Assembly (NCBI GenBank): GCA_016186795.1
Contig: JACPKY010000002.1
Location: 465,044-529,043 of the forward strand
Origin: Candidatus Gottesmanbacteria bacterium
GTDB taxonomy: Bacteria; Patescibacteriota; Microgenomatia; 2-02-FULL-39-11
DNA length: 64,000 nt
Direction: 5' to 3'
The translations under genes were made by a program, and so were the position numbers. The notes under the pieces were generated by a model that worked only from the letters and a program-made list of their open reading frames with translations, was not told where the DNA came from and did not search any database. This document shows positions 1 through 64,000 of this stretch, in pieces. Positions within the stretch are counted from its first letter, which is position 1. Each line of letters starts with the position of its first letter.

Positions 1-599
1 AAAATACCAATAATAAGAAACGGAAAAAGAACCGGTAAAAATATTCCAACATCAGAAGCCTCGCCACTCCAAAAACTTTGGTTTTTGATAAAGAGCTTTT
101 CAAAAGAAAGAAGCGAAAAAAAATTCTGTAATAATAGCTTTCCATCAACTACACTTATGGGAATACGAAAATTACCTGGTACAAGAAGAAAGCTTAAAAT
201 TGCGATAACACCTACAAAACAAAACGTGGCTAGTTTCCGGATGGTAGAAGACCGAATACGTTGAATAGAAAATGAAAGGATGGTAAGAGCGCATGATGCA
301 TAAAGAAAGGGAGAGAAAATTCGAATTTCCTGGACAAACCAGGGTTGAGTAACCAGAATAAATCCGGAAAGAACTGCGAGAGAAGTTTTTCGAAATACTG
401 ACTTTACCCACAACATACATATACCCACCAAAAATACTCCCAAACAGGCTGAAATGATTCTTTCGGAAAGAAAAGTATTTACTGCCGATGGTGGTATAGT
501 TCCAATCTGCCAGAATGCTGAAAGTAGGGTAAAAAGAAGAATTAGGACCAAGAAAAATATATTTATCCTACCAATATTCTTGATACTCGTTGGTATCAT
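1..599 (-). CDS. Partial (5' part, runs off window start) polytopic membrane protein, probable GT-C glycosyltransferase (ArnT/PMT-like); not in ORF track because it is open at the window edge
   Basis: Minus-strand frame open from ATG at 597-599 to position 1 (about 199 codons) in the same frame as the upstream gene. Hydrophobic multi-TM sequence (...ISACLGVFLVGICMLWVKSVFRKTSLAVLSGFILVTQPWFVQEIRIFSPFLYASCALTILSF...) typical of the ArnT/GT83 core. The listed 172..420 and 454..654 ORFs are low complexity or antisense to it. Confidence 0.45.
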   Translation of the reverse strand, partial: MIPTSIKNIGRINIFFLVLILLFTLLSAFWQIGTIPPSAVNTFLSERIISACLGVFLVGICMLWVKSVFRKTSLAVLSGFILVTQPWFVQEIRIFSPFLYASCALTILSFSIQRIRSSTIRKLATFCFVGVIAILSFLLVPGNFRIPISVVDGKLLLQNFFSLLSFEKLFIKNQSFWSGEASDVGIFLPVLFPFLIIGI

Positions 600-614
600 A
601 CTCTTCTTTGTCGT

Positions 615-2318
615 TTACTCTGCAATTATAATAGCCTTCTCGCCGTTGAGATAGTAAATCGTTTCTTTAATCGCTACTCCTGGTGGAAAATCTCGAGGTA
701 AACCAACATAAAGAATTTTTCCTTCGCTGGGATTTTCAGGGTAGGTAAAATTGCGGAAATAATATTTATCAAAATGATTCCTTTCATCTGCAAATCCTCC
801 AGAGACAGTGCCACCCTGAGCAAGATAGAGAGGTGGAGGATACTTCGTGTAGAAGAGCCAAAACATGTGTGGCATTTCAAGATGGAGAGATACGTAAATC
901 TTTTCATACTCATTTTTGTGACGCTCGGTATATTCCACTGCCTCTTTGCGTCCACTCATCCAAAACTTTGAAAACTCATAGTTTGTATGAACATAATACT
1001 GGTGAAGATAGCTTGCGAGACTAATCACGAATAAAAACGTGATACAGGTAATACCAGTTACTATCGCCCATCGAGATTGCTTTTGAAGTAACATGAAAAC
1101 AACGCTCATACCGAAAGCTGTAAATAGCTGATATGTTGGCAGTATCAACTCTGTACGAACTGCATGGGGAGCTTCCCGAGTGACAGCATTCGTTATTGGA
1201 GCAACTGCCATCCAAAGAAGTGTAAACGCAGAATACCTATTGAATCCTTTCAAAAGGAGGAAAACTATTCCTACAACAAGAAAAGGTAACTCGAGAATAT
1301 ACAAAAGACCAAATCCTGGGGCATGATGAAGGGGTGCATCACCTTTGACGAATAAATACTCAAAGCTGAAATTGGATAGATAATTACCGAGTGCTTTTTT
1401 CAGTGTATCGTAATCGGTATAGATAAGCCGAGCATTATGAAAAATTTTGCCTGCAAAAGCAAATCCTGCATTTTCATCCTTAATTCGTTCTTGTAGGAAC
1501 TGCCGGGGTAGATCTTTTTCATCCAAATACCTCGCACCTGGAGTGAAAATATTCGTCGCGGTAAATCGAATCTGCGCATCTTTGGAGATAAGAATAGGAA
1601 AGACAAGAATGATAAAAAGTATATAAATTGCAAGAAATATGCCAACGATCCTTCTTGGAGGAAGTTTTCTATTAAAAAGGTAAAAAAGGGTAATAAGAAG
1701 AAGTGGAGAAACAACCCGTGTGCTATGATAGGAAAAAAGATCTATTCCAAACAAAAGAGCAGAAATAAAAAAAAGTTTGGGACTAGTAAGACCTCGAAGA
1801 AATAATACTATCGCAGAAATCGTGATAAAAACTGAAACATTTACCTCAAATGCAGCACGGGAGAACTGAAGATGCCAAGGAGAAACCGCAAGAAGAAGAC
1901 TAGAAAGAAGACTAATATAGATGCTATAATTCTTCGTCACGGAGATCTTTGAGAAAATCGTTTGACCCAAAAAAAATGTCATAACGACAGCAAGACTTCC
2001 AAAAACCGCAGATGGCAACCTCGTTGCAAAAGGTGTAAGGCCAAAAATAAAAACTGATGGTACAGTGAGATATTCATAGATTGGTGGTTTGTAGTCATCA
2101 AGGGAGCGAAATGTCGATGGAAGAAATTTCCCAAATTGATCCTTCCCAGTCGTAAGAATTGAATACGCATCATATCCCAAAGCAACCTCATCCCACTCAA
2201 GTGCGAGGGGAGTTTTCCCTAAATAAAAGAGGCGAAGAAGGAATGCGATAATAACAATGCCAAAAAGAATATATCGAGTTTTCACAATTGATATTGTAAC
2301 ATAGAAATAGCCTTGCAA
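615..2318 (-). CDS. Membrane glycosyltransferase, ArnT/PMT (GT39/GT83, PMT_2-like) family
   Basis: 567 aa with about 11 TM segments. The N-terminal region (GKTPLALEWDEVALGYDAYSILTTGKDQFGKFLPSTFRSLDDYKPPIYEYL) is characteristic of 4-amino-arabinose/mannosyl transferases that use polyprenol-P-sugar donors. Confidence 0.65.
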   Translation of the reverse strand: MQGYFYVTISIVKTRYILFGIVIIAFLLRLFYLGKTPLALEWDEVALGYDAYSILTTGKDQFGKFLPSTFRSLDDYKPPIYEYLTVPSVFIFGLTPFATRLPSAVFGSLAVVMTFFLGQTIFSKISVTKNYSIYISLLSSLLLAVSPWHLQFSRAAFEVNVSVFITISAIVLFLRGLTSPKLFFISALLFGIDLFSYHSTRVVSPLLLITLFYLFNRKLPPRRIVGIFLAIYILFIILVFPILISKDAQIRFTATNIFTPGARYLDEKDLPRQFLQERIKDENAGFAFAGKIFHNARLIYTDYDTLKKALGNYLSNFSFEYLFVKGDAPLHHAPGFGLLYILELPFLVVGIVFLLLKGFNRYSAFTLLWMAVAPITNAVTREAPHAVRTELILPTYQLFTAFGMSVVFMLLQKQSRWAIVTGITCITFLFVISLASYLHQYYVHTNYEFSKFWMSGRKEAVEYTERHKNEYEKIYVSLHLEMPHMFWLFYTKYPPPLYLAQGGTVSGGFADERNHFDKYYFRNFTYPENPSEGKILYVGLPRDFPPGVAIKETIYYLNGEKAIIIAE

Positions 2319-2321
2319 AGC

Positions 2322-3236
2322 TTAACTTTTGAATATCTCCAGTATTTTTTGATCATCTATTTTCCAAAGTTTTGAAAGTAGCTTCCGACTTTCAACAACT
2401 TCTGGGAGTTTCTTGATCGCCTCAATAAAACCCGCAAGATGAGCTCTATTTCTTCTCATAAGTGACTTCAAAAGATGAATTGGTAAAAAAAGAATATGTT
2501 CAAAAAGTAATTTTCTATTAGAGATATTTAACCAGACAAATAAGTATTGATTTCTATATACAATACAATTTACCTGAAAAGGCGAATAGACTGTACGAAT
2601 TATGCTTTTATTTTGATCGTGAAAAATGACACATTCAGGATCAAAGCGTATGGAAAATCCAGATTTTAACGCTCTATACGAAATATCAACATCCTCCCAG
2701 TAGAAAGGGCTGTACAACGGGCAAAGTCCACCTAATTTCGTCCAAATATTTTTCCGAAACATTCCGGCTCCACCAAAAACCCACAGTGTCTTATTTGATC
2801 GTACATCCCCTTTTCTATGCAAGAAAAAACCTTTTTCAAAAAAACCAATACCGCTTCCCTCCTCTACGATTTCATCACCAATGTTTGTCTTTTGGAGACA
2901 GCCAACTCCAAAAAGAGAAGGGTCATCGAAATGACGACTGAGTTTCTCAAGAATCTCGTTTTGAAAATATGCGTCGCTATTGAGTAAAAAGATAAAGTCT
3001 CCAGATGCAGCTTGAAATCCATCATTCACGGTCATGGGAAAACCGAGGTTTTGTTGATGTTTGATAAGGTGAACCTGGGGAAACTTTTTTTCTAACAAAA
3101 AAATACTCCCATCAGTTGAAGCATCGTCGACAACTATTATTTCGGCGCTCTGACTATATTTCAAAACATTTGGAAGATGACTTTCCAGTAGTTTCTCACC
3201 ATTGTAATTTGGAATAACAATACTAATTGTTTTCAT
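2322..3236 (-). CDS. Glycosyltransferase family 2
   Basis: N-terminus ISIVIPNYNGEKLL...IIVVDDASTDGS (GT2 DXD-type fold). Its TGA stop overlaps the next start. Confidence 0.75.
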   Translation of the reverse strand: MKTISIVIPNYNGEKLLESHLPNVLKYSQSAEIIVVDDASTDGSIFLLEKKFPQVHLIKHQQNLGFPMTVNDGFQAASGDFIFLLNSDAYFQNEILEKLSRHFDDPSLFGVGCLQKTNIGDEIVEEGSGIGFFEKGFFLHRKGDVRSNKTLWVFGGAGMFRKNIWTKLGGLCPLYSPFYWEDVDISYRALKSGFSIRFDPECVIFHDQNKSIIRTVYSPFQVNCIVYRNQYLFVWLNISNRKLLFEHILFLPIHLLKSLMRRNRAHLAGFIEAIKKLPEVVESRKLLSKLWKIDDQKILEIFKS

Positions 3237-5533
3237 ATGAGATGATTATGAAACTCAACAATATGTTCTCCGTTAGGCACAACTACTCCTCTGAAGGTAA
3301 AATTGATTCGGAGCATTTCACTGCGAAATCCATCAACTGAGACTTGCCATGTAGGATAATACGGATCAGTGAAAACTAAAAGAGCTCTCGCACTTACCTT
3401 AACACGAATACGGATAACGTTTGGCTCATATGAAACGATTACCGTCTGATCTGTGGATACATTTTGAGGAGATTCTAAAAGAATATCTTTTTCAACAACT
3501 GCAACATTTCGAAGGTTCTTACCAAGCTTATACATTTTCTCCATCGAATCCTTCTTTCCACTTGCTACAACTGTGGAGTAAACGATAAATGCTCTCGGAA
3601 AAGCATTCGTATTTCTGTACACATACGTCTCCCCCTCCTTAAAAACTAATTCCAATGAAGGAGACTGTATTTTCTGAAGGCTGAGAATGTATCCTATGCC
3701 TAATAAATTGCCTAAGAAATGTTCGTAATTTTGCGGAGTCAGAATTCTATTGAATGCTCCCGGAGTTATATCCGGAGAATTTCTCTCCCACGCAGCAACA
3801 TATTGCCCATACTCTTGAATATACAAAGGATCGTATCCTGCTACATCAAATATTTTATAGTAAACAGAAAAATTGGGTGGCATTATTCTTCGGTCAATAG
3901 ATTGAATCCGATTAAAAGGTGGGATAGTCTCCAAATAATCTGTAACTTTTGTCCGAGGAAATATCCACTCTCTTTCGGTAAACGGTGTGAATTTCCATCC
4001 AAAACGGAAAAGGTCAAAACCTGTCACCATAATAAGTATGAAAAAAACATGTGTACGATCCACTCTCGGTACTAAAAGAATAAGTGAGGAAAAAATAAAT
4101 AATAGCATTGGAAGGATCGTGTTCCGTTTCGCAATGAGAATCTGACCTTCCGATATACCGAATAGTCCATTTGTAAATCCATATAAAACGGAAAAGACGA
4201 TTAGAAAGAAAATTCCAACAAGGAGAATAATCGATACTATATTTCTTTTATATTTACTCTTTTGGAACTGTTCGATTCCAAAAGCAGCAAGAATGCTCAA
4301 GGCAAAATCAACAATGAAAATAAGTCGAGTCGGTTGAGATGAGGATAGAAATGGAAGATGAAGCGAATATGGAATTGATGAAAGCGGGGTGGGCAACGCA
4401 AATAGAAGAGAAAAAACTGCTAAAAAGCTGAAAAACAATACTCGCTTATTCTTCACGTAGAAGATCGAATAAAGAGCAAAAAGAATTGGAACAATGCCAA
4501 TATATCCCACAAACTCAGCGTAGTTCCAGACTCCCCAGTAGTTTAGTGTTACCGGATTTCCAAAAAAATCAGGAATGAAAAATTGGAGAAGATTCTCCCA
4601 CGGAATAAACCATCCTGGTTTGAGAAAGCTTCCTTGATCAAAATTTCTTGCAGAAAGCGCAATAAACTGTAAAACTGGAATCCAAGAAAATGATGTTATC
4701 AGTATCGCAAGGGTATCTGCACTCAAAAAAGTGATACCTAATTTTCGTAAGGGCCGGTTTGCTTTGTTCTCTTTAAAGAGAAGATACATCTTTGCCAGTA
4801 TATAAAGATGGACAACGATTTGACTGTAAAAAAGTATTTGAAGATGTCCAGCAAGTATTTGAAAAATAGTACCCCCTACAAAGACAAGAAACCATCTCCA
4901 GGTGAATTTTTTGGTGAGTTTCTCAACGGCCAAAAGGATGATGGGCAACCATACCACAACCTGAATTACAGTATTCCATTCAAGCCAAGCAATGGTAAAT
5001 CCAGAAAAGGTAAAAGCAAAAGCACCGAAAAAACTTGAAAGCATCGATAAACGAATACCTCGCAAATAGAGATAGAGGAACACGCTTAAAAGGATTGATT
5101 GGAAAAGTATTTGGATTCCCCAAGAAATATCAAATGGCAATAAAAAAGAAAGAATGTTCATTGGGTAAAACGGTGCTGACTGAATATTTGCCAGAAGCGG
5201 TGTTCCGGAAAAGGAATAAGGATTCCAAAGCGGAAGACTCCCTTTCTTTAACTCCCCTATTGCAAATTTTCTCCATACATATTGTTGCCGAACAGGATCA
5301 GTAATAAGAAAGTTTTTTACGGGTATTCCGCTCTCCCGCAAGTCCCACACCTGATCCTTCCATGGATAGTACATACCGACAATTGTATCTGCCGGTATTG
5401 GAATTTTTCCCCCAAAAATAAGCGGCCAATAAAATGCCAATACTATACTTATAAGAACTGCAACAATATATTTATCCGTTAAGAAGTGTTTCCAGTTTTT
5501 CATGGAATTTGGAGCAAGAAAAATCTTTTGCAC
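3233..5533 (-). CDS. YfhO-family polytopic membrane protein (GT-C type glycosyltransferase, as in LTA/WTA glycosylation)
   Basis: 766 aa. N-terminal motif ...PADTIVGMYYPWKDQVW...FLITDPVRQQYVWRKF...LPLWNPYSFSGTPLLANIQSAPFYP is typical of YfhO; many TM helices; large extracytoplasmic C-terminal domain. Confidence 0.65.
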   Translation of the reverse strand: MQKIFLAPNSMKNWKHFLTDKYIVAVLISIVLAFYWPLIFGGKIPIPADTIVGMYYPWKDQVWDLRESGIPVKNFLITDPVRQQYVWRKFAIGELKKGSLPLWNPYSFSGTPLLANIQSAPFYPMNILSFLLPFDISWGIQILFQSILLSVFLYLYLRGIRLSMLSSFFGAFAFTFSGFTIAWLEWNTVIQVVVWLPIILLAVEKLTKKFTWRWFLVFVGGTIFQILAGHLQILFYSQIVVHLYILAKMYLLFKENKANRPLRKLGITFLSADTLAILITSFSWIPVLQFIALSARNFDQGSFLKPGWFIPWENLLQFFIPDFFGNPVTLNYWGVWNYAEFVGYIGIVPILFALYSIFYVKNKRVLFFSFLAVFSLLFALPTPLSSIPYSLHLPFLSSSQPTRLIFIVDFALSILAAFGIEQFQKSKYKRNIVSIILLVGIFFLIVFSVLYGFTNGLFGISEGQILIAKRNTILPMLLFIFSSLILLVPRVDRTHVFFILIMVTGFDLFRFGWKFTPFTEREWIFPRTKVTDYLETIPPFNRIQSIDRRIMPPNFSVYYKIFDVAGYDPLYIQEYGQYVAAWERNSPDITPGAFNRILTPQNYEHFLGNLLGIGYILSLQKIQSPSLELVFKEGETYVYRNTNAFPRAFIVYSTVVASGKKDSMEKMYKLGKNLRNVAVVEKDILLESPQNVSTDQTVIVSYEPNVIRIRVKVSARALLVFTDPYYPTWQVSVDGFRSEMLRINFTFRGVVVPNGEHIVEFHNHLI

Positions 5534-6533
5534 GCATTGTTGCTTGATATGATAAATCCCTTTGTAAACGAGTGTTATTTACTATTTCAGTCGTTAACCG
5601 TATCAATTCCGAAGGAGTATGCCAGAGATATCCACTCACTCCATTTTCAATAACATCCAATTGTCCCCCAGCGGCAAATGCAAAAGGAATAGCGCCACTT
5701 GCCATCGCCTCAAGTGTTGTAATCCCAAAATGTTCTGCGCGTTCGGGATAAGAACTCAAATCTTCTCCATATCCAGTCGCATGCCAATAAATTGTTGCCT
5801 GTTGATAGTATGATTGAAGAGTAGAAAATGGAACATTTACATGAACCTCAACCGGTAACCCAAGACTTTTCTTTTTCAGTTCTTCAACAATGCGAATTCC
5901 TCCTTTTTCAGAAAGCCCTCCCACGATGATAAATTTCCATCCTGAAAACCCGTGACTTCGAAGTTTTATGAATGCTTCAATAAGAGTATCGTGCTTTTTC
6001 GTATGAGGATGTGGAAAGAATCTACCGACGGTTAATATAATGTTCTTTTTGAGGTTTGATGATATTACTTTTTCCGGTATTTCTATACAGGGAGGAAGTA
6101 CTCTAGCACTTTTTCCTAATCTTTCATAAATGATCTGCTTCATAAATGATGAGTAACAGATAAGTCGCCAATTTCTCATTTTGAATTGTTGAAAAAAAGA
6201 AGTAGAGGGCATGTGCGAAGGAGACTGGATGATAAGAAAATTCTTCCGAGATCCGGGATAAAAAATGCTTCCGTCTGTCATGTAGAAAAAGACATCGAAA
6301 GCAGAGGTCATCTGAAAGCGCGCAAGTAAGTTTTTTCGCACCAGCGAATCTTTGGGTTTTACTAGTACTCCTTTTAATGAAATACGGAAGGCATCTTCTG
6401 CAAGGGAAAGAGTTTGGTGGTCAGAAAAAAGGATCACTTCATGATCATTGGAAAGAAGTGATGCAATAGTCAAAAAGTACTTTTCTCCGCCACCCAGAAT
6501 GGAAAGGTAGGGAGAATACATGCCGATCTTCAT
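5472..6533 (-). CDS. Glycosyltransferase family 4 (GT-B fold)
   Basis: C-terminal EX7E-like region ...FGITTLEAMASGAIPFAFAAGGQLDVIENGVSGYLW. Start trimmed to the internal ATG (MKIGMYSPYLSILGGGEKY) that forms an ATGA overlap with the upstream TGA; the ORF track extends to 6584. Confidence 0.75.
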   Translation of the reverse strand: MKIGMYSPYLSILGGGEKYFLTIASLLSNDHEVILFSDHQTLSLAEDAFRISLKGVLVKPKDSLVRKNLLARFQMTSAFDVFFYMTDGSIFYPGSRKNFLIIQSPSHMPSTSFFQQFKMRNWRLICYSSFMKQIIYERLGKSARVLPPCIEIPEKVISSNLKKNIILTVGRFFPHPHTKKHDTLIEAFIKLRSHGFSGWKFIIVGGLSEKGGIRIVEELKKKSLGLPVEVHVNVPFSTLQSYYQQATIYWHATGYGEDLSSYPERAEHFGITTLEAMASGAIPFAFAAGGQLDVIENGVSGYLWHTPSELIRLTTEIVNNTRLQRDLSYQATMRAKDFSCSKFHEKLETLLNG

Positions 6534-7294
6534 GATCTCATTGAAATAAAACCGTGTCTTAGGCTTTTGTGCTGCTTTTCCCAAAGTTTTGCATATGTAA
6601 TAAACATACTATACGCTTGATATATTGCCTCAATAAGACCATATGTCCCTGCTTTCCATCCTCCATTCACCCAGAAAGACTGCCAAAATGCTACTATCAT
6701 CACCCGGATAAATCTCCACCATGAAATCGGTGGATGATTATTCTTATACCGAAGTCTTGCCTCAATCTCCGACCACTCGTTCGTCTTTTCAACCATAGAG
6801 TGCAATTTTTCGTGAGTGTAGTGAAGAAGAAGAGAGTCGAGACTACCCACTTTTCCAATAACTATCGGAGTTTCATGAAGACTTCCCTGCCAACCTAAGA
6901 GAGCACCTTTTCGTATAAGACGAATCATCCGTTCAGGACTTCCCCAAATTTTTCCGAAAAAATAATTTTGGCGAAGGATCTCAAATGCTGAAAACTTCGT
7001 TTTTTGGATCGCTTGTTGCATCTCGGCAATCAAACCATCTGAGGGCCGTTCATCCGCATCAACATAGAATAGCCATTCGGAGGTTGCCTTTTCTTTTCCA
7101 ACGTTACGAAGGTACGAAAAATCAACTCCGGGAATTCGAAACACCTGAGCTTTGGAAGTTTTGGCAATTTGGGCAGTTAAATCCGAGGAATCATTATCAA
7201 CGACAATAACCTCACGGGCAAACGAAAGCTTACGAATACAACTTTCAATATTTGCCGCTTCATTGCGTGTAATAATAATGGCACTTATACTCAT
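6530..7294 (-). CDS. Glycosyltransferase family 2
   Basis: ISAIIITRNEAANIESCIRKL...VIVVDNDSSDLT...FYVDADER (GT2 DXD); resembles LPS-core/teichoic-type GT2 enzymes. Confidence 0.75.
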   Translation of the reverse strand: MSISAIIITRNEAANIESCIRKLSFAREVIVVDNDSSDLTAQIAKTSKAQVFRIPGVDFSYLRNVGKEKATSEWLFYVDADERPSDGLIAEMQQAIQKTKFSAFEILRQNYFFGKIWGSPERMIRLIRKGALLGWQGSLHETPIVIGKVGSLDSLLLHYTHEKLHSMVEKTNEWSEIEARLRYKNNHPPISWWRFIRVMIVAFWQSFWVNGGWKAGTYGLIEAIYQAYSMFITYAKLWEKQHKSLRHGFISMRS

Positions 7295-8181
7295 ATACTT
7301 CCTCTCCCCATTCTTCCAATATAGTAATCAAAAACAGCTTGTCGCTCGATTGATCCAGAGAGAAGAAATTGGAAACTTTGAAGCATAAGTGACTTGCGCG
7401 TGGTAAACGGTGCAAACTTCTTGGCAAAATATAGTCGATTACGCGTAAGATAATATCGGTGAATACGCGATCCAGGTTTTCCAGATGAGGATGCGTTTTT
7501 ATGACTAATGGGTGATGACGGATCGTACATGATTCGAAAGCCCTCTCTTCTTGCTCTTAGGGAATAATCCACATCTTCAAAGTAGAGAAAATATTTTTCG
7601 TCAAATAGTCCTATTGTCTCTATCACTTCCCTTTTGACAAGCATACAGCACCCAGTTGCAAAATCAGTATCGCAGAAGCGTTCATACTGCCCGTGATCAA
7701 CCTCATCAACACCGTTATGAGAAGGATACATATTATTCCAATCAATGACTCCCCCTGCATACCAAAGAACTTTGCCTTTCTCAAACTCCTTATAGCGATT
7801 TTTATGAAATTCGTATCCCTTAGCAAAGTAAATTTTTGGCGAGACAATTCCAATAGATCTATCGCAATAGGCAAAGGTAATTAATTTCTCAAGTGATTCC
7901 ACCGAAAATATTGTGTCATTATTTATTAGAATTATTGTTTGGCTCCCCAATTCCATCGCTTTTTTTATCCCGAGGTTATTTCCCTGGGAAAATCCAGTAT
8001 TCATACCGGGCTCAATTATATGAATAGAATTATTTTTTTTTATAATTTGACTGCCCTGAAGAGGACTATTTGCAATAATAATTGTTGAAAATTTCTTCTG
8101 GTAGGAAGTTAGAACTGAAACTGCTTCCATTGTATCTTCGGTATTTTTGTAATGAACAATAACGACTGAAACAGTATTCAT
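7291..8181 (-). CDS. Glycosyltransferase family 2
   Basis: VSVVIVHYKNTEDTMEAVSVL...IIINNDT...CCMLVKREV (GT2, rhamnosyltransferase-like). Start trimmed to MNTVSVV with a TAATG overlap; the ORF track runs to 8229. Confidence 0.7.
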   Translation of the reverse strand: MNTVSVVIVHYKNTEDTMEAVSVLTSYQKKFSTIIIANSPLQGSQIIKKNNSIHIIEPGMNTGFSQGNNLGIKKAMELGSQTIILINNDTIFSVESLEKLITFAYCDRSIGIVSPKIYFAKGYEFHKNRYKEFEKGKVLWYAGGVIDWNNMYPSHNGVDEVDHGQYERFCDTDFATGCCMLVKREVIETIGLFDEKYFLYFEDVDYSLRARREGFRIMYDPSSPISHKNASSSGKPGSRIHRYYLTRNRLYFAKKFAPFTTRKSLMLQSFQFLLSGSIERQAVFDYYIGRMGRGSI

Positions 8182-9080
8182 TAGATTTTTAACCGCCTTT
8201 TCAACTTCAGGGATAGTTTTTTTTCCCAAGTATTCGGCTCTTTAAGAAGTTCCGTCACAAACCAATAGTCTTTCTCCTTATATTCCTTCGTGAATAGAGA
8301 GTGGACTTCTGAGACAGTGTATTTATGATCTTTCAGGCCTTCAAGCTCCCACAACTTCAGATATGTAACGAGTTCTGAAAATGATTGAAGAAGTGATAAT
8401 GCCAAGCCGTGTAAACCATCCTTGTATCCCTCCCATACAAAAAAGCGTCTGATGAATTCCTGAGTTGGGAAATCAAAGAGATCTTTTAGACTAAACCGCT
8501 TATTGCCCATATACATTTCTTTCGCGACAACTGTGGTGTAACGATTCATGCGACTAAGATATTGATCAAGTGAAAGATAGTTGTAGTGAATAATACTTAC
8601 TTTTTCGGAAGCTTCTAAATCAGACCCAACACCTTTCGTGAAAGGAACTCCGTGAATCGTATCAACCCATTCAACATTCCCTTTTCGGAAGAGACGAATC
8701 TGATAATCCGGCCACCAGCCTGTATGTTTGATCCACTTTCCCCAGATAATATTCATGCGAGGAATCCGAACGTAATCATATTTATTTCCAGAAACGACCG
8801 CAAGTATTCTTTTCGATAGGTTTTTGGGAACTTCTTCATCCGCATCCAGAATAAATATCCAATCTCCCGTTGCTTTCTCTATTGCGAAATTTCGTGCAGG
8901 CTCAACAAAACCAGTATATGGATGATGGAAAATTTTTGCATGAAATTCCTCCGCAATGGAAAGAGTTTTATCGGTCGATCCCATATCTACAACAACCACT
9001 TCATCTACAAATCCAAGCGATGCAAGGCACCGTTCGATATTTTCCTCTTCATTATAGGTATGTACGATTGCAGAGATCAT
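8181..9080 (-). CDS. Glycosyltransferase family 2
   Basis: MISAIVHTYNEEENIERCLASL...VVVVDMGSTDKT...FILDADEEV. Start trimmed to the ATGA overlap with the upstream TGA; the ORF track runs to 9107. Confidence 0.7.
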   Translation of the reverse strand: MISAIVHTYNEEENIERCLASLGFVDEVVVVDMGSTDKTLSIAEEFHAKIFHHPYTGFVEPARNFAIEKATGDWIFILDADEEVPKNLSKRILAVVSGNKYDYVRIPRMNIIWGKWIKHTGWWPDYQIRLFRKGNVEWVDTIHGVPFTKGVGSDLEASEKVSIIHYNYLSLDQYLSRMNRYTTVVAKEMYMGNKRFSLKDLFDFPTQEFIRRFFVWEGYKDGLHGLALSLLQSFSELVTYLKLWELEGLKDHKYTVSEVHSLFTKEYKEKDYWFVTELLKEPNTWEKKLSLKLKRRLKI

Positions 9081-10759
9081 ATTTGAATTGTACACGGATC
9101 TGGCCAATTTATAAACTTTGAAAGAACAAACGCTGTTGGTGATACGGAAGGAAGCGTCTTGAACCGAGCCAGTACCTGAAAGGGGAAATGAAATACTCCA
9201 AGAAATGGGAAACGAGTTGAAAATCCTACCAGTGTTTCAGGTTCTGCCATAACACCGAAAATAGTCTGGTCATGAAGTGTTGTGAACCGTAAACCTGCCT
9301 GAAATTGTTCCGGATTTCGAAGTTTTGCTTGAATATAAACTTTATAGAGGAATCTTACTACGGAATTTTTAAGACTCGGCCGTGGGATAAGACTTATACG
9401 CCGGTTATTCATTTTGATGTAATTAGTCCCCAGTTCAACTGTAACGGTGTCCCCCAGTTCCTCATAAAAAGAAAGGAATACTTTTTCCCCATCTCGTTTA
9501 ACGGTCACATCTTTCACGTTTTCCGAGAGCATGAAACGATTACCGCTATTTAATTCGTCAATACAGGCGGGAATAATTCGAGAAAGAGGAAACTTCCTAT
9601 CACCTCTTAGAAGATCAGGAAACGGCCTGTCAGTGTATTGTCGTAGATCACGTATATATACGCGATGATCATCCTTTAGAATTCCAATTCGATATACGGC
9701 AGTGGAAAACCACCACGCGCGCATTTTCCCATCCTGAAAATCTTCTCCTGTTATAAGAAAATTTTTTGTGGTATTTCCTTTTGCTACGTTATAGAAAGCG
9801 GCAAACTCAGACATGGTGACAAACTTTGGCGTATTGGTAAACATACCTCCCTTGATTATGGCAATTTGCTTTTTCAACTCTGGTAAATACGTTGTCCCCT
9901 CTTGTCCTACTTCAAGACCGATGGTCAGCTGGTGAATAAAATTTTCGCTATCTAAATAACTTCTTGCTAGATGAAAAAAATAAGATGAGCTTAGATTATG
10001 ATGCCCACGGTAATCATTCGCCTGAACACTGTATGTTGAATCAAAAACCTCTGACCCATAGCCATGAACAGGATCTCTCGCTGCCCATTGGGTAATCACA
10101 ATATTGTTAGAGTCAGATTCTTCCACTCCAGATGGAAGAAGAGAATTAAGAAATTTTGGGGTAAATGGTGTCCCCCATGGTTGTCCCCATATTCCATAGC
10201 CATCAGTTTTGAATTGATCACTTACAACCAATGCAGCTTTGACTGAATACTTTTCTTGCATATATGCAAGTGAAAATGCATCGATATACCAAGCGCCTAC
10301 TGCGGTTGGATTTTTCCCAAATACTTTTCGAAAAACAAAAAATGCCCTGTCAATGAGCCGCTTTCTATCTTCTATGCTGTACCCGGAAAGCAAAACTTTG
10401 TCTGCTCGGTAGTAGTCACCATCTCCAACAAGATATGGAACAAGGGCATCGGTTGCAAATTTTTCGCTTACCTCCATAAAGAGACCGACTTCCTGATTTG
10501 TAGGAAGAGTTTTCAACTTATAAACAATAGGCAGGTCAAGTAAATTTTCGTATTGTAGTAACCAAGTACTCGCAATTTGTTCCTGCTGAACCATCTCTAA
10601 AAATTCGTCGAGATTTTTTTGGTTTGAGATCTGTTCTTGCGAACGAAGTGGATGTACAAGAGTAATATACGAGGTGGAGGCCTGAGCAAGAGAAGGAAAA
10701 GAAAAACTGCTCAAAAGAACAAAAAAGATTATTACCCAAAAGCTGCGAAAACGGTTCAT
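9077..10759 (-). CDS. Secreted protein of unknown function (signal peptide), possibly carbohydrate-active (deacetylase or glycoside-hydrolase-like)
   Basis: Signal peptide MNRFRSFWVIIFFVLLSSFSFPSLAQA. It is soluble and sits between glycan genes. I recognise no confident family. Confidence 0.45.
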   Translation of the reverse strand: MNRFRSFWVIIFFVLLSSFSFPSLAQASTSYITLVHPLRSQEQISNQKNLDEFLEMVQQEQIASTWLLQYENLLDLPIVYKLKTLPTNQEVGLFMEVSEKFATDALVPYLVGDGDYYRADKVLLSGYSIEDRKRLIDRAFFVFRKVFGKNPTAVGAWYIDAFSLAYMQEKYSVKAALVVSDQFKTDGYGIWGQPWGTPFTPKFLNSLLPSGVEESDSNNIVITQWAARDPVHGYGSEVFDSTYSVQANDYRGHHNLSSSYFFHLARSYLDSENFIHQLTIGLEVGQEGTTYLPELKKQIAIIKGGMFTNTPKFVTMSEFAAFYNVAKGNTTKNFLITGEDFQDGKMRAWWFSTAVYRIGILKDDHRVYIRDLRQYTDRPFPDLLRGDRKFPLSRIIPACIDELNSGNRFMLSENVKDVTVKRDGEKVFLSFYEELGDTVTVELGTNYIKMNNRRISLIPRPSLKNSVVRFLYKVYIQAKLRNPEQFQAGLRFTTLHDQTIFGVMAEPETLVGFSTRFPFLGVFHFPFQVLARFKTLPSVSPTAFVLSKFINWPDPCTIQI

Positions 10760-10763
10760 CCTA

Positions 10764-12203
10764 TCAAGAAACTATGAGTCTCATATATGTTAGTAGATCT
10801 TGTCTATACCACTTGATGAGAAAAAGCCCATAAAGGATTGTAAATACTACCACAGAAAGTATGACTCCAAAAATATTGGAAAAACTTTGCTGTAGCAAAT
10901 ACGACCCGGTAAGAAGTAGCATTGATACAAAAAATGGCTTGTATACATGAGCAATAAAGGTGAAATGCACAATTTGTTTTGTAATGAAAATGGGAATAAA
11001 ACTTGTTACGGCAATAAGGAGAAATGCTACAGAAACACCGTTAAATCCAAATATCGGGACGAGTCCTGGAATAAGAGTCCAGGTAAGAACGGTCCAGAGA
11101 ACCATGAGTATAAGCGTAATCTTAATTTTTCCAAGTGCATTCATCGCATTTACAGAAGTGGTTGAAAATGCTGCAATGATGCTAACAATCGTAAATATAT
11201 AGAATGAAAATATGGCTGGCTCCCATTTCTGATACTTTGGGATGATGTATATCAAAGGATGAACGGTAAGGATAAGAAGCGAAGAAGCAGGAAATATTAC
11301 CAGAGAGAGTGCAAAAAAAGACTTCTCTAAGGCGCTTTTTAAAACAGCAGAATTCTCTCTAAGGCGAGAATAGGCTGGAAATGTTACTCTGATAATACTA
11401 TCCATGATAAGTCGAAGTGGTACTTCCGCCCATTTTTTGGCCCATCCTATATACCCAATCTCTGTAAATGGAAGTATTTTACCCAAAAATATGGTCATTA
11501 AATCGTCCTTCACAAGGGCCAAAATTGAGTTCGTTTGGAACGGAACACCAAACGTCAATAACTGTTTTATTGCGTTAATGTTTACTCCCAGTCTAATTTT
11601 CCATGGGGATACTATGTATATGGCAAGAAGACCGATGATTCCCCGAGTAAGTGCGGCCCAAGCAAAACTGTCAACCCCAAAGCCACGGTATGCCAACACT
11701 ATTGCAACAAGATAAAATCCGACCGTTTCCAATAACTGTGGAATAACAAGAAGGGAAAACTCTAATTTCCGTTCAAGCAGAACCGATGAAATAGTTTTCA
11801 AAGACGATAGAAAAAAAGCGATAATTAGTGCACGCAAAAGAAATACGCCACTTGAAGAAAGATTGTAAAAATTTGCAAAAAATGGCGCTAGGATAAACGC
11901 GGTGAGAACGAGTGATCCGACAAGTAATTGTTGAATTGTAAAAACTGTTGCTAATTCATCATCGCTTGGCTCTTCCTTCTTCTGAATAAGAGCTGCAGCA
12001 AAACCAATATCAGAAAAATATGCAAGGAAGGCTATAACTGCAGATACCACATAGTAGATTCCGAATATTTCTGGAGTAAGAAGAATTGTTAAAACGACTG
12101 TTGCAGAAAACGAAATGATTTGAAGAAGAAATGTCCGTGTTGTGAGAGCAAAAATGCCTCCTACGATTTTCCCCTTGATGGCAAAAATTTCACTTTCCTG
12201 CAT
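10764..12203 (-). CDS. Wzx-like polysaccharide/oligosaccharide flippase (MOP superfamily)
   Basis: 479 aa with 12-14 TM segments. N-terminal FAIKGKIVGGIFALTTRTFLLQIISFSATVVLTILLTPEIFGIYYVVSAVIAFLAYFSDIGFAAALIQ is a typical polysaccharide biosynthesis (PF01943/PF13440) signature. Confidence 0.75.
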   Translation of the reverse strand: MQESEIFAIKGKIVGGIFALTTRTFLLQIISFSATVVLTILLTPEIFGIYYVVSAVIAFLAYFSDIGFAAALIQKKEEPSDDELATVFTIQQLLVGSLVLTAFILAPFFANFYNLSSSGVFLLRALIIAFFLSSLKTISSVLLERKLEFSLLVIPQLLETVGFYLVAIVLAYRGFGVDSFAWAALTRGIIGLLAIYIVSPWKIRLGVNINAIKQLLTFGVPFQTNSILALVKDDLMTIFLGKILPFTEIGYIGWAKKWAEVPLRLIMDSIIRVTFPAYSRLRENSAVLKSALEKSFFALSLVIFPASSLLILTVHPLIYIIPKYQKWEPAIFSFYIFTIVSIIAAFSTTSVNAMNALGKIKITLILMVLWTVLTWTLIPGLVPIFGFNGVSVAFLLIAVTSFIPIFITKQIVHFTFIAHVYKPFFVSMLLLTGSYLLQQSFSNIFGVILSVVVFTILYGLFLIKWYRQDLLTYMRLIVS

Positions 12204-13297
12204 CTTCTTATTATACTATGAAGATCCTCAACTGTACCCAAAGCAAGCACAATAATAAGCGGGTAAACGGGCATGATAAATTTTTGCAACCCATTGGTGA
12301 GAAACGTCACGTATAGAAGGTAAAGTAAGCACAAACCATAGACAAAACCTTTTTTGCTTTGCCAAAAGGTCAACTGAAACTTAAATGACGCAAGTGCAAG
12401 AACAAATATAACTGGAAGAATTATATTCCAATGTGTATTTGCGACAAATACTCCACTTGGATCGAAATAAAAGCCTGTAAATATATTTCTCCAAATGTTT
12501 CCAAAATATATTGTTGTACCAGTAAACCAGGAAAGCATCCAAATCTTATGCTTCATAAATTCAAAAAATGAAGGGTGATAGAAGAAAAATGCAATGTGGG
12601 TTAAAAGATAAATACCAGGAATAAAGACTGCAGACTGGTAAAATATTTTCTTCTGTATCGATTTATTGAAATACAACCAAAAAAGAATGTAACAGTAGAT
12701 AGGTACAAATGAAGGGAAAAAACGTATAGAAAATGCAACTCCCCATGCAATGTTTGATACCAGAAACCAACTCCTATTTTCTTGTCCTTTCAAAACTGTT
12801 ACAACAGCAAGCACAAAAAATAGGGCAAAAGGAAGATCAAGAAGGGAGTAAAAAAGTTGATTCGTAAAAAGTGAGTCAAAGGAAAGTATTGCTGGGGCAA
12901 AAGATGCCAAAATTCTATTCTTAAGCAAAATAACTCCTAATTCGTACGTAACGATCAAAAGGCCCCCAAAATAAAAAATATTAATGACTCGTTCGTTTTC
13001 AAAAAGTGCAATTGATACACCAATGAGGTATTTCCCGAGAGGCGGATGCTCAAAATTGACACTGGAGATATCACCTTTTTTAAGCAAGTAATAATATCCA
13101 GCATACGCGTAAAGCCCATCATCTCCGATTCCTCTTCTTGAGAGAGGTCCTAAAATGTACTGTGACTCAGAATATATTTTGCCGTAATACGCATAATCAA
13201 AGGTTCTCAAAAATGTTGATCTTCCAAAATAGATCAAAAGTACTATCCAAAATATACTTCCCAATAAAATTGCTGTTGCTTTCGAGAATGGATTCAT
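12161..13297 (-). CDS. GT39/PMT-like membrane glycosyltransferase (protein O-mannosyltransferase-like)
   Basis: Contains the HPPLGK motif (FEHPPLGKYLIGVSIALF) after an extracytoplasmic Asp loop (GDDGLYAYAGYYY), with multiple TM segments. Start trimmed to MNPFSKATAILLG (ATG 13295-13297), overlapping the upstream TGA; the ORF track runs to 13381. Confidence 0.6.
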   Translation of the reverse strand: MNPFSKATAILLGSIFWIVLLIYFGRSTFLRTFDYAYYGKIYSESQYILGPLSRRGIGDDGLYAYAGYYYLLKKGDISSVNFEHPPLGKYLIGVSIALFENERVINIFYFGGLLIVTYELGVILLKNRILASFAPAILSFDSLFTNQLFYSLLDLPFALFFVLAVVTVLKGQENRSWFLVSNIAWGVAFSIRFFPSFVPIYCYILFWLYFNKSIQKKIFYQSAVFIPGIYLLTHIAFFFYHPSFFEFMKHKIWMLSWFTGTTIYFGNIWRNIFTGFYFDPSGVFVANTHWNIILPVIFVLALASFKFQLTFWQSKKGFVYGLCLLYLLYVTFLTNGLQKFIMPVYPLIIVLALGTVEDLHSIIRRCRKVKFLPSRGKS

Positions 13298-13953
13298 TTC
13301 TGAGCGCAAAGGAAGAATTGTTTTCCAAAAATGTACTGAAACGGTCGCACGGCAAGATAAATCTTTAAAATAATCGGCCATAAAGGAAGGTATTTCACTT
13401 TCGTACTATATGGCAGAAATGGGTGTCGTAGATACGTAATCTGAAATTGATTTGCGTTAAGTGCTTCCGTTAAACTTGCGCACGTTAATGGTACTTTGTG
13501 GTCAAAAAAATCCCAATACGCATGACCAATAAGTCCAATATCAGGTTGCATAATAAGAAGACGCCCGCCATGTCTTAATACGAGATATTATTCATGTAAT
13601 AACCGGAAAACTTCTTCTTTTGATTCCAGATGTTCCAGAAGATTACTCATGAAAATCACATCCGCACTCCCCTGCCGCAGAGATTCTTTGATATGCTTTA
13701 TTGACGATATAATAACGCGGACATCCGAATCTGCAAACGTCTTTGTATCGGGATTAATATCGATGACGATTTTTTTCCGGCAGGAAATATTATTGATAAA
13801 TTCGCACTGTCCAGCTCCTACATCAACAACAGTATCTGACGCATTGATAAATTGCTGCAGAAAATCTTGACAAAGTCTCTTCCAGAGCTTTTGTTTTTTT
13901 ACCCGCTCCAAAGCGCTAAAGCGAGTATCATAGAGTTTTTTTATATCAATCAT
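13294..13953 (-). pseudogene. Class I SAM-dependent methyltransferase interrupted by a single in-frame TAA (13588-13590); the two listed ORFs 13588..13953 and 13294..13551 are halves of one gene
   Basis: The N-terminal half carries motif I (VVDVGAGQCEFI) and post-I (ADVIFMSNLLEHL). Reading through the TAA in the same frame gives ...RLLHE*YLVLRHGGRLLIMQPD..., restoring the conserved L(K/R)PGGRLLI motif. Both halves are in the same frame, 12 codons apart. Confidence 0.6.
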
Positions 13954-13970
13954 ATGGTTTTACTGCTATA

Positions 13971-15341
13971 TCAATCTTGTATTCTTTTGTCATATAATAC
14001 ATATATAGTTTCTATACGTCTATTATCAAAAACAACTTGGAAAGCATCCTGATCGTTTAAGGCTAAACGATTTTCGGAAGAGTCGGGAATAAAAATGACA
14101 TCAGGTGGCTTCCTTTCATATCTTTCTTTGGCATGAGTGATAAATTCTCTTGAAATATCTGCCCTCCTTGGAGCCCAGTGAATCTTCGTGTTAAATTCAA
14201 TCGTGGTAGCAGCTTGTAAAATCCATAGAAACGCGATGATGCTAATAAAGAGATTTTTAGTAGATTTTCTTTTTACGGTACTCTCAATTATCGAGATAAT
14301 ACCCAAAATCCAAAATATCTGACTTATGGTAAGGTAATATGGAAATTTATGCTGAGTAAAAAAAAGAACAGGTGAAAGACTAATGACATATCCTAATAAA
14401 CAAAAAATGAACAGTCTCAATTTTTGCTTCTTACGATTAAATATACCGAGAATAAATGGTAAAAGAAACAGAAGTATCATAAATGCTATAAAGCACACCA
14501 TTGTGACTGACACTACGAAAGGATATGCATCTAATTGGTAATTAAATGCAAATAAATGAACCATTTGTTCGGTAAGAACCTCTGACCAGTTAAAACTCCA
14601 AAGGAGGTACGTTTTAAGATTAGAAAATAGATGGAATCCGGCCCTAATGGAATAGTTTCCATGAGCTGGAATTGGAAAAAATATAAATCGAGCTGAAAAC
14701 CACACGAAACCGATTGCTCCATATGGTATTATCCATGTTACAAACTTCTTCCCTTTATAAAAAATTAAAAAAATAAATAAAACAACAGGTAGCGTAATAA
14801 TCATTTCATTTGTTAATAAACCGAGAATAAACAAGCCTAAACTTAGCCAATAACATCTTCTATTTCCCCGAGTAAATCTTATAAATAATATAAAAGCTAA
14901 AAGATAAAATGTAGTACCGAGAACGAATGAATACGTTGCCATCCAGTAGAATAGAATAAAGTGAAGAGTAGAGGTAGAGTAAAAAAATGATCCAATTGCA
15001 GATAAGAGTTTGCTTTTAATAAATTGATTTAATACCACATACACCAGAAAAACGTTTAAAAGAAAAGTGAAAAACATTACCACATGAAACCAAAGAGAAT
15101 CTTGCCTAAATAGGATCCTGTTTATAAAAAATGGCATCTGCATACCTAGTGGTCGATAATAAATTACATCTTTTCGAGGAATAAAAAAACTCCATATCTC
15201 TTGGAGAGTCTCTACCTTACTTATCTTTATGGTGAACCAATCATCTTGGAAAAAATATGCAGTGAATGACGATCGAAAGAGGTAAAAAGACGTTAAAATA
15301 GAGAAGAGTAGAAATACTATTTTGGGAATATTTCTACTCAT
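13971..15341 (-). CDS. Polytopic membrane protein, probable GT-C glycosyltransferase
   Basis: About 12 TM helices with an early extracytoplasmic acidic loop (YFFQDDWFTI). Start trimmed to MSRNIPKIVFLLF; the ORF track runs to 15383. Confidence 0.45.
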   Translation of the reverse strand: MSRNIPKIVFLLFSILTSFYLFRSSFTAYFFQDDWFTIKISKVETLQEIWSFFIPRKDVIYYRPLGMQMPFFINRILFRQDSLWFHVVMFFTFLLNVFLVYVVLNQFIKSKLLSAIGSFFYSTSTLHFILFYWMATYSFVLGTTFYLLAFILFIRFTRGNRRCYWLSLGLFILGLLTNEMIITLPVVLFIFLIFYKGKKFVTWIIPYGAIGFVWFSARFIFFPIPAHGNYSIRAGFHLFSNLKTYLLWSFNWSEVLTEQMVHLFAFNYQLDAYPFVVSVTMVCFIAFMILLFLLPFILGIFNRKKQKLRLFIFCLLGYVISLSPVLFFTQHKFPYYLTISQIFWILGIISIIESTVKRKSTKNLFISIIAFLWILQAATTIEFNTKIHWAPRRADISREFITHAKERYERKPPDVIFIPDSSENRLALNDQDAFQVVFDNRRIETIYVLYDKRIQD

Positions 15342-15741
15342 GAGCGTTCCTCGAAGTTTTTTCAACAATAATTGTCTTCCCATTCTCTCCTAGTGATATA
15401 CCAATAACGATATATTCAATCGTATCATCTGTCACGTTTTCCATTGTATGAACAGCTCCTATTGGAACAATTACAACGTCTCCTTTTCTCATTATTTCTT
15501 CTTCACCGTCTACGATTATCTTTGCCCGACCAGATATAAGCAGAAACAACTCCTCCATGTCTTCATGGTAATGGGAAGCAAATTTTCTTTTGGGCAAAAG
15601 CCGCGCCCAATTAACCATCTGGATTCTCCCGTCAATAAGATCCTGATAAGAAAGTAGTATTTTCCTGAGGTTTGCTGGATCTTTTTTGTCCTCATGACTT
15701 GCCGGAACAAAGGGAATAGCATCAAATGATACCTTTTTCAT
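15334..15741 (-). CDS. Cupin domain protein
   Basis: Cupin_2 motifs ASHYHEDMEELFLLISGRAKIIVDGEEEIMRKGDVVIVPIGAVHTMEN. Confidence 0.7.
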   Translation of the reverse strand: MKKVSFDAIPFVPASHEDKKDPANLRKILLSYQDLIDGRIQMVNWARLLPKRKFASHYHEDMEELFLLISGRAKIIVDGEEEIMRKGDVVIVPIGAVHTMENVTDDTIEYIVIGISLGENGKTIIVEKTSRNAHE

Positions 15742-15748
15742 ATCATCC

Positions 15749-16474
15749 TTAAGATTTCTTATCTGAAGAAAAAAGAAGTGATACGTAGAGACGTAAATAA
15801 CTCTTTGTCATCTGAAATAGTCGAAAATTTGATACCCCCTCGACACGATTTGTATACGTTGTTGGAACTTCACTAAGCCGAAATCCAACCCGGTGTGCCC
15901 GAATTGCAAACTCTGGCGATATACTAAATCCGGATGAGGTAAGTGCTATTTCATCAAAAACTTCTTTTCTAAAAGCACGAAATGCATTCGTAATATCATG
16001 AACCTTTATCTGAAAAATAATCTTTGCGAGTTTTGTGCCCCAAGAACTCAAAAATGCTTTCACTAGATCGAGATTTCCTTTTGATCCACCTAGCATATAT
16101 CGCGAACCAAAAACCATATCATACCCTCTCTTGATCTCATCAACTAATGCTCCAAAGGTTTTCGGATCATCTGCTAAATCTCCCATCGTCCATATGATAA
16201 TATCCCCAGATGCCTTCCTTGTCCCTTCAACGAGAGCTTTTCCCATCGTATTTCCTTTTGAAGATGGATCGTCTTTGCGAAAGAGCGGTTTTACCTGGGC
16301 GAACCGTTTCTGAAGTGATTTTAGAATTTTACCTGTTGAGTCACTACTTCTATCATCAACCGGAATTACCTCAAATTTCCAACCTTCTTTTTTACAATAC
16401 GCAATAATTCTCTCGACTGCTAATTTCGCGTTCTTTTCTTCGTTATGAAGAGGGATAACAAAGGAAATTTTCAT
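15749..16474 (-). CDS. GT2 polyprenol-phosphate sugar synthase (DPM1/GtrB-like)
   Basis: KISFVIPLHNEEKN...VIPVDDRSSDSTGKIL...; short soluble GT2 of the dolichyl-phosphate mannose/glucose synthase type. Confidence 0.65.
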   Translation of the reverse strand: MKISFVIPLHNEEKNAKLAVERIIAYCKKEGWKFEVIPVDDRSSDSTGKILKSLQKRFAQVKPLFRKDDPSSKGNTMGKALVEGTRKASGDIIIWTMGDLADDPKTFGALVDEIKRGYDMVFGSRYMLGGSKGNLDLVKAFLSSWGTKLAKIIFQIKVHDITNAFRAFRKEVFDEIALTSSGFSISPEFAIRAHRVGFRLSEVPTTYTNRVEGVSNFRLFQMTKSYLRLYVSLLFSSDKKS

Positions 16475-17595
16475 CGAAGTCCCCTCTTCTCCAACTGATG
16501 CAAGGCATACTCCATGTGGTCAACAGCAACTTCTCCTTTCCCCCAATCGATAACATCACGAAGTCCTTCTCGGAACGAAATTTGTGGGTTCCAGCCGATA
16601 TCAGTTGAAATCCGAGAAATATCTGCAAAACAATGTCGGACATCAAGTTTCCGTACTTTATTCGTAATATCCAAAGGTTGGTTACTTCCGAGTAATTGTA
16701 CAATTGTTTGTGCGACTTCGCTGATTGTAATTGGGTTACCAGTCCCAACATTATAGACTTTGTAGTTTGCCCGACTATTTTCCAATGCGGAAATATTTGC
16801 CCTTGTGACATCACTCACATGTACAAAATCTCTCGTTTGTAAACCGTCCTCATTGATTACTGGCTTTTTCCCGTTTTTAATTCGGCTGATAAAAATTGCG
16901 GCAACCCCGTTATAGGGATTTGAAAGGCTTTGTCGTTGCCCGTATACATTGAAGTATCTTAAAGCAACGGCAGGTATTGAATACGCAAGTCCGATATTTA
17001 GAACCATCTCTTCTTGATTCTTTTTCCCTATTGCATAGATGGAGTTTGAGTGTTGCTTTGCATCCTCGCGGGTTGGGATAGCTTTGACATAGGCCTTACA
17101 GTTTGGGCAATGAACCTCCCAATCGCGAATTTTTAGCTGTGACTCTGGACGAAGTAATGGACGAACACGGCCACACTTTTTGCATTCGTATTCGCCTTCC
17201 CCATATGAACTCATCGATGCTGCTACAATTATTTTTTTCACTGTATGCTTGGTATTGGCAAGATAATCCAAAAGTAACGCTGTTCCGAAACTATTTACTT
17301 TTACATAGCGTTCAACTTCATACATGCTTTGTCCAACACCAACGGCTGCAGCAAAATGATATACAGCATCAACTCCGAATAGAGCCTTTTTCCAATCTGA
17401 CTTTCTTGTCACATCACCTTTCATAAATTCAGCTTTCTTGTTAAAGTAAGAAGGAAGTTTTTTTGTTGGATGAATTTGCGGATCGAGGTTATCCAATACT
17501 CGGACACGATAACCACGATTGACGAGTCCATCAACCAAATGGGATCCGATGAAACCTGCTCCGCCTGTCACTAAAATAGTGCGTAAACTTCGCAT
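16471..17595 (-). CDS. NAD-dependent epimerase/dehydratase (UDP-sugar 4-epimerase-like) with an inserted Cys4 zinc ribbon
   Basis: Rossmann TGGAGFIGSHL, catalytic YAIGK-type motif, and a 40-aa insert YECKKCGRVRPLLRPESQLKIRDWEVHCPNCKAYV (CxxC...CxxC). Confidence 0.8.
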   Translation of the reverse strand: MRSLRTILVTGGAGFIGSHLVDGLVNRGYRVRVLDNLDPQIHPTKKLPSYFNKKAEFMKGDVTRKSDWKKALFGVDAVYHFAAAVGVGQSMYEVERYVKVNSFGTALLLDYLANTKHTVKKIIVAASMSSYGEGEYECKKCGRVRPLLRPESQLKIRDWEVHCPNCKAYVKAIPTREDAKQHSNSIYAIGKKNQEEMVLNIGLAYSIPAVALRYFNVYGQRQSLSNPYNGVAAIFISRIKNGKKPVINEDGLQTRDFVHVSDVTRANISALENSRANYKVYNVGTGNPITISEVAQTIVQLLGSNQPLDITNKVRKLDVRHCFADISRISTDIGWNPQISFREGLRDVIDWGKGEVAVDHMEYALHQLEKRGLR

Positions 17596-17597
17596 TG

Positions 17598-18626
17598 TTA
17601 GATATGAGAAAAAAGATTCTTATTATCCTGTATCCAGTTGTAAAGCATTGCAACTCCTTTTTGCACTGAAATCTGAGGCGACCATCCAAGCATCTTTTCC
17701 ACCTTACTGATATTACTGACATATACCTTCTGATCTCCTGGACGCCAATCGGCCCATTTAACTTCAATTGATCTATCAAATAATTTTTCAAGAAGAGGAC
17801 CGAACTCTGTCCAGACCGCAAGAGTGTTCTTGTATCCTCCCCCAACATTTACTATCTCGCCTTTCACTTTCTCGATGTTGTCAACTGCTAATTCAAATAA
17901 ACGGACAAGATCGTCAATGTAAAGAACATCTCGTACTTGTTTCCCATCACCGTAGACGGTAATTTGCTTACCCATTGTGAGAGCAATAATAAACCATGCA
18001 ATCCAACCTTGATCTTCGACACCAAATTGTCTCGGCCCATAAATGCATGATTGACGAAAAACAACTGTCGGTATATTGTATATCCGAAAATAATCTCGCA
18101 TGTACTGATCAGCTGCACCTTTTGAACACCCATAGGGAGAATGAAAATCAAGACACATTGTTTCTGAAATACCTTGGGGGTAGTCACGGTATTGATACCG
18201 CGTTTTCGTTTCTTGAATACGAATATCCTCCATCCCTCCGTAGACTTTGTTGGTTGAGGCAAAAATTATAATCGGTTTCTTGGATAGAAGTCTTACCTCT
18301 TCTAATAGGTTAAATGTACCTCGGGCATTAATTTCAAAATCTGTTTCGGGATCTGTTACTGACGTTGTAACAGCCACTTGGGCTGCGAGATGAAAAATAA
18401 TATCTTTTCCTTTCACAGCTTTTGATACGTCATTTTTATCCCGAATATCGGCCTCAATCACATTTATCTTTGGATCGCTTTCCTTCAACCAGGCGAGATT
18501 TGCCCTCGTTCCTAAACGCTTGAAATTATCAAAAATTGTTACTTCGGCACCTTTTTTTAAGAAGTAGTAGGTAAGATTGGACCCGATAAAACCTGCTCCT
18601 CCTGTGATCAATATGCTTTTCTTCAT
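17598..18626 (-). CDS. NAD-dependent epimerase/dehydratase (CDP-paratose 2-epimerase-like)
   Basis: ILITGGAGFIGSNL...YGCSKGAADQY...; resembles RfbE/CDP-tyvelose epimerase. Start set at MKKSIL (ATG 18624-18626), which overlaps the upstream TGA stop as ATGA; the ORF track begins at 18647. Confidence 0.8.
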   Translation of the reverse strand: MKKSILITGGAGFIGSNLTYYFLKKGAEVTIFDNFKRLGTRANLAWLKESDPKINVIEADIRDKNDVSKAVKGKDIIFHLAAQVAVTTSVTDPETDFEINARGTFNLLEEVRLLSKKPIIIFASTNKVYGGMEDIRIQETKTRYQYRDYPQGISETMCLDFHSPYGCSKGAADQYMRDYFRIYNIPTVVFRQSCIYGPRQFGVEDQGWIAWFIIALTMGKQITVYGDGKQVRDVLYIDDLVRLFELAVDNIEKVKGEIVNVGGGYKNTLAVWTEFGPLLEKLFDRSIEVKWADWRPGDQKVYVSNISKVEKMLGWSPQISVQKGVAMLYNWIQDNKNLFSHI

Positions 18627-19381
18627 GTAGACGTTTTCAACTCCCATGGGCGGGAAAAAAATAATCTAGCAAGGCCTAAAAGATCGCCCGTTACGGTTCG
18701 CAGCACCCGCACTGTCGAACCAGGATTATCTACCCAGTGGACAGGTTCTTCATATATTTTATACCCTAATTTCTCACTAACTATAAGAAGTTCACTATCA
18801 AAAAACCACGCATCATCTTTGATATATGGAAGAAGATTCTTCACAGCCTTTTTTGTAATCCCTTTAAAACCACATTGAGCATCAGAAAAATGTGTTTGAA
18901 AAAATAATTTTATCAAAATATTATACCCTCGAGAAAGAATTTCCCTTTTTAATGGTCTATTTGCTACTTTGGCTTTTTTCGATAACCGCGAGCCGATAGC
19001 AATATCGTATCCTGATTCTAAAGCCCGAATAAGCCCATGGAGGTTGTGAAGATCTGTTGATAAATCAACATCCATATAGAGAAGAATTTTTCCCTTACTT
19101 TCTTTCCATGCTTTTTTGACTGCTCTCCCTCTCCCCTTCTCATTTAAATGGATATAAGAAACATTTGGCAAATCTTTTGTGAGTTTTTTGGCAATTGAGA
19201 GACTATTATCGGTTGAAGCATTGTCTGCGATTGTTATCCGCCAGGCAAATTGTGGATGGAGGTTTTTTGACAGATATGTGTGAAGTTTTTTTATATTTGC
19301 AGCTAATTCCAATTCCTCATTGTAGATAGGAATCACTACATCTATAGATGTCTTTGTAGCCATACCCAAACGCGTTTCCAA
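18623..19381 (-). CDS. Glycosyltransferase family 2 (polyprenol-phosphate sugar synthase-like)
   Basis: IDVVIPIYNEELEL...ITIADNASTDNS...LYMDVDLS. Confidence 0.75.
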   Translation of the reverse strand: METRLGMATKTSIDVVIPIYNEELELAANIKKLHTYLSKNLHPQFAWRITIADNASTDNSLSIAKKLTKDLPNVSYIHLNEKGRGRAVKKAWKESKGKILLYMDVDLSTDLHNLHGLIRALESGYDIAIGSRLSKKAKVANRPLKREILSRGYNILIKLFFQTHFSDAQCGFKGITKKAVKNLLPYIKDDAWFFDSELLIVSEKLGYKIYEEPVHWVDNPGSTVRVLRTVTGDLLGLARLFFSRPWELKTST

Positions 19382-21063
19382 AACAATGTTACATATAGTA
19401 GCAAAAACACAGTGAAAATGGAAATGGCATTCCCAACTGTTTGAATCGGAGTACTCACTAGCTTTACCTTCACAACGGTCTGCCCTCTCGATATATCAAA
19501 AGCAACTCTCCCTGAGGAATTTTGAGTTCTGACGATTTCTTCTCCAACGTAAACCATCCATCCGGGGAAATATGCAATATTTGTTACAATTTTTTGTGGA
19601 GTAAGAGTATCCATCTGAAACGTTTTTTCGGTTGGAGTATTCATCATAATGGTACCTACACCTTTTGGTGAAGAGATAAGATTGAATGATTCAGAGATAA
19701 AACCATCTGGTCGTATGAATTCTTTTGGCATATATTCATCAGATATTTTTGAGTAGGTATTTCGTAGCATAAATGGATCTTTGTACTGGTTAGAAGTTAC
19801 GGTAACTATAGTTTTCGGACGAAAATACTTTCCGTTGACACCAATAATCAGACTACACGCGAGAATCAAAAATACGTAATCTACCCTTGTCTTCCTGGAT
19901 AAAAATATCAAGGAAGAAAAAACGGAAAGAGCAAAAAGTGTAAAAACAAGAAACCTCCAAGGGTATTGTATGAAGGGAAAAAACGGCACCGTCTCATACA
20001 TGGGGAGGGAAATATCAAGCATACTGTATATAGATGCAAGGAATAGACCACACATAATAATATAGAAGATTGTCTGTCGGATAGATAATTGAATCCTTCG
20101 TTTATTTACAAGAAATAAGGTAAAAGAAAGAAGGCCAAAAAAAAGATGGACCTTCCCTATTTTAAATGACATTCCATCAGAATATCCCATCGCTGATCCA
20201 CCATACCCCCACGGACTGTCCCACAGCTGGGAGAGGAAAACGAAATGTTGGCGAAAGTTAGATCCACCTTGGATCAACTCCTCTACTTTGGTAAGGTGCT
20301 TTTCCGCAAAGGCGGGAAGCACAAAAAATGCTGACAGCCCAAACGCAAGAAGTACTATTGTAAAAATAGGAATACAATAAAAAAGTTTACGCCGAAAGAT
20401 TCCGTACAGCAAAACCGCGAGTATAAAAATACTTGTGAAAAGAAGTGTAATAAATCCTATAACATTATGGGAAAGAAGTACCGCCGAAAGACCAAGACTC
20501 CCAATAAGTACTCCCTGCTGCAATCGTTGCCCTCCTTCATCTTCACGAAATAACTGCCTATAGGAAAGTACAACTCCCCAAACAAAAAGTGGAAGAAATG
20601 CGTATGCGTACAGTTCTCCTATTGCGCCGCGAACATACACCTGAACTGCATGGTACGGTCCGTAAAGATAGAGCATTGAGGAAAGAAATCCACCGAGCTC
20701 TGATCCTGATATCTCTCTTGCCAATAAATACATAAATACTGCTGCAAGAACTACACCAATTGCGATCATGAGTTTTGTTGCGACCAACAAATCGATCCCT
20801 AGAAAGGTAAATGCAGCACCGATATAGTATGGAAGTGGTGCATAGAAATTAAAAAGTGGATAACCCATGCCATATCCAAGATCAGCAACCCACCGAACGG
20901 GAAACTGACCAAATGAAAGAGATTTCGCCATTTCATAGATTCGCGCCGGTTGTGTATCATCGTGCATGGGAAAAAAGCCAGGAGAAAAAAGTTCCCTAAC
21001 TGATAGGCTTGATAGTAGAAGGAGTACGAAAAAAATTAGACGTATTCTTTTAATGTTTCTCAT
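19342..21063 (-). CDS. Polytopic membrane protein, GT-C-like; tandem paralog of the next gene
   Basis: N-terminal periplasmic-loop motif FFPMHDDTQPARIYEMAKSL..FPVRWVADLGYGMGYPLFNFYAPLPYY is shared with 21050..22678 (FFETHDGEWAIIRLAEMQREL..IPARWSDYLNHGYGYPLFQFTYPLPFY). Start trimmed to MRNIKRIRLIFFVLL; the ORF track runs to 21114. Confidence 0.55.
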   Translation of the reverse strand: MRNIKRIRLIFFVLLLLSSLSVRELFSPGFFPMHDDTQPARIYEMAKSLSFGQFPVRWVADLGYGMGYPLFNFYAPLPYYIGAAFTFLGIDLLVATKLMIAIGVVLAAVFMYLLAREISGSELGGFLSSMLYLYGPYHAVQVYVRGAIGELYAYAFLPLFVWGVVLSYRQLFREDEGGQRLQQGVLIGSLGLSAVLLSHNVIGFITLLFTSIFILAVLLYGIFRRKLFYCIPIFTIVLLAFGLSAFFVLPAFAEKHLTKVEELIQGGSNFRQHFVFLSQLWDSPWGYGGSAMGYSDGMSFKIGKVHLFFGLLSFTLFLVNKRRIQLSIRQTIFYIIMCGLFLASIYSMLDISLPMYETVPFFPFIQYPWRFLVFTLFALSVFSSLIFLSRKTRVDYVFLILACSLIIGVNGKYFRPKTIVTVTSNQYKDPFMLRNTYSKISDEYMPKEFIRPDGFISESFNLISSPKGVGTIMMNTPTEKTFQMDTLTPQKIVTNIAYFPGWMVYVGEEIVRTQNSSGRVAFDISRGQTVVKVKLVSTPIQTVGNAISIFTVFLLLYVTLFWKRVWVWLQRHL

Positions 21064-22678
21064 GATTTTTTTTGATGAAAAAAATCGAAACCGCCATAAA
21101 AAAAATAACTCCAAGTCCTACAAGAGATATGAAATTTGAGACCATACGTATGAATGTATTTCCCAATACTCCATCCACTTTCGTAATTCCTGCTGGGATC
21201 GTAAGCCTCATCAGTCCATCCCCATTACCAAGGGTGGGCAAAACAGGTACCCCGTTTAGAGTAAATTCCCACCCGGGGAAATAAATAATATTTACTTTAA
21301 TAACTGATTGTTCTTGGCTTTCCACCAGGAATGATATCTGTTTTGAATTGAAGAAGGTATTAGAAAGAGTTGCAAATCCGGTTTCTACTTCGACCTTTTC
21401 GTCATAACGCTTTTCTGGTTTTTGCCTAACCCATATAGGCATAAGCTCATCGGCTGATGTGGTGGTAGCATCATTTGTTTGATAATAAGAATCTTCTCGA
21501 TTGATTCGATTCTGTACTGAAACATAAGGAAGTGTCATAAAAATAGCAAGAACAATAAGAAACGTCCCAAGAATTTTCGTGAACGTCCGGATTGGAAGGA
21601 AAATAGTAAGAAACGATATCATAAACGTGAGTGGCGTTAAAAACCTCCAGGGAAAGTCAACCCAAGAAAGGGGAGGGTACTTCCAAAGAAAATAGGAAAA
21701 TGAGTTGGAAAAAAATATCATGACCGCAATTGAAAATAAGCCGTACAAGACAAAAATCCGATATTTCTTCACTTTGGTCCAAGATGTGAAGAAAAGACTA
21801 ATAAATAAGAGAGAGACTGCTACCAGGTGTGCCAATCCAAGTTGAAATGATGGTATCCCGTTATAACCCCGGGCAGAATTAAGAAAATCGGCAAACGCAA
21901 CAAAGTGACGAGCAGTATCAGCAATCGGAATTTGGGAAAGAAGGACAAATTTCTTTTCAAAAAGAACAGGCAAAATAAAAAACGCCGATACACTTACTCC
22001 CAAAAAAATAAGTGGAAGGAAGTACTTCAATGTATACATCATTTTGTTCTTTCGGAGTGAAAGTGTAACCACATACAAAAAACCTATCCAAAAAGGAAAC
22101 ACAAGAAGTGCCGAAACATTATGAGTTAGGATTAGTGATCCAAGAAGGAGTGCTCCAAGAATAAACGTCTTACGATCAGGTCTTTCTATATATCGATAAG
22201 AAACATAAAATAACCACGGGAATATGGCAAAACTAAGAGATTCTCCGAGTGAACCACGTACATAAAGATCTGTAAGGCGAAACGGTGATGCAATATAAAA
22301 AAGTGTACCAAGAAGTCCACCAAATGAACTAGATATTTTTCTCCCAAGAAAGTACATCCCTACTCCTGATAAAAAGACTGACGCGACAAAAAGTATTTTT
22401 ATGGTAGTCGTAAGGCCAATATTGGAAAGAGAAATGAGTGCGCCGAGGTAAAATGGAAGTGGGTAGGTGAATTGAAACAAGGGATATCCGTACCCGTGAT
22501 TTAGATAATCTGACCAGCGAGCTGGAATCTGGAAATCACGGAGTTCCCGTTGCATTTCCGCAAGACGAATAATTGCCCATTCCCCGTCATGGGTTTCAAA
22601 AAAACCTGCCTGGAAAAATGGGAAGGTATAGACAAACCCTATAAAAAGAAGGATGACGATGGGAATAATCCGTCTCAT
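21050..22678 (-). CDS. Polytopic membrane protein, GT-C-like; paralog of 19342..21063
   Basis: See the previous feature for the shared motif. Has 13+ TM segments, and its ATGA overlaps the upstream stop. Confidence 0.55.
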   Translation of the reverse strand: MRRIIPIVILLFIGFVYTFPFFQAGFFETHDGEWAIIRLAEMQRELRDFQIPARWSDYLNHGYGYPLFQFTYPLPFYLGALISLSNIGLTTTIKILFVASVFLSGVGMYFLGRKISSSFGGLLGTLFYIASPFRLTDLYVRGSLGESLSFAIFPWLFYVSYRYIERPDRKTFILGALLLGSLILTHNVSALLVFPFWIGFLYVVTLSLRKNKMMYTLKYFLPLIFLGVSVSAFFILPVLFEKKFVLLSQIPIADTARHFVAFADFLNSARGYNGIPSFQLGLAHLVAVSLLFISLFFTSWTKVKKYRIFVLYGLFSIAVMIFFSNSFSYFLWKYPPLSWVDFPWRFLTPLTFMISFLTIFLPIRTFTKILGTFLIVLAIFMTLPYVSVQNRINREDSYYQTNDATTTSADELMPIWVRQKPEKRYDEKVEVETGFATLSNTFFNSKQISFLVESQEQSVIKVNIIYFPGWEFTLNGVPVLPTLGNGDGLMRLTIPAGITKVDGVLGNTFIRMVSNFISLVGLGVIFFMAVSIFFIKKNHEKH

Positions 22679-24153
22679 TGAGCTATTCCAACAACTTGGT
22701 AAAAAAGAAGATACGTATCTCCCCCTCCCCGACGGTATTTTGCCAGAAGTTTAAGTGGCCAACTTTCTGGTATTTTCTGCTTTTCTTTAAAAACTAAATA
22801 TGTTGGATAACTTTGTGCTTTTAGAAGAAGTTCAGCCGGCACTTCTGAAACCGGCCAATACCCATAGATTTCAATATTTGGGTTTGATTTTAGATAGATT
22901 TCAAATACAGCCGGAAATAATCCAAAAGTACCTTCCGTTCCGATTACAACTTTACCGTATTTCGATTGTTGATCAAGAAATGAAACAACTTCCCTTACAC
23001 CATAACCGGATGGCCAATCATCCATAAGCTGATTTCGATCGTTTTTCGGAATATCTGCCTTCACAGGGTCAGTAATAAGAAGAAAGCTGTCAATGAGAGG
23101 ATAGACAATAATAAGTGAGAAAAAAAGAATCCGAACTATTTTTTTCTTTTTCAATATCTCAAGTATGGAAAAGAATTCATTTGCTCCAATAATAAGAAGT
23201 GGATACGACATGAAAAGTAAAAATCTAGGGAATATAACTTTCCCAAATGCAGCAAGGAAAACAAATGGTATAAAAAACCAGAAAAAGAGATAGAGTAAAG
23301 CTTTATCCCGCTTATAGAAACCAATAACAATACCTAAAAAGATAAGAATACTTATAGGAATTGTTAGGTAACCGAAAATCCACGGAATAAGACCGTGGAG
23401 ATTTGAAACAAAAAGAGAGAAGGGATTTTGCAAAAACTCACTAATGGTCAAAACAAACGAATAGTTCTTTTGCCGAATGAGATAAAACCATGGGGAAAGT
23501 CTTAACAGATTATACATAAGTTGAACAATCAGAATTGAAATAAGAGAAAGACCAATAAATTTGAGAATTCCTTTCCCTCTATTTGATGTATGCTTAGGAA
23601 AAAGAAGATAGGCTAACGGGAGATTAAAAATGAAAAAAAATGCAGATGATTTTGTTAGTGCTCCAAAACCTGAAACTATCCCCAGAAGGAGTGCAACATC
23701 AAGCCGTAACTTTTTGGCAAGAAAGATAGATAAGAAAATACTCCATATCCCAAACATTCCAAGCAAACTATCCATGAGTGCCAGACGATCATAGACAAGG
23801 GTAAAAGGAGAAAGAAGATAAAAAAGGGCAGACAGTATCCCAACGGTTCTTCCAAAAAGTACTTTTCCTACAAAATACATGCCAATACATGCAAAAGATG
23901 CGGCAATTACTGAAACCATCCGTCCCGAAACGAGAGGATCGGAGAAAATTGGCAGAAGTGGGTACATGAACCAGGTAAGAAGTGGCTGCTTTCCATCTGT
24001 CAATGCAATAAACCGATGTGCTGGATCGGCAAGTCCAATCTGTGCCCACCGGATATAAATTGCTTCATCGGTAAATATTGGGATAGAGAGAAGATTTCCG
24101 ATGCGGGTGAGAAATGTCAGCACAAAAAATCCGATTGCAATAGCGAAATCCAT
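22675..24153 (-). CDS. ArnT-like (GT83) membrane glycosyltransferase
   Basis: FTDEAIYIRWAQ...GKQPLLTWFMYPLL...SGRMVSVIAASFACIGMYFVGKVLFGRTVGILSALFYLLSPFTLVYDRLALMDS is a classic ArnT signature. Start trimmed to MDFAIAIGFF (ATG 24151-24153); the ORF-track N-terminal extension to 24411 is not protein-like. Confidence 0.65.
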   Translation of the reverse strand: MDFAIAIGFFVLTFLTRIGNLLSIPIFTDEAIYIRWAQIGLADPAHRFIALTDGKQPLLTWFMYPLLPIFSDPLVSGRMVSVIAASFACIGMYFVGKVLFGRTVGILSALFYLLSPFTLVYDRLALMDSLLGMFGIWSIFLSIFLAKKLRLDVALLLGIVSGFGALTKSSAFFFIFNLPLAYLLFPKHTSNRGKGILKFIGLSLISILIVQLMYNLLRLSPWFYLIRQKNYSFVLTISEFLQNPFSLFVSNLHGLIPWIFGYLTIPISILIFLGIVIGFYKRDKALLYLFFWFFIPFVFLAAFGKVIFPRFLLFMSYPLLIIGANEFFSILEILKKKKIVRILFFSLIIVYPLIDSFLLITDPVKADIPKNDRNQLMDDWPSGYGVREVVSFLDQQSKYGKVVIGTEGTFGLFPAVFEIYLKSNPNIEIYGYWPVSEVPAELLLKAQSYPTYLVFKEKQKIPESWPLKLLAKYRRGGGDTYLLFYQVVGIAQ

Positions 24154-24173
24154 GGTTCTTTGTATTATAGCAT

Positions 24174-25362
24174 TTATGCCTGTTTGATATGGTATTTCCG
24201 CAGGAAAGATTTGATGAGGTACATACTCATAAACACAAGAGGTACCCAAAATAATATATCTTGGATTCGGGCTGTTTGAAGTGAATAATCTCCGATCAGA
24301 AGATATGGAATATATCGCAAAAGTGAAGAGATACTTATAGTTGTAATAAATAGTATCGAATTTCGCGTTGGGAGAAGGGCAAGAATACCAATGAGCATGA
24401 CAAAATACCATGGATACGGCTCCCTGATATATATCTCATACCCGATTCCGATACCAAGCATTATCAAAGCAAGATACATATAAGTTTTAAACGTCAAAGA
24501 TTTACGCATTATCAAAGAAAGAAAAAGCGGTAGAGCAGGCAGGAATGTTATGAATTTCACACCAATTGAAAGAAGCATAAACCCAATCGCCAAAATTTTC
24601 CTCTCAACCACAAAGAATACATAGAGAGAACCGAGGAGAAAAAAGAGCATCAATGATTCATTATGAGGACTCACCAACGTCTCAATAAGAATAAGCGGAT
24701 TTAAGGCAAAGAGGATGAGTCCACGATATGCTTGTTTTGGTGATATTTTTTTCAAAATTTGATACGTCAATAAACTATTTCCGAGGTACGCTAGTATAAA
24801 TAGGAGTTTAAAAAACACAAATGTCAAAACAAATTTTCCACTCCCTATGAAAGAAAAAGGGAGCGTTACCACTAACCATACCGGTCCGTATGGATAGGTT
24901 CTATGTGTCCAATGCATGAATCTTACCCAAAGATCATCAGGAAACTGAAGAGCTGTAAATTCATACGGATTTAAAGAGTATTTTGTGACAATGCGAGCAT
25001 CAAACATGTAATTAAAAAGGTCGTGGGAAAAAGCTGTATAGGCGAAAAAGAGAATACATGCAGATCCCAAAATTAGTAACTTTAGATCACTTGCAGAAAC
25101 GTTTGAGCGTTTCTCTTTATATAAGATAAGAAAGTAACAGAAAAAAAGGGCAAAGAGAATGAATGCAAAAAGGCTTACTGATAAAAAACGATTGAAATAC
25201 CCAACCCAGAGAAGAAACGATTGAAATGATTGGTACATTGGGTTAGCCCAGAGAGTTAAATTAAGATCCACTTGGGTATAGGAGTAGAGAGAAAGGAATA
25301 GAAGAACGGCAAAATACAAAAGAGGAAAACCGAAGATCCATCTCAAGTTCTTCGAAGTCATA
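24174..25362 (-). CDS. Polytopic membrane protein, possible GT-C (DUF2029/PIG-M-like) glycosyltransferase
   Basis: About 11 TM segments with a conserved loop HDLFNYMFDARIVTKYSLNPYEF...RFMHWTHRTYPYGPVW. The ORF-track start at 25382 is a TTG, so start set to the first ATG (MTSKNL). Confidence 0.45.
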
Positions 25363-25368
25363 TTACTC

Positions 25369-26130
25369 TCAATACCGGCCAAAAAGACTATTGAAGCGTA
25401 TTCGGAGTAAATCCCTTAAACCATCCCAAGAGTCTTTTAAAGGATTGACTCGTCTTGTTTCTTGATAATGCCATTCAACAGGAACTTCTGCGATTTTGTA
25501 CCCAAGTTTTTTGGCAATGTACAGAAGCTCAACATCAAATCCTGCAGTAACAGTTGATCCATGAACAGACGCGCGGGAGTGAAAAACTCGAAGTTTAGGA
25601 ATTATTGTTTGAATAACCCCTTTTCGAAACATTTTAAATCCGCACTGAGTATCGCGAATTCCAAGATTTAATATGATATTACGAAGAAGAATAAATCCCA
25701 TTGCCATGGCATGTCTAAGGAATGGAGCTCCGCGCCTATACGTATCACGAGATCCTATGACAATATCATATCCTTTTGCAAAAAAAGGCAATAACGTACT
25801 TAGTTGATGAATTGGTGTTGCTTGATCAAGGTCAGTAAAGAGAATATATGATCCAGATGCCTCAAGCATACCAGCAAGAACTGTTGCTGCTTTGCCCTGA
25901 TGTTTATTTGAAAGAAGTTTGAAGTGCTTATGATCGGAAAGGAACTCTTTTATGAGTTTCCGGCTCTCATCGAAACTTCCATCATCAACAATCAACACTT
26001 CGTAGCGAAATGATTCTTTCTCAAGGAAATGCGCAACCGTTTCTAGCGCTCCAAGACGGATATTGCGCTCCTCATTGAAACAAGGGATAACAACTGATAT
26101 GTAAATACTATTTGTTGTCATTTTCCTCAC
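25369..26130 (-). CDS. GT2 polyprenol-phosphate sugar synthase (GtrB/DPM1-like)
   Basis: IYISVVIPCFNEERNIRLGALETV...VLIVDDGSFDESRKLI. Confidence 0.75.
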   Translation of the reverse strand: MRKMTTNSIYISVVIPCFNEERNIRLGALETVAHFLEKESFRYEVLIVDDGSFDESRKLIKEFLSDHKHFKLLSNKHQGKAATVLAGMLEASGSYILFTDLDQATPIHQLSTLLPFFAKGYDIVIGSRDTYRRGAPFLRHAMAMGFILLRNIILNLGIRDTQCGFKMFRKGVIQTIIPKLRVFHSRASVHGSTVTAGFDVELLYIAKKLGYKIAEVPVEWHYQETRRVNPLKDSWDGLRDLLRIRFNSLFGRY

Positions 26131-27619
26131 TATAGCGGGTCAAGTGAAAAACCTCCGCTGTTGAAACTTTCCACTCACCCACAATCTGAGCCCTACCAAA
26201 TCCGGCAATTTCCCATAAAGGATGACCCAGCGGTTTGCATACCTTTTCTTCGCAAACCACAAAAAGATCACGGGTTACAGTTTGACGAGTAGGATCAATA
26301 GCTGGATTTTCAATCGTAACAGGCTTATTATTCCACGCTTCCAAGAAATAGCGATAGGCGTGGTCAGAATTCCCTTGGGCAATAAGAGCAAAATTGTACT
26401 TCTGCCCTTTTGTTTTTTCATATATAAACTTGGCCACTTCCCTCGTATTGGCAAGCAAATTATTTGGCTCGGTTTTCAATGGGGATTTCTCGCCATGCGC
26501 AAATGTTAAAAAGATAACAAAAAAAACTACAAGTCCCCTTCCTAAAATATTACTTTTTATTAAAAGGAACGATACTACTCCAAAAAGAAGAAAGGGTAAG
26601 GGAAAGAATGAACCGAGGTAATAATCGTAGATTAATCCTTTGTACACACTTAAAAATCCAAGCCCAACAAATAACCAAATAAATAGAATCGTGCACCCTT
26701 GGAAAAAAATTTGATTTTTTCGGATGTCATTTCGCTTGAGCCAAAAAATTACAAACATTACCAAAACAGCTAATTTTGTAATTCTGGCATCAAAAACAAT
26801 CAATAGTCGCCAGAAAATACGGATAAATACATCAAGAAATGTTTCCCCCCACAATGGTAACGTAGGAGATTGACTGGAATTTTTCCCCTCTAAAAAGAAT
26901 CGAAAAATTCCGTTGATATTCACAAATTGATGACGAAACTCAAAAAGTAAAAAAGGAGAATAGGAAAGTAAAAAAGAGAGAAAACCAAATCCTAACACAC
27001 GTACTGAAAAGCGGGATCGATAAAAAACGAGAATAATGAAAATTATAGGAAGAAAAACAAATGTCACGTAATGCAACTGCAGTAAAACTCCCAAACTAAA
27101 TCCAGCAATAATGAACCAATTTTTTTTATTTTGGATAACCACTTTACTGAGGGAGTACATTAAAAGTAGTGCGAAAAATGGAACAATATTTGGATTCCAA
27201 GAAGATCTCCCATACAAAATAGTCAATGGTGAAGTAGCGTAAAAGAACGATGAAAGAAGTCCAACTGAGGGGTGGAAAAATTCAGAACCGAACCGGTAAA
27301 GAAGAAAAATGGTGGCGAGTGAAAAAAATACCACCATTACAGCCGGACCAACGGGATCAAGCTGCCACGCCCATAAAAATGGGACCATAAAGTAATAGTA
27401 AATAGGTCCCATGTAGACAGAGCCGACACTTGTAATTGGTCCAAGAAGAGTAAATTCATGATCTACAATTATACGCTTGACCACTAAGACATCTCTTCCT
27501 TCATCACCTAAAAATGTTATGTACTCTGGGAGCCGATAGAGTCGAAAAATCGCTCCGGTAACGAGAATGAAAAAAAGGAGCATGAAAGACAGATACTGTC
27601 TTTTTATTGTGGTATTCAT
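26108..27619 (-). CDS. ArnT/PMT-like GT-C membrane glycosyltransferase
   Basis: RLYRLPEYITFLGDEGRDVLVVKRI...GPITSVGSVYMGPIYYYF...SPLTILYGRSSWNPN; ArnT-family arrangement with multiple TM segments. Confidence 0.6.
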   Translation of the reverse strand: MNTTIKRQYLSFMLLFFILVTGAIFRLYRLPEYITFLGDEGRDVLVVKRIIVDHEFTLLGPITSVGSVYMGPIYYYFMVPFLWAWQLDPVGPAVMVVFFSLATIFLLYRFGSEFFHPSVGLLSSFFYATSPLTILYGRSSWNPNIVPFFALLLMYSLSKVVIQNKKNWFIIAGFSLGVLLQLHYVTFVFLPIIFIILVFYRSRFSVRVLGFGFLSFLLSYSPFLLFEFRHQFVNINGIFRFFLEGKNSSQSPTLPLWGETFLDVFIRIFWRLLIVFDARITKLAVLVMFVIFWLKRNDIRKNQIFFQGCTILFIWLFVGLGFLSVYKGLIYDYYLGSFFPLPFLLFGVVSFLLIKSNILGRGLVVFFVIFLTFAHGEKSPLKTEPNNLLANTREVAKFIYEKTKGQKYNFALIAQGNSDHAYRYFLEAWNNKPVTIENPAIDPTRQTVTRDLFVVCEEKVCKPLGHPLWEIAGFGRAQIVGEWKVSTAEVFHLTRYSEENDNK

Positions 27620-27656
27620 GTAAAGAAACCTTTATTTACGGTTATCGAGAAAATAC

Positions 27657-28778
27657 TTATCTCCAAATGAAGTGGTTGTATGCAAAGTAACTATATGGTA
27701 CCACGAGAAAGATGATCGACAAAACCATAAAGGTGAACCATGTTGAGGGACCAAATAGTGTTATTCCTGCTTTTACCGAAACGAATTGGATAAGAATTGC
27801 ACCAAAAGCTACACCATTAAAATGTATAAATTTCGAAAGTATTCGTCTTCCAGTAATGCGCTTATGAGAAAACGTCCAGAGGTTATTAAAGAGAAAATTT
27901 GAAATTATTGCACTTTCAGCTCCAACTGATACTGCGATACTCGGATCAACTCGAAAGACTGTTAGTGTCTTGGCGATAACAGTTTGAATTGTAAATCCCG
28001 TACCACCGACTATAACGTATTGGAAGAAACTCTTTGAACGATCTGCCCGAATTAGAAAACTACTCAAAATATATTCAACGACATCTCGAAAGTAGTGCTT
28101 ATTGAAACCGATTTTTGATTTTCCCCGTTTCCGTTCGTGAAAAACTGCAGGCACTTCTACAAATCGTGCTCCAGTTTTTGAAAGTTCATATAAAATTCTT
28201 AGTTGAAAAGAAAATCCCACATCCTTCATCCGCGAAAGAGGTATTTTATCCAAAACACCCTTTACCCGAATAGCTTTAAAGTTACCGGCGTGATCACGAA
28301 CCTCCTTAACTCCTGCAATCCACCATGCCAGAAATGTGTTGGATATTTCATGGTTAATACGTCGGAAAATGTTCCATCCAGACGTATTCCCTCCAGTCAC
28401 ATGCCGAGATGCAACTACCACGTCATATCCTTCTTGTATTTTTTTCACAAGCCGCGGGTAATCTTTTGGATCCCATTGAAAATCAGCATCATTTGGTATA
28501 ACAATATCAGCATTCAACTTTCTCATTGCATATTCAAAACCGGCAACGAGAGCACTTCCTAGTCCTACTTTCTTTTTCGAAAGTAAATACACTTTCCCCT
28601 CAAAACGCTTCTGGTATTTTTTGATAACCTCAGAAGTCCCATCTGGTGATGAATCGTCTACAACCAGAATCGACGTCTTCCATTGAGGATAGTTTTTTCC
28701 AATATGGAAAATTTCCTCAATCATAAGCCCTATATTTTCCTTTTCATTAAACGTTGGAATAATATGGACGATGTTCAT
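27657..28778 (-). CDS. GT2 polyprenol-phosphate sugar synthase fused to a C-terminal GtrA-like membrane domain
   Basis: N-terminus IVHIIPTFNEKENIGLMIEEI...ILVVDDSSPDGT (GT2). C-terminus FFQYVIVGGTGFTIQTVIAKTLTVFRVDPSIAVSVGAESAIISNFLFNNLWTF is the GtrA family signature. Confidence 0.75.
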   Translation of the reverse strand: MNIVHIIPTFNEKENIGLMIEEIFHIGKNYPQWKTSILVVDDSSPDGTSEVIKKYQKRFEGKVYLLSKKKVGLGSALVAGFEYAMRKLNADIVIPNDADFQWDPKDYPRLVKKIQEGYDVVVASRHVTGGNTSGWNIFRRINHEISNTFLAWWIAGVKEVRDHAGNFKAIRVKGVLDKIPLSRMKDVGFSFQLRILYELSKTGARFVEVPAVFHERKRGKSKIGFNKHYFRDVVEYILSSFLIRADRSKSFFQYVIVGGTGFTIQTVIAKTLTVFRVDPSIAVSVGAESAIISNFLFNNLWTFSHKRITGRRILSKFIHFNGVAFGAILIQFVSVKAGITLFGPSTWFTFMVLSIIFLVVPYSYFAYNHFIWR

Positions 28779-29734
28779 AGGGAGCGGAAGTAGTTGATTG
28801 TATGAGAAAGACCGATTGTTAAAGATACACTAGGATCCCACCCGAGGAGTTTTTTGGCCTTGGTTATATCTGGTTTTCTTCTTTCTGGATCGTCTTCTTG
28901 AGGAGGATATCTCTTAATCTCCGAAGACGATTTCGTAAGATCAACAATGATCTTGCCAATTTCTGAAATTGTATACTCTTTTGGGTATCCTAGATTTATT
29001 ACCTCACTATTGGCGCCTTTGCTTTCCATAGCGCGACTGAGTCCATCAACCATATCAGACACGTAACAGAAAGACCGTGTTTGGGTGCCATCTCCATGCA
29101 TAGTCAGTGGAATATCCCGGAGAGCTTGGTTGATAAAGTTGGCAATCACTCGACCGTCTTCTCTATCCATCTTGGGTCCATACGTATTAAATATCCTGAT
29201 AATCCGAGTATCTACCTGGTATTTGCGATGATAATTCATGGTAATACTTTCAGCAAACCGCTTTCCCTCATCGTAACAAGACCGTACGCCGATCGGGTTG
29301 ACATTGCCGAAATACCCCTCCTTTTGTGGATGCACCAAAGGATTACCATACACTTCGCTCGTCGATGCTAAAAGAAATTTTGCCCGCTCCTCTTTTGCCA
29401 CTTCAAGCATGTTATAGGTCCCTATGGAGTTAACCAGGAGCGTTTCGATTGCATATTTTTTGTACTGAGGAGGACTTGCAGGGGAGGCTAAATGGTATAG
29501 TCTCGTAATGCCATGAATTTTTTGACGGATTTCTTTTTTTAAAGGTTGAATAATATCGTATTTGAAGAGGCGAAAGTTTTTCCTTCCCAAAAACTCCTCT
29601 ATGTTTTCTTTTTTTCCTGTTAGAAAGTTATCAATGCAAATAACCTCGTTCCCTTTTGCCAAAAGCGATTCAACAAGATGAGATCCTATAAAGCCGGCAC
29701 CACCCGTGATGAGAATTTTGCTTGGTGTTTTCAT
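28775..29734 (-). CDS. uxs: UDP-glucuronate decarboxylase (UDP-xylose synthase)
   Basis: KILITGGAGFIGSHLVESLLAKGNEVICIDNFLTGKKENIEEFLGRKNFRLFKYDIIQP aligns near-colinearly with the UXS1 core. Confidence 0.8.
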   Translation of the reverse strand: MKTPSKILITGGAGFIGSHLVESLLAKGNEVICIDNFLTGKKENIEEFLGRKNFRLFKYDIIQPLKKEIRQKIHGITRLYHLASPASPPQYKKYAIETLLVNSIGTYNMLEVAKEERAKFLLASTSEVYGNPLVHPQKEGYFGNVNPIGVRSCYDEGKRFAESITMNYHRKYQVDTRIIRIFNTYGPKMDREDGRVIANFINQALRDIPLTMHGDGTQTRSFCYVSDMVDGLSRAMESKGANSEVINLGYPKEYTISEIGKIIVDLTKSSSEIKRYPPQEDDPERRKPDITKAKKLLGWDPSVSLTIGLSHTINYFRSL

Positions 29735-29760
29735 GATTTACAAATATTGGGGGAAAACCT

Positions 29761-30735
29761 TTAGACCTTGACTCTCCAATAATTGAGAAGGTCTTCCATT
29801 GTTTTGGTAAAGGGGATTTCGGGTTTCCATCCTGTTTGCTTTTTAAATTTCGTCGCGTCTCCAACTAAGACTTCTACATCTGAAGGCCTCATCCGTTCTT
29901 TATCTTTTACAACTTTTATTTTAACTCGACTCATCGAGAGAAGAAGTTTTAGAACATCCCCAATTTTCCAAACATTCCCGCTTGCAATATTGTATACTTC
30001 TCCGGCAGAACAGCGCTCTACCGAAAGATAATATGCCCTAACCATATCCCGAACATCGGTATAGTCCCTCCGTGCCTCTAAATTCCCAACGTACACAACT
30101 GGAACTTTTTTCCCTTTCTCGATTTCTGCAATCTGTTTGGCAAATGTTGACTCTGCAAATACATCCCCACGTCTGGGACCTGTGTGATTGAACCCTCGGG
30201 TTCGAATAATTTTTACCCCGTAACTCTCATAGTATTGGTAGCCAAGATAGTCCATGGCAAGTTTGGAAACCGCATATGGCGAGAGAGGACGAAGAGCGTT
30301 TGTCTCCCGAATAGGAAGCTCGGATGGTAAAACTTTCCCGTACTCCTCAGAAGAGCAAGCAATCTGCATGACAATATCTAAACCGCTTTTTCTAACCGCT
30401 TCAAAGAGATGAACTGAACCAATAATGTTTACTTCAAGGGTATTGGAAGGTGATGCCCATGATGACTGAACATATGACTGAGCCGCAAGATGAAAGACAT
30501 ATTGAGGTCGAACCTCACCAATCACTTTGTAGAGGGAATGTGCATCTAAAAGATCTGCTTCATGAAAGCGGATCTTATTTGTTATATGTTCGATATTATC
30601 GTTTTTCGATCTCCACCTTTGAATCCCATGCACCTCAACATTTTCATTCAATAGAAGCTCCGCTAAATGGCTTCCGGCAAATCCAGTTATACCCGTCACG
30701 AGTGCTTTCTTCTTCTGTTTCTTGATCGTAGGCAT
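29761..30735 (-). CDS. GDP-mannose 4,6-dehydratase/Rmd-family SDR
   Basis: ALVTGITGFAGSHLAELLL..VEVHGI.R; ...SPYAVSKLAMDY...FNHTGPRRGDVF mirrors Gmd FNHESPRRGETF. Confidence 0.65.
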   Translation of the reverse strand: MPTIKKQKKKALVTGITGFAGSHLAELLLNENVEVHGIQRWRSKNDNIEHITNKIRFHEADLLDAHSLYKVIGEVRPQYVFHLAAQSYVQSSWASPSNTLEVNIIGSVHLFEAVRKSGLDIVMQIACSSEEYGKVLPSELPIRETNALRPLSPYAVSKLAMDYLGYQYYESYGVKIIRTRGFNHTGPRRGDVFAESTFAKQIAEIEKGKKVPVVYVGNLEARRDYTDVRDMVRAYYLSVERCSAGEVYNIASGNVWKIGDVLKLLLSMSRVKIKVVKDKERMRPSDVEVLVGDATKFKKQTGWKPEIPFTKTMEDLLNYWRVKV

Positions 30736-30738
30736 GTG

Positions 30739-32031
30739 TTATTCCCTCCCGACACCAACATAAGTAAAACCCAAGTTTTTGATTTTCTTTGGATCATAGA
30801 TATTTCTCCCATCAAAAAGGTACGGTTTCTTCATCACTTTTTTAAGTTTCAAAAGGTCAATCTGCTTGAATTCATTCCACTCAGTCAAAACAAGCAAAGC
30901 CCACACACCACGTGCTGCATGGATTGGATCCTTACAAAACGTCACATCACTCATATAGTGTTGGGCATTCTCCATCGCCACCGGATCAAATGCCTGAATT
31001 TTTGCGCCTTTCGCTTGAAGTTTCGCTATTATATCAATTGAGGGTGCTTCTCGCATATCATCAGTGTTTGGCTTAAAAGCAAGACCCAATACACCTATTG
31101 TTTTTCCCTTCACTCCGTTTAATTTTTTCATGACCTTAACGACGAATCGTTCTCGAGCTTCCTGATTGATTTCATGAACCGCACGGAGAAGTTGGAAATT
31201 GTATCCGTGCTTTTTTGAAATTGCAATAAGTGCTTTGACATCTTTTGGGAAACAACTTCCGCCGTACCCCACACCTGGATACAGAAATGATCTTCCCAGT
31301 CTTTTATCGAGTCCAACTCCAGTAAGCACCTCTTCAACGTCAGCTCCAACTGCATCGCATATAAATGACATTGCGTTGGCAAACGAAATTTTTGTTGAAA
31401 GAAGTGAATTGGAGGCATATTTTATCATCTCTGCAGTTTCAATTCCTGTTATAACGCGCTCACCATCAATTGGTTTATGAAGGTCAAGTAGAAGTTCTTT
31501 TGCCTTAAGGCTTTCACACCCGATAACTATTCTATCGGGATTTAAGCTGTCAGATATCGCACTTCCTTCACGCAAGAACTCTGGACAGGATGCGACGTCA
31601 AAAGGAATTTTCCCTGAGACAATCCTTTTAATAATTTTTGCGACCTCTCTGTTTGTCCCAACCGGTACAGTACTTTTGGTTACTACCACAGCGTACCTTT
31701 TCAGCGTCTGTCCGATCTTTTTGGCAGCCTGGTATACCGATGTCAGATCAGCCTCACCTGTTGAAGTTGAAGGCGTCCCAACGGAGATAAAGATAATCTG
31801 TGCGTCGGAAACTGCATCTTCGTAGTTTAAGGTAAATACCAGTCTGTCGGCTACAATATTTCTTTTTACGAGTTCATCAAGACCTGGTTCAAAAAACGGT
31901 GTAATCCCCTTTTTTAGCTTTTCAATTTTCGAAGGAGTCCTTCCCACGACCCAAACAGTATTACCAAGATCGGCAAATATGGAAGCTGTGACAAGGCCAA
32001 CATATCCGTGTCCAATGATTGCAATTGTCAT
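30739..32031 (-). CDS. ugd: UDP-glucose 6-dehydrogenase
   Basis: MTIAIIGHGYVGLVTASIFADLGNTVWVVG...; UDPG/MGDP dehydrogenase N-terminal, central and C-terminal signatures, with catalytic Cys in GGSCFPKD. Confidence 0.85.
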   Translation of the reverse strand: MTIAIIGHGYVGLVTASIFADLGNTVWVVGRTPSKIEKLKKGITPFFEPGLDELVKRNIVADRLVFTLNYEDAVSDAQIIFISVGTPSTSTGEADLTSVYQAAKKIGQTLKRYAVVVTKSTVPVGTNREVAKIIKRIVSGKIPFDVASCPEFLREGSAISDSLNPDRIVIGCESLKAKELLLDLHKPIDGERVITGIETAEMIKYASNSLLSTKISFANAMSFICDAVGADVEEVLTGVGLDKRLGRSFLYPGVGYGGSCFPKDVKALIAISKKHGYNFQLLRAVHEINQEARERFVVKVMKKLNGVKGKTIGVLGLAFKPNTDDMREAPSIDIIAKLQAKGAKIQAFDPVAMENAQHYMSDVTFCKDPIHAARGVWALLVLTEWNEFKQIDLLKLKKVMKKPYLFDGRNIYDPKKIKNLGFTYVGVGRE

Positions 32032-32912
32032 GTTTTTTTCTCTTGAAAGGTTAGCTGTTTTTTCATCTCTGAAAGTCCCTCAGCAAACCCCAGCATTTTA
32101 ACGCCCAATCGGGCTATTTTATCATTTTTCAAAGCTAAACGACAAGGACGAAACGCTCGATCATGGAAAAACACCTCCCGCGTTGTTTTTTCTACATCAC
32201 CCGTCAATTGAAATACGTCCATTATTCGTTTCGTAGCCTCATCAGGAGTGAGGCTTTCACTCCCAACCGCATGAAAAATGCCCTCTGCATTTTGGCGAAT
32301 AACCTCATCAATCGCAATTGCGAAGTCATCGATAAATGTCGGTGTAAAAATATGGTCTGTGAGAGAAAAAATCTTTTCTTTATGAGTTAATTTTTCAATT
32401 ATTCTTCTGACAAAATCCATTTTCTCGGAAAATTCTGCTCGGTATGGATAGGCTAGCCTAAAGATGACAAATTCTACACCCGAATCTGTTACTATACTCT
32501 CCCCCATGTACTTGGTATATCCATACCAGTTTAGAGGATTTGGAGTATCGGTCTCTATATAGAACTCTTTCGTCCCATCAAAAACAAAGTCGGTAGAAAT
32601 GTAAATAACTTTTTTCCCTGTTTTTCTTGCCGCATCAATAATATTTCTTGTTCCTTCGACGTTTACTCTCCACGCAGCTCCTTCTTCACCCAAGATTTTA
32701 TCATCCTCACACGCATCAACATCTGTTATCGCTGCCATGTGGAGGATCGTAGATGCCAAAGACTCTCCAACGCGTTTCTGCACCTGTTCAACGTTGGTTA
32801 TATCAACATGTGTTTTCAAGCTTAAATCTTCAAACGTATAGTACTCACGAAGAAGTTCTTGTATACGTGTGCCAACCAATCCGGATAGTCCAGTTCCAAC
32901 AATTGCGTTCAT
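32028..32912 (-). CDS. rmlD: dTDP-4-dehydrorhamnose reductase
   Basis: ...HMAAITDVDACEDD...YISTDFVFDG...NPLNWYGYTKYMGE matches the RmlD substrate-binding domain. Confidence 0.7.
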   Translation of the reverse strand: MNAIVGTGLSGLVGTRIQELLREYYTFEDLSLKTHVDITNVEQVQKRVGESLASTILHMAAITDVDACEDDKILGEEGAAWRVNVEGTRNIIDAARKTGKKVIYISTDFVFDGTKEFYIETDTPNPLNWYGYTKYMGESIVTDSGVEFVIFRLAYPYRAEFSEKMDFVRRIIEKLTHKEKIFSLTDHIFTPTFIDDFAIAIDEVIRQNAEGIFHAVGSESLTPDEATKRIMDVFQLTGDVEKTTREVFFHDRAFRPCRLALKNDKIARLGVKMLGFAEGLSEMKKQLTFQEKKT

Positions 32913-33916
32913 TGTTTATACTGCTTTCTGTAGTAGTCCTGAAATTCCCCCTTCTTAACTTTCTTCCACCATGAAGTATTTTCTTTATACCATTCGACTG
33001 TTTTTCCAAGCCATGTTTCAAAGTCATGCTCCGGCTTCCATCCAAACTCTTTTTCTATCTTTCTAAAGTCCATTGCGTATCGCCGATCGTGCCCAGGTCT
33101 ATCTTTTACATACTCAATCCACGAGTCATCTTTGTCCATAAGAGAAAGAATCTTTTTGACAACTTCAAGATTGGTTATATCTTTTGTCATTCCTCCAACA
33201 CAATACGTTTCTCCTATTTTTCCATTCCGAAGTACTTGATCAATTGCCCGGCAGTGATCCTCTACATACAACCAATCTCTCACATATCTTCCATCACCAT
33301 ACACTGGGATTTTTTTTCCTTCTAAAATGTTCGTTATTGCAAGGGGAATAAGTTTCTCCGGATGTTGAAACGGACCAAAGTTATTTGAGCAATTGGTAAT
33401 CGTTACCGGTAGCCCATACGTTATACAGTAAACCCGTACCATGTAATCGGCTGCAGCTTTGCTTGCTGCATACGGACTTCTGGGATTATAGGGCGTACTT
33501 TCCCGAAATTTCTCCTTTGATTCGATTTCAAGAGACCCGAATACTTCATCAGTCGATATGTGATGAAACCTTTTAACCTTTTTTCTTAAAGCTGCATCAA
33601 GAAGGACCTGGGTACCAATGATGTTGGTTCGAAGAAATACGGGAGGATCGACAATTGACCTATCAACATGACTTTCTGCAGCAAAGTGGACAACGGTATC
33701 GACCCCATCCATAATCTCCGAAACGAGTTTAACGTCGCAGATATCTCCCTGTATGAATGAATACGTGGGTGAAGAAATTGAGGCTAAATTGGCAAGGTTT
33801 CCAGCATATGTCAGTTTATCAAGATTGATAATCTGATCATTTGGATGGTACTTGAGCCAATAGAGAAGAAAGTTACTTCCGATAAATCCAGCTCCACCAG
33901 TTACAAGTAGTTTCAT
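32909..33916 (-). CDS. rmlB: dTDP-glucose 4,6-dehydratase
   Basis: MKLLVTGGAGFIGSNFLLYWLKYHPNDQIINLDKLTYAGNLANL...YAASKAAADY. Confidence 0.85.
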   Translation of the reverse strand: MKLLVTGGAGFIGSNFLLYWLKYHPNDQIINLDKLTYAGNLANLASISSPTYSFIQGDICDVKLVSEIMDGVDTVVHFAAESHVDRSIVDPPVFLRTNIIGTQVLLDAALRKKVKRFHHISTDEVFGSLEIESKEKFRESTPYNPRSPYAASKAAADYMVRVYCITYGLPVTITNCSNNFGPFQHPEKLIPLAITNILEGKKIPVYGDGRYVRDWLYVEDHCRAIDQVLRNGKIGETYCVGGMTKDITNLEVVKKILSLMDKDDSWIEYVKDRPGHDRRYAMDFRKIEKEFGWKPEHDFETWLGKTVEWYKENTSWWKKVKKGEFQDYYRKQYKQ

Positions 33917-33918
33917 AC

Positions 33919-34437
33919 TTAGCTCTTTCGTGGAAGTTGTTGCAGCCAGTCATACCCAATAGTTGGATCATCATGGTCAATTCTTCCCTCTTCTTGGGTG
34001 CTATATACTCCGGAAGTCACGTAAAAAAGTTCCGAGGTCGGCGTCAATACTTTACACCCATGGGCAACACCCGGAGGAATCTTCAGAATAATATCCTCCC
34101 CATCTTCCCCAAGTACAAACTCATTGATCCTCAAATACGTTTTTGAGACTTTGCGCATATCACAAAGTGCCACCCAAAGCGACCCTTTCGCAACATACCA
34201 CCAGTCAGTTTGTGTTTTATGGATATGCCAGGCTTTAGTAACTCCCTCTTTCATAAAAGAGTGAGAAAGCTGTCCAAATCCTTCTTTGAAAAACTCGTCA
34301 GTTACTCGTATGAGTTCTTCAAAGAATCCTCGTTCGTCGTAATTACGAGTAAGGTTTTTTACCTTTACCCCCTCAATAAGGGTTTGAGAGGAAGGAGCAG
34401 GATATTTCACACCCTTCCAACCTCCTTTTTCGCCCAA
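33919..34437 (-). CDS. rmlC: dTDP-4-dehydrorhamnose 3,5-epimerase
   Basis: RmlC-type cupin: ...RNYDERGFFEELIRV...SHSFMKEGVTKAWHIHK...GVAHGCKVL. Confidence 0.8.
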   Translation of the reverse strand: MGEKGGWKGVKYPAPSSQTLIEGVKVKNLTRNYDERGFFEELIRVTDEFFKEGFGQLSHSFMKEGVTKAWHIHKTQTDWWYVAKGSLWVALCDMRKVSKTYLRINEFVLGEDGEDIILKIPPGVAHGCKVLTPTSELFYVTSGVYSTQEEGRIDHDDPTIGYDWLQQLPRKS

Positions 34438-35147
34438 TATTTATTGGCTTGGAATAATGTCTCAAATGTACCACAATCTGACCAAAATCCGGTGAGTTCA
34501 GTCCAGGAAAGGCTGACATCTTTGATATATTGGTTGTTCACATCAGAAATTTCCAGTTCATTTCTCCAAGACGGTTTACAAGACCTAATGTAGTCAAAAA
34601 CTTTTGCATCATACAGGTAAAGACCTGTTGCCACATAGTTACTTTTGGGAATTTTGGGCTTTTCTTCAATCGCTGCAATTTTTTTGGGATCTTTAGCATC
34701 AAAAACAACAACGCCAAACCGTTTCAACTGATGAGGATCATCTATTTTTTTAATAAAAAGGAGAGCTCCTTTTTGGAAACTCTTTACTGCACTTTTCAGG
34801 TCCATATCGGTGGTGTTGTCCCCAAGTATTACGGCAATATTGCCATTATCGGCAAAATCTTCAGAAAGGCTCAGTGCATCGGCAATTCCCCCGTCAGGTT
34901 TTTCCTGGTAAGCAAATTCAAGATGTTTGACCCCCAATTCTTTCCCATTTTTCAAAACACGGATGAAATGCCCGGCATGAGGTCCGCTTACAACGACGAG
35001 AATCTCTGTAATACCACTATTTACAAGTGTAGCTATGGGATAAAAAATCATGGGTTTATCATAGACAGGAAGAAGGTGTTTGTTGGTGGCGTAGGTAAGA
35101 GGATAGAGCCGGGTTCCAAGTCCTCCGGCAAGAATGACACCTTTCAT
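34407..35147 (-). CDS. rmlA: Glucose-1-phosphate thymidylyltransferase
   Basis: MKGVILAGGLGTRLYPLTYATNKHLLPVYDKPMIFYPIATL. Confidence 0.85.
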   Translation of the reverse strand: MKGVILAGGLGTRLYPLTYATNKHLLPVYDKPMIFYPIATLVNSGITEILVVVSGPHAGHFIRVLKNGKELGVKHLEFAYQEKPDGGIADALSLSEDFADNGNIAVILGDNTTDMDLKSAVKSFQKGALLFIKKIDDPHQLKRFGVVVFDAKDPKKIAAIEEKPKIPKSNYVATGLYLYDAKVFDYIRSCKPSWRNELEISDVNNQYIKDVSLSWTELTGFWSDCGTFETLFQANKYWAKKEVGRV

Positions 35148-35431
35148 AATCGCGTGAAGAGCGCTCCTCGCAACAGTATAACGGAAAGTAGCGACATAAG
35201 TAGATATTCTACCACAATCTTGGGATGGAGATCACCTTCGAGAGTATGATAGAGAACGCCCCATAGAAAATACATGCCTGCCATTATTGTTCCAATGAAA
35301 AATTGTTGCGATGGTTTTCCCTGATTTGCCCAAAATAGACTTACCCCAATCCCAAGAATAAGGGCTAAAACTAGAAAACGAAGCACTTGTGACGTAGATG
35401 GATGGATACTTTTTGTTGTATGATTTGGCAT
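35144..35431 (-). CDS. Small membrane protein (2-3 TM), unknown function
   Basis: Hydrophobic ORF starting at the internal ATG (MPNHTTKSIHP...). The upstream part of the ORF-track entry (to 35551) is Cys/Trp-rich and not protein-like. Confidence 0.35.
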   Translation of the reverse strand: MPNHTTKSIHPSTSQVLRFLVLALILGIGVSLFWANQGKPSQQFFIGTIMAGMYFLWGVLYHTLEGDLHPKIVVEYLLMSLLSVILLRGALFTRL

Positions 35432-35442
35432 GGTTTTCCCTA

Positions 35443-36336
35443 TTATAAAATAACTCCAATACCAGCCGCACTCATAGCACCAATTATTGCGGCTAAGAAA
35501 ATAAAGTGTGCAAGACTGTGACTTACAAGACGCTGGGTACGGTGTCGCCACATGTAAATGCTATCGACAAAAAGGACAACAAGAAGAAATTCAGAAAGAA
35601 CGAGCGATGTCGTTTTTGCATTTATACCGAAGATTAAACTCTGTGATATGGGGGAAATCTCTTCTCTATCATCTAGTTCTCCCTCTATGCTTGGTAATTG
35701 ACTAATTTCAATGATTTCCTTCTCTGATGTGGTTGTGGGTTTATCTTGACTAGCAGTTTCCTTGGCAAGACGAGCCCCAAACTCCTGAACAACAAGCGTC
35801 GTATCTTGACCGTTTAGCCTTCCGTTGACCACCGCTACCCCAATTTCTTTATACTCTGGTTTCAAAAGATTTGCCCTATGGGTTGGAGATTTCATCCAGG
35901 CATCGACAACATCTTGCGAATAATCAAAATCTTTGGCGAGATTTTCCCCTGCATAGATATATTTATATCCAGTTGAAGTAATAAATACCCACGGAGTCTG
36001 ACCCGAAGGTGATATATGAGCCCAGTAATTATAGCTAAACATGTCAGAGGCTTTGTTGGTTGCAGCTGATGATAACTCCAAAGACTCAGAAAGCGGGGGG
36101 AGATTACTCTCCTGCCTTTTTTGATTTACCAACTCAATGATTTTTTGTGATGAAATATCTGTAGCAAACCCAAGGACATTTCGTTGGTAGTGATAGAGAA
36201 ATGTCGCACCAATCTGGAAGGCAAAAAGAAGAACAATATAGAAAAGGATCGAACTTGCATGAAGTGTTTTCGCACGGAAATTATTGGACTCGTGGGGATA
36301 GAAATAATGGTGGAAAATCCCTCTGATAGAACCCAT
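35443..36336 (-). CDS. CAP/SCP (PR-1-like, YkwD-type) domain protein with N- and C-terminal TM segments
   Basis: N-terminal TM, then a CAP-domain core ...LSSAATNKASDMFSYNYWAHISPSG...YIYAGENLAKDFDYSQDVVDAWMKSPTHRANLLKPEYKEIGVAV; C-terminal hydrophobic region. Confidence 0.7.
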   Translation of the reverse strand: MGSIRGIFHHYFYPHESNNFRAKTLHASSILFYIVLLFAFQIGATFLYHYQRNVLGFATDISSQKIIELVNQKRQESNLPPLSESLELSSAATNKASDMFSYNYWAHISPSGQTPWVFITSTGYKYIYAGENLAKDFDYSQDVVDAWMKSPTHRANLLKPEYKEIGVAVVNGRLNGQDTTLVVQEFGARLAKETASQDKPTTTSEKEIIEISQLPSIEGELDDREEISPISQSLIFGINAKTTSLVLSEFLLVVLFVDSIYMWRHRTQRLVSHSLAHFIFLAAIIGAMSAAGIGVIL

Positions 36337-36403
36337 ATTCCAATTGTGTCAAACAAGCGGGAGAAATTCAAGGAAAAGGAGAAATAATAACTTGACAGAC
36401 TTA

Positions 36404-38290
36404 TTAACAAACACCCGTGTTTGTATTACCTTGAGAGGGGACGCCACATGTCTTCCAGGATCCACCATCTGGTTCTCTCCCAATTGCTGTATCTTCTCCT
36501 GGATCAGAAAGGTATTGATGTTGATCGATTAGTGTCCCATCTCCTGCAAATAGAACGACAAAATCTCCACCATCATTAAGAAAACCTGTACCGAGAAGTT
36601 GAAAAGGGTAGAGAGGATTTGAAGTATTAAGAGATGTTAGTGGAATTTTATCACTACTCCCTGCATCGCTATCAAAATTGGTATCATCATCAATATAAAA
36701 TGAAGAAAGATCGATGCTACCCGGATTGTAAAACTCGACCCATTCCTGCGGAAATGTTGACCCAACATGGGCAACAAATTCATTGATAAGAACCTGAGAA
36801 CCTGTTGGAGACGGCGTGGGAGTCTCTGATGGGGTAGGAGTTGGGGTATCAATTGGAGTTGGAGTTTGGGTAGGGGTAGTTAATGGTGTTACCCCGGCAT
36901 CAACTGCTATTTCTCCATCGGAACGAACTGTATTGTAAATTTTTACTTCGTCGATAAAGCCGTTGAAGTTACGACCATCTCCTTTTTTTCCGATAACAAC
37001 TGGTTGTCCGGAAGAACTTGGTATTAATTGAGCTTCGGTATGCTGTAATAACCCATTTATATAAATTTTTGTTTGAGCTCCATCATTTGTAAATGCAATA
37101 TGGTACCAATTGCCTATCGTTAAAGGTAGAGATGTTGCGCATACTTGAGTATTTGCAAACATAAATACACTTCCGCTTGTGCCACATCGGCTCCCATCAT
37201 CTACCCCAAACGCCCATGAACTTCCAATGTTACTTTTTGCAATTGGATACCGAAAATCATCAAGTGAGTTTGGTTTTATCCATAATGCAACAGTTAAAGG
37301 AGCACTATCGGGCAGACTTGTAGAATCCAAAACATTTATAAAATCATCATTACCATCATTAATTATTGCTCCATTCACTTGGCCACTTCCTGTCCAACCT
37401 GATGAAACTGTTGGTGGATCACCATAGAAATTTAGTGCTCCATTATTACCATTCCCCGAGGAATCATTTGCTGTCGTTCCGGTTCCTTCATCCAAATTTA
37501 AATATAGGACCAATGGCCCTATTGGACCTGTTGTGGGACTTGGTGTTGGAATCGGGGTCTCTGTTGGAGTTGGAGTATCTGTGGGAGTAGGCGTTTCGGT
37601 AGGAGTAACTGTTGGAGTTTCGGTTGGTGTGGGAGTATCTGTTGGAGTCGGTGTTAATGTTTCTGTTGGTGTAAGAGTTGGGGTTGGAGTATCTGTCGGA
37701 ATCTCTGGAGGTGTCGGAGTGATGGTCTCGGTTGGAGTTGGAGTCTCTGTTGGGGTTTCTGTTGGAGTCAATGTCGGTGTCGGTGTTTCGGTGTGAAGAG
37801 GGGTAGAACTTGGTGTTGGCGTCACGGTCTCTGTTGGTGTTGGTGTTTCGGAAGGAGTAGGTGTTGGCGTATCACTCGGAGTGGGAGATGGAGTTTCTGT
37901 CGGTGTCGGCGTTTCTGTCGGAGTTGCCGTTGGTGTTTCGGTTGGTGTGGGAGTAATTGTTTCAGTTGGAGTGGGAGTTTCAGTTGCGGTAGGGGTTGGC
38001 GTTTCTGTTAAAGTGGGGGTTGGCGTTTCGGTGGACGTCGCAGTTGGAGTAATAGTAGGTGTTGGAGTTACTGTAGGCGTAGAGCCACCGAGCGGCTGCA
38101 ATGGGGCAAGTGTCGGAAGTGGTACAAGTGTAGGAAGAGGATTAAGTCGGGGAAATGGCAAAAGTCTTGATAAATTCGGTAGAGGAAGAAATGGAAACTG
38201 AAAAGCGTATGTTGTCGTTGGGGTAACAAAAAGTGTTGCTAATCCTAAAAAGCAACCTATAAGAAAAAGGCGAATATTGAATAATTTCAT
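36404..38290 (-). CDS. Secreted surface protein: signal peptide, long Thr-Pro-Glu repeat linker, LamG-like (concanavalin-A-like lectin) domain, second TP linker, lamin-tail domain (LTD)
   Basis: Signal peptide [22 protein letters not shown], then about 250 aa of TPTPTETP repeats. The LamG_3-like core is [22 protein letters not shown]...LWIKPNSL...[25 protein letters not shown]...[12 protein letters not shown]. The C-terminal LTD is [37 protein letters not shown]. The ORF track extends to 38392 (MHICTCLPP...), but that extension contains a complete intrinsic terminator hairpin. Confidence 0.7.
37500..38110 (-). repeat. Coding tandem repeat array (ACN-CCN-ACN-GAR units) encoding the TPTPTETP linker
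   Basis: Visible nucleotide periodicity (ggagt-/gttgg-/gtcgg-type units). Gives rise to spurious GVGV ORFs on the opposite strand (37533..37796, 37881..38201). Confidence 0.6.
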
Positions 38291-38305
38291 CTTTGTATTC
38301 CGAAA

Positions 38306-38331
38306 TAAAAAATCCACCGGTGACGGTGGAC
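38306..38331 (-). terminator. Intrinsic terminator (CCACCG-TCAC-CGGTGG + U6) inside the leader / N-terminal extension of the LamG-LTD gene
   Basis: Minus-sense GGTCCACCGTCACCGGTGGATTTTTTATTTCGG: a perfect 6-bp GC-rich stem with a tetraloop followed by a U-tract. Confidence 0.5.
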
Positions 38332-38394
38332 CTGCATCAATGGTAATTAAAAGATTCTTCGATAACGGAGGTAGGCAAGTGCATATATGCATTC

Positions 38395-38421
38395 ATTGAC
38401 CTCCGTGTGCGGTTGGTCAAT
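38395..38421 (-). promoter_or_regulatory. Conserved leader RNA stem-loop, copy A (lower stem ATTGACC/GGTCAAT, loop AACCGCACACGGA) embedding an SD-like GGAGG
   Basis: Minus-sense ATTGACCAACCGCACACGGAGGTCAAT. ACGGAGGT can alternatively pair with ACCTCCGT (38365-38372). Confidence 0.45.
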
Positions 38422-38437
38422 ACTTTAGATTAATTTC

Positions 38438-38465
38438 ATTCTACTTGGGGACTATCATCTGTCAA
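38438..38465 (-). promoter_or_regulatory. Sigma70-like promoter TTGACA-16-TAGAAT for the LamG-LTD leader
   Basis: Minus-sense CTAGTTGACAGATGATAGTCCCCAAGTAGAATG, located between the sortase stop and the leader motif. Confidence 0.35.
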
Positions 38466-38531
38466 CTAGGAGTATGTATACTAAAGTACGAAGAACTGGA
38501 TCAGAGGAAAATTGAATGAAACCCAAACGTA

Positions 38532-39194
38532 TCAGACCTTTCCGGCAGTAATAATCAGACGTTTTTTGTCTGCAAATCCAGAACATGTATAGAGGGTTAG
38601 AATTGATTCTTTGGTTGGAGCGATAACCTCAACTTGTGTGGGGAGCACTTCTTTAATATCCTTCACGAAATATCCATACCAGGAATCTTTCGTAAATACG
38701 TAAATCTTTTGCCCGATTTTTGCCTGTTTAAGAGGAAGGAATAATCCGGCACGAGCGTGAGCAAAAATGACTTGATTACCTATATCTTGCGGATAGGAAG
38801 AACCAAGTCCAAATCCAGCACTATCGGCAAATACCTCCCAGTATCCTTTTATAACTTTTGCTTCTCGAACTTGTACATCAATACTTAAATCGGGAATAAC
38901 AAGACGCGTCGGTGGACTTTTTGTAACTTTTTTCGAGGTATCAACGCGGAGTAAATTTTCATCTATTTTTACTGGCTCTTGTGCAAATGTGGTAACACTT
39001 TCTGCGCTTTCTGTTTTTTCTTCTTTTCGCTCATTATTTCCACCAGCTGGAGTTGAAAGTACCGATCCTACAATCAGCAAAAAAAACCCTCCGACTAAAA
39101 GGATCAGTCGCGTGCGACGCCTTTCGTCTTGAAGGATTTTTTTTACGCTCTTTGGATTTTTCCGAATTTTGATTTTGCGTAGAGAAGAAGACAT
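38532..39194 (-). CDS. Sortase (transpeptidase) with N-terminal membrane anchor
   Basis: N-terminal TM (LILLVGGFFLLIVGSVL), His motif VIFAHARAG, catalytic Cys in LTLYTCSGF (TLxTC), and a downstream Arg. Confidence 0.8.
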   Translation of the reverse strand: MSSSLRKIKIRKNPKSVKKILQDERRRTRLILLVGGFFLLIVGSVLSTPAGGNNERKEEKTESAESVTTFAQEPVKIDENLLRVDTSKKVTKSPPTRLVIPDLSIDVQVREAKVIKGYWEVFADSAGFGLGSSYPQDIGNQVIFAHARAGLFLPLKQAKIGQKIYVFTKDSWYGYFVKDIKEVLPTQVEVIAPTKESILTLYTCSGFADKKRLIITAGKV

Positions 39195-39637
39195 AACACT
39201 CCTGATAGGAGTATTATATCAGAAAGCCCCAAATCGAAACTTCCGGTTGCGGATAAACCTTTAACAATTGGTTGTGGCTCTCCTGGTTGTCCACCTGATT
39301 CACCCCCAATTCGAGGTGTCCATCCACAATATGGTCCTACGTATGATTTCCCGGCAGCACACGCATCTTCACCATCTCCTTCCCCTCCTCCACCATTTGA
39401 TGGCGGATTTGTTGGCGTCGGTCCCCCTATCCGCGGTGTTGGTGTTGGCTGGGTAGTTGTGGGCTGTGGCGTACTTGTTGGTTCTTCTGGTGGAGATGTC
39501 GGATGTTCGTCACTTGGTTGTGTTGGTCTTGTAGTTGGCCTCTCCCACCAGTCTGCATATACGCTTGTTGAGTTTGACATCACAATCCACAAAAGAATGA
39601 TTAATAAGCTTCCGAAAACAGCAATTTTTCTTTTCAC
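39143..39637 (-). CDS. Small secreted Pro/Thr-rich protein with C-terminal hydrophobic anchor and basic tail (candidate sortase substrate)
   Basis: GTG start with SD AGGAGGTGA 9 nt upstream. Signal peptide; PTTRPTQPSDEHPTSPPEEPTSTPQPTTTQPTPTP; C-terminus KGLSATGSFDLGLSDIILLSGVLCLLLYAKSKFGKIQRA. Confidence 0.5.
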   Translation of the reverse strand: MKRKIAVFGSLLIILLWIVMSNSTSVYADWWERPTTRPTQPSDEHPTSPPEEPTSTPQPTTTQPTPTPRIGGPTPTNPPSNGGGGEGDGEDACAAGKSYVGPYCGWTPRIGGESGGQPGEPQPIVKGLSATGSFDLGLSDIILLSGVLCLLLYAKSKFGKIQRA

Positions 39638-39659
39638 TTCTGACTATTCACCTCCTTTT

Positions 39660-41969
39660 CTATAAAATAACCTCCAATAATGCATGAACGTACTTTGAGA
39701 TATCATATTTCTTTCGGCGTCTGATGATAAAGAGAAAAAGAGCGACCGGCACAATCCAAAGCCAAGAGTTGGTAACACGAATTGAGGCTCCACCCAAAAG
39801 CATTGCCGCAATGCTACTTTGTGTTGCCTTGGCAAATGCTGGAGAAAGGAATATTCCACGCTTCACTTCTTTGATTTGATTGATTTGATTTTCTACCTGT
39901 TGCTGCTCTGGAACACCCTGAGAATAATATTGGCGCGTTGTGTAAGTCTTTTGTCTTGCAGTATTAACAGTATTTACTGCTTGGGTATAAGTCTCGGGAT
40001 AATAATAGTAATATATTTCATTTGTCTGAGATGTCTGATCTTGGTAGTATGAATCTGCATACTCATTGGATTCTCCATTGTAACTGTCAAAATTGTCGGC
40101 TGATCCAAGTGGTGGAATGGTCGGAAGTGGGGCAATAGTAGGAAGTTCCGCTACTCCCCCAGTTGCAGATGTAGTATTTCCTGATGCGTTTTGTCCAGGC
40201 GTTACGACATCACCAGCCCAGGATCCGAGAATATTTACTAAGATCGCAACAAACTTTTTGGCAACAACATTGGTATTTGCCATGTTAACGAGATTCAAAC
40301 CTACATTTGCATCGCCTGTTTCTATGACACCTGCTCCTGTGTTATAGGCAGCTTGGTTATTGCCGGTATCGGCAGTGGCTGTGACATTATTCGTTATCTT
40401 TGCGGTATTCTCGTTTGACAGCTGAGTATTTGTTGTCGTATTTTGAGAAGCAACGTTATCAGAAAAGGCCCCTGTTCCGGCATTGGTTGTCGTAAATGTC
40501 TGAAATCCGGCGCCTGTCGTTGTTTGAGCTATCGGAAGTGCATTGGAAGCGCTTGTTGCACCCCATGGGGAACCAAGAATATGACCAACCCACTTCCCTG
40601 CTTCATTGACAATAACCATCCATACAGTCTCTTCTTCCTGTACGGTATTTATATTGGCAATTGTTGAGTTACTCACAGCAACATCGGTATTTCCTGTTGC
40701 GACATACCCTCCACCGGTATTTACCGATGCAGTATTATTTCCACTATTTGCCGATGTATTTACTGCACTTACAATATCTGCATTGTTTGTGTTCTCAAAC
40801 GAAGCAGTCGTGTTGCTTGTATAATTTGCAGTGTTATTTGACATCGCTCCAGTATTACTATTCCCACTAAGTAGAGTTGATCCACCTGACCCACTACTGT
40901 CTCCTTGAGGAAGAATAATATTGCCGACATACTCACCAAAGATATTCACGACACCAAAAAGCCAGTTGGAGACATTGAGGTTGGTATTCGCAAGATTGAT
41001 GACGTTACCAATTGCACTTGCATCACCTGTTGAGACCACACCATTTCCAGTATTGAATGATGCACTGTTACTTCCTGTAATTGCTGCAAGGTTAATATCA
41101 TTGACAATTTCTGCATCATTTCCATTTGCTTCTTTCACCGTAAACTGGCTATCGGCAATAGCAGTATTATCAGATCCATAACCAGTCACGGCATTTTTGG
41201 ATACTGTCCCTGAAGCTTGGGAAAACCCTTGATTGATACTATTTCCGGGAAGATTGAAAACAATATCTCCTAAGTAGTTATCGTAGATATTAAATACAGA
41301 AAACGCGCCAACTCCTGTCATGGTGCTATTGAGCTTATTTAAAAGATTCAGTTTGGCTTGGGTATCGCCAGTAAAAACTTGCCCATCTAATGTATTGAGA
41401 TTTGCGTAGTTAAATCCAGTTGAGGAAATTTGGTCAATTTTATTTTGCATCTGGGCTAAATTTTGATTCATCACCTCAAGCTTCTGGTTCACTATTTCTT
41501 CAGCGTAGTTCGTCGACAGAGCCCCAGTGGCAATATTAGCTGGATCATTGATTTCTCCACTAGAATTCGTACTCGTACCACTTGCGTTACCCTCGGATGA
41601 GTATCCATTAGGATTACTCTGATTTGTCGGATCTTCTAAGCTTCCTCCAGTAGGCGTTATCCCTGAAAGGGAATCGATCTGATCTGAAGTTGGTAATGGA
41701 TCCCCACCTGAACTGGTCGGAAGTGGTGGAACGGTTGGGACATCCGCCGGAGGAGGCGGATTTGTCGGTGGAGGCGCAGCTGTCGGTAATGTGTAACTCG
41801 TATCAGGTGGCGGAGGAACTGTCGGTACTGAGGAGAGTGTATCTGGCATCGGAGGCGGAGGTGGAACTGTCGGTACCTCCTGGGCCAATACGGGTACAAC
41901 CGATAAAACTCTCAGAAAAATGAGAGTTACAATAAGACTTGTACTAATAAATTTTTTCAACCTATTCAT
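39660..41969 (-). CDS. Large secreted Asn/Thr/Ser/Gly-rich repeat protein (paralog family) with Pro-rich N-terminal region and C-terminal TM plus basic anchor
   Basis: Signal peptide MNRLKKFISTSLIVTLIFLRVLSVVPVLAQE, then PPPPPMPDTLSSVPTVPPPPD. Repeated modules include ADTGNNQAAYNTGAGVIETGDANVGLNLVNMANTNV, ANSGNNTASVNTGGGYVATGNTDVAVSNS and ITGSNSASFNTGNGVVSTGDASAIGNVINLANTNLNV. C-terminus WLWIVPVALFLFIIRRRKK. Confidence 0.7.
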   Translation of the reverse strand: MNRLKKFISTSLIVTLIFLRVLSVVPVLAQEVPTVPPPPPMPDTLSSVPTVPPPPDTSYTLPTAAPPPTNPPPPADVPTVPPLPTSSGGDPLPTSDQIDSLSGITPTGGSLEDPTNQSNPNGYSSEGNASGTSTNSSGEINDPANIATGALSTNYAEEIVNQKLEVMNQNLAQMQNKIDQISSTGFNYANLNTLDGQVFTGDTQAKLNLLNKLNSTMTGVGAFSVFNIYDNYLGDIVFNLPGNSINQGFSQASGTVSKNAVTGYGSDNTAIADSQFTVKEANGNDAEIVNDINLAAITGSNSASFNTGNGVVSTGDASAIGNVINLANTNLNVSNWLFGVVNIFGEYVGNIILPQGDSSGSGGSTLLSGNSNTGAMSNNTANYTSNTTASFENTNNADIVSAVNTSANSGNNTASVNTGGGYVATGNTDVAVSNSTIANINTVQEEETVWMVIVNEAGKWVGHILGSPWGATSASNALPIAQTTTGAGFQTFTTTNAGTGAFSDNVASQNTTTNTQLSNENTAKITNNVTATADTGNNQAAYNTGAGVIETGDANVGLNLVNMANTNVVAKKFVAILVNILGSWAGDVVTPGQNASGNTTSATGGVAELPTIAPLPTIPPLGSADNFDSYNGESNEYADSYYQDQTSQTNEIYYYYYPETYTQAVNTVNTARQKTYTTRQYYSQGVPEQQQVENQINQIKEVKRGIFLSPAFAKATQSSIAAMLLGGASIRVTNSWLWIVPVALFLFIIRRRKKYDISKYVHALLEVIL

Positions 41970-42010
41970 CTACTTTATCCATTTTGATTTCCTATAAATA
42001 AGTCTTTCTC

Positions 42011-42045
42011 GGTGGGGACCCAATTTCCTAGGATGGATCCCCACC
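42011..42045 (-). other. Stem-loop GGTGGGGA-N19-TCCCCACC immediately downstream of the 419-aa repeat-protein gene (possible weak terminator or RNA processing site)
   Basis: Perfect 8-bp GC-rich stem; no strong U-tract. Confidence 0.3.
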
Positions 42046-42068
42046 ATAAGAAAGGGATGGCTACTGTT

Positions 42069-43265
42069 TTACAGGGAGAGTGTATTCAGGACATCGTTAA
42101 GATGTGTCTGAACCGCTTCCATGAGTGATGCCCATCCTGCCATCACGCTACCACCACCGGTATTGTAGTCTCCGGCGTTATTCCCAGCATCAACAACACT
42201 ATTTACAGTATTGAAGACTCCGAGATACTCAGGTTCACACCCATCGGTCTCACTCCATGGTCTCCATGGATTTCGAATCCGATCAGCGTTGTGAGACTGG
42301 CACTTGTTATTCCAGTTATCTACAGTTACGTTTTTATTGTTATTCACGTACTGTGCATTATTGGAATACGGACCTGTTACACTACTTGAAGCATCATTGG
42401 CGAATCCGCCCATGGCTGTTGCAATCATAGTCGTGTTGATATTCCCTTCGGTATTGACACCAACTCCGGCTGTTGCATTTCCTGTTGTAATATCGCCTCC
42501 CAACGTGTTGTAGGATGCGCTATTATTCCCAGTTAATGCACGTGCGTTCACTCTGTTTTTGACTTGGAGGTCATTCACATTGTTCACGTACGCGTAGATG
42601 TCGTTGTTGATGACTGCCGCATTGTTAGAGAATGGTCCAGTTGTGCTATTGAATGCAGTGTTGTTCCCAGTACCACCTGCCCCAAGGTTAAGGTCTGTCA
42701 AACTGTCATTCACATGTGTCAGTACTCCAAGATTTAACCATGAATTTCCAGTTTGAACGGTTGCTGGACCGGTATTGTAGTCTGCACTATTATTCCCAGT
42801 ATCAGCTGTTGCATTCACACTATTCTTCACTGTGGCGGTATTACTGTTGTATACATCGACTCTCGTTCGATTGTTGATGTATGCAGCGTTATTGGAGTAA
42901 GGTCCGGTAATTTCGTTACCAGCGATGTTGTTTGAACCTCCAGATCCAATTGTCAGATTGGTCGTACTGATGTTTGCAACTGAAGACACGGTTGTGTTGT
43001 TGGTCGCATTCCCAGTGACGATTGAGCCTCCCAGCGTATTGTAGGAAGCACTGTTGTTCCCAGTGTTAGACGTAGAATTCACTCTATTGATGATTTGAGC
43101 ATCATTGACGTTATTGACCGTCACATTGCTAGTGTTGTTTACAGTGCAGGTGTTGTTTGAAAACGGTCCTGTGGTACTGTTTGTACAACTGTTTGCAGCA
43201 AATGCCGGTACTAAGGTTGCAGCGAGTAAAACTGCTGCCCCTGTTAACGTTGCAATTTTTTTCAT
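42069..43265 (-). CDS. Secreted Asn/Thr-rich protein with four tandem ~90-aa repeats (paralog family)
   Basis: SD AAAGGAGGTG 9 nt before ATG. Signal peptide MKKIATLTGAAVLLAATLVPAFA. Four modules share TGP[FY]SNN...[VI]NN...VN...TGNNSA[SD]YNT.GG.I.TGNAT. Confidence 0.7.
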   Translation of the reverse strand: MKKIATLTGAAVLLAATLVPAFAANSCTNSTTGPFSNNTCTVNNTSNVTVNNVNDAQIINRVNSTSNTGNNSASYNTLGGSIVTGNATNNTTVSSVANISTTNLTIGSGGSNNIAGNEITGPYSNNAAYINNRTRVDVYNSNTATVKNSVNATADTGNNSADYNTGPATVQTGNSWLNLGVLTHVNDSLTDLNLGAGGTGNNTAFNSTTGPFSNNAAVINNDIYAYVNNVNDLQVKNRVNARALTGNNSASYNTLGGDITTGNATAGVGVNTEGNINTTMIATAMGGFANDASSSVTGPYSNNAQYVNNNKNVTVDNWNNKCQSHNADRIRNPWRPWSETDGCEPEYLGVFNTVNSVVDAGNNAGDYNTGGGSVMAGWASLMEAVQTHLNDVLNTLSL

Positions 43266-43365
43266 TAAGTTTTCACCTCCTTTCTTTTGTGTGATAACAA
43301 AACTGTCATTCTGCCTAGGAAAGAACACACAGCTTTGTCCAATCCAGTAAGTCAGTAATCACTCC

Positions 43366-43416
43366 AAAAAAATGAGGTAAGTCTCCTCCCGATAATATCG
43401 GGAGAATCCTTACCTC
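43366..43416 (-). terminator. Intrinsic terminator in the 5' leader of the repeat-protein operon (GAGGTAAG...CTTACCTC stem with nested TCCCGATATTATCGGGA hairpin, + U7)
   Basis: Minus-sense GGAGGTAAGGATTCTCCCGATATTATCGGGAGGAGACTTACCTCATTTTTTT. Shares GGTAA with the upstream motif stem, so the two structures are mutually exclusive. Confidence 0.55.
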
Positions 43417-43432
43417 CGTGTGCGGTCGGTAA
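43410..43432 (-). promoter_or_regulatory. Conserved leader RNA stem-loop, copy B (stem TTACC/GGTAA, loop GACCGCACACGGA); candidate antiterminator
   Basis: Minus-sense TTACCGACCGCACACGGAGGTAA. The loop sequence is conserved with copies A and C, while the lower stem differs but remains complementary. Confidence 0.5.
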
Positions 43433-43455
43433 TTAAAATTATTTTTCCAGCGCGC

Positions 43456-43620
43456 CTAAATTTGGTGGCTGGTTTTTCTGATATTTCTCTCTGTAATCTG
43501 TGTCACTTTGTTGTTTTGCACGTAAATCTCTACGGATCCCCAGCCGCGAATATTTTTGAGTGCTTGCTTTATTTCCTCAAGTAAATCCCTAGTAATTTTT
43601 TTGGTTGAGTAGTCAACCAT
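43456..43620 (-). CDS. Small protein, DUF2292/YezD family (54 aa), embedded in the 5' leader upstream of the conserved motif; absent from the ORF track (<60 aa)
   Basis: Translation MVDYSTKKITRDLLEEIKQALKNIRGWGSVEIYVQNNKVTQITERNIRKTSHQI*. The core GSVEIyVQNgKVTQIt.R matches the YezD-like family as I recall it. Confidence 0.5.
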   Translation of the reverse strand: MVDYSTKKITRDLLEEIKQALKNIRGWGSVEIYVQNNKVTQITERNIRKTSHQI

Positions 43621-43701
43621 TGGGCATTGTAGGCAGTTGCGGGCAGACTGTGAATGATGAGCAGATTTTGGGGCAGAAGTACGGGCTTTTTTCTAAGTCG
43701 C

Positions 43702-43731
43702 ACTATAAAAGATATACTCTTACCTTGTCAA
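43702..43731 (-). promoter_or_regulatory. Promoter TTGACAAGG-N15-TATAGT driving the leader of the repeat-protein operon
   Basis: Minus-sense CTCTTGACAAGGTAAGAGTATATCTTTTATAGTG; near-identical architecture to the promoter at 49891..49920. Confidence 0.4.
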
Positions 43732-44342
43732 GAGGGCAATTTTATTGGTATTTCCTCTTTCTTCCCGTCAAGTTCTCCAACATAGAGCTTAAATTCCTTC
43801 GCATCTTGGGGGATTACAAATCCGATTCGATCAGGTTTCGTCGAGATTGCGGCAACATACACCAGATTGTTATGCAAATCTGGCGCAAACTTGTTCTCTT
43901 CATCACCGTTAACAGTCAGGCGAACGAGATCTCCTGGCAAAATATTTAATGGAATTGTGGCATCGTTTTTCAGGTCAAGTTGCAGAATTAGAAAGGTTTT
44001 GTTGTTTTTGGCAACGAACGTCTGGTCTTTCACAAGGACTTGATTTGTTTTCTCAACTGTTGTTGCGGTAACTTTTATTTTCTGTATCACTGGTTTTCCC
44101 TGGTTATTGAGAGCGGTAAACTCAAAGCTTCTATTCACCGGTTGCGAAACAGATTTAGCCGATGCCGTCTGACCAACCCTTGAAGAAATAAATCGTGCAC
44201 CTCCGATACCAATGACAAAAAGAACTATAAGCGCAATAACTATCCGTTTTTTGGAGGATAAAATGGATCGTAGAAAAAGTCCACCGGTTTTCGCAAGTTG
44301 CGAAGCTTTTTCTAGACCCAGAATATTTTTTTCTTTTGCCAT
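43728..44342 (-). CDS. Membrane-anchored protein with beta-rich extracytoplasmic domain (DUF4352-like)
   Basis: N-terminal TM (IVIALIVLFVIGIGGA) followed by ...TFLILQLDLKNDATIPLNILPGDLVRLTVNGDEENKF...; resembles DUF4352 proteins. Confidence 0.45.
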   Translation of the reverse strand: MAKEKNILGLEKASQLAKTGGLFLRSILSSKKRIVIALIVLFVIGIGGARFISSRVGQTASAKSVSQPVNRSFEFTALNNQGKPVIQKIKVTATTVEKTNQVLVKDQTFVAKNNKTFLILQLDLKNDATIPLNILPGDLVRLTVNGDEENKFAPDLHNNLVYVAAISTKPDRIGFVIPQDAKEFKLYVGELDGKKEEIPIKLPS

Positions 44343-44343
44343 A

Positions 44344-44372
44344 AGAAAAGCCCAAAGCAGACAGCTTTGGGC
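44344..44372 (-). terminator. Hairpin GCCCAAAGC-TGTCTG-CTTTGGGC + UUUUCUU (terminator / 5'UTR structure) directly upstream of the 43728..44342 start
   Basis: Minus-sense GCCCAAAGCTGTCTGCTTTGGGCTTTTCTTATG, preceded by a TTGACA-15-TATAGT promoter-like sequence (44387..44413). Confidence 0.4.
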
Positions 44373-44481
44373 AGAAGTAAACAGATACTATACTGGTCAA
44401 ATCACATTGTCAAGATATCGAAATATATCAAACTATCTCTTTTCCAGTACATTGATCAATTTTTCTTATTACCACGTACTG

Positions 44482-45663
44482 TCATGCGATGAATAATCCC
44501 ACTACAAACAAGGCAAAGTAGAGAGAAAAGAAGAGAACTGATGCTCCCAGATACATGATTTTATAGGTAGGCTGAATGCGAAACGAGACGACAGAAAGAA
44601 ATAGCGGAAAAAGAATAAGTGCATACCGAGAGAAAGAGAAAAATGGAACCATACTGTATTTCGTACTAGTAACGGTAAAGACGAGATAGAGAAGGAGAGA
44701 AAGAATCCAGATATCAGTCCGGAGAAGCCTTTTTGACAGGACAACAAGAATTCCTCCTGATGTTGCCAAAAACAAATTCACATGATTTGGAAGAGTATAC
44801 CCGAGAGAAAAAAGGTAGTTCCACTCGGCAGTAATAAGATCCCAAGGCAAGGTGTATTTTATCCCCCAAAAGTTTTGCGCTTTAATGGAAGAAAAGGGGA
44901 CACCAGTCATCGAATCTTGGAAAAAGGTAGAAAAGATATATGCTAGTGGAATAAGAAAAAGAGAAATAAACCGTGGGAGAAAATTTCGAAGGTTTACTGA
45001 GCTCTTATAGTACGTATACAAAAGAGGAAGAAAAACAACGATCGCAAATGGCTTTGTTGAAGCGGCCAAAGCTGCAACGAACGATGCCCAAAAATACTTC
45101 TTCTTCCTCAACAAAAGAAACAATCCAATCAGAAGAACTAAGAGAAGCGACTCCGCATAGGGCGCAAGAAGGAAAAAACTTGTGGGAAAAAACGCATACA
45201 TCGTAACGAGCGGAAGAGATGTTCTTTCTCCTTTCTCTTCTTTAGCAAATAGATAAAGAAGGAAAAATACCAAAAAGACTAGAAACGTATTTAAAACAAA
45301 AGCTCCTTGCTCAAAAGTAAATCCAGTAAGAAGAAACACCCGTAGGACAAGTGGATACAAAGGGAAAAATGCTGCGCTTTGCGGACTGTCTTGATATAGA
45401 AAAATTGCTATATTTTTATACCAGAGAGCATCAAAACGCATGAGAGGTTGCATAATAATATACAAAGGGGATGATTTTTCTGGAATACGCTCTACAAAGT
45501 CCATACCACTTACAAAATACGGAATAGGACTAACAAGTGAAAGTAGTATCCAGCCGATTAAAAAGGTCGATAATCTGAGCCAAACGGTAAAGAGAATTGC
45601 CGTCACAAAAGCCCGTTTTGTCACCGGTGAAATTTTCATGAGGCAAACTATACACCGAAACAA
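44482..45663 (-). CDS. GT-C membrane mannosyltransferase, PIG-V/Mannosyl_trans2-like
   Basis: Motif RFDALWYKNIA in an extracytoplasmic loop (D..WY..IA signature); about 10 TM segments. Confidence 0.5.
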   Translation of the reverse strand: MFRCIVCLMKISPVTKRAFVTAILFTVWLRLSTFLIGWILLSLVSPIPYFVSGMDFVERIPEKSSPLYIIMQPLMRFDALWYKNIAIFLYQDSPQSAAFFPLYPLVLRVFLLTGFTFEQGAFVLNTFLVFLVFFLLYLFAKEEKGERTSLPLVTMYAFFPTSFFLLAPYAESLLLVLLIGLFLLLRKKKYFWASFVAALAASTKPFAIVVFLPLLYTYYKSSVNLRNFLPRFISLFLIPLAYIFSTFFQDSMTGVPFSSIKAQNFWGIKYTLPWDLITAEWNYLFSLGYTLPNHVNLFLATSGGILVVLSKRLLRTDIWILSLLLYLVFTVTSTKYSMVPFFSFSRYALILFPLFLSVVSFRIQPTYKIMYLGASVLFFSLYFALFVVGLFIA

Positions 45664-45727
45664 GAAATAGAGTCAAGGAGGAACATCTTGTTGATTCCCT
45701 ACCTCTACGCTATCATCCACTCATACT

Positions 45728-47365
45728 ATGAAGAAATGGACTATTCTCGTTTCTATTCTTATCATATCGGCTCTATTGCTTTTCAGTACTGTTGCCAATC
45801 TTTCCTATCCCCTTTTATGGAACGATGAAGCGCTTGGAATCATGCTAACGAAGTCTACACTTCATGGTGGCTATCCGCGCGTTTATTTTCAAGGTAACAT
45901 TCTCAATCAATTCCATAGAGATCTCCTGAAACCACTCGTAGATCAAGAAACTGGTGCCTCAAAAGAAAATGGTTGGCTGGCGTATTACATTGGAGCACCG
46001 TTTGTAGCGCTTTCTGAAAGAATCGATAATATATATCTTCAAACAGGAATAGTTAGGCTCCCATTTGCTATCATTGGTTTTGCAAGCATATTTATTTTTG
46101 GAGCTATTGCCCGACTTTTTTTCTCACAAGGGGGCCAAAAACGGAATAGTTTTTTCCTCGTTCTTTTTCTCTCTCTTATTGATATACCACTCCTTCTCCA
46201 TATCCGGGAAGCCAGATATTACTCAGTTCTCCTTTTTATTGTCGGATTCTACTGGTATGTGCTTCTAAGGTACGTACTCTTCAATACTATTTCCTACCGT
46301 TTATTCCTTTTTCTCATGCCGGTTGTTTGTCTTGCCATTTTCCTAACCTATCCCCCGGCAGTGTTCCCATCTCTAGGCATACTTTTTATTGCATCTGGTA
46401 TTTTCCAGAGACGCATCCGTAAACCGACACTCAAGTCTCTCTTGCCATTCATGGCAGCAATAGTTGTAACATCTCCGGCTTTTTTGTTTTTTGACATCTT
46501 CCACCTTGCCGAATTGACTGCCAAAATATACCATGTCACACCGCTTATGGTTTACAAAAATATTGTCACTATCACTTCACGAATTTATGCCGATACTCTC
46601 CTTATGTTTGTCGGTTTAGGGATTGGGGTTGCTATTCTTTTGGTTAAGACGAATAGAGCAAGTACTTCTCTTCGGTTTTTCCTCCTCTTCTCATTTCTGG
46701 TTGCTATATTTGGTGTCGGAACTCTCGCAACACTTTCCCGGATACCTTTCGTTTTCACCAGATATTATATTTATCTGTATCCACTTGTCACAATCAGTGC
46801 AGTTATCGCTATAATAACGATCAGAGAACTTCCTTTGCCGAAAAAATCTCTCATCTGGAAAAAAAGTACCCTTTTTTTCCTTCTTTGCATCATGGTCTTT
46901 AACCTCACTATCCATAACGGAGGAGAGAAAGCCCGTCGCATTGCAGGTTACATCTTTCAACTTACCCATCGCTATGAAGGTCCACTGGACGTTATTATTC
47001 CCTATATCCTCGCCCACTTTTCAACGCCACAAAAACTTATTATCGCCACAAACTACGAAGAGTTCTCTTACATGTACTACCTTCGCAGCCGAGTGACAGT
47101 AGGATTCATGGGAATCAATTTGGAGGAAGATCTGAAGACAACTGCGGATATTATCGTATACCGGCCAGGATGGGGGACAGACCCAAATATTTTTCGATAT
47201 TTCCTCTCAAAAGATACTTACGATGAGGTGACGTTCCCGATTTTCAACTACCCACTAAACAATATTCCTGAGTTTTATTTTGGCTATCCGCACCAATTCC
47301 GAACGCTTTATGCGAAAAAAGAGGAAGAAAAGGTAAGAATTTTTGTCCGCAGGGGGAGTATTTAA
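45728..47365 (+). CDS. Polytopic membrane protein, probable GT-C glycosyltransferase
   Basis: 545 aa with 12+ TM segments, an early acidic loop (LLWNDEALGIMLTKSTLHGGYPRVYF), and a C-terminal soluble domain. Confidence 0.45.
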   Translation: MKKWTILVSILIISALLLFSTVANLSYPLLWNDEALGIMLTKSTLHGGYPRVYFQGNILNQFHRDLLKPLVDQETGASKENGWLAYYIGAPFVALSERIDNIYLQTGIVRLPFAIIGFASIFIFGAIARLFFSQGGQKRNSFFLVLFLSLIDIPLLLHIREARYYSVLLFIVGFYWYVLLRYVLFNTISYRLFLFLMPVVCLAIFLTYPPAVFPSLGILFIASGIFQRRIRKPTLKSLLPFMAAIVVTSPAFLFFDIFHLAELTAKIYHVTPLMVYKNIVTITSRIYADTLLMFVGLGIGVAILLVKTNRASTSLRFFLLFSFLVAIFGVGTLATLSRIPFVFTRYYIYLYPLVTISAVIAIITIRELPLPKKSLIWKKSTLFFLLCIMVFNLTIHNGGEKARRIAGYIFQLTHRYEGPLDVIIPYILAHFSTPQKLIIATNYEEFSYMYYLRSRVTVGFMGINLEEDLKTTADIIVYRPGWGTDPNIFRYFLSKDTYDEVTFPIFNYPLNNIPEFYFGYPHQFRTLYAKKEEEKVRIFVRRGSI

Positions 47366-47368
47366 TAT

Positions 47369-48922
47369 TTAATTTACGATATTTCGAACGTCATAAAGAA
47401 GAATCCCGCTATTGGATGCTACAGTCGGAAAGTATGAGAAGGGATTTTCCAATGGAAGGCGCTCCAATTTGCGAGTACTCATTTCTTCCAAACCATAATA
47501 GACAAAGTCGATAGTGTTATTCCTTATAAATTCCAGCTGTCTCTCTTTATCCATTTTCGAGTAAAATGCCTTCGCAAGGGTTTCCTTCTCTAAACTATTC
47601 GGCGTTTGGAATTTGTGCCCGAAATAGACTCGATTATTGGAGTGGGCAGGAATATAGTTCCCTATCCGATATAAAGAAAGTATCGAACTACCTTGAGGTA
47701 ACCTCTCTATCTTTGACAACATATCACCTTCACTTTCACTTAGGAAGAAAAACGAGTTGTTTTTCTCTATTTTTATCAATTTCTGAAATACATAGAAACG
47801 AGGTAAGAGTGAGAAAAGGGTAACAAAGGTTACGGCAATAAGAAGATATCTCCGATTAGGAATTAGATCGGGAAACATAAGAAAGGCAAGTGTCACAGCC
47901 CATATGAAAACCCCTTTCATGAAATACAAATGGAATCCGAATGGGGAAAGTGCGAAAAAAAGTTGACTCAGGAAAAAAATTTTTACAAGACTCATTTTGA
48001 GACTATTTTTTCCAAAAACAAGCCCAATAAATAAAGGAATGGACAATAAACCAAATCCAGAAACAAGCGATAACGAATCAACGTTAAAAAGCTTCTGATT
48101 TATAAGACCAGAAAATCCTGGATTATCTAAAAGAGCTGAAAGAGCAGAAAGATAGTAGATTCCAAAGAAAAGTACTATAGCAATTGGATACAAAACCGTT
48201 ATTTTTATCTTTTTGATTACATATATCCAAAGACTCACAATAAGTCCTATGAGAAGATAAACAACTGCAAAAGGAGGGTGAAGCAGTATACTTATGCAGC
48301 TGAAAACCCCCGCCCAATACAGGCTGGAACGGCTAAATGTTTGAAAAAACTTATGTAAGAATACAAATGTTAAAAGAAGACATACAGTACTTAATGCATC
48401 ATGTCCTCGTTCTAAAGCATTAACCAGTGTAAATCCGGCAATCTTTAGATCTGCTGAAAAACTAAGTAATGATAAGAAACCAAATCCTCCCCCAAGAACC
48501 ATAACAACAAAAGCAGAAAGACGGATAATCTGGTCGGAAAATAGTTCCTTTGCCACCATATAGCATGCAACGATAAGCACAATCCCAGTAACAATCGAAG
48601 CAATATGGAACAGAATAAATGGATCAAGATTGAATAATCTGTTTATGACACCAAGAAATGTGTAGTATTGATAAATATAAACTGGTCCATGAGGAATTGT
48701 TGCATAGGTATTAACCAATCCCATTCCATAAAGTTGGCCGTACCGCATATATGACACTTGGAAATTGGTATCCCACGCGTCGAACCATGAAGTTTGTTTT
48801 GGATACCAATATCCTTCCGGAGTATTGAACCAGTGGTAGAGGGTTGGAAATTTAGCAAAGAAAATGGCAAGGAAGATCACTCCTGCCACAAACATTGCTT
48901 CTCGTGTAAAAAGGCGCTTCAT
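47369..48922 (-). CDS. Polytopic membrane protein, probable GT-C glycosyltransferase
   Basis: 517 aa with multiple TM segments and a C-terminal soluble domain. Convergent with the previous gene across only a 3-nt gap. Confidence 0.45.
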   Translation of the reverse strand: MKRLFTREAMFVAGVIFLAIFFAKFPTLYHWFNTPEGYWYPKQTSWFDAWDTNFQVSYMRYGQLYGMGLVNTYATIPHGPVYIYQYYTFLGVINRLFNLDPFILFHIASIVTGIVLIVACYMVAKELFSDQIIRLSAFVVMVLGGGFGFLSLLSFSADLKIAGFTLVNALERGHDALSTVCLLLTFVFLHKFFQTFSRSSLYWAGVFSCISILLHPPFAVVYLLIGLIVSLWIYVIKKIKITVLYPIAIVLFFGIYYLSALSALLDNPGFSGLINQKLFNVDSLSLVSGFGLLSIPLFIGLVFGKNSLKMSLVKIFFLSQLFFALSPFGFHLYFMKGVFIWAVTLAFLMFPDLIPNRRYLLIAVTFVTLFSLLPRFYVFQKLIKIEKNNSFFFLSESEGDMLSKIERLPQGSSILSLYRIGNYIPAHSNNRVYFGHKFQTPNSLEKETLAKAFYSKMDKERQLEFIRNNTIDFVYYGLEEMSTRKLERLPLENPFSYFPTVASNSGILLYDVRNIVN

Positions 48923-49044
48923 TATCTTTTGTCCTGGCCGGATTCTATATCAAGCGCCTTGGTGTTTGCAATACGTTCCCCCAAATACCATTGAACTCCC
49001 CTTCTAGAAAGGAGAGTTCGAAATGGCAGAAAATACTTCGTGGT

Positions 49045-49635
49045 TTACAGTCTAACTTTGAGCCACAGAGTATTCAGTTTGGTCGTGATAAGTGTCGTGA
49101 TACTTGCATCCCCACCGGCTGCTGTTCCATTGCCGGTATTATTGTTGGCAGTATTTCCTCCGGTATTGACGATTGAAGAGAACGTATTTGTTACATTACC
49201 GCTATTGGTTAGAGTAAACGTAAAGTTTTTGGTTGCATTGATATCAGCATTGACCGTTGAGTTTTGTCCGGTCATGTTGACAGTTATATTGTCACAATCG
49301 CATGTTGCATTATCATCACTAAGATCGACATCTACGTTGGATGTATTCATTTCCACTTCTTGTGTCTGATTTTGTGTGCTATTGCCGGCAATTGCTGTAC
49401 CATCTTTGGTGTTGTTATCCGCAGAATTATTTCCGGTTGTTGCATTGTACGTCACATTTTGCGTGAGCGTGTTGGCATTCGTTACTGTCAATAGATGATT
49501 CTTAATACGATCAATTCGTGCATTGACAACAGATTGCTGACCGGTGTTACTGATACTTATTCCTGCAAATGCCGGTACGGTACTTGCAAGGATCATCCCG
49601 ATACCCACTGCACCAGTTAAAAGTTTCTTTATCAT
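49045..49635 (-). CDS. Secreted Asn/Thr-rich repeat protein (short member of the paralog family)
   Basis: SD GGAGGTGAAAA + ATG. Signal peptide MIKKLLTGAVGIGMILASTVPAFA is conserved with the 42069 gene (…LTGA…VPAFA). Modules include NATTGNNSADNNTKDGTAIAGNST and NTGGNTANNNTGNGTAAGGDAS. Confidence 0.65.
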   Translation of the reverse strand: MIKKLLTGAVGIGMILASTVPAFAGISISNTGQQSVVNARIDRIKNHLLTVTNANTLTQNVTYNATTGNNSADNNTKDGTAIAGNSTQNQTQEVEMNTSNVDVDLSDDNATCDCDNITVNMTGQNSTVNADINATKNFTFTLTNSGNVTNTFSSIVNTGGNTANNNTGNGTAAGGDASITTLITTKLNTLWLKVRL

Positions 49636-49697
49636 TTTTTCACCTCCTTTCCCTTCGGCTACCCTCAGGGCAAGCCGGGCAGAGTATTTTGCTGCAT

Positions 49698-49735
49698 AAA
49701 AAACACTCTCTCCCGACTTAGTCGGGATTGAGTGT
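49698..49735 (-). terminator. Second terminator-like hairpin in leader C (CACTC-A-ATCCCGAC-TAA-GTCGGGA-GAGAGTG + U6) containing the TCCCGAY-N3-RTCGGGA palindrome
   Basis: Minus-sense ACACTCAATCCCGACTAAGTCGGGAGAGAGTGTTTTTTATG. Confidence 0.4.
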
Positions 49736-49831
49736 GGTTTGAGAGATGGGCAGACTACAATACATATTAGGCAGTAATCAAATTAAGATGAAAAATGATA
49801 CACCGGGCAGGTGTACATATTTTCCTTCGAT

Positions 49832-49860
49832 AAAAAAAGCAATCCTATCCTTTGGATTGC
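49832..49860 (-). terminator. Intrinsic terminator (GCAATCC-AAAGGATA-GGATTGC + U7) in leader C
   Basis: Minus-sense GGAGGCAATCCAAAGGATAGGATTGCTTTTTTTATCG. Shares GCAA with the 3' strand of the motif stem. Confidence 0.55.
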
Positions 49861-49880
49861 CTCCGTTTGCGGTGAGCAAA
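49861..49880 (-). promoter_or_regulatory. Conserved leader RNA stem-loop, copy C (stem TTGCTC/GAG(G)CAA, loop ACCGCAAACG)
   Basis: Minus-sense TTTGCTCACCGCAAACGGAGGCAA. The apical CCG-CAAA-CGG corresponds to CCG-CACA-CGG in copies A and B. Confidence 0.5.
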
Positions 49881-49890
49881 CTCTATATCC

Positions 49891-49920
49891 ACTGTAAAAC
49901 ATTTTTCGAACCCTTGTCAA
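49891..49920 (-). promoter_or_regulatory. Promoter TTGACAAGG-N15-TACAGT for leader C (divergent from the 49954 gene)
   Basis: Minus-sense TTGACAAGGGTTCGAAAAATGTTTTACAGTGG. Confidence 0.4.
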
Positions 49921-49953
49921 GTACCTATCTGTAACGATAGTATTTGTCTTGGT

Positions 49954-51495
49954 ATGATATACTCGTATCCGTTTCCAAAGAAATATATCGATATGAAAGC
50001 ATTCGTTTCTCTCGGTAAACTCTTTCTATTCCAATTTTTCCCATATGTGGTAGTTTTTACCGCATCGCTTTATTTCCCAAATGATTCTGACCTTGGCTGG
50101 CATCTTGCATACGGCGAATACTTCTTCCAAATAGGAACAATACTAAAAGAAAATATTTTCTCAACCACGATGGTTGGCTTTCCGTGGGTAAATAGTTCAT
50201 GGGGGACAGATCTAGTTACCTATTCTATTTTTTCTCAATTTGGATTCGTGGGTCTTTCTGTTGCAGCAGCACTTGTTATTACACTTATTTTCTTTTTCCT
50301 CTCACGGGCTTTCCGTCTCACTTTTTGGGAACGAGCCCTCCTTTTCCCAATCATGCTTTTTATGGAAATGCCCATGTTTGAAGTATCGTTTCGCGGTCAT
50401 CTCCTAACACTTCTTTTTGTTGCAATCCTCTATTTTCTCCTACGTCGATATGAGGAAGGAAAGTGGAAATTCCTCCTTCTTATCCCAGCTCTTTTTACTC
50501 TCTGGGCAAATATCCACGGTGCGTTTATCCTCGGACTTGGACTGGTCGGTATTTGGCACGGATTATATGTCGTCCGCACGTTTCTCAACACGGACAAAAA
50601 GGATCGGGTACGAAAAACACTCTCAGCAATCCGAACTGGTTTTCTCCTTCTTAGTGCCTCAATTGCGGGAACACTTATCCATCCGTTTGGAATAAAAATC
50701 TATGAAGAATCACTCAAACACTTCGGCAATCCCCTGCAAAGGTTTATTATCGAATGGCTCCCGTTTGATAGATTCTCACTTCTGTGGTGGACGCTTATCG
50801 CCTGGGAACTTCTCATATTCGTGAGTTTCGCAGTTATTATCAAAGAGAAAAAATTTACAAAACTCCTTCCGTGGATTGGAGCACCAGTCCTTCTTCTCAT
50901 TCTTTCTTTTTTCGTTCGGCGCTATACCTGGCCGCTTATCCTTATCTCACTCCCCCTTATCCGGCAAACAGCACGTATCATCAAACCAACGCTTGATGAT
51001 GTGTCTACTTCTATTGCAGTTTTTATCTTTGTTAGCCTCTACGGATACTATCTATTTTTTAACCCCTCGAAAGCTTTTCTTGCCCAACCCACTTGGAATA
51101 TGTACTGTGAATTCATAAAGTGCTCACCACAATCGGCAGAGTTTCTTCGCTCCCAAATCCTTCGGCAAAGCTCAGGACAAGCAGACTACTCCGGAAAGCT
51201 TATGACATTTTATAACTGGGGCGGGTGGATTATATGGAACTACTTTCCTGATATACAACCCTCAATTGATGGCAGAATGCATCTTTGGCAAGATGAAAAG
51301 GGCTATAGCGCATTTATCGAGTACTACCCGTATGAACAAAACTGGAAGGATATCGATGAGTCTTCCTACGATATTGTGTATATGACGACCGCAAAACCAG
51401 TACACAGGAGGCTTATGGAGCTGGTTTCTGAAAATAAATGGAGTGCTCCCTATTCTGATCCCTACGCCACAGTTTTTGTACGAAACAAGAAATAG
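49954..51495 (+). CDS. Polytopic membrane protein, probable GT-C glycosyltransferase
   Basis: 513 aa with 12+ TM segments, an early loop DLGWHLAYGEYFF, and a C-terminal soluble domain. Confidence 0.45.
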   Translation: MIYSYPFPKKYIDMKAFVSLGKLFLFQFFPYVVVFTASLYFPNDSDLGWHLAYGEYFFQIGTILKENIFSTTMVGFPWVNSSWGTDLVTYSIFSQFGFVGLSVAAALVITLIFFFLSRAFRLTFWERALLFPIMLFMEMPMFEVSFRGHLLTLLFVAILYFLLRRYEEGKWKFLLLIPALFTLWANIHGAFILGLGLVGIWHGLYVVRTFLNTDKKDRVRKTLSAIRTGFLLLSASIAGTLIHPFGIKIYEESLKHFGNPLQRFIIEWLPFDRFSLLWWTLIAWELLIFVSFAVIIKEKKFTKLLPWIGAPVLLLILSFFVRRYTWPLILISLPLIRQTARIIKPTLDDVSTSIAVFIFVSLYGYYLFFNPSKAFLAQPTWNMYCEFIKCSPQSAEFLRSQILRQSSGQADYSGKLMTFYNWGGWIIWNYFPDIQPSIDGRMHLWQDEKGYSAFIEYYPYEQNWKDIDESSYDIVYMTTAKPVHRRLMELVSENKWSAPYSDPYATVFVRNKK

Positions 51496-51499
51496 GTCC

Positions 51500-52903
51500 T
51501 CATCTACAGAGGAAAGAAAATCGACTACAGAATCTACTCCAGGGGTTTTTTGAATAAGAAGGCGTTGGCGTGGGTGTCGGAGTTTTTATTGTTGGAGTAG
51601 GAGTAGAAGTAGGCACTTTCGTTGGAGTAAGTGTAGGTGTCGGAGTTGGAACCGAGGTTGGAGTTGGGGTAATTGTCTGAGTTGGAGTAGGAGAGGGGAC
51701 AAAATTATTTGAAAATGACGCCATTGTTTTATAGGCATTTATCCTCCCATACACCCAAGAGACGTTTGTTCCCGCGATTCTATCCGTATTAGCAAAAATT
51801 GCATTTTCCACATCTTGAGCTGATAAACCAGAAATACTATAAACAAGTGCTGCAAGTCCTGCTACGTGAGGAGAAGCCATAGATGTTCCTGACAAACTCC
51901 CGTAACTCACCTTATTCATAGAATTTTGATAGTGGGGGAGTGTCGAATAGATAGAAACCCCAGGCGCTGCAACATCGACCCAATTTCCGAAATTTGACCA
52001 ACTCGGCTTCACATCGTTTTGATCAACAGCGGCAACAGAAATAACTCCTGGCAAATAAGCAGGATAACTTGGAGAATTTGTACCAGAATTCCCCGCTGCT
52101 GCAACGAGAACGACTCCCTTCCCCCGTGCGTAGTTGACACTATCGGCAAGCATCTGCGAAGAAGATCCGCCACCCAAACTCATATTGATTACGTTGGCGC
52201 CGTTATCTGCAGCCCACACAATACAATCCGCAATCCACGAATAATACCCAGATCCGGAATCTCCTAATGCTTTTGCATTGAGAAGACTTGTTTTATAACC
52301 AACGCCAGCTACCCCAATTCCATTATTTGTACTGGCGGCAACAATGCCTGCAACATGTGTCCCATGCCCGTAAAGATCCTCAACAGTTGAACTATCTGTA
52401 CAGTTCTTGGAACCAACTACTTTTCCCACCAAATCTTCATGAGTACTATCAATTCCTGTATCAACGATTGCAACTGATATATTGGAATTCCCTTCCGAAA
52501 TGTCCCACGCACGCCTTTGTCCTCCATACAACTCAACTTTTGGAAATCCCCACTGCAGATTATTTACAACCCCAGGATCGTTTATTAACACATCAGCCGT
52601 TGCCACGTAGTCTTTCTCGACATATTTCACTCGTGGATCTTGAGAAAGCTCCTCGCGAAAACTTCTCTCCTCTTCTGTGGGAACCTCAACGACTGCAATA
52701 TTCAGCTGATCAATAGTTGTAACCGGTGAGAGAGAAATACCTCTATGAAATTCCAGTCTGTTAAGGAAATTTCGATCTTCACTTTTTACAACTATTCTTT
52801 GTGATGTTTCACTAGCGTAAGTGGGTAAACGAGTTAAAAGAAGAAACGGGGAAAGAAAAAGGAGAATCAGGACAAGAAATTTATTCCAACTCCGTTTATT
52901 CAT
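51500..52903 (-). CDS. Secreted subtilisin-like serine protease (peptidase S8) with C-terminal Thr/Pro linker
   Basis: Signal peptide; catalytic triad motifs VAIVDTGID, HGTHVAGIVAA, GTSMASPHVAG; C-terminal [46 protein letters not shown]. Confidence 0.85.
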   Translation of the reverse strand: MNKRSWNKFLVLILLFLSPFLLLTRLPTYASETSQRIVVKSEDRNFLNRLEFHRGISLSPVTTIDQLNIAVVEVPTEEERSFREELSQDPRVKYVEKDYVATADVLINDPGVVNNLQWGFPKVELYGGQRRAWDISEGNSNISVAIVDTGIDSTHEDLVGKVVGSKNCTDSSTVEDLYGHGTHVAGIVAASTNNGIGVAGVGYKTSLLNAKALGDSGSGYYSWIADCIVWAADNGANVINMSLGGGSSSQMLADSVNYARGKGVVLVAAAGNSGTNSPSYPAYLPGVISVAAVDQNDVKPSWSNFGNWVDVAAPGVSIYSTLPHYQNSMNKVSYGSLSGTSMASPHVAGLAALVYSISGLSAQDVENAIFANTDRIAGTNVSWVYGRINAYKTMASFSNNFVPSPTPTQTITPTPTSVPTPTPTLTPTKVPTSTPTPTIKTPTPTPTPSYSKNPWSRFCSRFSFLCR

Positions 52904-53210
52904 AGTGTGGGTAAACAGGTTTAAACGTTCCGTTCACCTTGATGTGCCACAACCATCCTAGCACATTTACAATAGCAATACCAACCCGAAGTCCAGTAAA
53001 TGATCCAGGACCGGGATTGACGTGTATTTCCGAAATTTCAGACATCGTTAGATTTTCTGTTTTAAGTGCTTTATCAATAAGGGGAAGGACAATTTGTGAA
53101 GAGTATGTATTCTCCTTCTCAAATCTGATTTTTTCTTTCCCTCTTTCAACAATTCTCACTATCGTTTTTTTGCTGTTACTGGTATCGATATCAAGAAGGT
53201 AGTTTCTCAT
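52896..53210 (-). CDS. tsaB: tRNA t6A biosynthesis protein TsaB, truncated form (104 aa)
   Basis: MRNYLLDIDTSNSKKTIVRIV... through the C-terminal GPGSFTGLRVGIAIVNVLGW signature. Start at ATG 53208-53210; the ORF-track entry extends to 53321. Confidence 0.6.
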   Translation of the reverse strand: MRNYLLDIDTSNSKKTIVRIVERGKEKIRFEKENTYSSQIVLPLIDKALKTENLTMSEISEIHVNPGPGSFTGLRVGIAIVNVLGWLWHIKVNGTFKPVYPHYE

Positions 53211-53211
53211 A

Positions 53212-53796
53212 TCAATGTTTAGGAAATGTAATGTATCCTTGACGTTCAATAAAAAAGGGGTTTCTCGTACAGTTGACAACAGTTGAGGCCATTTTATATG
53301 TACATTCCCCTTCCAATACATAATCTACTTTGGCTAAAAGTTCATGGTCCAAATCCTGAAATGAATACGGAGTCTTCTGACCGTGAAAATTTGCTGATGG
53401 TCCGAGTAGGGGAATGCCTACCCTCTTAATAAGCGCAAGAGGTATTGGGTGATCTGGTTGGCGCATCCCAACAGTCTTCCCACCACCTCGAACCAGAGAT
53501 GGTACTAAATCTTGTTTACACCAGTAAATAATTGTTAAAGGACCCGGCCAATATGTTTTCATAAGATGTCGCACATTATTGGGGAGGGGAGAGGTGTAAT
53601 ATTTCTCTGCCAAAGAAATTGTATCGATAAGTACTGGCACTGCTTTTGTTTCTGGACGTCTGCGCAGAGTGAAGAGCCTTTTCACCGAATTAGGCTGGTC
53701 CATCCGGCAACCCATTCCGTATACTGTGTCGGTTGGATACACGACGATTCCTCCATCGTGGAATACTCTAATAGCTTCTTCTAATTTTTTTTCCAT
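53212..53796 (-). CDS. tsaC: L-threonylcarbamoyladenylate synthase (YrdC/Sua5 family)
   Basis: IRVFHDGGIVVYPTDTVYGMGCRMDQPNSVKRLFTLRRRPETKAVPVLI is the classic YrdC motif. Confidence 0.8.
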   Translation of the reverse strand: MEKKLEEAIRVFHDGGIVVYPTDTVYGMGCRMDQPNSVKRLFTLRRRPETKAVPVLIDTISLAEKYYTSPLPNNVRHLMKTYWPGPLTIIYWCKQDLVPSLVRGGGKTVGMRQPDHPIPLALIKRVGIPLLGPSANFHGQKTPYSFQDLDHELLAKVDYVLEGECTYKMASTVVNCTRNPFFIERQGYITFPKH

Positions 53797-54239
53797 ATCG
53801 TCACAATTCTTTCCTCTTCGTTTATCCGATTCATACGGATATCAATTCTTTTCTTTGGGAGATATTGACCCATTCGATCGGCCCATTCAATAGCAACAAT
53901 TGTATCAGGACGATGAAAAAGATCAACAATGCCCAGAGTTGGAATATCTTCTCCACTTACTCGATACAGGTCAAGATGGTAGAACACATGAATAGGTTTT
54001 TTTGCTATTTCATAATGTCGCACAATAATGAAAGTAGGGGAGAGAACACGTTTTTTGGGGAGGAAAAAGTGAATGATACTTTGAATAAACAGTGTTTTCC
54101 CAGCTCCCAATTCACCGTAGAAGCAGAGTACTTCCCCTCCCTGGAGCGTTCGGGCAAGTCTCTCCCCTAGATCTTTCGTTTTTTCAACTGATTTAAGCCG
54201 ATATGTGCCATTCATAGGATACCTTTGTGTTGTAAACAA
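53781..54239 (-). CDS. tsaE: tRNA t6A biosynthesis ATPase TsaE (YjeE)
   Basis: P-loop VLCFYGELGAGKTLFIQSII and an overall length of about 150 aa. Confidence 0.75.
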   Translation of the reverse strand: MFTTQRYPMNGTYRLKSVEKTKDLGERLARTLQGGEVLCFYGELGAGKTLFIQSIIHFFLPKKRVLSPTFIIVRHYEIAKKPIHVFYHLDLYRVSGEDIPTLGIVDLFHRPDTIVAIEWADRMGQYLPKKRIDIRMNRINEEERIVTIWKKN

Positions 54240-54302
54240 TGGTAGTCCAATTATAATAGAGCGTATACCCTCCGCACTTGAAAATGCTCCGGGTATAACT
54301 CC

Positions 54303-54319
54303 TTCTAGACTGATCCCGA
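54303..54319 (+). promoter_or_regulatory. Inverted repeat TCCCGAT-TTA-ATCGGGA about 30 nt upstream of the GNAT start (candidate operator); same palindrome family as 43387..43403 and 49711..49727
   Basis: Perfect 7-3-7 palindrome in the divergent tsaE/GNAT intergenic region. Confidence 0.35.
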
Positions 54320-54349
54320 TTTAATCGGGATGCAGTAAGAAGGGTATAT

Positions 54350-54832
54350 ATGATAATACGAGTCATGCAAGAAACTGACATACAAGAACTTGCCATCTTA
54401 GGAAAACAACTCCTTGATATTCATACGACATTTGACAGTATGTATTATACGCTTGAGGAAAATTTCACCACCCTTTTCTCTGACTGGCTTAGAAATCAAC
54501 TCTCTGCATCGAGCCAAATAGTCTTCGTGGCGGAGGAAGGTAGCGGAAATTCCAAAGGGGAAATTATCGGTTTTATTTCCGGGTTTATCAAATCGCTCTA
54601 TCCATGGTTTAAAGTGAAAGCTGTTGGACATGTATCGTATCTTGTTGTTGACCATAAGTATCGGAAACAACATATAGGAAAACAGTTAGAAGTTGCACTC
54701 ACCTCTTGGTTTTGCAAGAAAGGAGTCTCGTATATTGAGGTCTATACGGATGAAAAAAATCAGATTGGAGTCTACGCATGGTCATCGTATGGCTATGAAC
54801 CATTCAAAAAATACCTGCGGAAAAGAATCTAG
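54350..54832 (+). CDS. GNAT family N-acetyltransferase
   Basis: Motif A region VGHVSYLVVDHKYRKQHIGKQLEVAL. Confidence 0.7.
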   Translation: MIIRVMQETDIQELAILGKQLLDIHTTFDSMYYTLEENFTTLFSDWLRNQLSASSQIVFVAEEGSGNSKGEIIGFISGFIKSLYPWFKVKAVGHVSYLVVDHKYRKQHIGKQLEVALTSWFCKKGVSYIEVYTDEKNQIGVYAWSSYGYEPFKKYLRKRI

Positions 54833-55674
54833 CTCTCTTGATTTTTTTTGCGAACTATATAGAAAGATAACGCTCCTGCCAGAAACACAATTCCCAATCC
54901 CAAAATAATTAGCCCGACTGCACGAGTTAATGTTGATGGCGAAGAACTTTCTGCGTCTTTCGTAGAAGAATCTGAACTGGTTTGTAAACCAAGAAATTCA
55001 CCTATAACTGTTCCTGAATATGATGAATCGGTAAGTAAATTTTTAGAAATAAAAGAGGAAGGTGATGGTCTTCCTGTACCTGTAAATGGAGGCGAAGAGT
55101 TCAAAGGAATGGGAGTTTTTGACAAAGGAGGTTTTGGTGTGGAACTCGGCGATTTTGGGGAAGGGGTAGGTGTTGAGAATGTGGTAGGAGTAGGGATATG
55201 AATAAAAACATCCTGTTCGTTTTGATCGTCAAATGTACTTGATCCCCCTTCGGTAAATCGTTGCACCTTGAACTTGTAAGTACCTGCCTCTTTACACCCA
55301 CTATCATCTATATCGACTTTTGCAAGTAGTGTTGTTGAAGCTGACTGCGATGAAATAGTAACTTCCAGGAAATTTTTCCACCCGTTATTTCCCGTATACG
55401 GGCCTTTGAACCAACTTGTCCCATTCCATGTGTAGCCGCAGTAATTTGTCGATCCGCTCTTATAAAAGACTCCCCGTAGATAGTATGTTTTCCCATCACT
55501 ATTTTCCATAGTTAATTGCACATTTACCTCTACTTCCTCTTCTGAATTCGTTATTTGGGAAGTTGAAGGATTACCAAGTAAAATTGAAGATTTTGCATAT
55601 ACAGGAAGAAGGAAAAAGTGAGATAGAAAAAAAATTATTATTGCAGGGAAGAAGAGCAGACTGCGACGACTCAT
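54829..55674 (-). CDS. Surface protein with signal peptide, Ser/Thr/Pro-rich stalk and C-terminal TM anchor
   Basis: Start at MSRRSLLFFPAIIIFFLSHFFLLPVYA (ATG 55672-55674). C-terminus ...STLTRAVGLIILGLGIVFLAGALSFYIVRKKNQES. Confidence 0.5.
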   Translation of the reverse strand: MSRRSLLFFPAIIIFFLSHFFLLPVYAKSSILLGNPSTSQITNSEEEVEVNVQLTMENSDGKTYYLRGVFYKSGSTNYCGYTWNGTSWFKGPYTGNNGWKNFLEVTISSQSASTTLLAKVDIDDSGCKEAGTYKFKVQRFTEGGSSTFDDQNEQDVFIHIPTPTTFSTPTPSPKSPSSTPKPPLSKTPIPLNSSPPFTGTGRPSPSSFISKNLLTDSSYSGTVIGEFLGLQTSSDSSTKDAESSSPSTLTRAVGLIILGLGIVFLAGALSFYIVRKKNQES

Positions 55675-55698
55675 AGTCTTACTGTAGCATAAGTGGAT

Positions 55699-55746
55699 CC
55701 CTCGGCCTGAGGGCTTCGGGATGAAAGCGGGAAAATTTCCCGCTTT
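55699..55746 (-). terminator. Two adjacent hairpins (CCCTC-AGGCC-GAGGG and palindrome AAAGCGGGAAA/TTTCCCGCTTT) after the ftsEX-M23 operon
   Basis: Perfect 11-bp palindrome overlapping the M23 stop codon, with T-rich flanks on both strands. Confidence 0.4.
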
Positions 55747-56966
55747 CAATTTTGCAGATGCCAGTAGAGCGTCATTTTCCCGTTTTTGTGGAAAATAAAT
55801 GCTCCATTTCCTGCAGATTGTCCCCCATGGTAAAAGTATGCATTCCCGTCATCAACTGTCCGAACCACAATATCATTGTCATCATACATATCAAGACCGT
55901 CATGAACGCCTGATTGGTACCGCCATGACCATGGAGTATGACCATAGCATTGAGACATCGCGGGGTTAGACATTGGCCAATTCCAAGAACCACTTCCAAC
56001 AGTTTTGGTTTGACGAGATGAAACATCATCACATGAATTTGCATCAAATGGGAGTGATTTTGATTTAAGCATATTGAGAGGATTTTCTGTTCCTTTCCCG
56101 AAAGTAAATTTATTGTAGTCTGACTCATTGAGCGAATAAACAGAGAAATGAAGATGTGGACCCGTGGAAAATCCAGTGTTTCCCATGAGCCCTATTGCAT
56201 CGCCTGCTTTTACAGCCTTGGAAACACCGGCTTGTGAAAGAATAGATGCCGCTTTTTGGATTTCTGCTGCCTCTTTTTTGGCCGAAGCTAGTTCCTGCTG
56301 GTATCTTGCTTCGTTGTTTTTGGTAGCACTTAAGAAAAGTTCTTTCTCTCTTTTCTGATTTGCTAAGGTTACTTCCTCTTTTTCCAATTGCTTTTTCAGA
56401 TCGGCTAGTTCCAGCTTTTTTTCTTCCCGAAGATTTTTCTGTTCCTGGAAGTTTACCTTGCTGTTTTGCAGTTGGAAAAGAAGTCTCCTGTCGTGTGCTT
56501 GAACAATTTGGAAATACTTGAATCGGTTAAATAGGTCGGAGAATTTACTACTTCCTACAAATAAATTGAAGTAGGAAATCTCGCCACGTTTATACGTTGC
56601 AACGATCCTATCAATGAAAAGACTTGTAATTCTTGTCAGTGACAGTTCAAGATTATCAATTTTCCCAGTTATCTCTTCTATTTCTTTCTCTGTTTGAACA
56701 ATTTTTTCCTTCGTAGATTCAATTTTGGCATTTGTCAGTGAGATTTTCCCATTAAGATAAGTAATTTGTGCAACCATGCTCTGTCGTTGCGTCGCACAGG
56801 TATTGACAACTTCCGAATAACAGGTAACCCTATCAAATGGGCTTGATTTACTTTTACAGGGATCGTCTCCTGAACAGGAAACACTAGCGAAGATACCGTT
56901 TACGTGAAAAAACGGTAAGAGGAGGGAAAATGTTATGAAGAAAAACAGCGTCCATAGCTTAGACAT
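55746..56966 (-). CDS. M23 (LytM) family metallopeptidase with N-terminal coiled coil (EnvC/PcsB-like FtsEX partner); catalytic motifs in apparently permuted order
   Basis: Signal/TM, then an approximately 170-aa coiled coil. GDAIGLMGNTGFSTGPHLHFSVY (normally C-terminal in the M23 domain) precedes WNWPM...GVHDGLDMYDDNDIVVRTVDDG...FIFHKNGKMTLYWHL (normally N-terminal: HxxxD and HL motifs). Confidence 0.7.
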   Translation of the reverse strand: MSKLWTLFFFITFSLLLPFFHVNGIFASVSCSGDDPCKSKSSPFDRVTCYSEVVNTCATQRQSMVAQITYLNGKISLTNAKIESTKEKIVQTEKEIEEITGKIDNLELSLTRITSLFIDRIVATYKRGEISYFNLFVGSSKFSDLFNRFKYFQIVQAHDRRLLFQLQNSKVNFQEQKNLREEKKLELADLKKQLEKEEVTLANQKREKELFLSATKNNEARYQQELASAKKEAAEIQKAASILSQAGVSKAVKAGDAIGLMGNTGFSTGPHLHFSVYSLNESDYNKFTFGKGTENPLNMLKSKSLPFDANSCDDVSSRQTKTVGSGSWNWPMSNPAMSQCYGHTPWSWRYQSGVHDGLDMYDDNDIVVRTVDDGNAYFYHGGQSAGNGAFIFHKNGKMTLYWHLQN

Positions 56967-56972
56967 ACGTCG

Positions 56973-57884
56973 TCATATGTAATACTTCATATATCGGGAG
57001 ACGGCCAGTAGACTTCCGAGAAGTCCGATCGTAATACCTGCAAGCTCTAGTGTAAGGAAAAGCCCAAGAAAAAGATATATGTTTGGAGGCCAGATATGGA
57101 AGGAAAAAGTTGAGATGGAAAAAAGCGCCAAGGGAGGAATTCCCTGTAAGAAAGACGTCATGTATGGCTGTGCATACAAAACAATACCGGATGCGATGAT
57201 CCAGGAGATAAAAGCTCCCATCACACCATACGCCAAACCTTCGGCTATAAATGGTCTGCGAATATACCATGGTGTTGCTCCAACGAGCTTTAATATTTCT
57301 ATCTCATCCTTCCGATTTGCAATCTTCATACCAATACTAGTAAGGAGTATGAAAAATGTGGCGGCGAGTAAAAAGACTAAAAATACAATACCCATTTTCC
57401 GAATGGTTGAGGTCCAGGATATCAGCGTATCGACGACATCTTTCTGAAAGACAACCTCATCGATCCCTTTTTCACTTTTCAGTATTTCTGCAATCTCCGT
57501 CAGTTGGGAAGGCGAATACGTCGATACTTCAATTGATTCCGGAAGTATATCAGCTGTTACCATTTCCAGAAGAAGTGGATCATTTTTGTTCTGTTCTTGG
57601 TAGATTTTTAACGCTTCATCTTTGGAGACATAGATAAGACTCGCCACTTTCCCTGTTCCTTGAAGACGCCCCGAAATTGCATCAATCTGTGATTTATCAA
57701 CAGTTTCTTGAAAAAAAACGGTAATCTGAGGCTTGGATTCGAAATAGGAAATAACAGCAGAGGATATTGCGGCAATCAGAAGGAAGATCGACAGAACAAA
57801 AAGTGTTATCGCAATCATAAAAATTGCGGCAAGCGTCTGATACGGAGTCCGACGAATACGTTTCCAGTTTGATAGTGCTTTCAT
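56973..57884 (-). CDS. ftsX: Cell division permease FtsX
   Basis: Four TM segments with an extracellular loop; C-terminal KLVGATPWYIRRPFIAEGLAYGVMGAFISWII. Confidence 0.8.
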   Translation of the reverse strand: MKALSNWKRIRRTPYQTLAAIFMIAITLFVLSIFLLIAAISSAVISYFESKPQITVFFQETVDKSQIDAISGRLQGTGKVASLIYVSKDEALKIYQEQNKNDPLLLEMVTADILPESIEVSTYSPSQLTEIAEILKSEKGIDEVVFQKDVVDTLISWTSTIRKMGIVFLVFLLAATFFILLTSIGMKIANRKDEIEILKLVGATPWYIRRPFIAEGLAYGVMGAFISWIIASGIVLYAQPYMTSFLQGIPPLALFSISTFSFHIWPPNIYLFLGLFLTLELAGITIGLLGSLLAVSRYMKYYI

Positions 57885-57887
57885 AGG

Positions 57888-58565
57888 TTATGAATACTTA
57901 CTTTTCTTCTCATCACGAGTTTTTTTACCGTAACTTAGTGCGATGACTCGTTTTTTCAAGCTATTGACGATATCAACATTATGGGTAGCCATAATAATTG
58001 TTATTTCTTTCTTATTTATCTCATTTATAATCTTGAGAATTTCCCATGAAGTTTTCGGGTCAAGGTTTCCCGTAGGCTCATCTGCTAAAAGCACCTCTAT
58101 ATCCCCTGCAATTGCTCTTCCGACTGCTACGCGTTGTTGTTCGCCAAGGGATAACTGTCGAGGAAAATACAATGCTTTCTTCTCAAGATGGACAGTATCC
58201 AAGATCTCCTTAATTCTTTCTTGTATTTCTTCTTTCGATTTTCCTAAAATTTCCAGGGCGACTGATATATTTTCGAAAACAGTTCGGTCTTGCAACAGTT
58301 TAAAATCCTGAAAAACAAATCCTATTTTTCGTCGAAGGTATGGCACTTTGTTTGAGGGAAGTGTATTTAGCTCCCAATCATGGAAAAAAATTGATCCTTT
58401 GGTAGGCATTAGATCGTGAATGAGAAGTCGAAGTACCGTTGATTTTCCGGCGCCACTTGGACCGACAAGAAATACAAACTCACCTTTATCTATTGTGCAG
58501 GAGAAATCATCCAATGCAATTACATTACTAGGGTATTTCTTGCTAACATCATCAAAACGGATCAT
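57888..58565 (-). CDS. ftsE: Cell division ATP-binding protein FtsE
   Basis: Walker A GPSGAGKST, ABC signature LSLGEQQRVAVGRAI, Walker B LLADEPTGNLD. Confidence 0.85.
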   Translation of the reverse strand: MIRFDDVSKKYPSNVIALDDFSCTIDKGEFVFLVGPSGAGKSTVLRLLIHDLMPTKGSIFFHDWELNTLPSNKVPYLRRKIGFVFQDFKLLQDRTVFENISVALEILGKSKEEIQERIKEILDTVHLEKKALYFPRQLSLGEQQRVAVGRAIAGDIEVLLADEPTGNLDPKTSWEILKIINEINKKEITIIMATHNVDIVNSLKKRVIALSYGKKTRDEKKSKYS

Positions 58566-58580
58566 ACGAAGAAGAGGAAA

Positions 58581-59063
58581 TTATTGTATCACTTCTACTT
58601 TCCCAACATCCATAAGCCACCCGGCTTTTTGTGCTGCAAACGTTGCTCCCCAAATTCTAACCTTCTTCCCTTCGAATTCTTTGAGATCTAACACAGATGA
58701 GGTTAAATAGACTGTCTGACTTTCTCCCCCTGGGCGGACAAGATGATGTGTTCCTTCTCCATCAATTCCACCTGCTTCCAGTGTTCCCTCTGCCGTATCC
58801 GGAAATGTTTTTGTATCAGAAGAACCAACTGTCTTTTTTTCTTCCGTAGTTCCAGTTCTATCACTTACTAATCCAACTCCTCCTCCACCTCTTGTGAGAA
58901 GAAAGCCACTTAAAACCCCAAGCACCACAATAACTACTCCTGCAATTATTGTGGGTTTATTCATGAAATTTTTTGATTCCTCCATGGTATGAATCATCAT
59001 GTCAGGAGGTAGTTCGCTTATTTTCACTTTGGAGACCGGTTTTTTATCAATTACCATATACAT
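58581..59063 (-). CDS. Membrane-anchored hypothetical protein
   Basis: Single TM (IIAGVVIVVLGVLSGFLL) followed by a Gly/Thr-rich linker and a small C-terminal domain. Confidence 0.4.
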   Translation of the reverse strand: MYMVIDKKPVSKVKISELPPDMMIHTMEESKNFMNKPTIIAGVVIVVLGVLSGFLLTRGGGGVGLVSDRTGTTEEKKTVGSSDTKTFPDTAEGTLEAGGIDGEGTHHLVRPGGESQTVYLTSSVLDLKEFEGKKVRIWGATFAAQKAGWLMDVGKVEVIQ

Positions 59064-59065
59064 TA

Positions 59066-60082
59066 CTATACCTGGATCGAGAATTTTTTCAAGTAGGCGA
59101 TTATATAGGGTTCTATCCTTCCATCAAGAACTCCTTTGCTATCGGAGCTCTCATACCCTGTCCGCAAATCTTTGACCAGATGATACGGGTGAAGAACGTA
59201 CGAGCGAATTTGATTTCCCCATGAAGCCATTTTATGTGCGCCTCTAAGCTCTGATAAGTGTTTGACTTTCTGTTCTTCCATCATCTGCCAAAGTTTTCCC
59301 CGAAGGATTTTCAAAGCTGTTTCGCGGTTTTGTCCCTGATACCGCTGCTCCTGACATTCAACCACGATACCTGTTGGTTTATGATGGAGTCGAACAGCTG
59401 TTGAAACTTTATTCACGTTTTGTCCACCCTTTCCCCCACTTCGGAAAAAGTTCCATTCCAACTCATCATCCCGAATTTCTAACTCCTTGGTATTTTCCAA
59501 TATCGGCAAAACCTCAACCAAAGCAAAAGATGTCTGTCGAAGTTTATCTGCATTAAATGGAGACTGCCTGACAAGTCGGTGAACTCCCGCTTCACCTTTT
59601 AGATAACCGAATGATAGATAGTTCGGAACATTTATAGTGATACTTTTAATTCCCGCCTCATCTCCGGCAACCCGATCAATAATCTCCGTACTCCATCCTT
59701 TCGATTCAAAAAAACGAAGATACATGCGGGTAAGCATTTCTGCCCAATCCATCGCCTCCGTTCCACCCTGTCCGGCGTGTATAGAAACAATTGCACCATC
59801 CTCATCATGGGGTCCTGAAAAATACAGTCGGAACTCCAACTCGCCCAGTTCATCTTCGACCTCCTTCGTTTTCCCCTCTTCAATACGCTTCCTTACCTCT
59901 TCTATTTTCCCGACTGTTTTTGTAAGCTCTGATAATTCTTTCATGATCTTGGTAGACTCCTCATGATTTTGCCAAAATTGAGGATCGGAAGATTGCCTTT
60001 CAATCTCCGCAATACGTTTCTTCTTTTTCTCAATTCCAAGTTTACCCGAGAGTTCTTCTAATCGTTTTATTTGATCATCCAT
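59066..60082 (-). CDS. prfB: Peptide chain release factor 2
   Basis: SPF tripeptide ([10 protein letters not shown]), GGQ motif ([20 protein letters not shown]), colinear with E. coli RF2 from residue ~25. It is a single uninterrupted ORF with no CTT-TGA frameshift site. Confidence 0.85.
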
Positions 60083-60170
60083 AAGGTACTATTTTCTCAT
60101 ACTACCACCCAGGTGTAAAATAAAAACTCCTTGTAAAAATAATCTTTTTGATAGTAGACTGAAAGTATCC

Positions 60171-61445
60171 ATGCAATCATTCATCGCATTTGTACGGCGT
60201 TCTTTTAATCGATTGGGACCAGGATTTATCACGGGCGCTGCTGCCGACGATCCGTCAGGTATTACCACATACTCTATTGCTGGAGCACAATTCGGGTATA
60301 CCCTGAACTGGCTATCACTTTTTTTGACGCCTCTTATGATATCTATCCAAGAAATGTGCGGAAGAATTGGGATGGTATCCGGTAGCGGCTTGGCAGGTGT
60401 TATCCGTAAATACTATCCGAAGAAACTTCTCTACCTTACAATAAGCCTTCTTTTTATCGCCAATACAGTCAATATTGGAGCAGATCTCGGTATGATGGCA
60501 GCATCAATTCGGATGCTTGTTGGTCTTCCTTTTTTCTTTTGGCTTATCGTTGTCACTATTTTTACTATCGCAATGGAAACGTTCGTTCCCTACGATAAAT
60601 ATTCACGCTACTTAAAATGGATGGGCTTAACACTTTTTGCCTACGGCCTCACAGCAATTCTGTCCAACCAGAATTGGCTGGAGGTTTTAAAATCCACAGT
60701 TATCCCTCATATTGAATTTAATGCCGAGTATCTCATGATTGTTGTTGCTTGTCTGGGAACAACAATTTCCCCTTATCTTTATTTTTGGCAGGCAGCAGAA
60801 CAGGTAGAAGAAGAAATAAGCGGAGGAAAAATCAGTGAGTTTGAGGAGTCTCCACAAATTGTAGAGGCCGAAATACGCCATATGCGGAAAGACACAACAG
60901 TTGGAATGGCTTTCTCCAATCTCATTGCGATGAGTATTATTCTCACAACTGCCTCAACTCTTTTTAGAAACGGCATCTATAATATCGAAACTCCTGAACA
61001 GGTGGCACTCGCATTAAGACCACTTGCCGGGGACTTCGCTTCCTTACTCTTTGCTTTTGGGATTATTGCCATAGGACTTCAATCTGTACCCATCTTAGCA
61101 GCAAGCGCAGCCTATGCATTTGCCGAAGCATTTGGATTTAAAGAAGGTCTCGCCAAGAAACTTACCGAAGCAAAAGCATTTTACATCACCATTGCAGCTT
61201 CTACACTAATTGGAGCTTTGATAAATCTTATTGGTATTAATCCCATCAAAGCCCTTTACTACACTGCAATTCTTAATGGAATTATTGCCGTACCACTCAT
61301 CGCCATTATTATTAGGCTTGCTGATGATGAACGAATTGTGGGAAGGTATAAAAGTGATAAAAAATTAAAAATATTAGCTTGGATGACGTTTGCGTTTATG
61401 GCGATATCATCTTTTCTTATGATTGCGTATTTGCTTCGATCGTAG
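60171..61445 (+). CDS. mntH: NRAMP-family divalent metal (Mn2+/Fe2+) transporter
   Basis: GPGFITGAAADDPSGITTYSIAGAQFGY and MPH-like motifs; 11 TM segments. Confidence 0.85.
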   Translation: MQSFIAFVRRSFNRLGPGFITGAAADDPSGITTYSIAGAQFGYTLNWLSLFLTPLMISIQEMCGRIGMVSGSGLAGVIRKYYPKKLLYLTISLLFIANTVNIGADLGMMAASIRMLVGLPFFFWLIVVTIFTIAMETFVPYDKYSRYLKWMGLTLFAYGLTAILSNQNWLEVLKSTVIPHIEFNAEYLMIVVACLGTTISPYLYFWQAAEQVEEEISGGKISEFEESPQIVEAEIRHMRKDTTVGMAFSNLIAMSIILTTASTLFRNGIYNIETPEQVALALRPLAGDFASLLFAFGIIAIGLQSVPILAASAAYAFAEAFGFKEGLAKKLTEAKAFYITIAASTLIGALINLIGINPIKALYYTAILNGIIAVPLIAIIIRLADDERIVGRYKSDKKLKILAWMTFAFMAISSFLMIAYLLRS

Positions 61446-62823
61446 TTTTGGTCTTCCACAGATCTGTCACCCATTTGGACAGCGTGTGCTTTTTCGTAAG
61501 TACTTCCCGTTTTGTCTCCATTCTGGCATGTTCACTTGCTTGTGCTTTGTCATTCTTTCTTATAAAGATATACTCATCATCGGAAAGCAATTCCGGATGA
61601 TAATCGTATCGAATGGGTACGGTTTTCTCTAAAGAATATACACCGTACTCTTTGGTATTTGACATACGATCTACAGTTTGTTTGTTTCGGAAAATCAGTT
61701 GTGAACCAACGATTCCTTCTCCATCGTACGATGTATCCAATGAAGGGAAAGAAAGGAATTCGGCAATGTGATATGCAAGAAGAGAAGTTTTACCAAGTCC
61801 CCTTTCAAGTTTAGTATAGAAGGGAATTGAGGCCGTCATTCTGGCATTCACTTCCGAAAGATACACTCTGTCTTTTTCTTCATCCATAATAAAATCCAAT
61901 CCGAATAATCCTCGGTATCCATTCGTATGCAGAAGCTTCCCTACTTTCAAAGATATATCACGGATACGAAGTGTATTTTTCTTCTCAAATTTCGGTACTG
62001 GCCACTGCCTTCCGCAGGTTGCGGCAGGATTTTTTGATAACGCCGAGATTCCATCAATTTGAATTGCGGGATCGCTTTGGAGTACCGACCCTTGGTAAAT
62101 ACAGCAGTTATTTAATACTGCAAATCCCGGTATAAACTTTGATACTTTCACCACTGTGTAGGGAAAACGTGTTGTAAGATCTTTCAGCTGATCTTTCCCT
62201 GAAATACGAAATGTGGTATTTCCTGCCCACCCATGACCAAATTGCACAACGAACGGAATTCCAAGATGATCTTTAATTTTCTGAAATGGTAGCTCTCCTA
62301 GTTTTCCAACAATTGAGGGAATCAGAACATTTGGCAATACTTTTTCAAAAAGCAAATGAAATTGTACTTTATTTTCAAACTGTTCGTTCAACTCCCAAGA
62401 ATTTCCAATTGGGGTAAATCCAAAACCCTCCAAAAGGTTATCAAGTTTGAGTGATGGCTTGAAGAAAAGAATGGCAGGAGTCCCCTTTGCGGTTCGACGA
62501 ATAAATGCCAACACTTTCGGATGCTCAATAAGTTTTGCGGAATTGGAATAACGTTGTGCTTCACTTCCGATTTCCTCTTCAAGGCAGAAAATTGTACCTC
62601 CTTGATTTCGAAGTATGGGAATAATTGGATCAGTCAATGCACAAATAATGAAATACTGAGGTAAAAGATCTTCAAGTCCAACTCCCCTCCACACATCAGG
62701 TGTGACAAAATATATCGATCTATTTTCCATAATACGTACCGGTAAGAAGGCAAAGCGGATTTTTATATGTATATCCCTTGTCTTTTGCTTTCCAAAGTCC
62801 CGCAAGAGCAGCAGCTCCTTCAT
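61417..62823 (-). CDS. ATP-grasp domain protein (carboxylate-amine ligase-like), unknown specificity
   Basis: ATP-grasp C-terminal motifs GYRGLFGLDFIMDEEKDRVYLSEVNARM. The likely true start is an internal Met (MENRSIYFV) near 62730, which reduces overlap with the upstream gene. Convergently overlaps mntH by 29 nt. Confidence 0.6.
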   Translation of the reverse strand: MKELLLLRDFGKQKTRDIHIKIRFAFLPVRIMENRSIYFVTPDVWRGVGLEDLLPQYFIICALTDPIIPILRNQGGTIFCLEEEIGSEAQRYSNSAKLIEHPKVLAFIRRTAKGTPAILFFKPSLKLDNLLEGFGFTPIGNSWELNEQFENKVQFHLLFEKVLPNVLIPSIVGKLGELPFQKIKDHLGIPFVVQFGHGWAGNTTFRISGKDQLKDLTTRFPYTVVKVSKFIPGFAVLNNCCIYQGSVLQSDPAIQIDGISALSKNPAATCGRQWPVPKFEKKNTLRIRDISLKVGKLLHTNGYRGLFGLDFIMDEEKDRVYLSEVNARMTASIPFYTKLERGLGKTSLLAYHIAEFLSFPSLDTSYDGEGIVGSQLIFRNKQTVDRMSNTKEYGVYSLEKTVPIRYDYHPELLSDDEYIFIRKNDKAQASEHARMETKREVLTKKHTLSKWVTDLWKTKTTIEANTQS

Positions 62824-63637
62824 AAGAACATAAAAGATTCTTTTGGGTAAGCCATTCGTGTGCTTTTACAATCTCCTGATCAGAAACAACCCATCCTGAA
62901 CCGCCAAATTTTTTAATTGTATCCAAGATTTCTTCCGCTCTTGGGGTGCTTCGAGCAACGATAGCATCAGCGATACTTCGATCGGTTTTTATAAAATCGG
63001 TGTCGAAAAGAGATGCTAAAGAATGAATTGAGGTTGTCTGTACGATATGAATTGCCGGATAGATACCTTTCTGCCGAAGTCCTTCGGCCATACCAACAAG
63101 GGTCGTAGCGCTACTTACTGGAATAAAAATTGCATCAATGGAATTACTCAATTCCCCTATTTCATACCCCAATGTCTGAAATCCGACTGCTCCGATCTCT
63201 TCTTTTGATTGTCGAAGGTTATACAATGCATTGGCTTTGGAAAATTTAATTGCATCAGATTTCGGACGAAGACTCTTCTGAATAGTTACGTTGAGTTTAT
63301 TTAGTCTTTCTAATTTCTTAGGGTGAATACGAGTACTTACAAATACTGTAAGGTCAATACCGGCAAGTGAACAATAAGAAGCAGCAGAGATTGCGGCATT
63401 CCCCGATGAAGAAAGAACCGCACGATTTATTCCTTTTTCTTTCAGTGCAGAAATCTGGTATGCAAACCCGCGATCCTTCACAGATCCTGTGGGATTAGTG
63501 TATTCAAGCTTGAACAAGGAAGAATCATGTTTTTCCACCGGTGTATTTCCTTCACCGAGGGTAACACGAAATTGTGGGGCAACTTTGGGAAGTACATCTT
63601 CGTATTGCCAGATGCCCCGTTTTTCTTGATTGACCAT
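62720..63637 (-). CDS. PLP-dependent enzyme of the tryptophan-synthase-beta superfamily (threonine synthase-like)
   Basis: Lys motif NPTGSVKDRGFAYQISALKEKG and Gly-rich SSSGNAAISAASYC. Confidence 0.7.
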   Translation of the reverse strand: MVNQEKRGIWQYEDVLPKVAPQFRVTLGEGNTPVEKHDSSLFKLEYTNPTGSVKDRGFAYQISALKEKGINRAVLSSSGNAAISAASYCSLAGIDLTVFVSTRIHPKKLERLNKLNVTIQKSLRPKSDAIKFSKANALYNLRQSKEEIGAVGFQTLGYEIGELSNSIDAIFIPVSSATTLVGMAEGLRQKGIYPAIHIVQTTSIHSLASLFDTDFIKTDRSIADAIVARSTPRAEEILDTIKKFGGSGWVVSDQEIVKAHEWLTQKNLLCSYEGAAALAGLWKAKDKGYTYKNPLCLLTGTYYGK

Positions 63638-63665
63638 AAAAAGTGTGGTTTAATTATATCTTGCC

Positions 63666-63839
63666 GTGACTGATAAACCAAAAACGCTTTCCATCCCCTG
63701 CCCCGAATGTGACACACCGATTGAAATTCCACAAAATTCAAAGGTAGGTACAATAATCGAATGTCCCGCGTGCGGAATTGATTGCGAAGTGATCAATCTC
63801 TCCCCTCCTACTCTTGCGCCTTTGGAAGAAGAGAAGTAG
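63666..63839 (+). CDS. Small zinc-ribbon protein resembling the LysW/ArgW amino-group carrier family (57 aa, GTG start); not in ORF track
   Basis: Translation (V/M)TDKPKTLSIPCPECDTPIEIPQNSKVGTIIECPACGIDCEVINLSPPTLAPLEEEK*. The CPEC-x17-CPxCG-x-[ED]-x-EV-x-L-x-P...EE pattern parallels T. thermophilus LysW, but the C-terminus is EEEK, not Glu. Confidence 0.35.
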   Translation: MTDKPKTLSIPCPECDTPIEIPQNSKVGTIIECPACGIDCEVINLSPPTLAPLEEEK

Positions 63840-64000
63840 CAAGCTTCCTTATGGACTTTTTTCCGGCGATAAAATCTCGATAAAAAAAAGCAGCTGCCGG
63901 AGAAACAACAATACATTCGCCGCTTTTTGCCCGTCCATTGGCAACTCTAAAAGCATCCTCTAAAGTAGAAGACTTATGGAGCTGACTTTTGGGAAGATTA
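63811..64000 (-). CDS. Partial (3' end only) gene, possibly the C-terminus of a Mur ligase (MurD-like)
   Basis: Frame ending at TAG 63808-63810 reads ...RVANGRAKSGECIVVSPAAAFFYRDFIAGKKSIRKL..., reminiscent of the Mur ligase C-terminal (LLSPACASFDQF) region. The ORF-track frame 63650..63916 is low complexity. Confidence 0.25.

What the first reader, a model, noticed from the sequence alone, without database searches (positions are those of the whole stretch)
615..28778. Exceptional density of GT-C membrane glycosyltransferases paired with polyprenol-phosphate sugar synthases and GtrA (multiple Gtr-like three-component modules)
Within ~28 kb on one strand I count at least ten polytopic GT-C-type proteins: ArnT/PMT-like with the HPPLGK or ArnT core motifs, YfhO, and a tandem paralog pair 19342-22678. 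More lie at 44482-51495 and at 1-599.
- They are interleaved with four DPM1/GtrB-like GT2 enzymes (15749, 18623, 25369, 27657), the last fused to GtrA.
- The locus also holds a Wzx flippase and nucleotide-sugar genes for dTDP-rhamnose and UDP-xylose.

Established Gtr/YfhO/ArnT/PMT biology is that a GT2 makes a polyprenol-P-sugar, GtrA flips it, and a GT-C transfers it extracytoplasmically to LTA, LPS or proteins.
- So many distinct GT-C acceptor-specific transferases in one locus imply an elaborate, possibly branched, extracytoplasmic glycosylation of surface polymers or proteins.
- The adjacent TP-linker proteins are classic PMT-type O-glycosylation substrates.
Basis: partly seen in the sequence, partly recalled or inferred. 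Interest (0 to 1): 0.65.

Follow-up and report, generated by a model that had tools for sequence, protein, structure and literature searches.

The report
GT-C-rich surface-glycan locus, Gottesmanbacteria
A tiny-genome groundwater bacterium (Candidatus Gottesmanbacteria, Candidate Phyla Radiation) has a ~52 kb block of sugar-making genes with 13 membrane glycosyltransferases that act outside the cell; the block is shared by its relatives and gives a concrete handle on the still-unknown cell envelope of this group.

Summary
In 615-28778 I count nine GT-C-type membrane glycosyltransferases, not ten or more. ORF 9077-10759 is a secreted protein with one TM segment. Four more GT-Cs lie at 44482-51495, and a degenerate copy lies at 1-599.

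Each GT-C was tested by Pfam, profile-profile comparison or AlphaFold plus Foldseek. Four mutually related small GT2 enzymes best match DPMS/GtrB/ArnC polyprenyl-phosphate sugar synthases. Only one carries a GtrA-type domain, and that is the normal archaeal-DPMS architecture. dTDP-rhamnose, UDP-GlcA and UDP-xylose genes are confirmed.

The organism is a Candidatus Gottesmanbacteria bacterium. The density is not peculiar to this genome: 27 related metagenomic loci carry 5-8 GT-Cs per ~22 kb. They share a cassette of polyprenyl-P synthase, Wzx, three GT2, GT4, YfhO and GT2, followed by tandem PMT_2 paralogs. That cassette resembles the Lactococcus lactis PSP pathway.

Best reading: a lineage-conserved envelope-glycan super-locus running several polyprenyl-monophosphate-sugar/GT-C pathways. 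The acceptors, polymer or protein, are unknown. O-glycosylation of the TP-linker proteins is plausible but untested.

Verdict: a new variant of a known kind, of moderate interest.

The parts
1..599 (-). N-terminal 199 aa of a 303-aa degenerate PMT_2-like GT-C paralog. It lacks the first extracytoplasmic loop with the D-E motif and the C-terminal domain. The gene continues beyond the window start.
   Evidence: hhalign to the 615 family: 98.5%, E 3.6e-15, with a gap over the D-E loop. Gene call in L008; a 549-aa PMT_2 protein follows outside the window.
615..2318 (-). GT-C, PMT_2/ArnT-like (W42-D43-E44 after TM1).
   Evidence: PMT_2 E 6e-4. 39 of 39 family members hit PMT_2. The family profile's top PDB hit is ArnT 5ezm, E 0.0016.
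2322..3236 (-). Cytoplasmic GT2 glycosyltransferase (conserved cassette member).
   Evidence: Glycos_transf_2 E 2.2e-22. Present in 34 of 36 related loci.
3233..5503 (-). YfhO-family GT-C (756 aa).
   Evidence: YfhO E 2.7e-22. NCBI names it 'YfhO family protein', MBI2617158.1. 80 orthologous loci found.
5472..6584 (-). GT4 (GT-B) cytoplasmic glycosyltransferase.
   Evidence: Glycos_transf_1 E 3.3e-23.
6530..9080 (-). Three consecutive cytoplasmic GT2 glycosyltransferases (6530-7294, 7291-8229, 8181-9080).
   Evidence: Glycos_transf_2 / Glyco_tranf_2_3 hits. Conserved order in related loci.
9077..10759 (-). Secreted 560-aa protein of unknown function. It has one N-terminal TM/signal segment and is not a GT-C.
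   Evidence: No Pfam, NCBIfam or PDB match. One TM segment. Orthologs in L005, L013 and L014.
10764..12203 (-). Wzx/MOP-family flippase.
   Evidence: Polysacc_synt_3 E 4.5e-52. MOP flippase E 2.4e-32.
12161..13381 (-). Short PMT-like GT-C (D87-D88, EHPPLGK at 111-117) with no C-terminal soluble domain.
   Evidence: PMT E 1.2e-3. hhalign A5 vs A4: 97.1%, E 7e-11. Motifs.
13588..13953 (-). 121-aa SAM-methyltransferase-like fragment.
   Evidence: Methyltransf_11/23, E about 1e-5, partial model coverage.
13971..15341 (-). GT-C of the STM0557/GtrC-like family (D47-D48 in the numbering of the longer ORF 13971-15383 used; D33-D34 in this gene call and in alignment A7).
   Evidence: PF19528 E 4e-6, now named GT_STM0557_N. 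hhalign A7 vs A4: 97.7%, E 2e-12.
15334..15741 (-). Cupin-domain protein (candidate sugar isomerase/epimerase).
   Evidence: Cupin_2 E 1.1e-16.
15749..16474 (-). Polyprenyl-phosphate sugar synthase-like GT2 (241 aa, no TM segment).
   Evidence: Top PDB hit P. furiosus DPMS 5mlz, E 8.7e-23, then GtrB and ArnC. Top NCBIfam hits AglJ, PgfS and ArnC.
16471..18626 (-). Two SDR nucleotide-sugar epimerases/dehydratases (16471-17595, 17598-18626).
   Evidence: Epimerase and GDP_Man_Dehyd hits. dTDP-glucose 4,6-dehydratase-like, E 1.5e-56, below the curated cut-off.
18623..19381 (-). Polyprenyl-phosphate sugar synthase-like GT2 (252 aa, no TM segment).
   Evidence: top hits PgfS, AglJ, ArnC.
19342..22678 (-). 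Tandem paralog pair of PTPS_related GT-Cs (19342-21063 and 21050-22678), each with an H-D motif after TM1.
   Evidence: PF10131 E 2.6e-8 and 7.7e-14. 28% identity, E 3e-49. hhalign A6 vs A4: 97.2%.
22675..24153 (-). GT-C, PMT_2 family (T-D-E motif).
   Evidence: PMT_2 E 8.3e-15. 492-aa gene call.
24174..25361 (-). GT-C of the MptA/MptB (polyprenyl-P-mannose-dependent mannosyltransferase) family.
   Evidence: TIGR03459 E 6.6e-15 and MptB E 3e-10. Precomputed PF26314 MptA_B_family.
25369..26121 (-). Polyprenyl-phosphate sugar synthase-like GT2 (250 aa, no TM segment).
   Evidence: PgfS E 5.8e-22, ArnC E 3.6e-16.
26108..27619 (-). GT-C, PMT_2 family (G-D-E motif).
   Evidence: PMT_2 E 8.7e-10. 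NCBI names it 'glycosyltransferase family 39 protein'.
27657..28778 (-). Archaeal-type DPMS-like synthase: GT2 catalytic domain plus a GtrA/DPMS TM domain.
   Evidence: Pfam GT2 plus GtrA_DPMS_TM. Near full-length alignment to 5mlz, E 5.6e-33.
28775..32031 (-). UDP-xylose synthase (28775-29734), Rmd-like GDP-6-deoxy-4-hexulose reductase/dehydratase (29761-30735) and UDP-glucose 6-dehydrogenase (30739-32031).
   Evidence: Human UXS1 E 5e-106. 2pk3 E 1.6e-84. TuaD-like E 1e-161.
32028..35147 (-). rmlD, rmlB, rmlC, rmlA (dTDP-L-rhamnose pathway).
   Evidence: RmlB scores 472.9 bits, above its curated cut-off.
36404..38392 (-). Secreted protein with about 200 aa of TPTPTE repeats, a LamG domain and an LTD domain (candidate glycosylation substrate).
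   Evidence: Pfam. S/T/P-rich windows (at least 60% in 30-aa windows) first at residue 87 and last at residue 540, with the LamG domain between the TP tracts.
38532..39194 (-). Sortase.
   Evidence: Sortase E 3.4e-19.
39143..43265 (-). Three secreted or surface proteins: a TP-rich 145-aa protein with a C-terminal TM segment, a 769-aa Pro/Asn-rich protein with a C-terminal TM segment, and a 398-aa Asn-rich repeat protein (5.5 N-x-S/T per 100 aa).
   Evidence: No Pfam hits.
44482..45639 (-). GT-C, PIG-V/Gpi18-like (Mannosyl_trans2) family.
   Evidence: Homologs at E 1e-24 to 1e-17 carry PF04188.
45728..47365 (+). GT-C-like protein of an unclassified family (W31-x-D33-E34 invariant).
   Evidence: 523 representatives, no Pfam hit. 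hhalign A3 vs A4: 92%, E 6e-7 over the N-terminal catalytic region.
47369..48922 (-). GT-C-fold protein of a family seen only in Gottesmanbacteria, with no Pfam family.
   Evidence: 43 homologs. AF2 pLDDT 93.3. The top 19 Foldseek hits are STT3/PglB/AglB, E down to 1.4e-9, followed by DPY19, AftA and ArnT.
49045..49596 (-). Small secreted Asn-rich protein with 8.2 N-x-S/T sequons per 100 aa.
   Evidence: z 3.4 against shuffles. Orthologs occupy the same position in L089 and L090.
49954..51495 (+). GT-C-fold protein of a Microgenomates-wide family, with no Pfam family.
   Evidence: 333 homologs. AF2 pLDDT 92.9. The top 10 Foldseek hits are all GT-C (STT3, PglB, AglB, AftA).
51500..52903 (-). 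Secreted subtilase with a C-terminal TPTPT tail (candidate substrate).
   Evidence: Peptidase_S8 E 1e-50. S/T/P-rich 391-464.

Best explanation
**What it is.** A lineage-conserved envelope-glycan 'super-locus' of a Candidatus Gottesmanbacteria (Microgenomates, CPR) bacterium. It runs several polyprenyl-monophosphate-linked glycosylation pathways side by side.

**How it most likely works.**
1. Cytoplasmic enzymes supply dTDP-L-rhamnose (RmlABCD), UDP-GlcA (Ugd), UDP-xylose (UXS) and further 6-deoxyhexose nucleotides (the Rmd-like enzyme, two SDRs and a cupin).
2. Four anciently diverged DPMS/GtrB/ArnC-type GT2 enzymes load single sugars onto polyprenyl phosphate at the inner face of the membrane.
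3. In the conserved cassette (synthase, Wzx, three GT2, GT4, YfhO, GT2), a lipid-linked oligosaccharide is probably built by the five cytoplasmic GTs. Wzx flips it and the YfhO-type GT-C transfers or polymerises it outside. This follows the logic of the Lactococcus lactis PSP pathway.
4. The other GT-Cs each use a flipped polyprenyl-P-sugar to add one residue or linkage to the growing surface polymer, to surface proteins, or to both. These are the PMT_2, PTPS_related, GtrC-like, MptA/B-like and PIG-V-like proteins and three unclassified families.

**Shown versus inferred.**
- Shown: gene content, family or fold membership, and conservation across relatives.
- Inferred: the donors, flipping of the monosaccharide carriers (only one GtrA-type domain is present), the pairing of each synthase with its GT-Cs, and the acceptors.
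For: - **GT-C membership.** All 13 membrane proteins tested positive by Pfam, family-wide Pfam, homolog annotation, profile-profile comparison, or AF2 plus Foldseek.
- **Catalytic motif.** All have an acidic motif directly after TM1 and K/R-rich N-termini.
- **Synthases.** The four GT2 enzymes are mutually related at 23-33% identity. Each has a ~60% ortholog in L005. Their best matches are polyprenyl-P sugar synthases.
- **Sugar supply.** Nucleotide-sugar enzymes were identified.
- **Conservation.** The locus is collinear with a Gottesmanbacteria MAG over about 20 kb at roughly 40-80% amino-acid identity. The cassette recurs in 29-36 metagenomic loci, with 5-8 GT-Cs per ~22 kb.
- **Precedent.** C55-P-oligosaccharide plus Wzx plus GT-C, and three- or four-component systems, are described in PMC9574508 and PMC8035078.
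Against: - No initiating phosphoglycosyl transferase, Wzy, LCP ligase, rhamnan ABC transporter or GacJ/WpsB-like activator is present in the window.
- Three synthases lack TM segments, and no separate GtrA is present.
- All four synthases score far below NCBIfam equivalog cut-offs, so their sugar and lipid specificity is unknown.
- In this window the synthase is separated from Wzx by four genes, unlike in most related loci.
- There are no biochemical data for any CPR glycan.
Confidence: 0.6

Rival explanations
1. The GT-Cs are mainly protein O-glycosyltransferases (PMT-like). They would decorate the Thr/Pro-rich linkers of the secreted and sortase-associated proteins encoded next door.
For: - At least five GT-Cs are PMT/PMT_2-like with a D-E or D-D first-loop motif.
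- Four neighbouring secreted proteins have long S/T/P tracts.
- GtrB plus a GT-C O-glycosylates Ser/Thr-rich disordered regions in streptococci (PMC11092751, abstract seen).
Against: - PMT_2 is also the family of ArnT and many glycopolymer-modifying enzymes. The 615-family profile hits ArnT rather than PMT in the PDB.
- The cassette with Wzx and five cytoplasmic GTs points to an oligo- or polysaccharide product.
- Thirteen GT-Cs and four donors are far more than linker O-glycosylation needs.
- Co-location of TP-linker proteins with the locus was seen in only a few genomes.
Confidence: 0.2
2. Mycobacterium-like logic. A major envelope heteropolymer is assembled largely outside the membrane, residue by residue, by the GT-C array from polyprenyl-P-monosaccharide donors, as for arabinogalactan and LAM. 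The tandem PMT_2 paralogs would supply different linkages.
For: - An MptA/B-family member and a PIG-V-like member are present.
- There are many distinct GT-C families but few donors.
- Related loci carry arrays of 1-5 tandem 615-like paralogs.
- AftA and AftD are among the structural neighbours.
Against: - No Emb/Aft-type large GT-Cs and no decaprenyl-P-arabinose or PRPP pathway genes are present.
- The cytoplasmic GT cassette with Wzx argues that at least part of the polymer is pre-assembled inside the cell.
- The variable copy number and the degenerate copy fit decoration or diversification better than an essential backbone.
Confidence: 0.15
3. The right-hand sub-locus (44482-51495) is a protein N-glycosylation-like system. 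Orphan GT-Cs whose closest structural neighbours are oligosaccharyltransferases would modify the Asn-rich, sequon-dense secreted proteins encoded between them.
For: - The top 19 Foldseek hits of 47369 and the top 8 of 49954 are STT3, PglB or AglB.
- 49045-49596 and 42069-43265 have 8.2 and 5.5 N-x-S/T sequons per 100 aa (z 3.4 and 2.3).
- Gene order and sequon density are conserved in two other Gottesmanbacteria contigs.
Against: - There is no WWDxG motif and no STT3 Pfam hit. Family-invariant residues in the C-terminal domains differ from those of OSTs.
- TM-scores to OSTs (0.5-0.6) are only modestly above those to ArnT and AftA.
- Sequon excess can be a by-product of Asn/Ser/Thr-rich structural repeats.
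Confidence: 0.1
4. The membrane proteins are not glycosyltransferases but, for example, transporters, and the apparent GT-C density is an annotation artefact.
For: - Five proteins have no Pfam hit on their own.
- Several Pfam hits are below gathering cut-offs.
Against: - Every candidate links to established GT-Cs by independent methods.
- Transporters appear only at Foldseek probability 0.1 or below.
- All candidates keep the acidic first-loop motif.
Confidence: 0.02

Closest known systems
Lactococcus lactis cwps/PSP 'complex multicomponent glycosylation system' (WpsA/B, WpsC-F, Wzx-type WpsG, GT-C WpsI/WpsJ) together with rml genes
   Same: - A GtrB-like GT2 next to a Wzx flippase, several cytoplasmic GTs and GT-C-fold transferases in one co-directional cluster.
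- rmlABCD nearby.
- Use of polyprenyl-monophosphate-linked donors is the expected logic (PMC9574508).
   Different: - No WpsB/GacJ-like activator, no WpsH/Wzz-like protein and no RgpCD ABC-transporter rhamnan genes in the window.
- The GT-C here is YfhO-type.
- There are 13 GT-Cs and 4 synthases, against 2-4 GT-Cs.
- The organism is a CPR bacterium.
Three-component Gtr / CsbB-GtcA-YfhO systems (O-antigen, LTA and WTA glycosylation)
   Same: - GtrB/CsbB-like GT2 enzymes adjacent to GT-C proteins, including a bona fide YfhO and a GtrC-like (STM0557-type) protein.
   Different: - There is no stand-alone GtrA/GtcA.
- The only GtrA-type domain is the TM domain of a DPMS-type enzyme.
- Three synthases are TM-less.
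Arn pathway (Ugd, ArnA decarboxylase, ArnC, ArnT)
   Same: - The gene run Ugd, an Rmd-like SDR (29761-30735), UDP-GlcA decarboxylase (UXS), polyprenyl-P sugar synthase and PMT_2/ArnT-like GT-C at 26108-32031 has the same order of chemistry: a UDP-GlcA-derived pentose is loaded on a lipid and then transferred by a GT-C.
   Different: - No ArnB aminotransferase, formyltransferase or ArnD/E/F is present.
- The decarboxylase is a UXS (to UDP-xylose), not ArnA.
- There is no lipid A in CPR, so the acceptor must differ.
Mycobacterial/corynebacterial envelope GT-C set (Ppm1, Pmt, MptA/B, PimE, Aft, Emb)
   Same: - Many different GT-C families are fed by a few polyprenyl-P-sugar donors.
- An MptA/B-family member is present.
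- A TM-less synthase catalytic domain recalls Ppm1 and human DPM1 (own knowledge).
   Different: - The genes are clustered rather than dispersed.
- There are no Emb/Aft homologs and no arabinose pathway.
- The genome is only about 1.1 Mb.
Oligosaccharyltransferases STT3/PglB/AglB
   Same: - They are the closest solved folds for 47369 and 49954.
   Different: - No WWDxG motif, no STT3 Pfam hit, and a much smaller C-terminal domain. These proteins are not members.

Membership tests
GT-C superfamily (membrane glycosyltransferases using lipid-linked donors) | Polytopic membrane protein with roughly 8-13 TM helices | tested here: met
   A Kyte-Doolittle scan gives 6-10 strong TM segments for all 13 candidates. 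The AF2 models of 47369 and 49954 show all-helical TM bundles plus a small C-terminal domain.
GT-C superfamily (membrane glycosyltransferases using lipid-linked donors) | Acidic (modified DXD) motif in the first extracytoplasmic loop after TM1 | tested here: met
   WDE, DD, HD(D), TDE, GDE, FD, NDE, DxWD or DSD follows directly after TM1 in all 13. These residues are invariant in family alignments A1-A7. The degenerate copy at 1-599 lacks the motif.
GT-C superfamily (membrane glycosyltransferases using lipid-linked donors) | Sequence, profile or fold similarity to an established GT-C | tested here: met
   Pfam and NCBIfam. PF04188 on homologs. hhalign 92-98%. Foldseek top hits are exclusively GT-C.
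GT-C superfamily (membrane glycosyltransferases using lipid-linked donors) | Transfers sugar from a polyprenyl-(P or PP)-linked donor outside the membrane | not testable with these tools
   This needs biochemistry.
Polyprenyl-phosphate glycosyltransferases (DPMS/GtrB/ArnC-type GT2) | GT-A catalytic domain whose closest characterised relatives are polyprenyl-P sugar synthases, with a DXD motif | tested here: met
   For 15749, all 7 PDB hits are DPMS, GtrB or ArnC. 27657 aligns with 5mlz at E 5.6e-33, with DAD aligned. Top NCBIfam hits for all four are AglJ, PgfS and ArnC, although all fall below equivalog cut-offs.
Polyprenyl-phosphate glycosyltransferases (DPMS/GtrB/ArnC-type GT2) | Membrane anchoring by C-terminal TM helices (GtrB, ArnC, archaeal DPMS) | tested here: not met
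   This is met only by 27657. 15749, 18623 and 25369 have no TM segment. They would be DPM1/Ppm1-catalytic-domain-like (own knowledge).
Three-component Gtr-type system | A separate GtrA-family 4-TM flippase gene in each module | tested here: not met
   The only GtrA_DPMS_TM hit in the window is the C-terminal domain of 27657. The gene packing leaves no unassigned small membrane ORF.
Three-component Gtr-type system | GtrB-like GT2 adjacent to an acceptor-specific GT-C | tested here: met
   27657|26108, 25369|24174-19342 and 15749|13971. The same adjacency occurs in L005.
Protein O-mannosyltransferases (PMT, GT39) | PMT/PMT_2 domain with a D-E motif in loop 1 | tested here: met
   22675, 26108 and the 615 family.
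Protein O-mannosyltransferases (PMT, GT39) | MIR domains in loop 5 (eukaryotic PMTs) and a protein Ser/Thr acceptor | tested here: not met
   No MIR hit in any protein. Bacterial PMTs also lack MIR (own knowledge), so this does not exclude the function. The acceptor is not testable here.
YfhO family | Pfam PF09586 above the gathering score | tested here: met
   79.4 bits against a cut-off of 28.5 for 3233-5533.
Oligosaccharyltransferase STT3/PglB/AglB | WWDxG motif in the C-terminal domain and an STT3 family signature | tested here: not met
   There is no Pfam hit at all. No WWD is present in the sequences or among family-invariant residues. Only fold-level similarity is seen.
L. lactis PSP-type complex multicomponent system | GtrB-like initiator, cytoplasmic GTs, Wzx and GT-C in one cluster | tested here: met
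   Window 615-16474. In 29 related loci a synthase sits directly upstream of Wzx.
L. lactis PSP-type complex multicomponent system | GacJ/WpsB-type small activator, and a rhamnan backbone made by an ABC-transporter pathway as acceptor | tested here: not met
   Neither is found in the 64 kb window. The only ABC ATPase is FtsE. The rest of the genome was not examined.

The most novel reading that the evidence does not exclude
The conserved sub-locus runs subtilase, GT-C(49954), small Asn-rich secreted protein, GT-C(47369), GT-C(45728), GT-C(44482) and further Asn-rich proteins, ending at the sortase. It could encode a previously unknown protein N-glycosylation-type system in Microgenomates. Orphan GT-Cs whose nearest solved folds are oligosaccharyltransferases, but which lack the WWDxG motif, would glycosylate sequon-dense surface proteins that form the outer coat of these ultra-small cells.
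Probability: 0.1. Interest if true: 0.8.

Novelty: new variant of a known kind. Interest (0 to 1): 0.45.

Why it matters
**The open question.** The structure and biogenesis of the CPR/Patescibacteria cell envelope are explicitly described as unclear (PMC5220378). These episymbiotic bacteria depend on surface contact with hosts.

**What this locus offers.**
- In a ~1.1 Mb genome, about 52 kb, or roughly 4-5% of the genome, goes to one glycan locus with 13 GT-Cs.
- The locus is conserved across Microgenomates, so its product is probably a major envelope component.
- The work defines a conserved cassette and three GT-C families with no Pfam model: the 45728, 47369 and 49954 families.
- These give concrete targets for heterologous biochemistry, glycomics and structure work.
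- They also provide markers for comparative genomics of CPR surfaces.

**Limit.** The finding does not overturn any principle. The enzymology is expected to follow known polyprenyl-phosphate/GT-C rules.

Tried and rejected
**Searches that gave nothing useful**
- NCBIfam on ten membrane or secreted proteins gave nothing except MptA/B for 24174.
- Profiles A1, A2, A3 and A5 against PDB sequences gave no meaningful hit.
- The Pfam scan of 42 members of the 45728 family gave only one weak YfhO hit.
- hhalign of A3 against A1 and A2 was inconclusive, at 28% and 16%.
- ORF 9077-10759 has no Pfam, NCBIfam or PDB relative. I rejected it as a GT-C because it has a single TM segment.
- Literature searches for CPR, Gottesmanbacteria or Patescibacteria together with GT-C, glycosyltransferase or mannosyltransferase found nothing specific.

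**Ideas considered and rejected**
- That the 27657 'GT2-GtrA fusion' is a special flippase fusion. It is the standard DPMS architecture.
- That 12161 or 24174 are Wzy or O-antigen-ligase-like. They link instead to the PMT and MptA/B families.
- That the density is unique to this genome.

Full report
**Origin and layout**

The window has about 39% G+C. Exact protein matches place it in 'Candidatus Gottesmanbacteria bacterium' (NCBI locus tags HYW55_, longest contig 1,118,283 bp). It also matches Logan assemblies of SRR12113420-24.

From 615 to 44342 every gene is on the minus strand, with overlapping or near-abutting ends. The glycan-related block runs from before the window start to about 51.5 kb. 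Beyond it lie housekeeping genes: subtilase, TsaB/Sua5/TsaE, PcsB-FtsEX, PrfB and Nramp.

**Checking the GT-C count**

A hydropathy scan finds ten polytopic proteins in 615-28778. One of them is the Wzx flippase. The other nine are GT-C-type:

| ORF | Family | Evidence |
|---|---|---|
| 3233-5533 | YfhO | E 2.7e-22 |
| 22675-24411 | PMT_2 | E 8e-15 |
| 26108-27619 | PMT_2 | E 9e-10 |
| 19342-21114 | PTPS_related | E 2.6e-8 |
| 21050-22678 | PTPS_related | E 7.7e-14 |
| 24174-25382 | MptA/MptB | TIGR03459 6.6e-15, MptB 3e-10, PF26314 |
| 13971-15383 | PF19528, now GT_STM0557_N | |
| 615-2318 | PMT_2 | E 6e-4, sub-threshold |
| 12161-13381 | PMT | E 1.2e-3, sub-threshold |

- The two PTPS_related proteins are true tandem paralogs (28% identity, E 3e-49).
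- Three assignments rest on sub-threshold Pfam hits (615-2318, 12161-13381, and 13971-15383 at 26.2 bits against a cut-off of 27), so I strengthened them with family alignments built from 80 related metagenomic loci.
- All 39 members of the 615 family hit PMT_2 (best 4.5e-16). The family profile finds ArnT (5ezm) as its only meaningful PDB match.
- Three other families align to the 615 family by hhalign at 97.1%, 97.2% and 97.7% probability: the 12161, PTPS_related and 13971 families.
It is a secreted protein, not a GT-C.

**GT-Cs outside the stated interval**

- The ORF at 1-599 is the start of a 303-aa protein. It aligns to the 615 family (98.5%) but lacks the whole first extracytoplasmic loop with the D-E motif, so it is a degenerate copy. 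A further 549-aa PMT_2 gene lies just outside the window.
- None of 44482, 45728, 47369 and 49954 has a Pfam hit.
- 44482: homologs carry PF04188, the PIG-V/Gpi18-like mannosyltransferase family.
- 47369: the family was found only in Gottesmanbacteria (43 hits). It gave an AF2 model with pLDDT 93.3. Its top 19 Foldseek PDB hits are STT3/PglB/AglB (E down to 1.4e-9), followed by DPY19, AftA, ArnT and AftD.
- 49954: the family is Microgenomates-wide (333 hits). It gave pLDDT 92.9, and its top ten hits are all GT-Cs.
- 45728: the family has 523 representatives and no Pfam or PDB sequence hit. It aligns to the N-terminal catalytic region of the 615 family at 92% probability (E 6e-7), including the invariant W-x-D-E.
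- All 13 full-length proteins have K/R-rich N-termini and an acidic motif directly after TM1.
- The total is therefore 13 GT-Cs plus one degenerate copy in about 52 kb.

**The GT2 enzymes**

- Four small GT2 enzymes (15749, 18623, 25369, 27657) form one group at 23-33% mutual identity. They are distinct from the four other GT2 enzymes in the locus.
- For 15749, all seven PDB hits are polyprenyl-phosphate glycosyltransferases: P. furiosus DPMS at 8.7e-23, then GtrB and ArnC.
- 27657 aligns almost end to end with DPMS 5mlz, including the TM domain (E 5.6e-33). The 'fusion to GtrA' is therefore the normal archaeal-type DPMS architecture; the Pfam model itself is named GtrA/DPMS TM domain.
- The top NCBIfam hits for all four are AglJ, PgfS and ArnC, but far below equivalog cut-offs. 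The enzyme class is supported; the sugar is unknown.
- Three of the four have no TM segment, and there is no other GtrA-type gene in the window.

**Nucleotide sugars**

- RmlB scores 472.9 bits, above its curated cut-off. RmlA and RmlD have clear top NCBIfam hits; RmlC rests on its Pfam dTDP_sugar_isom hit.
- Ugd is TuaD-like (E 1e-161).
- 28775 is a UDP-glucuronate decarboxylase, that is, a UDP-xylose synthase (E 5e-106 to human UXS1).
- 29761 resembles Rmd, a GDP-6-deoxy-4-hexulose reductase (E 1.6e-84).
- Two further SDRs and a cupin sit between two of the synthases.
- The run Ugd, Rmd-like SDR, UXS, DPMS-like synthase and PMT_2 GT-C mirrors the chemistry order of the Arn pathway. This comparison is an inference.

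**Comparative genomics**

- A Gottesmanbacteria MAG (L005) is collinear with the window from RmlD to the 9077 homolog at roughly 40-80% identity. L006 has the same gene set rearranged.
- Among 36 YfhO-anchored metagenomic loci of at least 15 kb, a cassette recurs in 29-35 loci. Its order is: synthase, Wzx, GT2, GT2, GT2, an optional second YfhO, GT4, YfhO, GT2, synthase, then 1-5 tandem 615-like PMT_2 paralogs.
- The 27 loci of at least 20 kb carry 5-8 GT-C homologs each (median 6; 2.8 per 10 kb). The window has 3.2 per 10 kb.
- The density is therefore a lineage trait, not a peculiarity of this genome.
- The right-hand sub-locus (subtilase, GT-C, small Asn-rich protein, three GT-Cs and further genes up to the sortase) is also conserved in two other Gottesmanbacteria contigs.

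**Candidate substrates**

- 36404-38392 has about 200 aa of TPTPTE repeats plus LamG and LTD domains.
- The subtilase has a TPTPT tail, and 39143 and 39660 have P/T-rich N-terminal tracts.
- Separately, 42069-43265 and 49045-49596 are Asn-rich repeat proteins with 5.5 and 8.2 N-x-S/T sequons per 100 aa (z 2.3 and 3.4 against composition-matched shuffles). Their orthologs keep this property.
- Whether any of these proteins is glycosylated cannot be decided from sequence.

**Mechanism**

- The best-supported model is a multi-pathway envelope-glycan locus.
- Cytoplasmic enzymes make dTDP-Rha, UDP-GlcA, UDP-Xyl and other 6-deoxyhexose nucleotides.
- Four diverged DPMS/GtrB-type enzymes make polyprenyl-P-monosaccharides.
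- The conserved Wzx cassette builds and flips a lipid-linked oligosaccharide, which a YfhO-type GT-C transfers or polymerises. This follows the L. lactis PSP scheme described in PMC9574508.
- The remaining GT-Cs add individual residues outside the membrane.
- Shown: family or fold membership, gene order and conservation.
- Inferred: donors, flipping, pairing and acceptors.
- Against a strict 'three-component Gtr' reading stand the single GtrA-type domain and the TM-less synthases.
- Against a strict lactococcal reading stand the absence of GacJ/WpsB, WpsH, an ABC-transporter rhamnan pathway and an LCP ligase within the window.

**Novelty**

- NCBI already labels some of these proteins 'glycosyltransferase family 39 protein' or 'YfhO family protein'.
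- CPR papers note abundant glycosyltransferases and rml genes, while stating that the envelope remains unclear.
- I found no paper describing GT-C arrays or this cassette in CPR.
- The enzymology is of a known kind.
- What is new is the scale, the conserved cassette in Microgenomates, the TM-less synthases and three GT-C families without any Pfam model.
- I rate it a new variant of a known kind, of moderate interest.

Noticed in passing
window 42069-43265, 49045-49596 and the central part of 39660-41969 (all minus strand); L089:9316-9900, L089:15614-16819, L090:9284-9889: A family of secreted Asn-rich (16-19% N) repeat proteins with motifs such as TGNNSAxYNTGxG. They carry 5.5-8.8 N-x-S/T sequons per 100 aa, have no Pfam hit, and are conserved in position between orphan GT-Cs in three Gottesmanbacteria genomes.
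   Followed up: partly
window 1-599 (minus strand); L008:20161-21072: A 303-aa degenerate paralog of the PMT_2-type GT-C 615-2318. It retains the TM core but has lost the catalytic first loop and the C-terminal domain. This suggests turnover within the tandem GT-C arrays, which vary from 1 to 5 copies in related loci.
   Followed up: partly
window 9077-10759 (minus strand): A 560-aa secreted protein between Wzx and the GT2 genes. It has no detectable family and has orthologs in L005, L013 and L014.
   Followed up: partly
window 13588-13953 (minus strand): A 121-aa ORF that matches only the N-terminal part of SAM-methyltransferase domains. It is preceded by the only sizeable intergenic gap (207 bp) in the block. 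It may be a truncated gene or a mini-methyltransferase.
   Followed up: no
window 39143-39580 and 39660-41969 (minus strand), next to the sortase at 38532-39194: Both proteins end in a TM helix plus a basic tail, like sortase substrates, but lack LPxTG. 39143 has GLSATG and its L089 ortholog has GLSNTS just before the helix. This may be a non-canonical sorting motif.
   Followed up: no
L006 (CAYMIE010000001.1): The record is titled 'uncultured Gammaproteobacteria bacterium' but carries the same CPR-type gene set (PMT_2, PTPS_related, YfhO, Wzx, synthases) at 25-48% identity. The taxonomic label is probably wrong.
   Followed up: no
window 52896-53321 (minus strand); L089:5681-5998; L090:5525-5842: The TsaB/TsaD-family gene between Sua5 and the subtilase is only about 105-141 aa and matches only positions 29-84 of the 264-position model. 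The short form is conserved in relatives, so it appears to be a minimal TsaB.
   Followed up: no
L015, L018, L019, L024, L025 and many others: Most related loci carry two YfhO paralogs flanking the GT4 gene, whereas this window has one. Several also have extra YfhO copies on the opposite strand.
   Followed up: no

Follow-up and report, generated by a model that had tools for sequence, protein, structure and literature searches.

Three copies of a 27-nt RNA hairpin, here termed M, are carried on the minus strand of the 64-kb window (the whole stretch of DNA analysed; every feature described below lies on that strand), and M probably serves as a factor-dependent antiterminator/terminator switch controlling genes for surface proteins. 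The segment 38300-38465, which contains copy A, is best read as the promoter plus 5′ untranslated leader of a LamG/lamin-tail surface-protein gene. Bacteria of the candidate phyla radiation are uncultured and probably epibiotic, and their surface proteins likely mediate attachment to a host. Together with a 54-aa protein of the DUF2292 family, the compact and easily synthesized RNA element would form a candidate circuit over three or more surface-protein transcription units in each genome. If this is true, it represents a regulatory circuit for the cell surface of this radiation, built on a motif of which no description was found in literature searches on attenuators of Microgenomates/Patescibacteria, and if the link to DUF2292 also holds it provides a role for a Pfam domain of unknown function.

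Leader A and the alternative folds of its RNA

Leader A lies directly downstream of a sortase gene (38532..39194; PF04203, E 3.4e-19) and precedes the gene for a secreted protein with TP repeats, a LamG domain (PF13385, E 5.7e-27) and a lamin-tail domain (LTD, E 8.5e-6; both by Pfam), which occupies 36404..38290 and starts at Met35 of the original open reading frame call (MKLFNIRLF...). A synteny comparison found the sortase-to-LamG gene order to be kept in related loci. The promoter named in the original prediction can be read directly from the sequence, with a -35 element TTGACA at 38465-38460 and, after a spacer of 16 nt, a -10 element TAGAAT at 38443-38438. With 11 of 12 positions agreeing with the consensus, this is the top promoter-like site in 36000-40000, and the orthologous loci L027 and L036 share both hexamers and the 16-nt spacing. 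Transcription would start at about 38431, some 10 nt 5′ of M.

Hairpin M of copy A (38395..38421) is present as predicted, in the form ATTGACC-AACCGCACACGGA-GGTCAAT. It consists of a 7-bp outer stem, P1 (ATTGACC/GGTCAAT, 38421-38415 with 38401-38395), an internal loop AA x A, an inner stem CCG/CGG and the loop CACA. Its energy is -12 kcal/mol in a 38-nt segment and -11.2 kcal/mol in a 29-nt window, and a covariance model built from related loci with the window sequence left out (R3) scores it at 35.4 bits (38394-38422; E 1.5e-9). The proposed alternative pairing was also borne out: ACGGAGGT (38406-38399) can pair with its complement ACCTCCGT (38372-38365) across 26 intervening nt, and the resulting hairpin, T1′ (38365..38406; -15.2 kcal/mol), excludes M and is chosen by RNAfold as both the minimum free energy and the centroid structure. 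The counterpart of this pairing in L027 is ACAGAAGT/ACTTCTGT, which differs in a compensatory manner at two positions. Relative to the window, L027 combines G19->A with C12->U in M and C->U in the 3′ arm of T1′; for G22->A, the accompanying changes are C8->U in P1 and, once more, C->U in T1′. Since both G-to-A changes are compensated in both partners, the same bases are kept paired with two alternative partners, and the comparison supports an alternative pairing that is real and under selection. T1′ of copy A is followed by the tail UAUCGAAG and not by a U tract, and therefore falls outside the definition of an intrinsic terminator; because the U tract is missing, the M/T1′ switch of this copy cannot terminate alone. 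The counterpart of T1′ is a true terminator in L028 and L037, and copy A is a derived form in which T1′ is still selected and the U tract has been lost.

Further downstream is an intrinsic terminator, T2 (38300..38333), with the structure AGGTCCACCG-TCA-CCGGTGGATTT followed by a U-rich tail. The terminator had been predicted as CCACCG/CGGTGG; it is present and strong, and its stem can be drawn longer, as AGGTCCACCG/CCGGTGGATTT. The stem (38333-38310) comprises 10 pairs, five of them G-C, closes a loop of four and is succeeded by six U, an A and three U, such that T2 has the G+C-rich stem-loop and U tract of a Rho-independent terminator on the transcribed strand. Both its position and its sequence are kept in L027, L028, and L037. 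By eye, the pairings that could link M/T1′ to T2 in copy A were limited to 4-6-bp wobble-rich matches unconserved in L027. T2 would be a second strong conserved terminator ahead of the LamG start codon (ATG 38290), which has no Shine-Dalgarno (SD) sequence; as T2 sits 19 nt before that start, LamG expression would also require passing it. Another SD-less gene in the locus has a terminator-like hairpin and U tract at 44372-44350, 7 nt before its ATG.

A strong promoter, a strong terminator some 125 nt downstream of it and the lack of an SD before the LamG start are also what would be expected if the promoter-to-T2 unit were mainly a free-standing small RNA of ∼125 nt, for instance a decoy titrating an M-binding factor, with LamG expressed through read-through. 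Such a reading is extremely improbable, given that the LamG gene has no promoter other than that of leader A, that the M module also occurs in leaders B and C, which run into strong SD sequences, and that L036 is devoid of any terminator.

Hairpin M in other leaders

M constitutes a family of 26 distinct instances in contigs of Gottesmanbacteria and Microgenomates, all on the sense strand and upstream of genes for secreted proteins. The core, RA-CCG-CNNA-CGG-A, is nearly invariant, including only three conserved unpaired positions (R9, A10, and A21), and the four-base loop occurs as CACA, CAAA, CCAA, CCCA, CACC or CUCA; the outer stem is variable in sequence and covaries. Taking the outer and inner stem together, 84% of cells are paired, compared with 27-45% in slid controls, double changes are seen in eight of the 10 pairs, and the observed covariation score was reached by none of 500 shuffles. 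The 3′ half of M (...CGG-A-GG and the 3′ stem strand) has an alternative, complementary pairing partner downstream, and in 22 of the 26 instances it forms the 5′ arm of an intrinsic terminator, the arm beginning in motif columns 15-21 and a U-rich tail following. The competing terminator hairpins have energies of -13 to -46 kcal/mol vs -5 to -15.5 kcal/mol for M. A strand shared by two structures (M columns 15-29 in 22/26), covariation in P1, double compensation, and promoters directly 5′ of copies A and C are the features of a generic terminator/antiterminator attenuator. The anatomy of M, its conservation and covariation, the mutual exclusivity of the folds and the association with particular genes have all been shown here. 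A DNA operator, in the form of a palindrome bound by a transcription factor, was rejected: the arms vary with compensation around an invariant, non-palindromic centre, and every copy is on the sense strand.

Model R3 detects exactly three copies in the window (E 1.5e-10 to 1.1e-8; next best match E 0.13), and no further copy was found there with models R2 and R3 with filters off. They represent three classes of leader (A-, B-, and C-type) that place M before genes for secreted cell-surface proteins in Gottesmanbacteria and other Microgenomates. Copy B (43407..43435; TTACC-GACCGCACACGGA-GGTAA; R3 33.1 bits, E 1.1e-8) lies ∼22 nt beyond the stop codon that ends the DUF2292 gene. The 3′ half of this hairpin is the 5′ arm of the single terminator characteristic of B-type leaders, T1 (43366..43416; GAGGTAAG...CTTACCTC, then A and seven U), which has an energy of -29.3 kcal/mol vs -8.0 kcal/mol for M. 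Downstream, with a strong SD (AAGGAGGTGA), is the gene for a 398-aa secreted N-rich repeat protein (42069..43265) that has no Pfam match. Copy C (49854..49882; TTGCT-CACCGCAAACGGA-GGCAA; R3 38.3 bits, E 1.5e-10) follows a promoter at 49920-49891 and is thus near the predicted 5′ end of its transcript. Leader C contains three terminators within 49697..49864, namely T1 (49864-49835), which overlaps M, T2 (49816-49798), whose sequence CACCTGCCCGGTG is invariant in six loci, and T3 (49735-49703, plus six U); three terminators are present in all six C-type leaders. T1 of copy B and T1 of copy C both fit the definition of an intrinsic terminator. Leader C precedes the gene for a 196-aa secreted N-rich repeat protein (49045..49635; 18 homologues, 55-65% identity). 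From this arrangement, leader B would control the gene for the 398-aa protein and leader C that for the 196-aa protein.

Searches against Rfam 15 at gathering scores gave no match anywhere in the window, and at E<=10 over the three leaders yielded only chance-level matches driven by the terminators, none covering M (e.g., DUF3800-I at 20 bits against a threshold of 44.2 and Phe_leader at 18.3 against 55). M is therefore absent from Rfam 15 and is not an RNA described there. Likenesses to the K-turn, T-box, preQ1-I and guanidine-II motifs were rejected on the defining features of each. An exact 16-mer, GACCGCAAACGGAGGC, served as a negative control in IMG/VR, where its 11 matches, all without the P1 stem and terminator and several in ordinary SD contexts, were attributed to chance.

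Two related loci depart from the general pattern: in L036, M is present without any terminator, 13 nt upstream of the ATG and approximately at the predicted 5′ end of the transcript, and L029 has no M at all. Control of termination is therefore not the sole possible role of the hairpin. M could be a 5′-terminal stability or translation element, in which the closed hairpin protects the 5′ end or exposes the start region and T1′ opens it, T2 then being a constitutive partial terminator or a structure for SD-less initiation (hairpin, U-rich tract, AUG). Apart from L036, this would suit the start of M within ∼10 nt of the predicted transcription start in A- and C-type leaders and the hairpin and U tract before the second SD-less gene. 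It is nevertheless distinctly improbable, in view of the bona fide terminator that overlaps M in the great majority of instances and of the B-type copies, which lie 25-35 nt or more from any predicted 5′ end or directly after an open reading frame.

A candidate factor and the proposed mode of antitermination

In the switch favoured here, the default outcome would be premature termination at a competing terminator that is far stronger than M in most copies. Because of this thermodynamic disparity, read-through would need something that holds M closed, probably a trans-acting RNA-binding factor recognizing the invariant core, as in the attenuators of the RAT/BglG-LicT, HutP or PyrR kind. The prime candidate, from its gene position and composition, is the basic 54-aa protein encoded at 43456..43620. 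This protein belongs to the DUF2292/YezD family, scoring above the Pfam gathering cut-off (PF10055; 32 bits vs 22, E 9.2e-8), and an identical database protein, from a 'Candidatus Gottesmanbacteria bacterium' record, is named 'DUF2292 domain-containing protein'; its net charge, calculated from the sequence, is about +4. No known RNA-binding domain was identified, and the literature on DUF2292/YezD was found to consist of gene lists only. The matches listed include 119 other relatives with 74-89% identity, and a DUF2292 profile made for this analysis retrieves 337 representative proteins at 50% clustering, all of 44-110 aa. In more distant loci the DUF2292 proteins are 54-62% identical, and the adjacent surface proteins are ∼28-37% identical to the window protein.

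Each of the 14 distinct loci that bear the DUF2292 gene has M downstream on the same strand, in 11 cases within 80 nt of the stop codon. Model R1, which was built before loci L030-L035 were added, detected M on the 3′ side of the DUF2292 gene in each of these six loci. In every locus examined the gene is therefore upstream not only of M but also of the terminator. Upstream of the DUF2292 gene, a conserved neighbour encodes a 204-aa single-pass membrane protein (43728..44342) with a weak match to DUF4352 (E 0.0069, below the Pfam cut-off). It is possible, though only tentatively proposed, that DUF2292/YezD proteins (∼55 aa) form a new family of RNA-binding antiterminators that bind the M core and switch on a surface-protein regulon in Microgenomates, maybe processively past the two or three terminators of A- and C-type leaders, with the DUF4352-like membrane neighbour perhaps acting as a signal-sensing partner. 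The regulon so proposed may comprise the N-rich repeat proteins and the sortase-linked LamG/LTD protein.

This organization resembles several characterized systems without coinciding with any of them. The RAT attenuators recognized by BglG, SacY, LicT, and GlcT likewise consist of a leader hairpin of ∼29 nt with internal loops, the 3′ part of which overlaps the 5′ arm of a stronger terminator; they share the logic of default termination and read-through in the bound state, and the bgl regulator gene is upstream of the terminator that it regulates. M differs in that its only internal loop is 2x1 and its 3-bp G-C stem is capped by a four-base loop, and the genes that it would regulate encode surface proteins rather than functions for sugar utilization. 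By eye, M shows no match to the RAT consensus, and no CAT-PRD-like open reading frame or PTS was seen among the translations of the window. In the hut and pyr operons of Bacillus, the gene for a small RNA-binding regulator (HutP or PyrR) comes first, followed by an intercistronic terminator/antiterminator and the regulated genes, a layout mirrored by the succession of the DUF2292 gene, M/T1 and the repeat-protein gene. HutP, however, is a hexamer that binds UAG repeats with histidine, and PyrR acts by stabilizing an anti-antiterminator; neither protein shows detectable similarity to DUF2292, whose RNA binding is putative. Attenuation in the leaders of secreted or sortase-associated surface proteins is also known from the c-di-GMP riboswitches of Firmicutes, which precede sortase-dependent adhesin and pilin genes, but neither GEMM-I nor GEMM-II of Rfam matches here, and M, besides being far smaller, offers too few conserved unpaired positions for aptamers of these classes. 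The T-box antiterminator is likewise a small helix with a conserved bulge that competes with a terminator, and the resemblance extends superficially to ACCGC; M, in contrast, lacks the 7-nt UGGN bulge, a specifier domain and any Rfam T-box match. Regulation by an ANTAR protein was rejected: it needs two tandem hexaloop hairpins (A1, G4), the second overlapping the terminator, and M is one hairpin only, its four-base loop starting with C.

The sensing of a metabolite or ion by M itself, as the aptamer of a very small riboswitch with T1 as the expression platform, is quite unlikely. Riboswitches as small as preQ1-I and guanidine-II exist, M has an aptamer-like build in which the 3′ strand of P1 is common to the terminator, and its core is invariant across divergent genomes. 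Against these points, just three unpaired positions are conserved and the loop varies, there is no second hairpin and no conserved tail suited to a pseudoknot or to dimerization was noticed, the regulated genes encode surface proteins and not enzymes or transporters, and no riboswitch model of Rfam matches.

A simple one-hairpin antiterminator does not account for the two terminators of A-type leaders or the three in a row of C-type leaders. Under processive antitermination, M would be a loading hairpin comparable to nut, put, EAR or the LoaP type, from which a bound factor, possibly DUF2292, rides RNA polymerase past every terminator of the leader, the overlap of M and T1 gating loading only. 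Lambda N-nut (boxB), HK022 put, eps EAR and the LoaP hairpins are similarly small, promoter-proximal leader hairpins, associated with cell-envelope or secondary-metabolite operons and with several downstream terminators. A mechanism of this kind would accommodate the multiple strong terminators (T2 in the window, L027, L028, and L037; three in each C-type leader), the selection for the M/T1′ alternation in copy A and L027 even though T1′ cannot terminate, and the location of M near the predicted 5′ end of A- and C-type transcripts. It is unlikely all the same. B-type leaders carry one terminator, and the tight structural overlap of M and T1 is typical of passive antiterminators; the known processive elements do not overlap a terminator that they suppress, and depend on NusG-family or N proteins or fold into large RNA structures. 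The present analysis found nothing of this kind, and inspection by eye of the translated reading frames of the window revealed no NusG paralogue or N-like protein.

Gene starts and the leader-peptide model

The open reading frame call for the LamG gene product is 662 aa long and begins at an ATG at 38392-38390, adding in frame 34 codons (38291..38392; MHICTCL...RNTK) that lie within the leader RNA. The original prediction considered it more likely that these codons are not part of the mature protein, and this was upheld: in the LamG/LTD orthologues (P0021, P0022, P0023, P0025, P0026, P0027, and P0066) the signal peptide is the N-terminus and aligns with Met35 of the window protein. As all of the orthologues begin at the signal peptide, the extension is leader and not protein. 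The regulatory nature of the region, which had also been proposed, is corroborated by the syntenic sortase-to-LamG loci L027, L028, and L037, in which promoter, hairpin, alternative pairing and terminator all recur.

The suggestion that a ribosome takes part in the control has fared less well. In this model, a ribosome that initiates at GGAGGT-6-ATG and translates a 34-residue leader peptide would control formation of the terminator or sequestration of the SD. The GGAGGT does sit 6 nt before ATG 38392, an ideal spacing, and the frame is open through to Met35, although an open frame of 34 codons is expected by chance in about one of five cases in such AT-rich sequence (our own estimate, (61/64)^34). 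Neither the SD nor the ATG is conserved in the orthologous loci. GGAGGT is replaced by AGAAGT in L027 and by GGAGAT in L036, a start codon 6 nt after the SD-like sequence is confined to the window, with none in L027, and the nearest ATG is 16 nt from GGAGG in L028 and 14 nt in L037; no start codon follows GGAGG in B- or C-type copies. The predicted peptide has no counterpart in the compared loci, and in L028 and L037 the conserved CCUCCG falls in another frame. The GGAGGT derives instead from the structure, in which the 3-bp inner stem contributes CGG and the outer stem P1 contributes GG, on either side of the unpaired A, and GGAGG is base-paired in both alternative folds. With GGAGG, ATG and peptide unconserved, ribosome-mediated control through a leader peptide is unlikely and was rejected as an attenuator class for these leaders; the model in its original form is highly improbable and largely refuted by the comparison. 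A consequence for annotation is that open reading frame callers stretch these genes into their leaders, by 34 codons here and by 21 codons at gene B, and both starts need correcting.

Leader of the LamG gene

The minus-strand gene for the TP-repeat protein with Laminin_G_3 and lamin-tail domains (identified by domain matches) lies 3′ of leader A, which is directly preceded by a minus-strand sortase gene (domain match). The leader features originally described were all read on the minus strand: a −35 TTGACA (38465-38460) and, after a 16-nt spacer, a −10 TAGAAT (38443-38438); ∼16 nt past the −10, copy A of a small hairpin motif (M), ATTGACC-AACCGCACACGGA-GGTCAAT (38421-38395); GGAGGT, 6 nt and an ATG at 38392; a downstream pairing segment, ACCTCCGT (38372-38365); and a terminator (T2), AGGTCCACCG-TCA-CCGGTGGATTT with a U-rich tail (38333-38300). 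In consensus scans this promoter was the top-ranked site in 36-40 kb (11 of 12 consensus matches) and T2 the first-listed terminator. Folded alone, copy A reaches about −11 to −12 kcal/mol; for the whole leader RNAfold chose the predicted alternative pairing, ACGGAGGU/ACCUCCGU, together with the terminator. Recurrence of the promoter, M, the alternative pairing, and T2 in the syntenic loci L027, L028, and L037 upholds the view that the region is a regulatory leader.

The ORF table starts the 662-aa ORF at 38392. The orthologous proteins P0021, P0022, P0023, P0025, P0026, P0027, and P0066 start at the signal peptide, which marks the 34 extra codons as an artefact of ORF calling, as had been proposed; the real start, the ATG of MKLFNIRLF..., is at 38290 (minus strand), 19 nt past the T2 stem. 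Two further elements of the original prediction did not survive comparison. Sequestration of a Shine-Dalgarno (SD) sequence was discarded, GGAGG being a structural by-product because it is composed of the CGG, A, and GG of hairpin M; it reads AGAAG in L027 (the locus syntenic to copy A), GGAGA in L036 (another LamG-type locus), and GGAAG in the C-type copies other than the window's own copy C. The suggested leader peptide is not conserved, a well-spaced ATG after GGAGG occurs in the window only, and the CCUCCG segment is in another reading frame in the LamG-type loci L028 and L037 than in the window. Short leader ORFs in L028 (1297-1340) and L037 (1080-1125) encode similar peptides, M-I-L-S-A-S-V-F and M-K-L-S-A-S-V-F, a likeness that reflects conserved bases in the 3′ arm of the terminator rather than peptide conservation; neither the window nor L027 has a counterpart.

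Farther upstream than the sortase gene are genes for proteins of 164 and 769 aa and for a secreted N-rich repeat protein of 398 aa, and a 196-aa paralogue of the last is encoded at 49045-49635. Relatives of the locus proteins come from Gottesmanbacteria and Microgenomates, and the host is a candidate-phyla-radiation bacterium. The ORF call of the 398-aa protein is 21 codons too long (43266-43328, minus, from the GTG of MFFPRQNDSFVITQKKGGENL); its real start is 43265, preceded by AAGGAGGTGA, and the extension is likewise an artefact of ORF calling. The 164-aa protein (39143-39637, minus), whose gene overlaps the start of the neighboring sortase gene, has a sortase sorting signal at its C terminus (LSATG, then a hydrophobic stretch and a basic tail) and is a likely sortase substrate. 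A very large cell-envelope glycosylation cluster, nearly all on the minus strand, occupies 1-30000 and 44482-51495; its products include eight or more large membrane proteins with multiple membrane passes that by inspection look ArnT/PMT-like, along with several glycosyltransferases of the GT2 type and nucleotide-sugar enzymes. Apart from the described leaders, the window has few strict terminator-like sites.

A hairpin family competing with terminators

The window contains three copies of the core of M, CCGCAMACGGAGG, each on the minus strand and within a 5′ leader: at 38412 (copy A, LamG/lamin-tail gene), 43425 (copy B, 398-aa protein gene), and 49872 (copy C, 196-aa protein gene). Among loci with a homologue of the 196-aa protein, 11 distinct contigs have M 100-250 nt 5′ of the homologue gene, in the representative form agcUGACCGCAAACGGAGGCuu...GGCCUCCGUUUU, and extension through loci of LamG orthologues and DUF2292 homologues gave 26 distinct hairpins that align without gaps. 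When the structure.(((((((..(((....))).))))))). was tested on this alignment, 84% of stem cells were paired, falling to 27-45% in a control with slid partners; two-sided changes affect eight of the ten pairs, pairs 6-24 and 7-23 are unbroken throughout, and the observed covariation score was reached by none of 500 shuffles. Positions A10, C11, C12, G13, C14, A17, C18, G19, G20, A21, and G23 are (nearly) invariant, the core consisting of three G-C pairs bordered by unpaired A, with a four-base loop starting with C. A covariance model built without window sequences (R3) recovered the three window copies at E values of 1.5e-10, 1.5e-9, and 1.1e-8, and no other window match was better than 0.13. 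A search of IMG/VR for the exact 16-mer core served as a negative control; none of its 11 occurrences had the outer stem or a terminator. M is thus an RNA motif family, with no corresponding family in Rfam 15 and no description found in the literature.

Copies B and C each share sequence with an intrinsic terminator (seven U), whose 5′ arm consists of the hairpin's 3′ half plus GGAGG. More generally, 22 of the 26 instances have a first downstream hairpin that starts within columns 15-21 of the motif and carries a U-rich tail; it has an energy between −13 and −46 kcal/mol, versus −5 to −15.5 for M. The two structures are mutually exclusive, with the terminator as ground state. L027 shares the promoter hexamers and second terminator of copy A and differs from it by G19→A, accompanied by C12→U in M and C→U in the alternative hairpin, and by G22→A, accompanied by C8→U in M and a second C→U in the alternative hairpin. 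These changes are compensated in both partners, which argues that the alternative pairing of copy A is functional, and this double compensation is the strongest evidence for a switch. Most copies of M, if not all, would act as a switch between antiterminator and terminator before Microgenomates surface-protein genes.

Leader variants

The alternative hairpin of copy A (T1′) lacks a U tract, its tail being UAUCGAAG, and that of L027 lacks one as well; its equivalent is a true terminator in L028 (seven U) and L037 (five U). T2 is kept in the window, L027, L028, and L037 as a strong terminator 15-30 nt 5′ of an SD-less start codon, and no RNA pairing coupling M/T1′ to T2 was found in copy A. Hairpin M stands alone in L036, 13 nt 5′ of the ATG, and is absent from the LamG-type locus L029. 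C-type leaders have three successive terminators; six loci share the second (CACCUGCCCGGUG) without change. A passive one-hairpin antiterminator accounts fully for B-type leaders and only partly for A- and C-type leaders, and processive antitermination is for this reason kept as the main rival to the passive switch. Leader C (49697-49925, minus; also L001, L003, L004, L030, and L033) is a conserved ∼290-nt element that also holds an invariant GAUUACUGCC...GUCUGCCC block, a content far beyond the needs of a simple attenuator. In one clade (L014 2905-2960, L016, L020 2890-2920, and L022 1190-1220), the U tract CCGUUUUCG of the terminator competing with M is the 5′ arm of an extra hairpin formed with downstream CGAAAACGG, giving a third alternative structure that overlaps the terminator.

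A candidate trans factor and the CUGCCC word

The switch presumably responds to a factor acting in trans, for which the 54-aa DUF2292/YezD protein (43456-43620, minus), whose stop codon lies ∼22 nt 5′ of copy B, is a candidate. Among loci with a DUF2292 homologue, M is found downstream on the same strand in all 14 distinct loci, ≤80 nt from the stop codon in 11 and 172, 364, and ∼1600 nt from it in the others; the six fetched through the DUF2292 protein alone were all M-positive with a model built beforehand. A 'Candidatus Gottesmanbacteria bacterium' record has the identical 54-aa protein, the 119 other relatives listed are 74-89% identical, and in more distant loci the DUF2292 genes are still 54-62% identical, whereas the adjacent surface proteins are only ∼28-37% identical to the window protein. 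The protein is small and basic, and the upstream neighbor of its gene always encodes a DUF4352-like single-pass membrane protein. This layout of regulator gene, terminator/antiterminator, and regulated genes mirrors hutP, bglG, and pyrR. The DUF2292 protein is the most plausible candidate for the putative trans factor of M. Its AlphaFold model is weak and a fold search was uninformative; no relative was found in the PDB and nothing functional on DUF2292/YezD in the literature. A promoter-like TTCACA-17-TACAAT (43626-43654, minus) ends 5 nt 5′ of the DUF2292 ATG, a position that suggests a leaderless transcript besides that from the upstream promoter (43731-43702).

The word CUGCCC is strongly enriched in leaders of the locus: the window has 11 minus-strand copies, six of them within ∼500 nt (sites considered: window 43621-43700, 44343-44400, and 49680-49815, minus; L027 2861-2867; L029 ∼1255; L036 ∼2495). 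The DUF2292 gene has at least three copies in its 5′ UTR, which lacks an SD; another belongs to the 5′ arm of the hairpin that precedes the DUF4352-like gene, and another to the loop, itself invariant, of T2 in leader C. In L027 the word makes up the hairpin loop, and in SD-less LamG orthologues it stands 2 nt 5′ of the ATG. Its possible roles are those of a second recognition word or a replacement for the SD. The start of the 204-aa DUF4352-like gene shares the arrangement of T2 and the LamG gene: just 3′ of its promoter (44413-44385), GCCCAAAGCTGTCTGCTTTGGGC forms a terminator-like hairpin with TTTTCTT after it (44350-44372, minus), 7 nt 5′ of the ATG and with no SD.

What the first reader, a model, noticed from the sequence alone, without database searches (positions are those of the whole stretch)
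39143..43265. Paralogous family of secreted Asn/Thr-rich tandem-repeat proteins co-encoded with a sortase
Three genes encode proteins built from degenerate modules of the type TGNNSA[SD]YNT.GG.[IV].TGNA..., with larger ~90-aa repeats in the 419-aa member: 42069-43265, 39660-41969 and, separately, 49045-49635.
- They carry related signal peptides (…LTGA…VPAFA).
- Composition is extremely biased (N, T, S, G, A), and I can assign no recognisable Pfam domain.
- The 769-aa member adds a poly-Pro N-terminal region and a C-terminal TM+RRRKK anchor.
- The operon ends with a small Pro/Thr-rich protein carrying an LSATG-like C-terminal sorting-signal candidate, and with a sortase.

These look like a lineage-specific surface/S-layer-like or adhesin family, possibly glycosylated given the adjacent glycosylation locus. 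I am not aware of the family being described.
Basis: partly seen in the sequence, partly recalled or inferred. Interest (0 to 1): 0.7.

Follow-up and report, generated by a model that had tools for sequence, protein, structure and literature searches.

The report
Undescribed beta-solenoid surface proteins plus sortase
An uncultivated ultra-small bacterium (Candidatus Gottesmanbacteria) has a conserved gene cluster for three related secreted repeat proteins predicted to fold as beta-solenoids, plus a sortase and its own small wall-anchored substrate; the repeat is in no domain database but occurs in thousands of proteins from related bacteria, and it probably builds a cell-surface fibre or coat.

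Summary
Three minus-strand genes encode secreted, acidic, Asn/Thr-rich proteins built from one ~88-aa module: A (42069-43265, 4 modules), B (39660-41969, 4 modules plus a C-terminal membrane anchor) and C (49045-49635, 2 modules). Downstream lie a small protein (D) with a conserved sorting signal, then a sortase.

- **No known family:** Pfam, NCBIfam and PDB sequence searches match none of A, B, C or D.
- **Rungs:** an invariant Asn ladder every ~22 residues implies four rungs per module.
- **Spread:** the module is not lineage-specific. It matches 3,192 cluster representatives, including a Parcubacteria protein, and these split into free and C-terminally anchored forms.
- **Synteny:** the order C, TM protein, DUF2292, A, B, D, sortase is kept in 11 related loci (a twelfth is cut off after A).
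- **Expression signals:** A is bracketed by conserved hairpins and has a strong Shine-Dalgarno sequence. B has none.

Best reading (inferred, confidence 0.35): free subunits A and C stack onto the membrane-anchored paralogue B to form a surface fibre or coat, tethered to the wall through the sortase-processed D. Glycosylation is untested; sequons are not enriched.

In passing, I found a candidate shared leader RNA motif upstream of A, C and the gene after the sortase.

The parts
49045..49635 (-). C196: secreted two-module paralogue. Signal peptide ...TVPAFA; modules at 49321-49563 and 49048-49320; CxC motif between the modules.
   Evidence: A C-like gene sits at the same syntenic position in related loci.
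49798..49881 (-). Leader-like element upstream of C: motif ACCGCAAACGGAGG (49860-49873), then a hairpin and a U-run. It follows a promoter-like site at 49920-49891.
43728..44342 (-). 204-aa single-pass TM protein with a weak DUF4352-like ectodomain; a conserved cluster member.
   Evidence: Pfam E 0.0069, below cutoff. 45-60% identical orthologues at the same position in all 13 loci.
43456..43620 (-). 54-aa basic (pI 9.8) DUF2292/YezD-like protein with no signal peptide, immediately upstream of A.
   Evidence: Pfam DUF2292 E 9.2e-8, above cutoff. 59-89% identical in all 13 loci. pI.
43362..43434 (-). Leader/terminator element between DUF2292 and A: motif ACCGCACACGGAGG (43413-43426), then a hairpin of -31.8 kcal/mol and U7.
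42069..43265 (-). A398: free secreted four-module subunit (modules 42930-43193, 42663-42929, 42399-42662, 42072-42398). Strong SD, no anchor, no terminal caps in the model.
41998..42054 (-). Conserved G+C-rich hairpin in the A-B intergenic region (-30.7 kcal/mol, loop containing CCUAGG, no clear U-run).
   Evidence: A strong hairpin is present in all 11 related loci examined, and 9 of them share the GGUGG(G/A)GAUCC...CCUAG core.
39660..41969 (-). B769: membrane-anchored paralogue. Order: signal peptide, Pro-rich region (aa 30-140), four modules each with an extra hydrophobic W.G..I..P hairpin (40152-41549), Tyr/Gln-rich linker, TM helix (aa 734-751), RRRKK tail.
39143..39637 (-). D164: sortase substrate candidate. 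Order: signal peptide, DWWxRP tip, Pro/Thr stalk, Cys loop (CAAGKSYVGPYCGW), LSATG, hydrophobic segment, basic tail.
38532..39194 (-). Membrane-anchored sortase (H146, TLYTC204, R212). Its ORF overlaps the end of D.
38338..38421 (-). Third copy of the leader motif (38400-38413) with a hairpin, upstream of the LamG/LTD gene.
36404..38392 (-). Secreted Laminin_G_3 + lamin-tail-domain protein with a long Pro/Thr repeat. A variable but recurrent neighbour after the sortase; the true start is probably near 38290.

Best explanation
The cluster builds a cell-surface polymer (a fibre or sheath) from beta-solenoid bricks. A and the smaller C are exported by Sec and their AxA signal peptides are cleaved. 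They fold outside the cell into Asn-ladder beta-solenoids whose first and last rungs carry no caps. B has the same modules but is held in the membrane by a C-terminal TM helix on a ~130-aa linker. It acts as the base or template onto which free subunits dock by rung-on-rung (edge-strand) stacking. This is the logic of curli CsgB/CsgA and of long versus short chaplins. A is made in large excess over B. The sortase cleaves D at LSxT|[SG] and links it to peptidoglycan. D's free DWWxRP tip and Cys loop then tie the polymer, or B, to the wall.

Shown here:
- the modules and their paralogy;
- the predicted beta-solenoid class;
- the split of the wider family into free and anchored forms;
- the conserved synteny;
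- the conserved sorting signal and the sortase catalytic residues;
- the expression signals.

Inferred, not shown:
- polymerisation;
- the templating role of B;
- the tethering role of D.
For: - **Modules.** They are homologous in A, B and C.
- **Fold.** The AF2 model of A has pLDDT 81.7 and pTM 0.70. It is all-beta from residue 25 to residue 397 of 398, with no terminal helices or caps.
- **Rungs.** Conserved Asn positions recur at +23, +47, +69 and +88 in each module, giving ~22-aa rungs.
- **Conservation.** A orthologues show 45-82% identity over their full length, with mostly N, G and T invariant. This fits packing constraints rather than diversifying host-binding.
- **Free versus anchored forms.** The split holds across the wider family: 87 free (median 561 aa) and 42 with a C-terminal TM anchor (median 716 aa) among 129 representatives. 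A free-then-anchored gene pair also occurs in a distant locus, L015. A few anchored members carry LPXTG-like signals (LPATG clearest), and a Parcubacteria neighbour consists of one module, a PT stalk and LPAAG plus a basic tail.
- **Synteny.** A-B-D-sortase is present in 11 loci, counting L002 where D is too diverged for BLAST and was aligned by hand; a twelfth locus (L007) is cut off after A.
- **Stoichiometry signals.** A and C share the SD AAAGGAGGTGAAAA, whereas B has none. A is bracketed by conserved hairpins.
- **Sorting signal.** L 100%, S 98%, T 100% among the 58 of 66 homologues that match the strict pattern; 7 of the other 8 also show GLSxT[S/E] by eye and 1 is truncated. The motif is followed by a hydrophobic segment and [KR]SK. 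D is the only such ORF in the 64-kb window.
- **Sortase.** It has His, TLxTC and Arg.
- **Charge.** All four mature proteins are acidic, pI 4.2-4.9.
Against: - There is no direct evidence that A polymerises. Only monomers were modelled.
- The five AF2 models of A differ widely (pLDDT 81.7 down to 31.4), and module junctions dip to ~67. Continuous stacking of all four modules is therefore not secure.
- B's model is poor overall (pLDDT 59), with low-confidence linkers between modules.
- Foldseek finds nothing significant, so similarity to amyloid subunits is at fold-class level only.
- hhalign shows no homology to CsgA.
- D has no module. Its link to A and B rests on synteny alone.
- No expression, proteomic or imaging data exist for this organism.
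- The distant Parcubacteria locus has no sortase within 8 kb, and its 1183-aa member has no TM anchor.
Confidence: 0.35

Rival explanations
1. A is the subunit of a two-dimensional S-layer. It would form a possibly Ca2+-dependent lattice, as in Caulobacter RsaA. B would be the membrane-anchored stalk and D the wall tether.
For: - A forms its own strongly signalled expression unit between two hairpins, is acidic and has a Sec signal, as is typical of S-layer genes.
- The conserved Gly/Asn/Asp turns (NTG.G...TG[DN]A) become NTGDGS..TGDA in acidic relatives.
- From my own memory, not checked here: cryo-EM of ultra-small groundwater cells showed a surface layer (Luef et al. 2015, Nat Commun 6:6372).
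Against: - No SLH, CWB2 or other wall-binding domain is present.
- A is small for an S-layer protein.
- Its sequence is unusually conserved for one.
- No RTX nonapeptide is detected by Pfam.
- Nothing in the data distinguishes a lattice from a fibre.
Confidence: 0.2
2. The proteins are non-polymerising adhesins or spacer rods. B would be a membrane-anchored stalk that displays binding surfaces, and A and C would be soluble or loosely bound lectin-like partners. Their role would be attachment of an episymbiotic cell to its host or to a substrate.
For: - Neighbouring genes encode LamG/LTD, CAP and S8 surface proteins.
- From general knowledge: CPR bacteria are thought to be episymbionts. One held abstract states that cultivated Patescibacteria are obligate episymbionts (PMC11623550, listed).
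Against: - Adhesin tips usually diversify, whereas A is conserved along its whole length.
- There is no distinct tip or ligand-binding domain.
- The module count is fixed at four in both A and B orthologues rather than varying as in many adhesins.
- Free forms without any anchor are the majority in the wider family.
Confidence: 0.2
3. The solenoids are glycan-binding or glycan-cleaving right-handed beta-helix proteins of the pectate-lyase or tailspike type. They would act on the cell's own wall polymers or on host polysaccharide.
For: - Asn ladders at ~22-residue spacing are a hallmark of pectate-lyase-type helices (established knowledge; spacing).
- A TH[VL]ND motif is conserved at the end of modules 2 and 4.
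- A glycosylation locus is adjacent.
Against: - All such matches are insignificant (Foldseek E > 0.1, TM ~0.05).
- The Beta_helix, NosD and Pec_lyase Pfam models do not hit.
- The protein is a tandem array of near-identical modules with very few charged conserved residues and no irregular groove-forming loops.
Confidence: 0.07
4. The flat Thr/Asn-rich solenoid faces bind ice or mineral surfaces, as in antifreeze, ice-nucleation or biomineral-interaction proteins.
Against: - There are no regular TxT or TxN arrays.
- Relatives are Asp/Glu-rich rather than Thr-rich.
- The conserved anchoring machinery and the membrane-bound paralogue are not explained by this idea.
Confidence: 0.03

Closest known systems
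Curli (CsgA major subunit with CsgB nucleator) and Fap functional amyloids
   Same: - Secreted, Asn/Gly/Ala/Ser/Thr-rich imperfect repeats of ~22 residues per rung.
- Predicted uncapped beta-solenoid.
- A cell-bound paralogue plus a free major paralogue.
- CsgA (8c50) and FapC appear among the structural neighbours.
   Different: - No sequence homology: hhalign probability 0.6% and no Curlin_rpt hit.
- Four different rungs make an 88-aa supermodule.
- The host is presumably monoderm (assumed, not tested), export is by Sec, and no CsgG/E/F-like genes are present.
- The anchored paralogue is an integral membrane protein.
- A sortase and its substrate are part of the cluster.
Streptomyces chaplins (short secreted ChpD-H plus long sortase-anchored ChpA-C)
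   Same: - Free and anchored paralogues that share the same module.
- Involvement of a sortase whose best sub-threshold subclass match is class E (46.6 bits), only just ahead of class D.
- A motif with a small residue at position 2: LAxTG in chaplins, LSxT[SG] here.
   Different: - There is no sequence or fold relation; chaplin domains are ~40 aa and hydrophobic.
- In this genome the sorting signal is on a separate module-free protein. In some relatives it is on the module protein itself.
RTX / beta-roll proteins, including the Caulobacter S-layer protein RsaA and the MpAFP adhesin
   Same: - One module superimposes on beta-rolls at 2.0-2.7 A over 67-87 residues.
- Turns are Gly/Asn/Asp-rich.
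- The proteins are acidic and extracellular.
   Different: - No GGxGxDxUx nonapeptide and no HemolysinCabind hit.
- Rungs are ~22 residues rather than 18.
- Export uses a Sec signal peptide instead of a C-terminal T1SS signal.
- Ca2+ binding is untested.
SufD/SufB-type right-handed beta-helix
   Different: SufBD is a cytoplasmic Fe-S assembly scaffold with flanking helical domains. Identity is about 10%, so the match is one of fold class only.
LPXTG cell-wall sorting signals and housekeeping sortases of Gram-positive bacteria
   Same: - D has a signal peptide, a pentapeptide, a hydrophobic segment and a basic tail.
- The adjacent sortase has His, TLxTC and Arg.
   Different: - The pentapeptide is LSxT[S>G>A], with Ser replacing Pro. 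I did not find this motif described.
- The sortase scores far below every NCBIfam class cutoff.

Membership tests
Sortase superfamily (Pfam PF04203) | Sortase domain HMM match above the gathering score | tested here: met
   69.3 bits against a cutoff of 26.6.
Sortase superfamily (Pfam PF04203) | Catalytic His, TLxTC Cys and Arg | tested here: met
   H146, TLYTC204 and R212, plus an N-terminal TM anchor.
Class E sortase (NCBIfam NF033747) | Subfamily HMM above the curated cutoff | tested here: not met
   46.6 bits against a cutoff of 160. All other classes also fall below their cutoffs.
Sortase substrate (cell-wall sorting signal) | N-terminal Sec signal peptide | tested here: met
   From the GTG start preceded by an SD, D reads MKRKIAVFGSLLIILLWIVMSNSTSVYA|DWW. 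The feature is conserved in orthologues.
Sortase substrate (cell-wall sorting signal) | LPXTG-type pentapeptide | tested here: inconclusive
   A variant motif, LSxT[S/G/A], is invariant in the 58 of 66 homologues that match the strict pattern; 7 of the other 8 also show it or LSDTE by eye. The divergent locus L002 has LPNTS. The motif is not canonical.
Sortase substrate (cell-wall sorting signal) | Hydrophobic segment followed by a positively charged tail | tested here: met
   SDIxLLxGVLCLLLY followed by [KR]SK.
Sortase substrate (cell-wall sorting signal) | Cleavage and covalent linkage to peptidoglycan | not testable with these tools
   This needs biochemistry.
Curli / Curlin_rpt (PF07012) | Curlin repeat sequence signature | tested here: not met
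   No Pfam hit for A, B, C or the 40 A homologues. hhalign against E. coli CsgA gives probability 0.6%.
Curli / Curlin_rpt (PF07012) | Strand-turn-strand beta-solenoid fold | tested here: inconclusive
Curli / Curlin_rpt (PF07012) | csgB/E/F/G accessory genes | tested here: not met
   None of the neighbouring genes scanned (35443-52903) matches a Csg accessory family.
Curli / Curlin_rpt (PF07012) | Amyloid fibre formation | not testable with these tools
   This needs ThT assays, EM and similar experiments.
RTX beta-roll (PF00353 HemolysinCabind) | GGxGxDxUx nonapeptide repeats | tested here: not met
   No Pfam hit. Rung spacing is ~22 residues, not 18.
RTX beta-roll (PF00353 HemolysinCabind) | Beta-roll geometry | tested here: inconclusive
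RTX beta-roll (PF00353 HemolysinCabind) | C-terminal T1SS secretion signal and no Sec signal peptide | tested here: not met
   A, B and C have cleavable N-terminal signal peptides.
Gram-positive S-layer proteins | SLH or CWB2 wall-anchoring domains | tested here: not met
   No Pfam or NCBIfam hit in A, B or C.
Gram-positive S-layer proteins | Self-assembly into a 2-D lattice | not testable with these tools
   This needs EM.
Right-handed parallel beta-helix (PF13229 Beta_helix, pectate-lyase-like) | HMM match or a significant structural match | tested here: not met
   No Pfam hit. Foldseek matches to polygalacturonases and lyases have E 0.14-4 and TM ~0.05.
DUF2292 (PF10055), for the 54-aa ORF | HMM match above the gathering score | tested here: met
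   32 bits against a cutoff of 22. The match to the OscA equivalog is below its cutoff.

The most novel reading that the evidence does not exclude
The ~88-aa module defines a previously unrecognised class of self-assembling beta-solenoid surface polymer found across several CPR lineages, possibly the unidentified fibre or surface layer of these ultra-small cells. The polymer would be built from free subunits stacked on membrane- or sortase-anchored paralogues. It would use a new sorting motif (LSxT[SG]). Its genes would be co-regulated through a new terminator/antiterminator leader RNA shared by A, C and the gene after the sortase. The small basic DUF2292 protein would be the RNA-binding regulator of that leader.
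Probability: 0.12. Interest if true: 0.8.

Novelty: new variant of a known kind. Interest (0 to 1): 0.55.

Why it matters
CPR/Patescibacteria are a large share of bacterial diversity, yet the proteins that make up their envelopes and appendages are mostly unknown apart from type IV pili. This work contributes four things:

- **A defined target.** It is an 88-aa module absent from Pfam, NCBIfam and the PDB, yet present in more than 3,000 protein clusters. It comes with a fixed gene cluster and a testable assembly model.
- **A route to surface structures.** If the polymer model is right, it would put protein names on surface structures of Microgenomates. It would also add a monoderm, Sec-dependent counterpart to curli and chaplin-type assemblies.
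- **A sortase prediction.** The invariant LSxT[S/G] signal predicts a new sortase specificity that a peptide assay could check.
- **A regulatory lead.** The shared leader motif offers a first handle on gene regulation in an uncultivated lineage.

Tried and rejected
- **Domain and structure databases.** Pfam and NCBIfam scans of A, B, C and D, and of 40 A homologues one by one, gave nothing recurrent. PDB sequence searches with A alone and with the A family profile gave no hits.
- **Structure searches.** Foldseek against the PDB gave no hit below E 0.1. The afdb50 library was unavailable, so AlphaFold-database relatives and their annotations could not be checked.
- **RNA families.** Rfam gave no credible hit over 38-50 kb at E <= 1 (one chance-level miRNA match, E 0.38).
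- **N-glycosylation.** The sequon test was borderline, 22 against 16.4 +/- 3.3, with few conserved sequons. I therefore dropped N-glycosylation as a supported claim.
- **Multi-TM genes between C and A.** No Pfam match was found. One gene has a sub-threshold match to a 'cell surface glycopolymer formation' family, and there is no PDB relative.
- **Genome scan.** The genome-contig scan used a single peptide pattern and returned only 11 loci. It therefore under-samples taxonomy.
- **Literature.** Searches on Gottesmanbacteria, DUF2292, CPR + sortase, Patescibacteria + S-layer or solenoid, and Microgenomates + beta-helix found nothing on this family. Luef et al. 2015 is not in the held library.
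- **Prepilin idea.** I considered a type IV pilin link because a prepilin peptidase sits beside the C-like gene in L002. I rejected it because A and C have AxA type I signal peptides.
Full report
**Source and gene layout.** The window comes from a Candidatus Gottesmanbacteria genome (CPR, Microgenomates). Protein A is 100% identical to HYW55_03620 on a 1.118-Mb contig, and B to HYW55_03615. On the minus strand lie, in order:
- C (49045-49635, 196 aa);
- three multi-pass membrane genes;
- a single-pass TM protein with a weak DUF4352-like domain (43728-44342);
- a 54-aa DUF2292 protein (43456-43620; Pfam 9.2e-8, above cutoff);
- A (42069-43265, 398 aa);
- B (39660-41969, 769 aa);
- D (39143-39637, 164 aa);
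- a sortase (38532-39194);
- a Laminin_G_3/LTD protein;
- a CAP-domain protein;
- a sugar-nucleotide and glycosyltransferase locus.

These assignments rest.

**Checking the observation.**
- *Composition.* It is as described: A has N 19%, T 13%, A 10% and G 9.5%.
- *Module.* A, B and C share one module. Composition-adjusted BLASTP gives 5e-18 for A vs B in four registers and 3e-6 for A vs C. The ten modules of the window align with these invariant columns: TG..S, N, G.N, NT, G and N. Each B module carries an extra ~25-aa hydrophobic hairpin (W.G..I..P).
- *Start of A.* The '419 aa' is an ORF artefact. The real start is ATG 43265, which has a GGAGGTG Shine-Dalgarno sequence, and all homologues begin MKK.
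- *Database hits.* Pfam and NCBIfam match none of A, C or D, and B has only a chance-level DUF5858 match (E 0.15). Scanning 40 A homologues one by one also gives nothing recurrent. PDB sequence and profile searches are empty.

**Fold.**
- *Model of A.* AlphaFold2 with a 40-sequence alignment gives pLDDT 81.7 and pTM 0.70. The model is all-beta from residue 25 to residue 397 and repeats every 88 residues. The other four models are worse, and module junctions dip to ~67.
- *Foldseek.* Nothing falls below E 0.1, so there is no close solved relative.
- *Homology to curli.* hhalign shows no homology to E. coli CsgA.
- *Rungs.* Conserved Asn positions recur at offsets 0, 23, 47 and 69 in each 88-aa module. 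This is an Asn ladder with ~22-residue rungs, four rungs per module.
- *Most conserved element.* It is the non-beta loop TG.N.A..NTG.G followed by TG[ND]A. In acidic relatives it reads NTGDGS..TGDA. Ca2+ binding by this loop is a speculation only.

**Spread of the family.**
- *Orthologues.* A orthologues (at least 187 clusters at 90% identity) are 45-82% identical over their full length. Named ones are Gottesmanbacteria, Curtissbacteria or 'Patescibacteria group'. B orthologues reach further into Microgenomates.
- *Module profile.* A profile of the ten window modules matched 3,192 of 1.84 billion representatives at E <= 1e-3, and 1,793 at <= 1e-10. These have 3-10 modules and lengths of 275-1183 aa. 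Ten top hits have no Pfam domain above cutoff, and one is from a Parcubacteria group bacterium.
- *Two architectures.* Among 129 representatives, 87 are free (median 561 aa; most carry a signal peptide by a simple hydrophobicity test) and 42 end in a TM segment (median 716 aa), nearly all with basic residues after it. A few of the anchored ones carry LPXTG-like motifs ahead of it, LPATG being the clearest, with LPEAG and LPLSG as looser variants.
- *Distant loci.* L015 has a free six-module protein directly followed by an anchored six-module one. The Parcubacteria locus L014 has, in order, CAP, an S8 peptidase, a four-module free protein, a protein made of one module plus a PT stalk plus LPAAG and RRRNR, and a nine-module protein.
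- *Conclusion.* The family is therefore not lineage-specific, and the pairing of free and anchored forms is general.

**Synteny.**
- *Order kept.* In 11 related loci the order is S8 peptidase, 513-aa membrane protein, C-like, 0-3 multi-TM genes, TM/DUF4352-like, DUF2292, A, B, D, sortase, variable LamG/LTD, CAP, RmlA. In L002, D is too diverged for BLAST and was aligned by hand. A twelfth locus (L007) is cut off after A, and L012 duplicates L001.
- *DUF2292.* It is the best conserved member, 59-89% identical, and above 70% in all but one locus.

**Protein D and the sortase.**
- *Conserved features of D.* Across 66 homologue clusters D keeps a signal peptide, a DWWxR tip (53 of 66) and a Cys loop of the form C.xG[KQ]SY.G..CGW (37 of 66).
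- *Sorting signal.* D also keeps a sorting signal GLSxT[S 79%/G/A] followed by SDIxLLxGVLCLLLY and [KR]SK. L and T are invariant in the 58 sequences that fit the strict pattern. Of the other 8, 7 show GLSxT[S/E] by eye and 1 is truncated.
- *Variant and uniqueness.* The divergent locus L002 has LPNTS instead. D is the only ORF in the 64-kb window with such a C-terminus.
- *Sortase.* It has H146, TLYTC204 and R212. It falls below every NCBIfam class cutoff, with class E the best at 46.6 against 160.
- *Conclusion.* The sortase therefore has a dedicated, module-free substrate here with a non-canonical motif.

**Expression signals.**
- *Ribosome-binding sites.* A and C share the site AAAGGAGGTGAAAA. 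B has no Shine-Dalgarno sequence.
- *Upstream of A.* A hairpin of -31.8 kcal/mol (z -7.5) with a U7 tract precedes A.
- *Downstream of A.* A hairpin of -30.7 kcal/mol (z -3.8) follows it, without a clear U tract.
- *Downstream of C.* C is followed by a hairpin of -23.2 kcal/mol.
- *Conservation.* Strong hairpins occupy both positions flanking A in the related loci, with some compensatory changes; the core sequence of the A-B hairpin is shared by 9 of 11.
- *Reading.* This fits A being made in large excess over B, D and the sortase.

**Mechanism.**
- *Model.* I infer a surface polymer. Uncapped A (and C) solenoids stack rung-on-rung onto the homologous modules of membrane-anchored B. D, once sortase-linked to peptidoglycan, tethers the assembly.
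- *Support.* The model is supported by the absence of caps, the division into free and anchored paralogues, the stoichiometry signals, the conservation pattern (N, G and T invariant) and relatives in which the sorting signal sits on a module protein.
- *Status.* The model is not shown. No multimer modelling or experiment was possible. The AF2 inter-module geometry is uncertain. D's role rests on synteny alone.
- *Rivals.* These are a 2-D S-layer (possibly Ca2+-dependent, RsaA-like), non-polymerising adhesins, glycan-active beta-helices and ice or mineral binding.

**Glycosylation.**
- *For.* The adjacent locus is real (RmlACBD, UDP-glucose dehydrogenase, GT2+GtrA, PMT_2), and its adjacency recurs. 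Unclassified multi-pass membrane proteins are interleaved in the cluster. One of them has a sub-threshold match to a glycopolymer-formation family.
- *Against.* Sequons in A are not significantly enriched and are mostly not conserved. Modification is possible, particularly O-linked on the Pro/Thr stalks, but it is unsupported.

**By-product: a shared leader motif.**
- *Occurrence.* The motif ACCGCA[AC]ACGGAGG occurs three times on the minus strand, against 0.03 expected. The sites are upstream of C, between DUF2292 and A, and upstream of the LamG/LTD gene. Related loci carry it at the same places.
- *Terminator-like hairpin.* Each copy is followed by a covarying hairpin. A U-run follows directly at A and C, and after a second hairpin at LamG/LTD. 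Six of the ten predicted pairs show compensatory changes.
- *Alternative helix.* The five bases before the motif (TTACC, TTGCT or TTGACC) are complementary to the 5' half of that hairpin (GGTAA, AGCAA or GGTCAA). They would form an alternative helix around a conserved 13-nt loop. In the alignment 90.4% of cells pair, 0 of 500 shuffles reach this, and slid controls give 13-72%. The number of independent compensatory events is small.
- *Known families.* There is no credible Rfam match.
- *Reading.* This may be a terminator/antiterminator leader that defines a small surface-protein regulon. It also ties the distant gene C to A. That the basic DUF2292 protein binds it is pure speculation.

**Novelty.** The fold class, the sortase anchoring and the logic of free plus anchored paralogues are all known kinds. 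The sequence family, its cluster, the LSxT[SG] signal and the leader motif appear undescribed in the resources I could search. I rate it a new variant of a known kind, with interest 0.55.

Noticed in passing
window 43412-43426, 49859-49873, 38399-38413 (minus strand); the same positions in L001-L013: A conserved 14-15-nt motif, ACCGCA[AC]ACGGAGG, lies upstream of A, C and the LamG/LTD gene (3 hits against 0.03 expected). Each copy is followed by a covarying hairpin (with a U-run at A and C). It is preceded by 5 nt that can pair with the hairpin's 5' half, which gives a terminator/antiterminator-like layout. There is no credible Rfam match.
   Followed up: partly
window 41998-42054 (minus strand), A-B intergenic: A G+C-rich hairpin with a palindromic CCUAGG loop and no U-run. 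All 11 related loci examined have a strong hairpin here, and 9 share the core sequence. It could be an mRNA 3' stabiliser, a processing site or a partial terminator.
   Followed up: partly
It is the most conserved gene of the cluster (59-89% identity, above 70% in all but one locus), has no solved structure, and its function is unknown.
   Followed up: partly
window 41969-41995 (minus strand): B has no Shine-Dalgarno sequence. A 6-codon mini-ORF (ATGGATAAAGTAGATGAATAG) with its own AGGAAA overlaps B's start codon, so translational coupling is possible. I did not check conservation.
   Followed up: no
window 44482-48922 and 49954-51495: Four large multi-pass membrane proteins (393, 545, 517 and 513 aa) have no Pfam family. 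One has a sub-threshold match to a 'cell surface glycopolymer formation' family. Between zero and three such genes lie between the C-like gene and the rest of the cluster in different genomes.
   Followed up: partly
window 25369-35147: A glycosylation locus: dTDP-rhamnose pathway (RmlA, C, B, D), UDP-glucose dehydrogenase, two further epimerases/dehydratases, GT2 fused to GtrA, a PMT_2 (GT-C) protein and another GT2. Its adjacency to the cluster recurs in related loci.
   Followed up: partly
window 36404-38392 (minus strand): A Laminin_G_3 + lamin-tail-domain protein with a ~250-aa Thr-Pro repeat. The listed ATG is probably wrong. A signal-peptide-like [12 protein letters not shown]... starts 34 codons downstream (~38290), after the leader element.
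   Followed up: no
L010 (CAZFNL010000011.1) and L013 (CAYIFB010000008.1): Two MAG contigs titled 'uncultured Gammaproteobacteria bacterium' carry the complete Gottesmanbacteria-type cluster. They are probably mislabelled bins.
   Followed up: no
L014 3878-11552; L016 1966-14364: S8 peptidase, CAP-domain and LTD genes flank module-family genes in distant lineages too (Parcubacteria L014 and an unnamed lineage L016). L016 also has a Peptidase_M73 (TasA/camelysin family) gene nearby.
   Followed up: no
L014 7187-7858: A Parcubacteria 223-aa protein consists of one module, a Pro/Thr stalk and LPAAG followed by a hydrophobic segment and RRRNR. LPEAG occurs in another family member (P0268). LPxAG may be a CPR sorting motif.
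   Followed up: no
window 49300-49330 (C196 residues ~108-114) and the C-like genes of L001/L002: A conserved CxC motif (CDC, CGC or CPC) sits between the two modules of the C family. A has two conserved Cys pairs (C27/C41 and C322/C344) that the most divergent orthologues lack.
   Followed up: no
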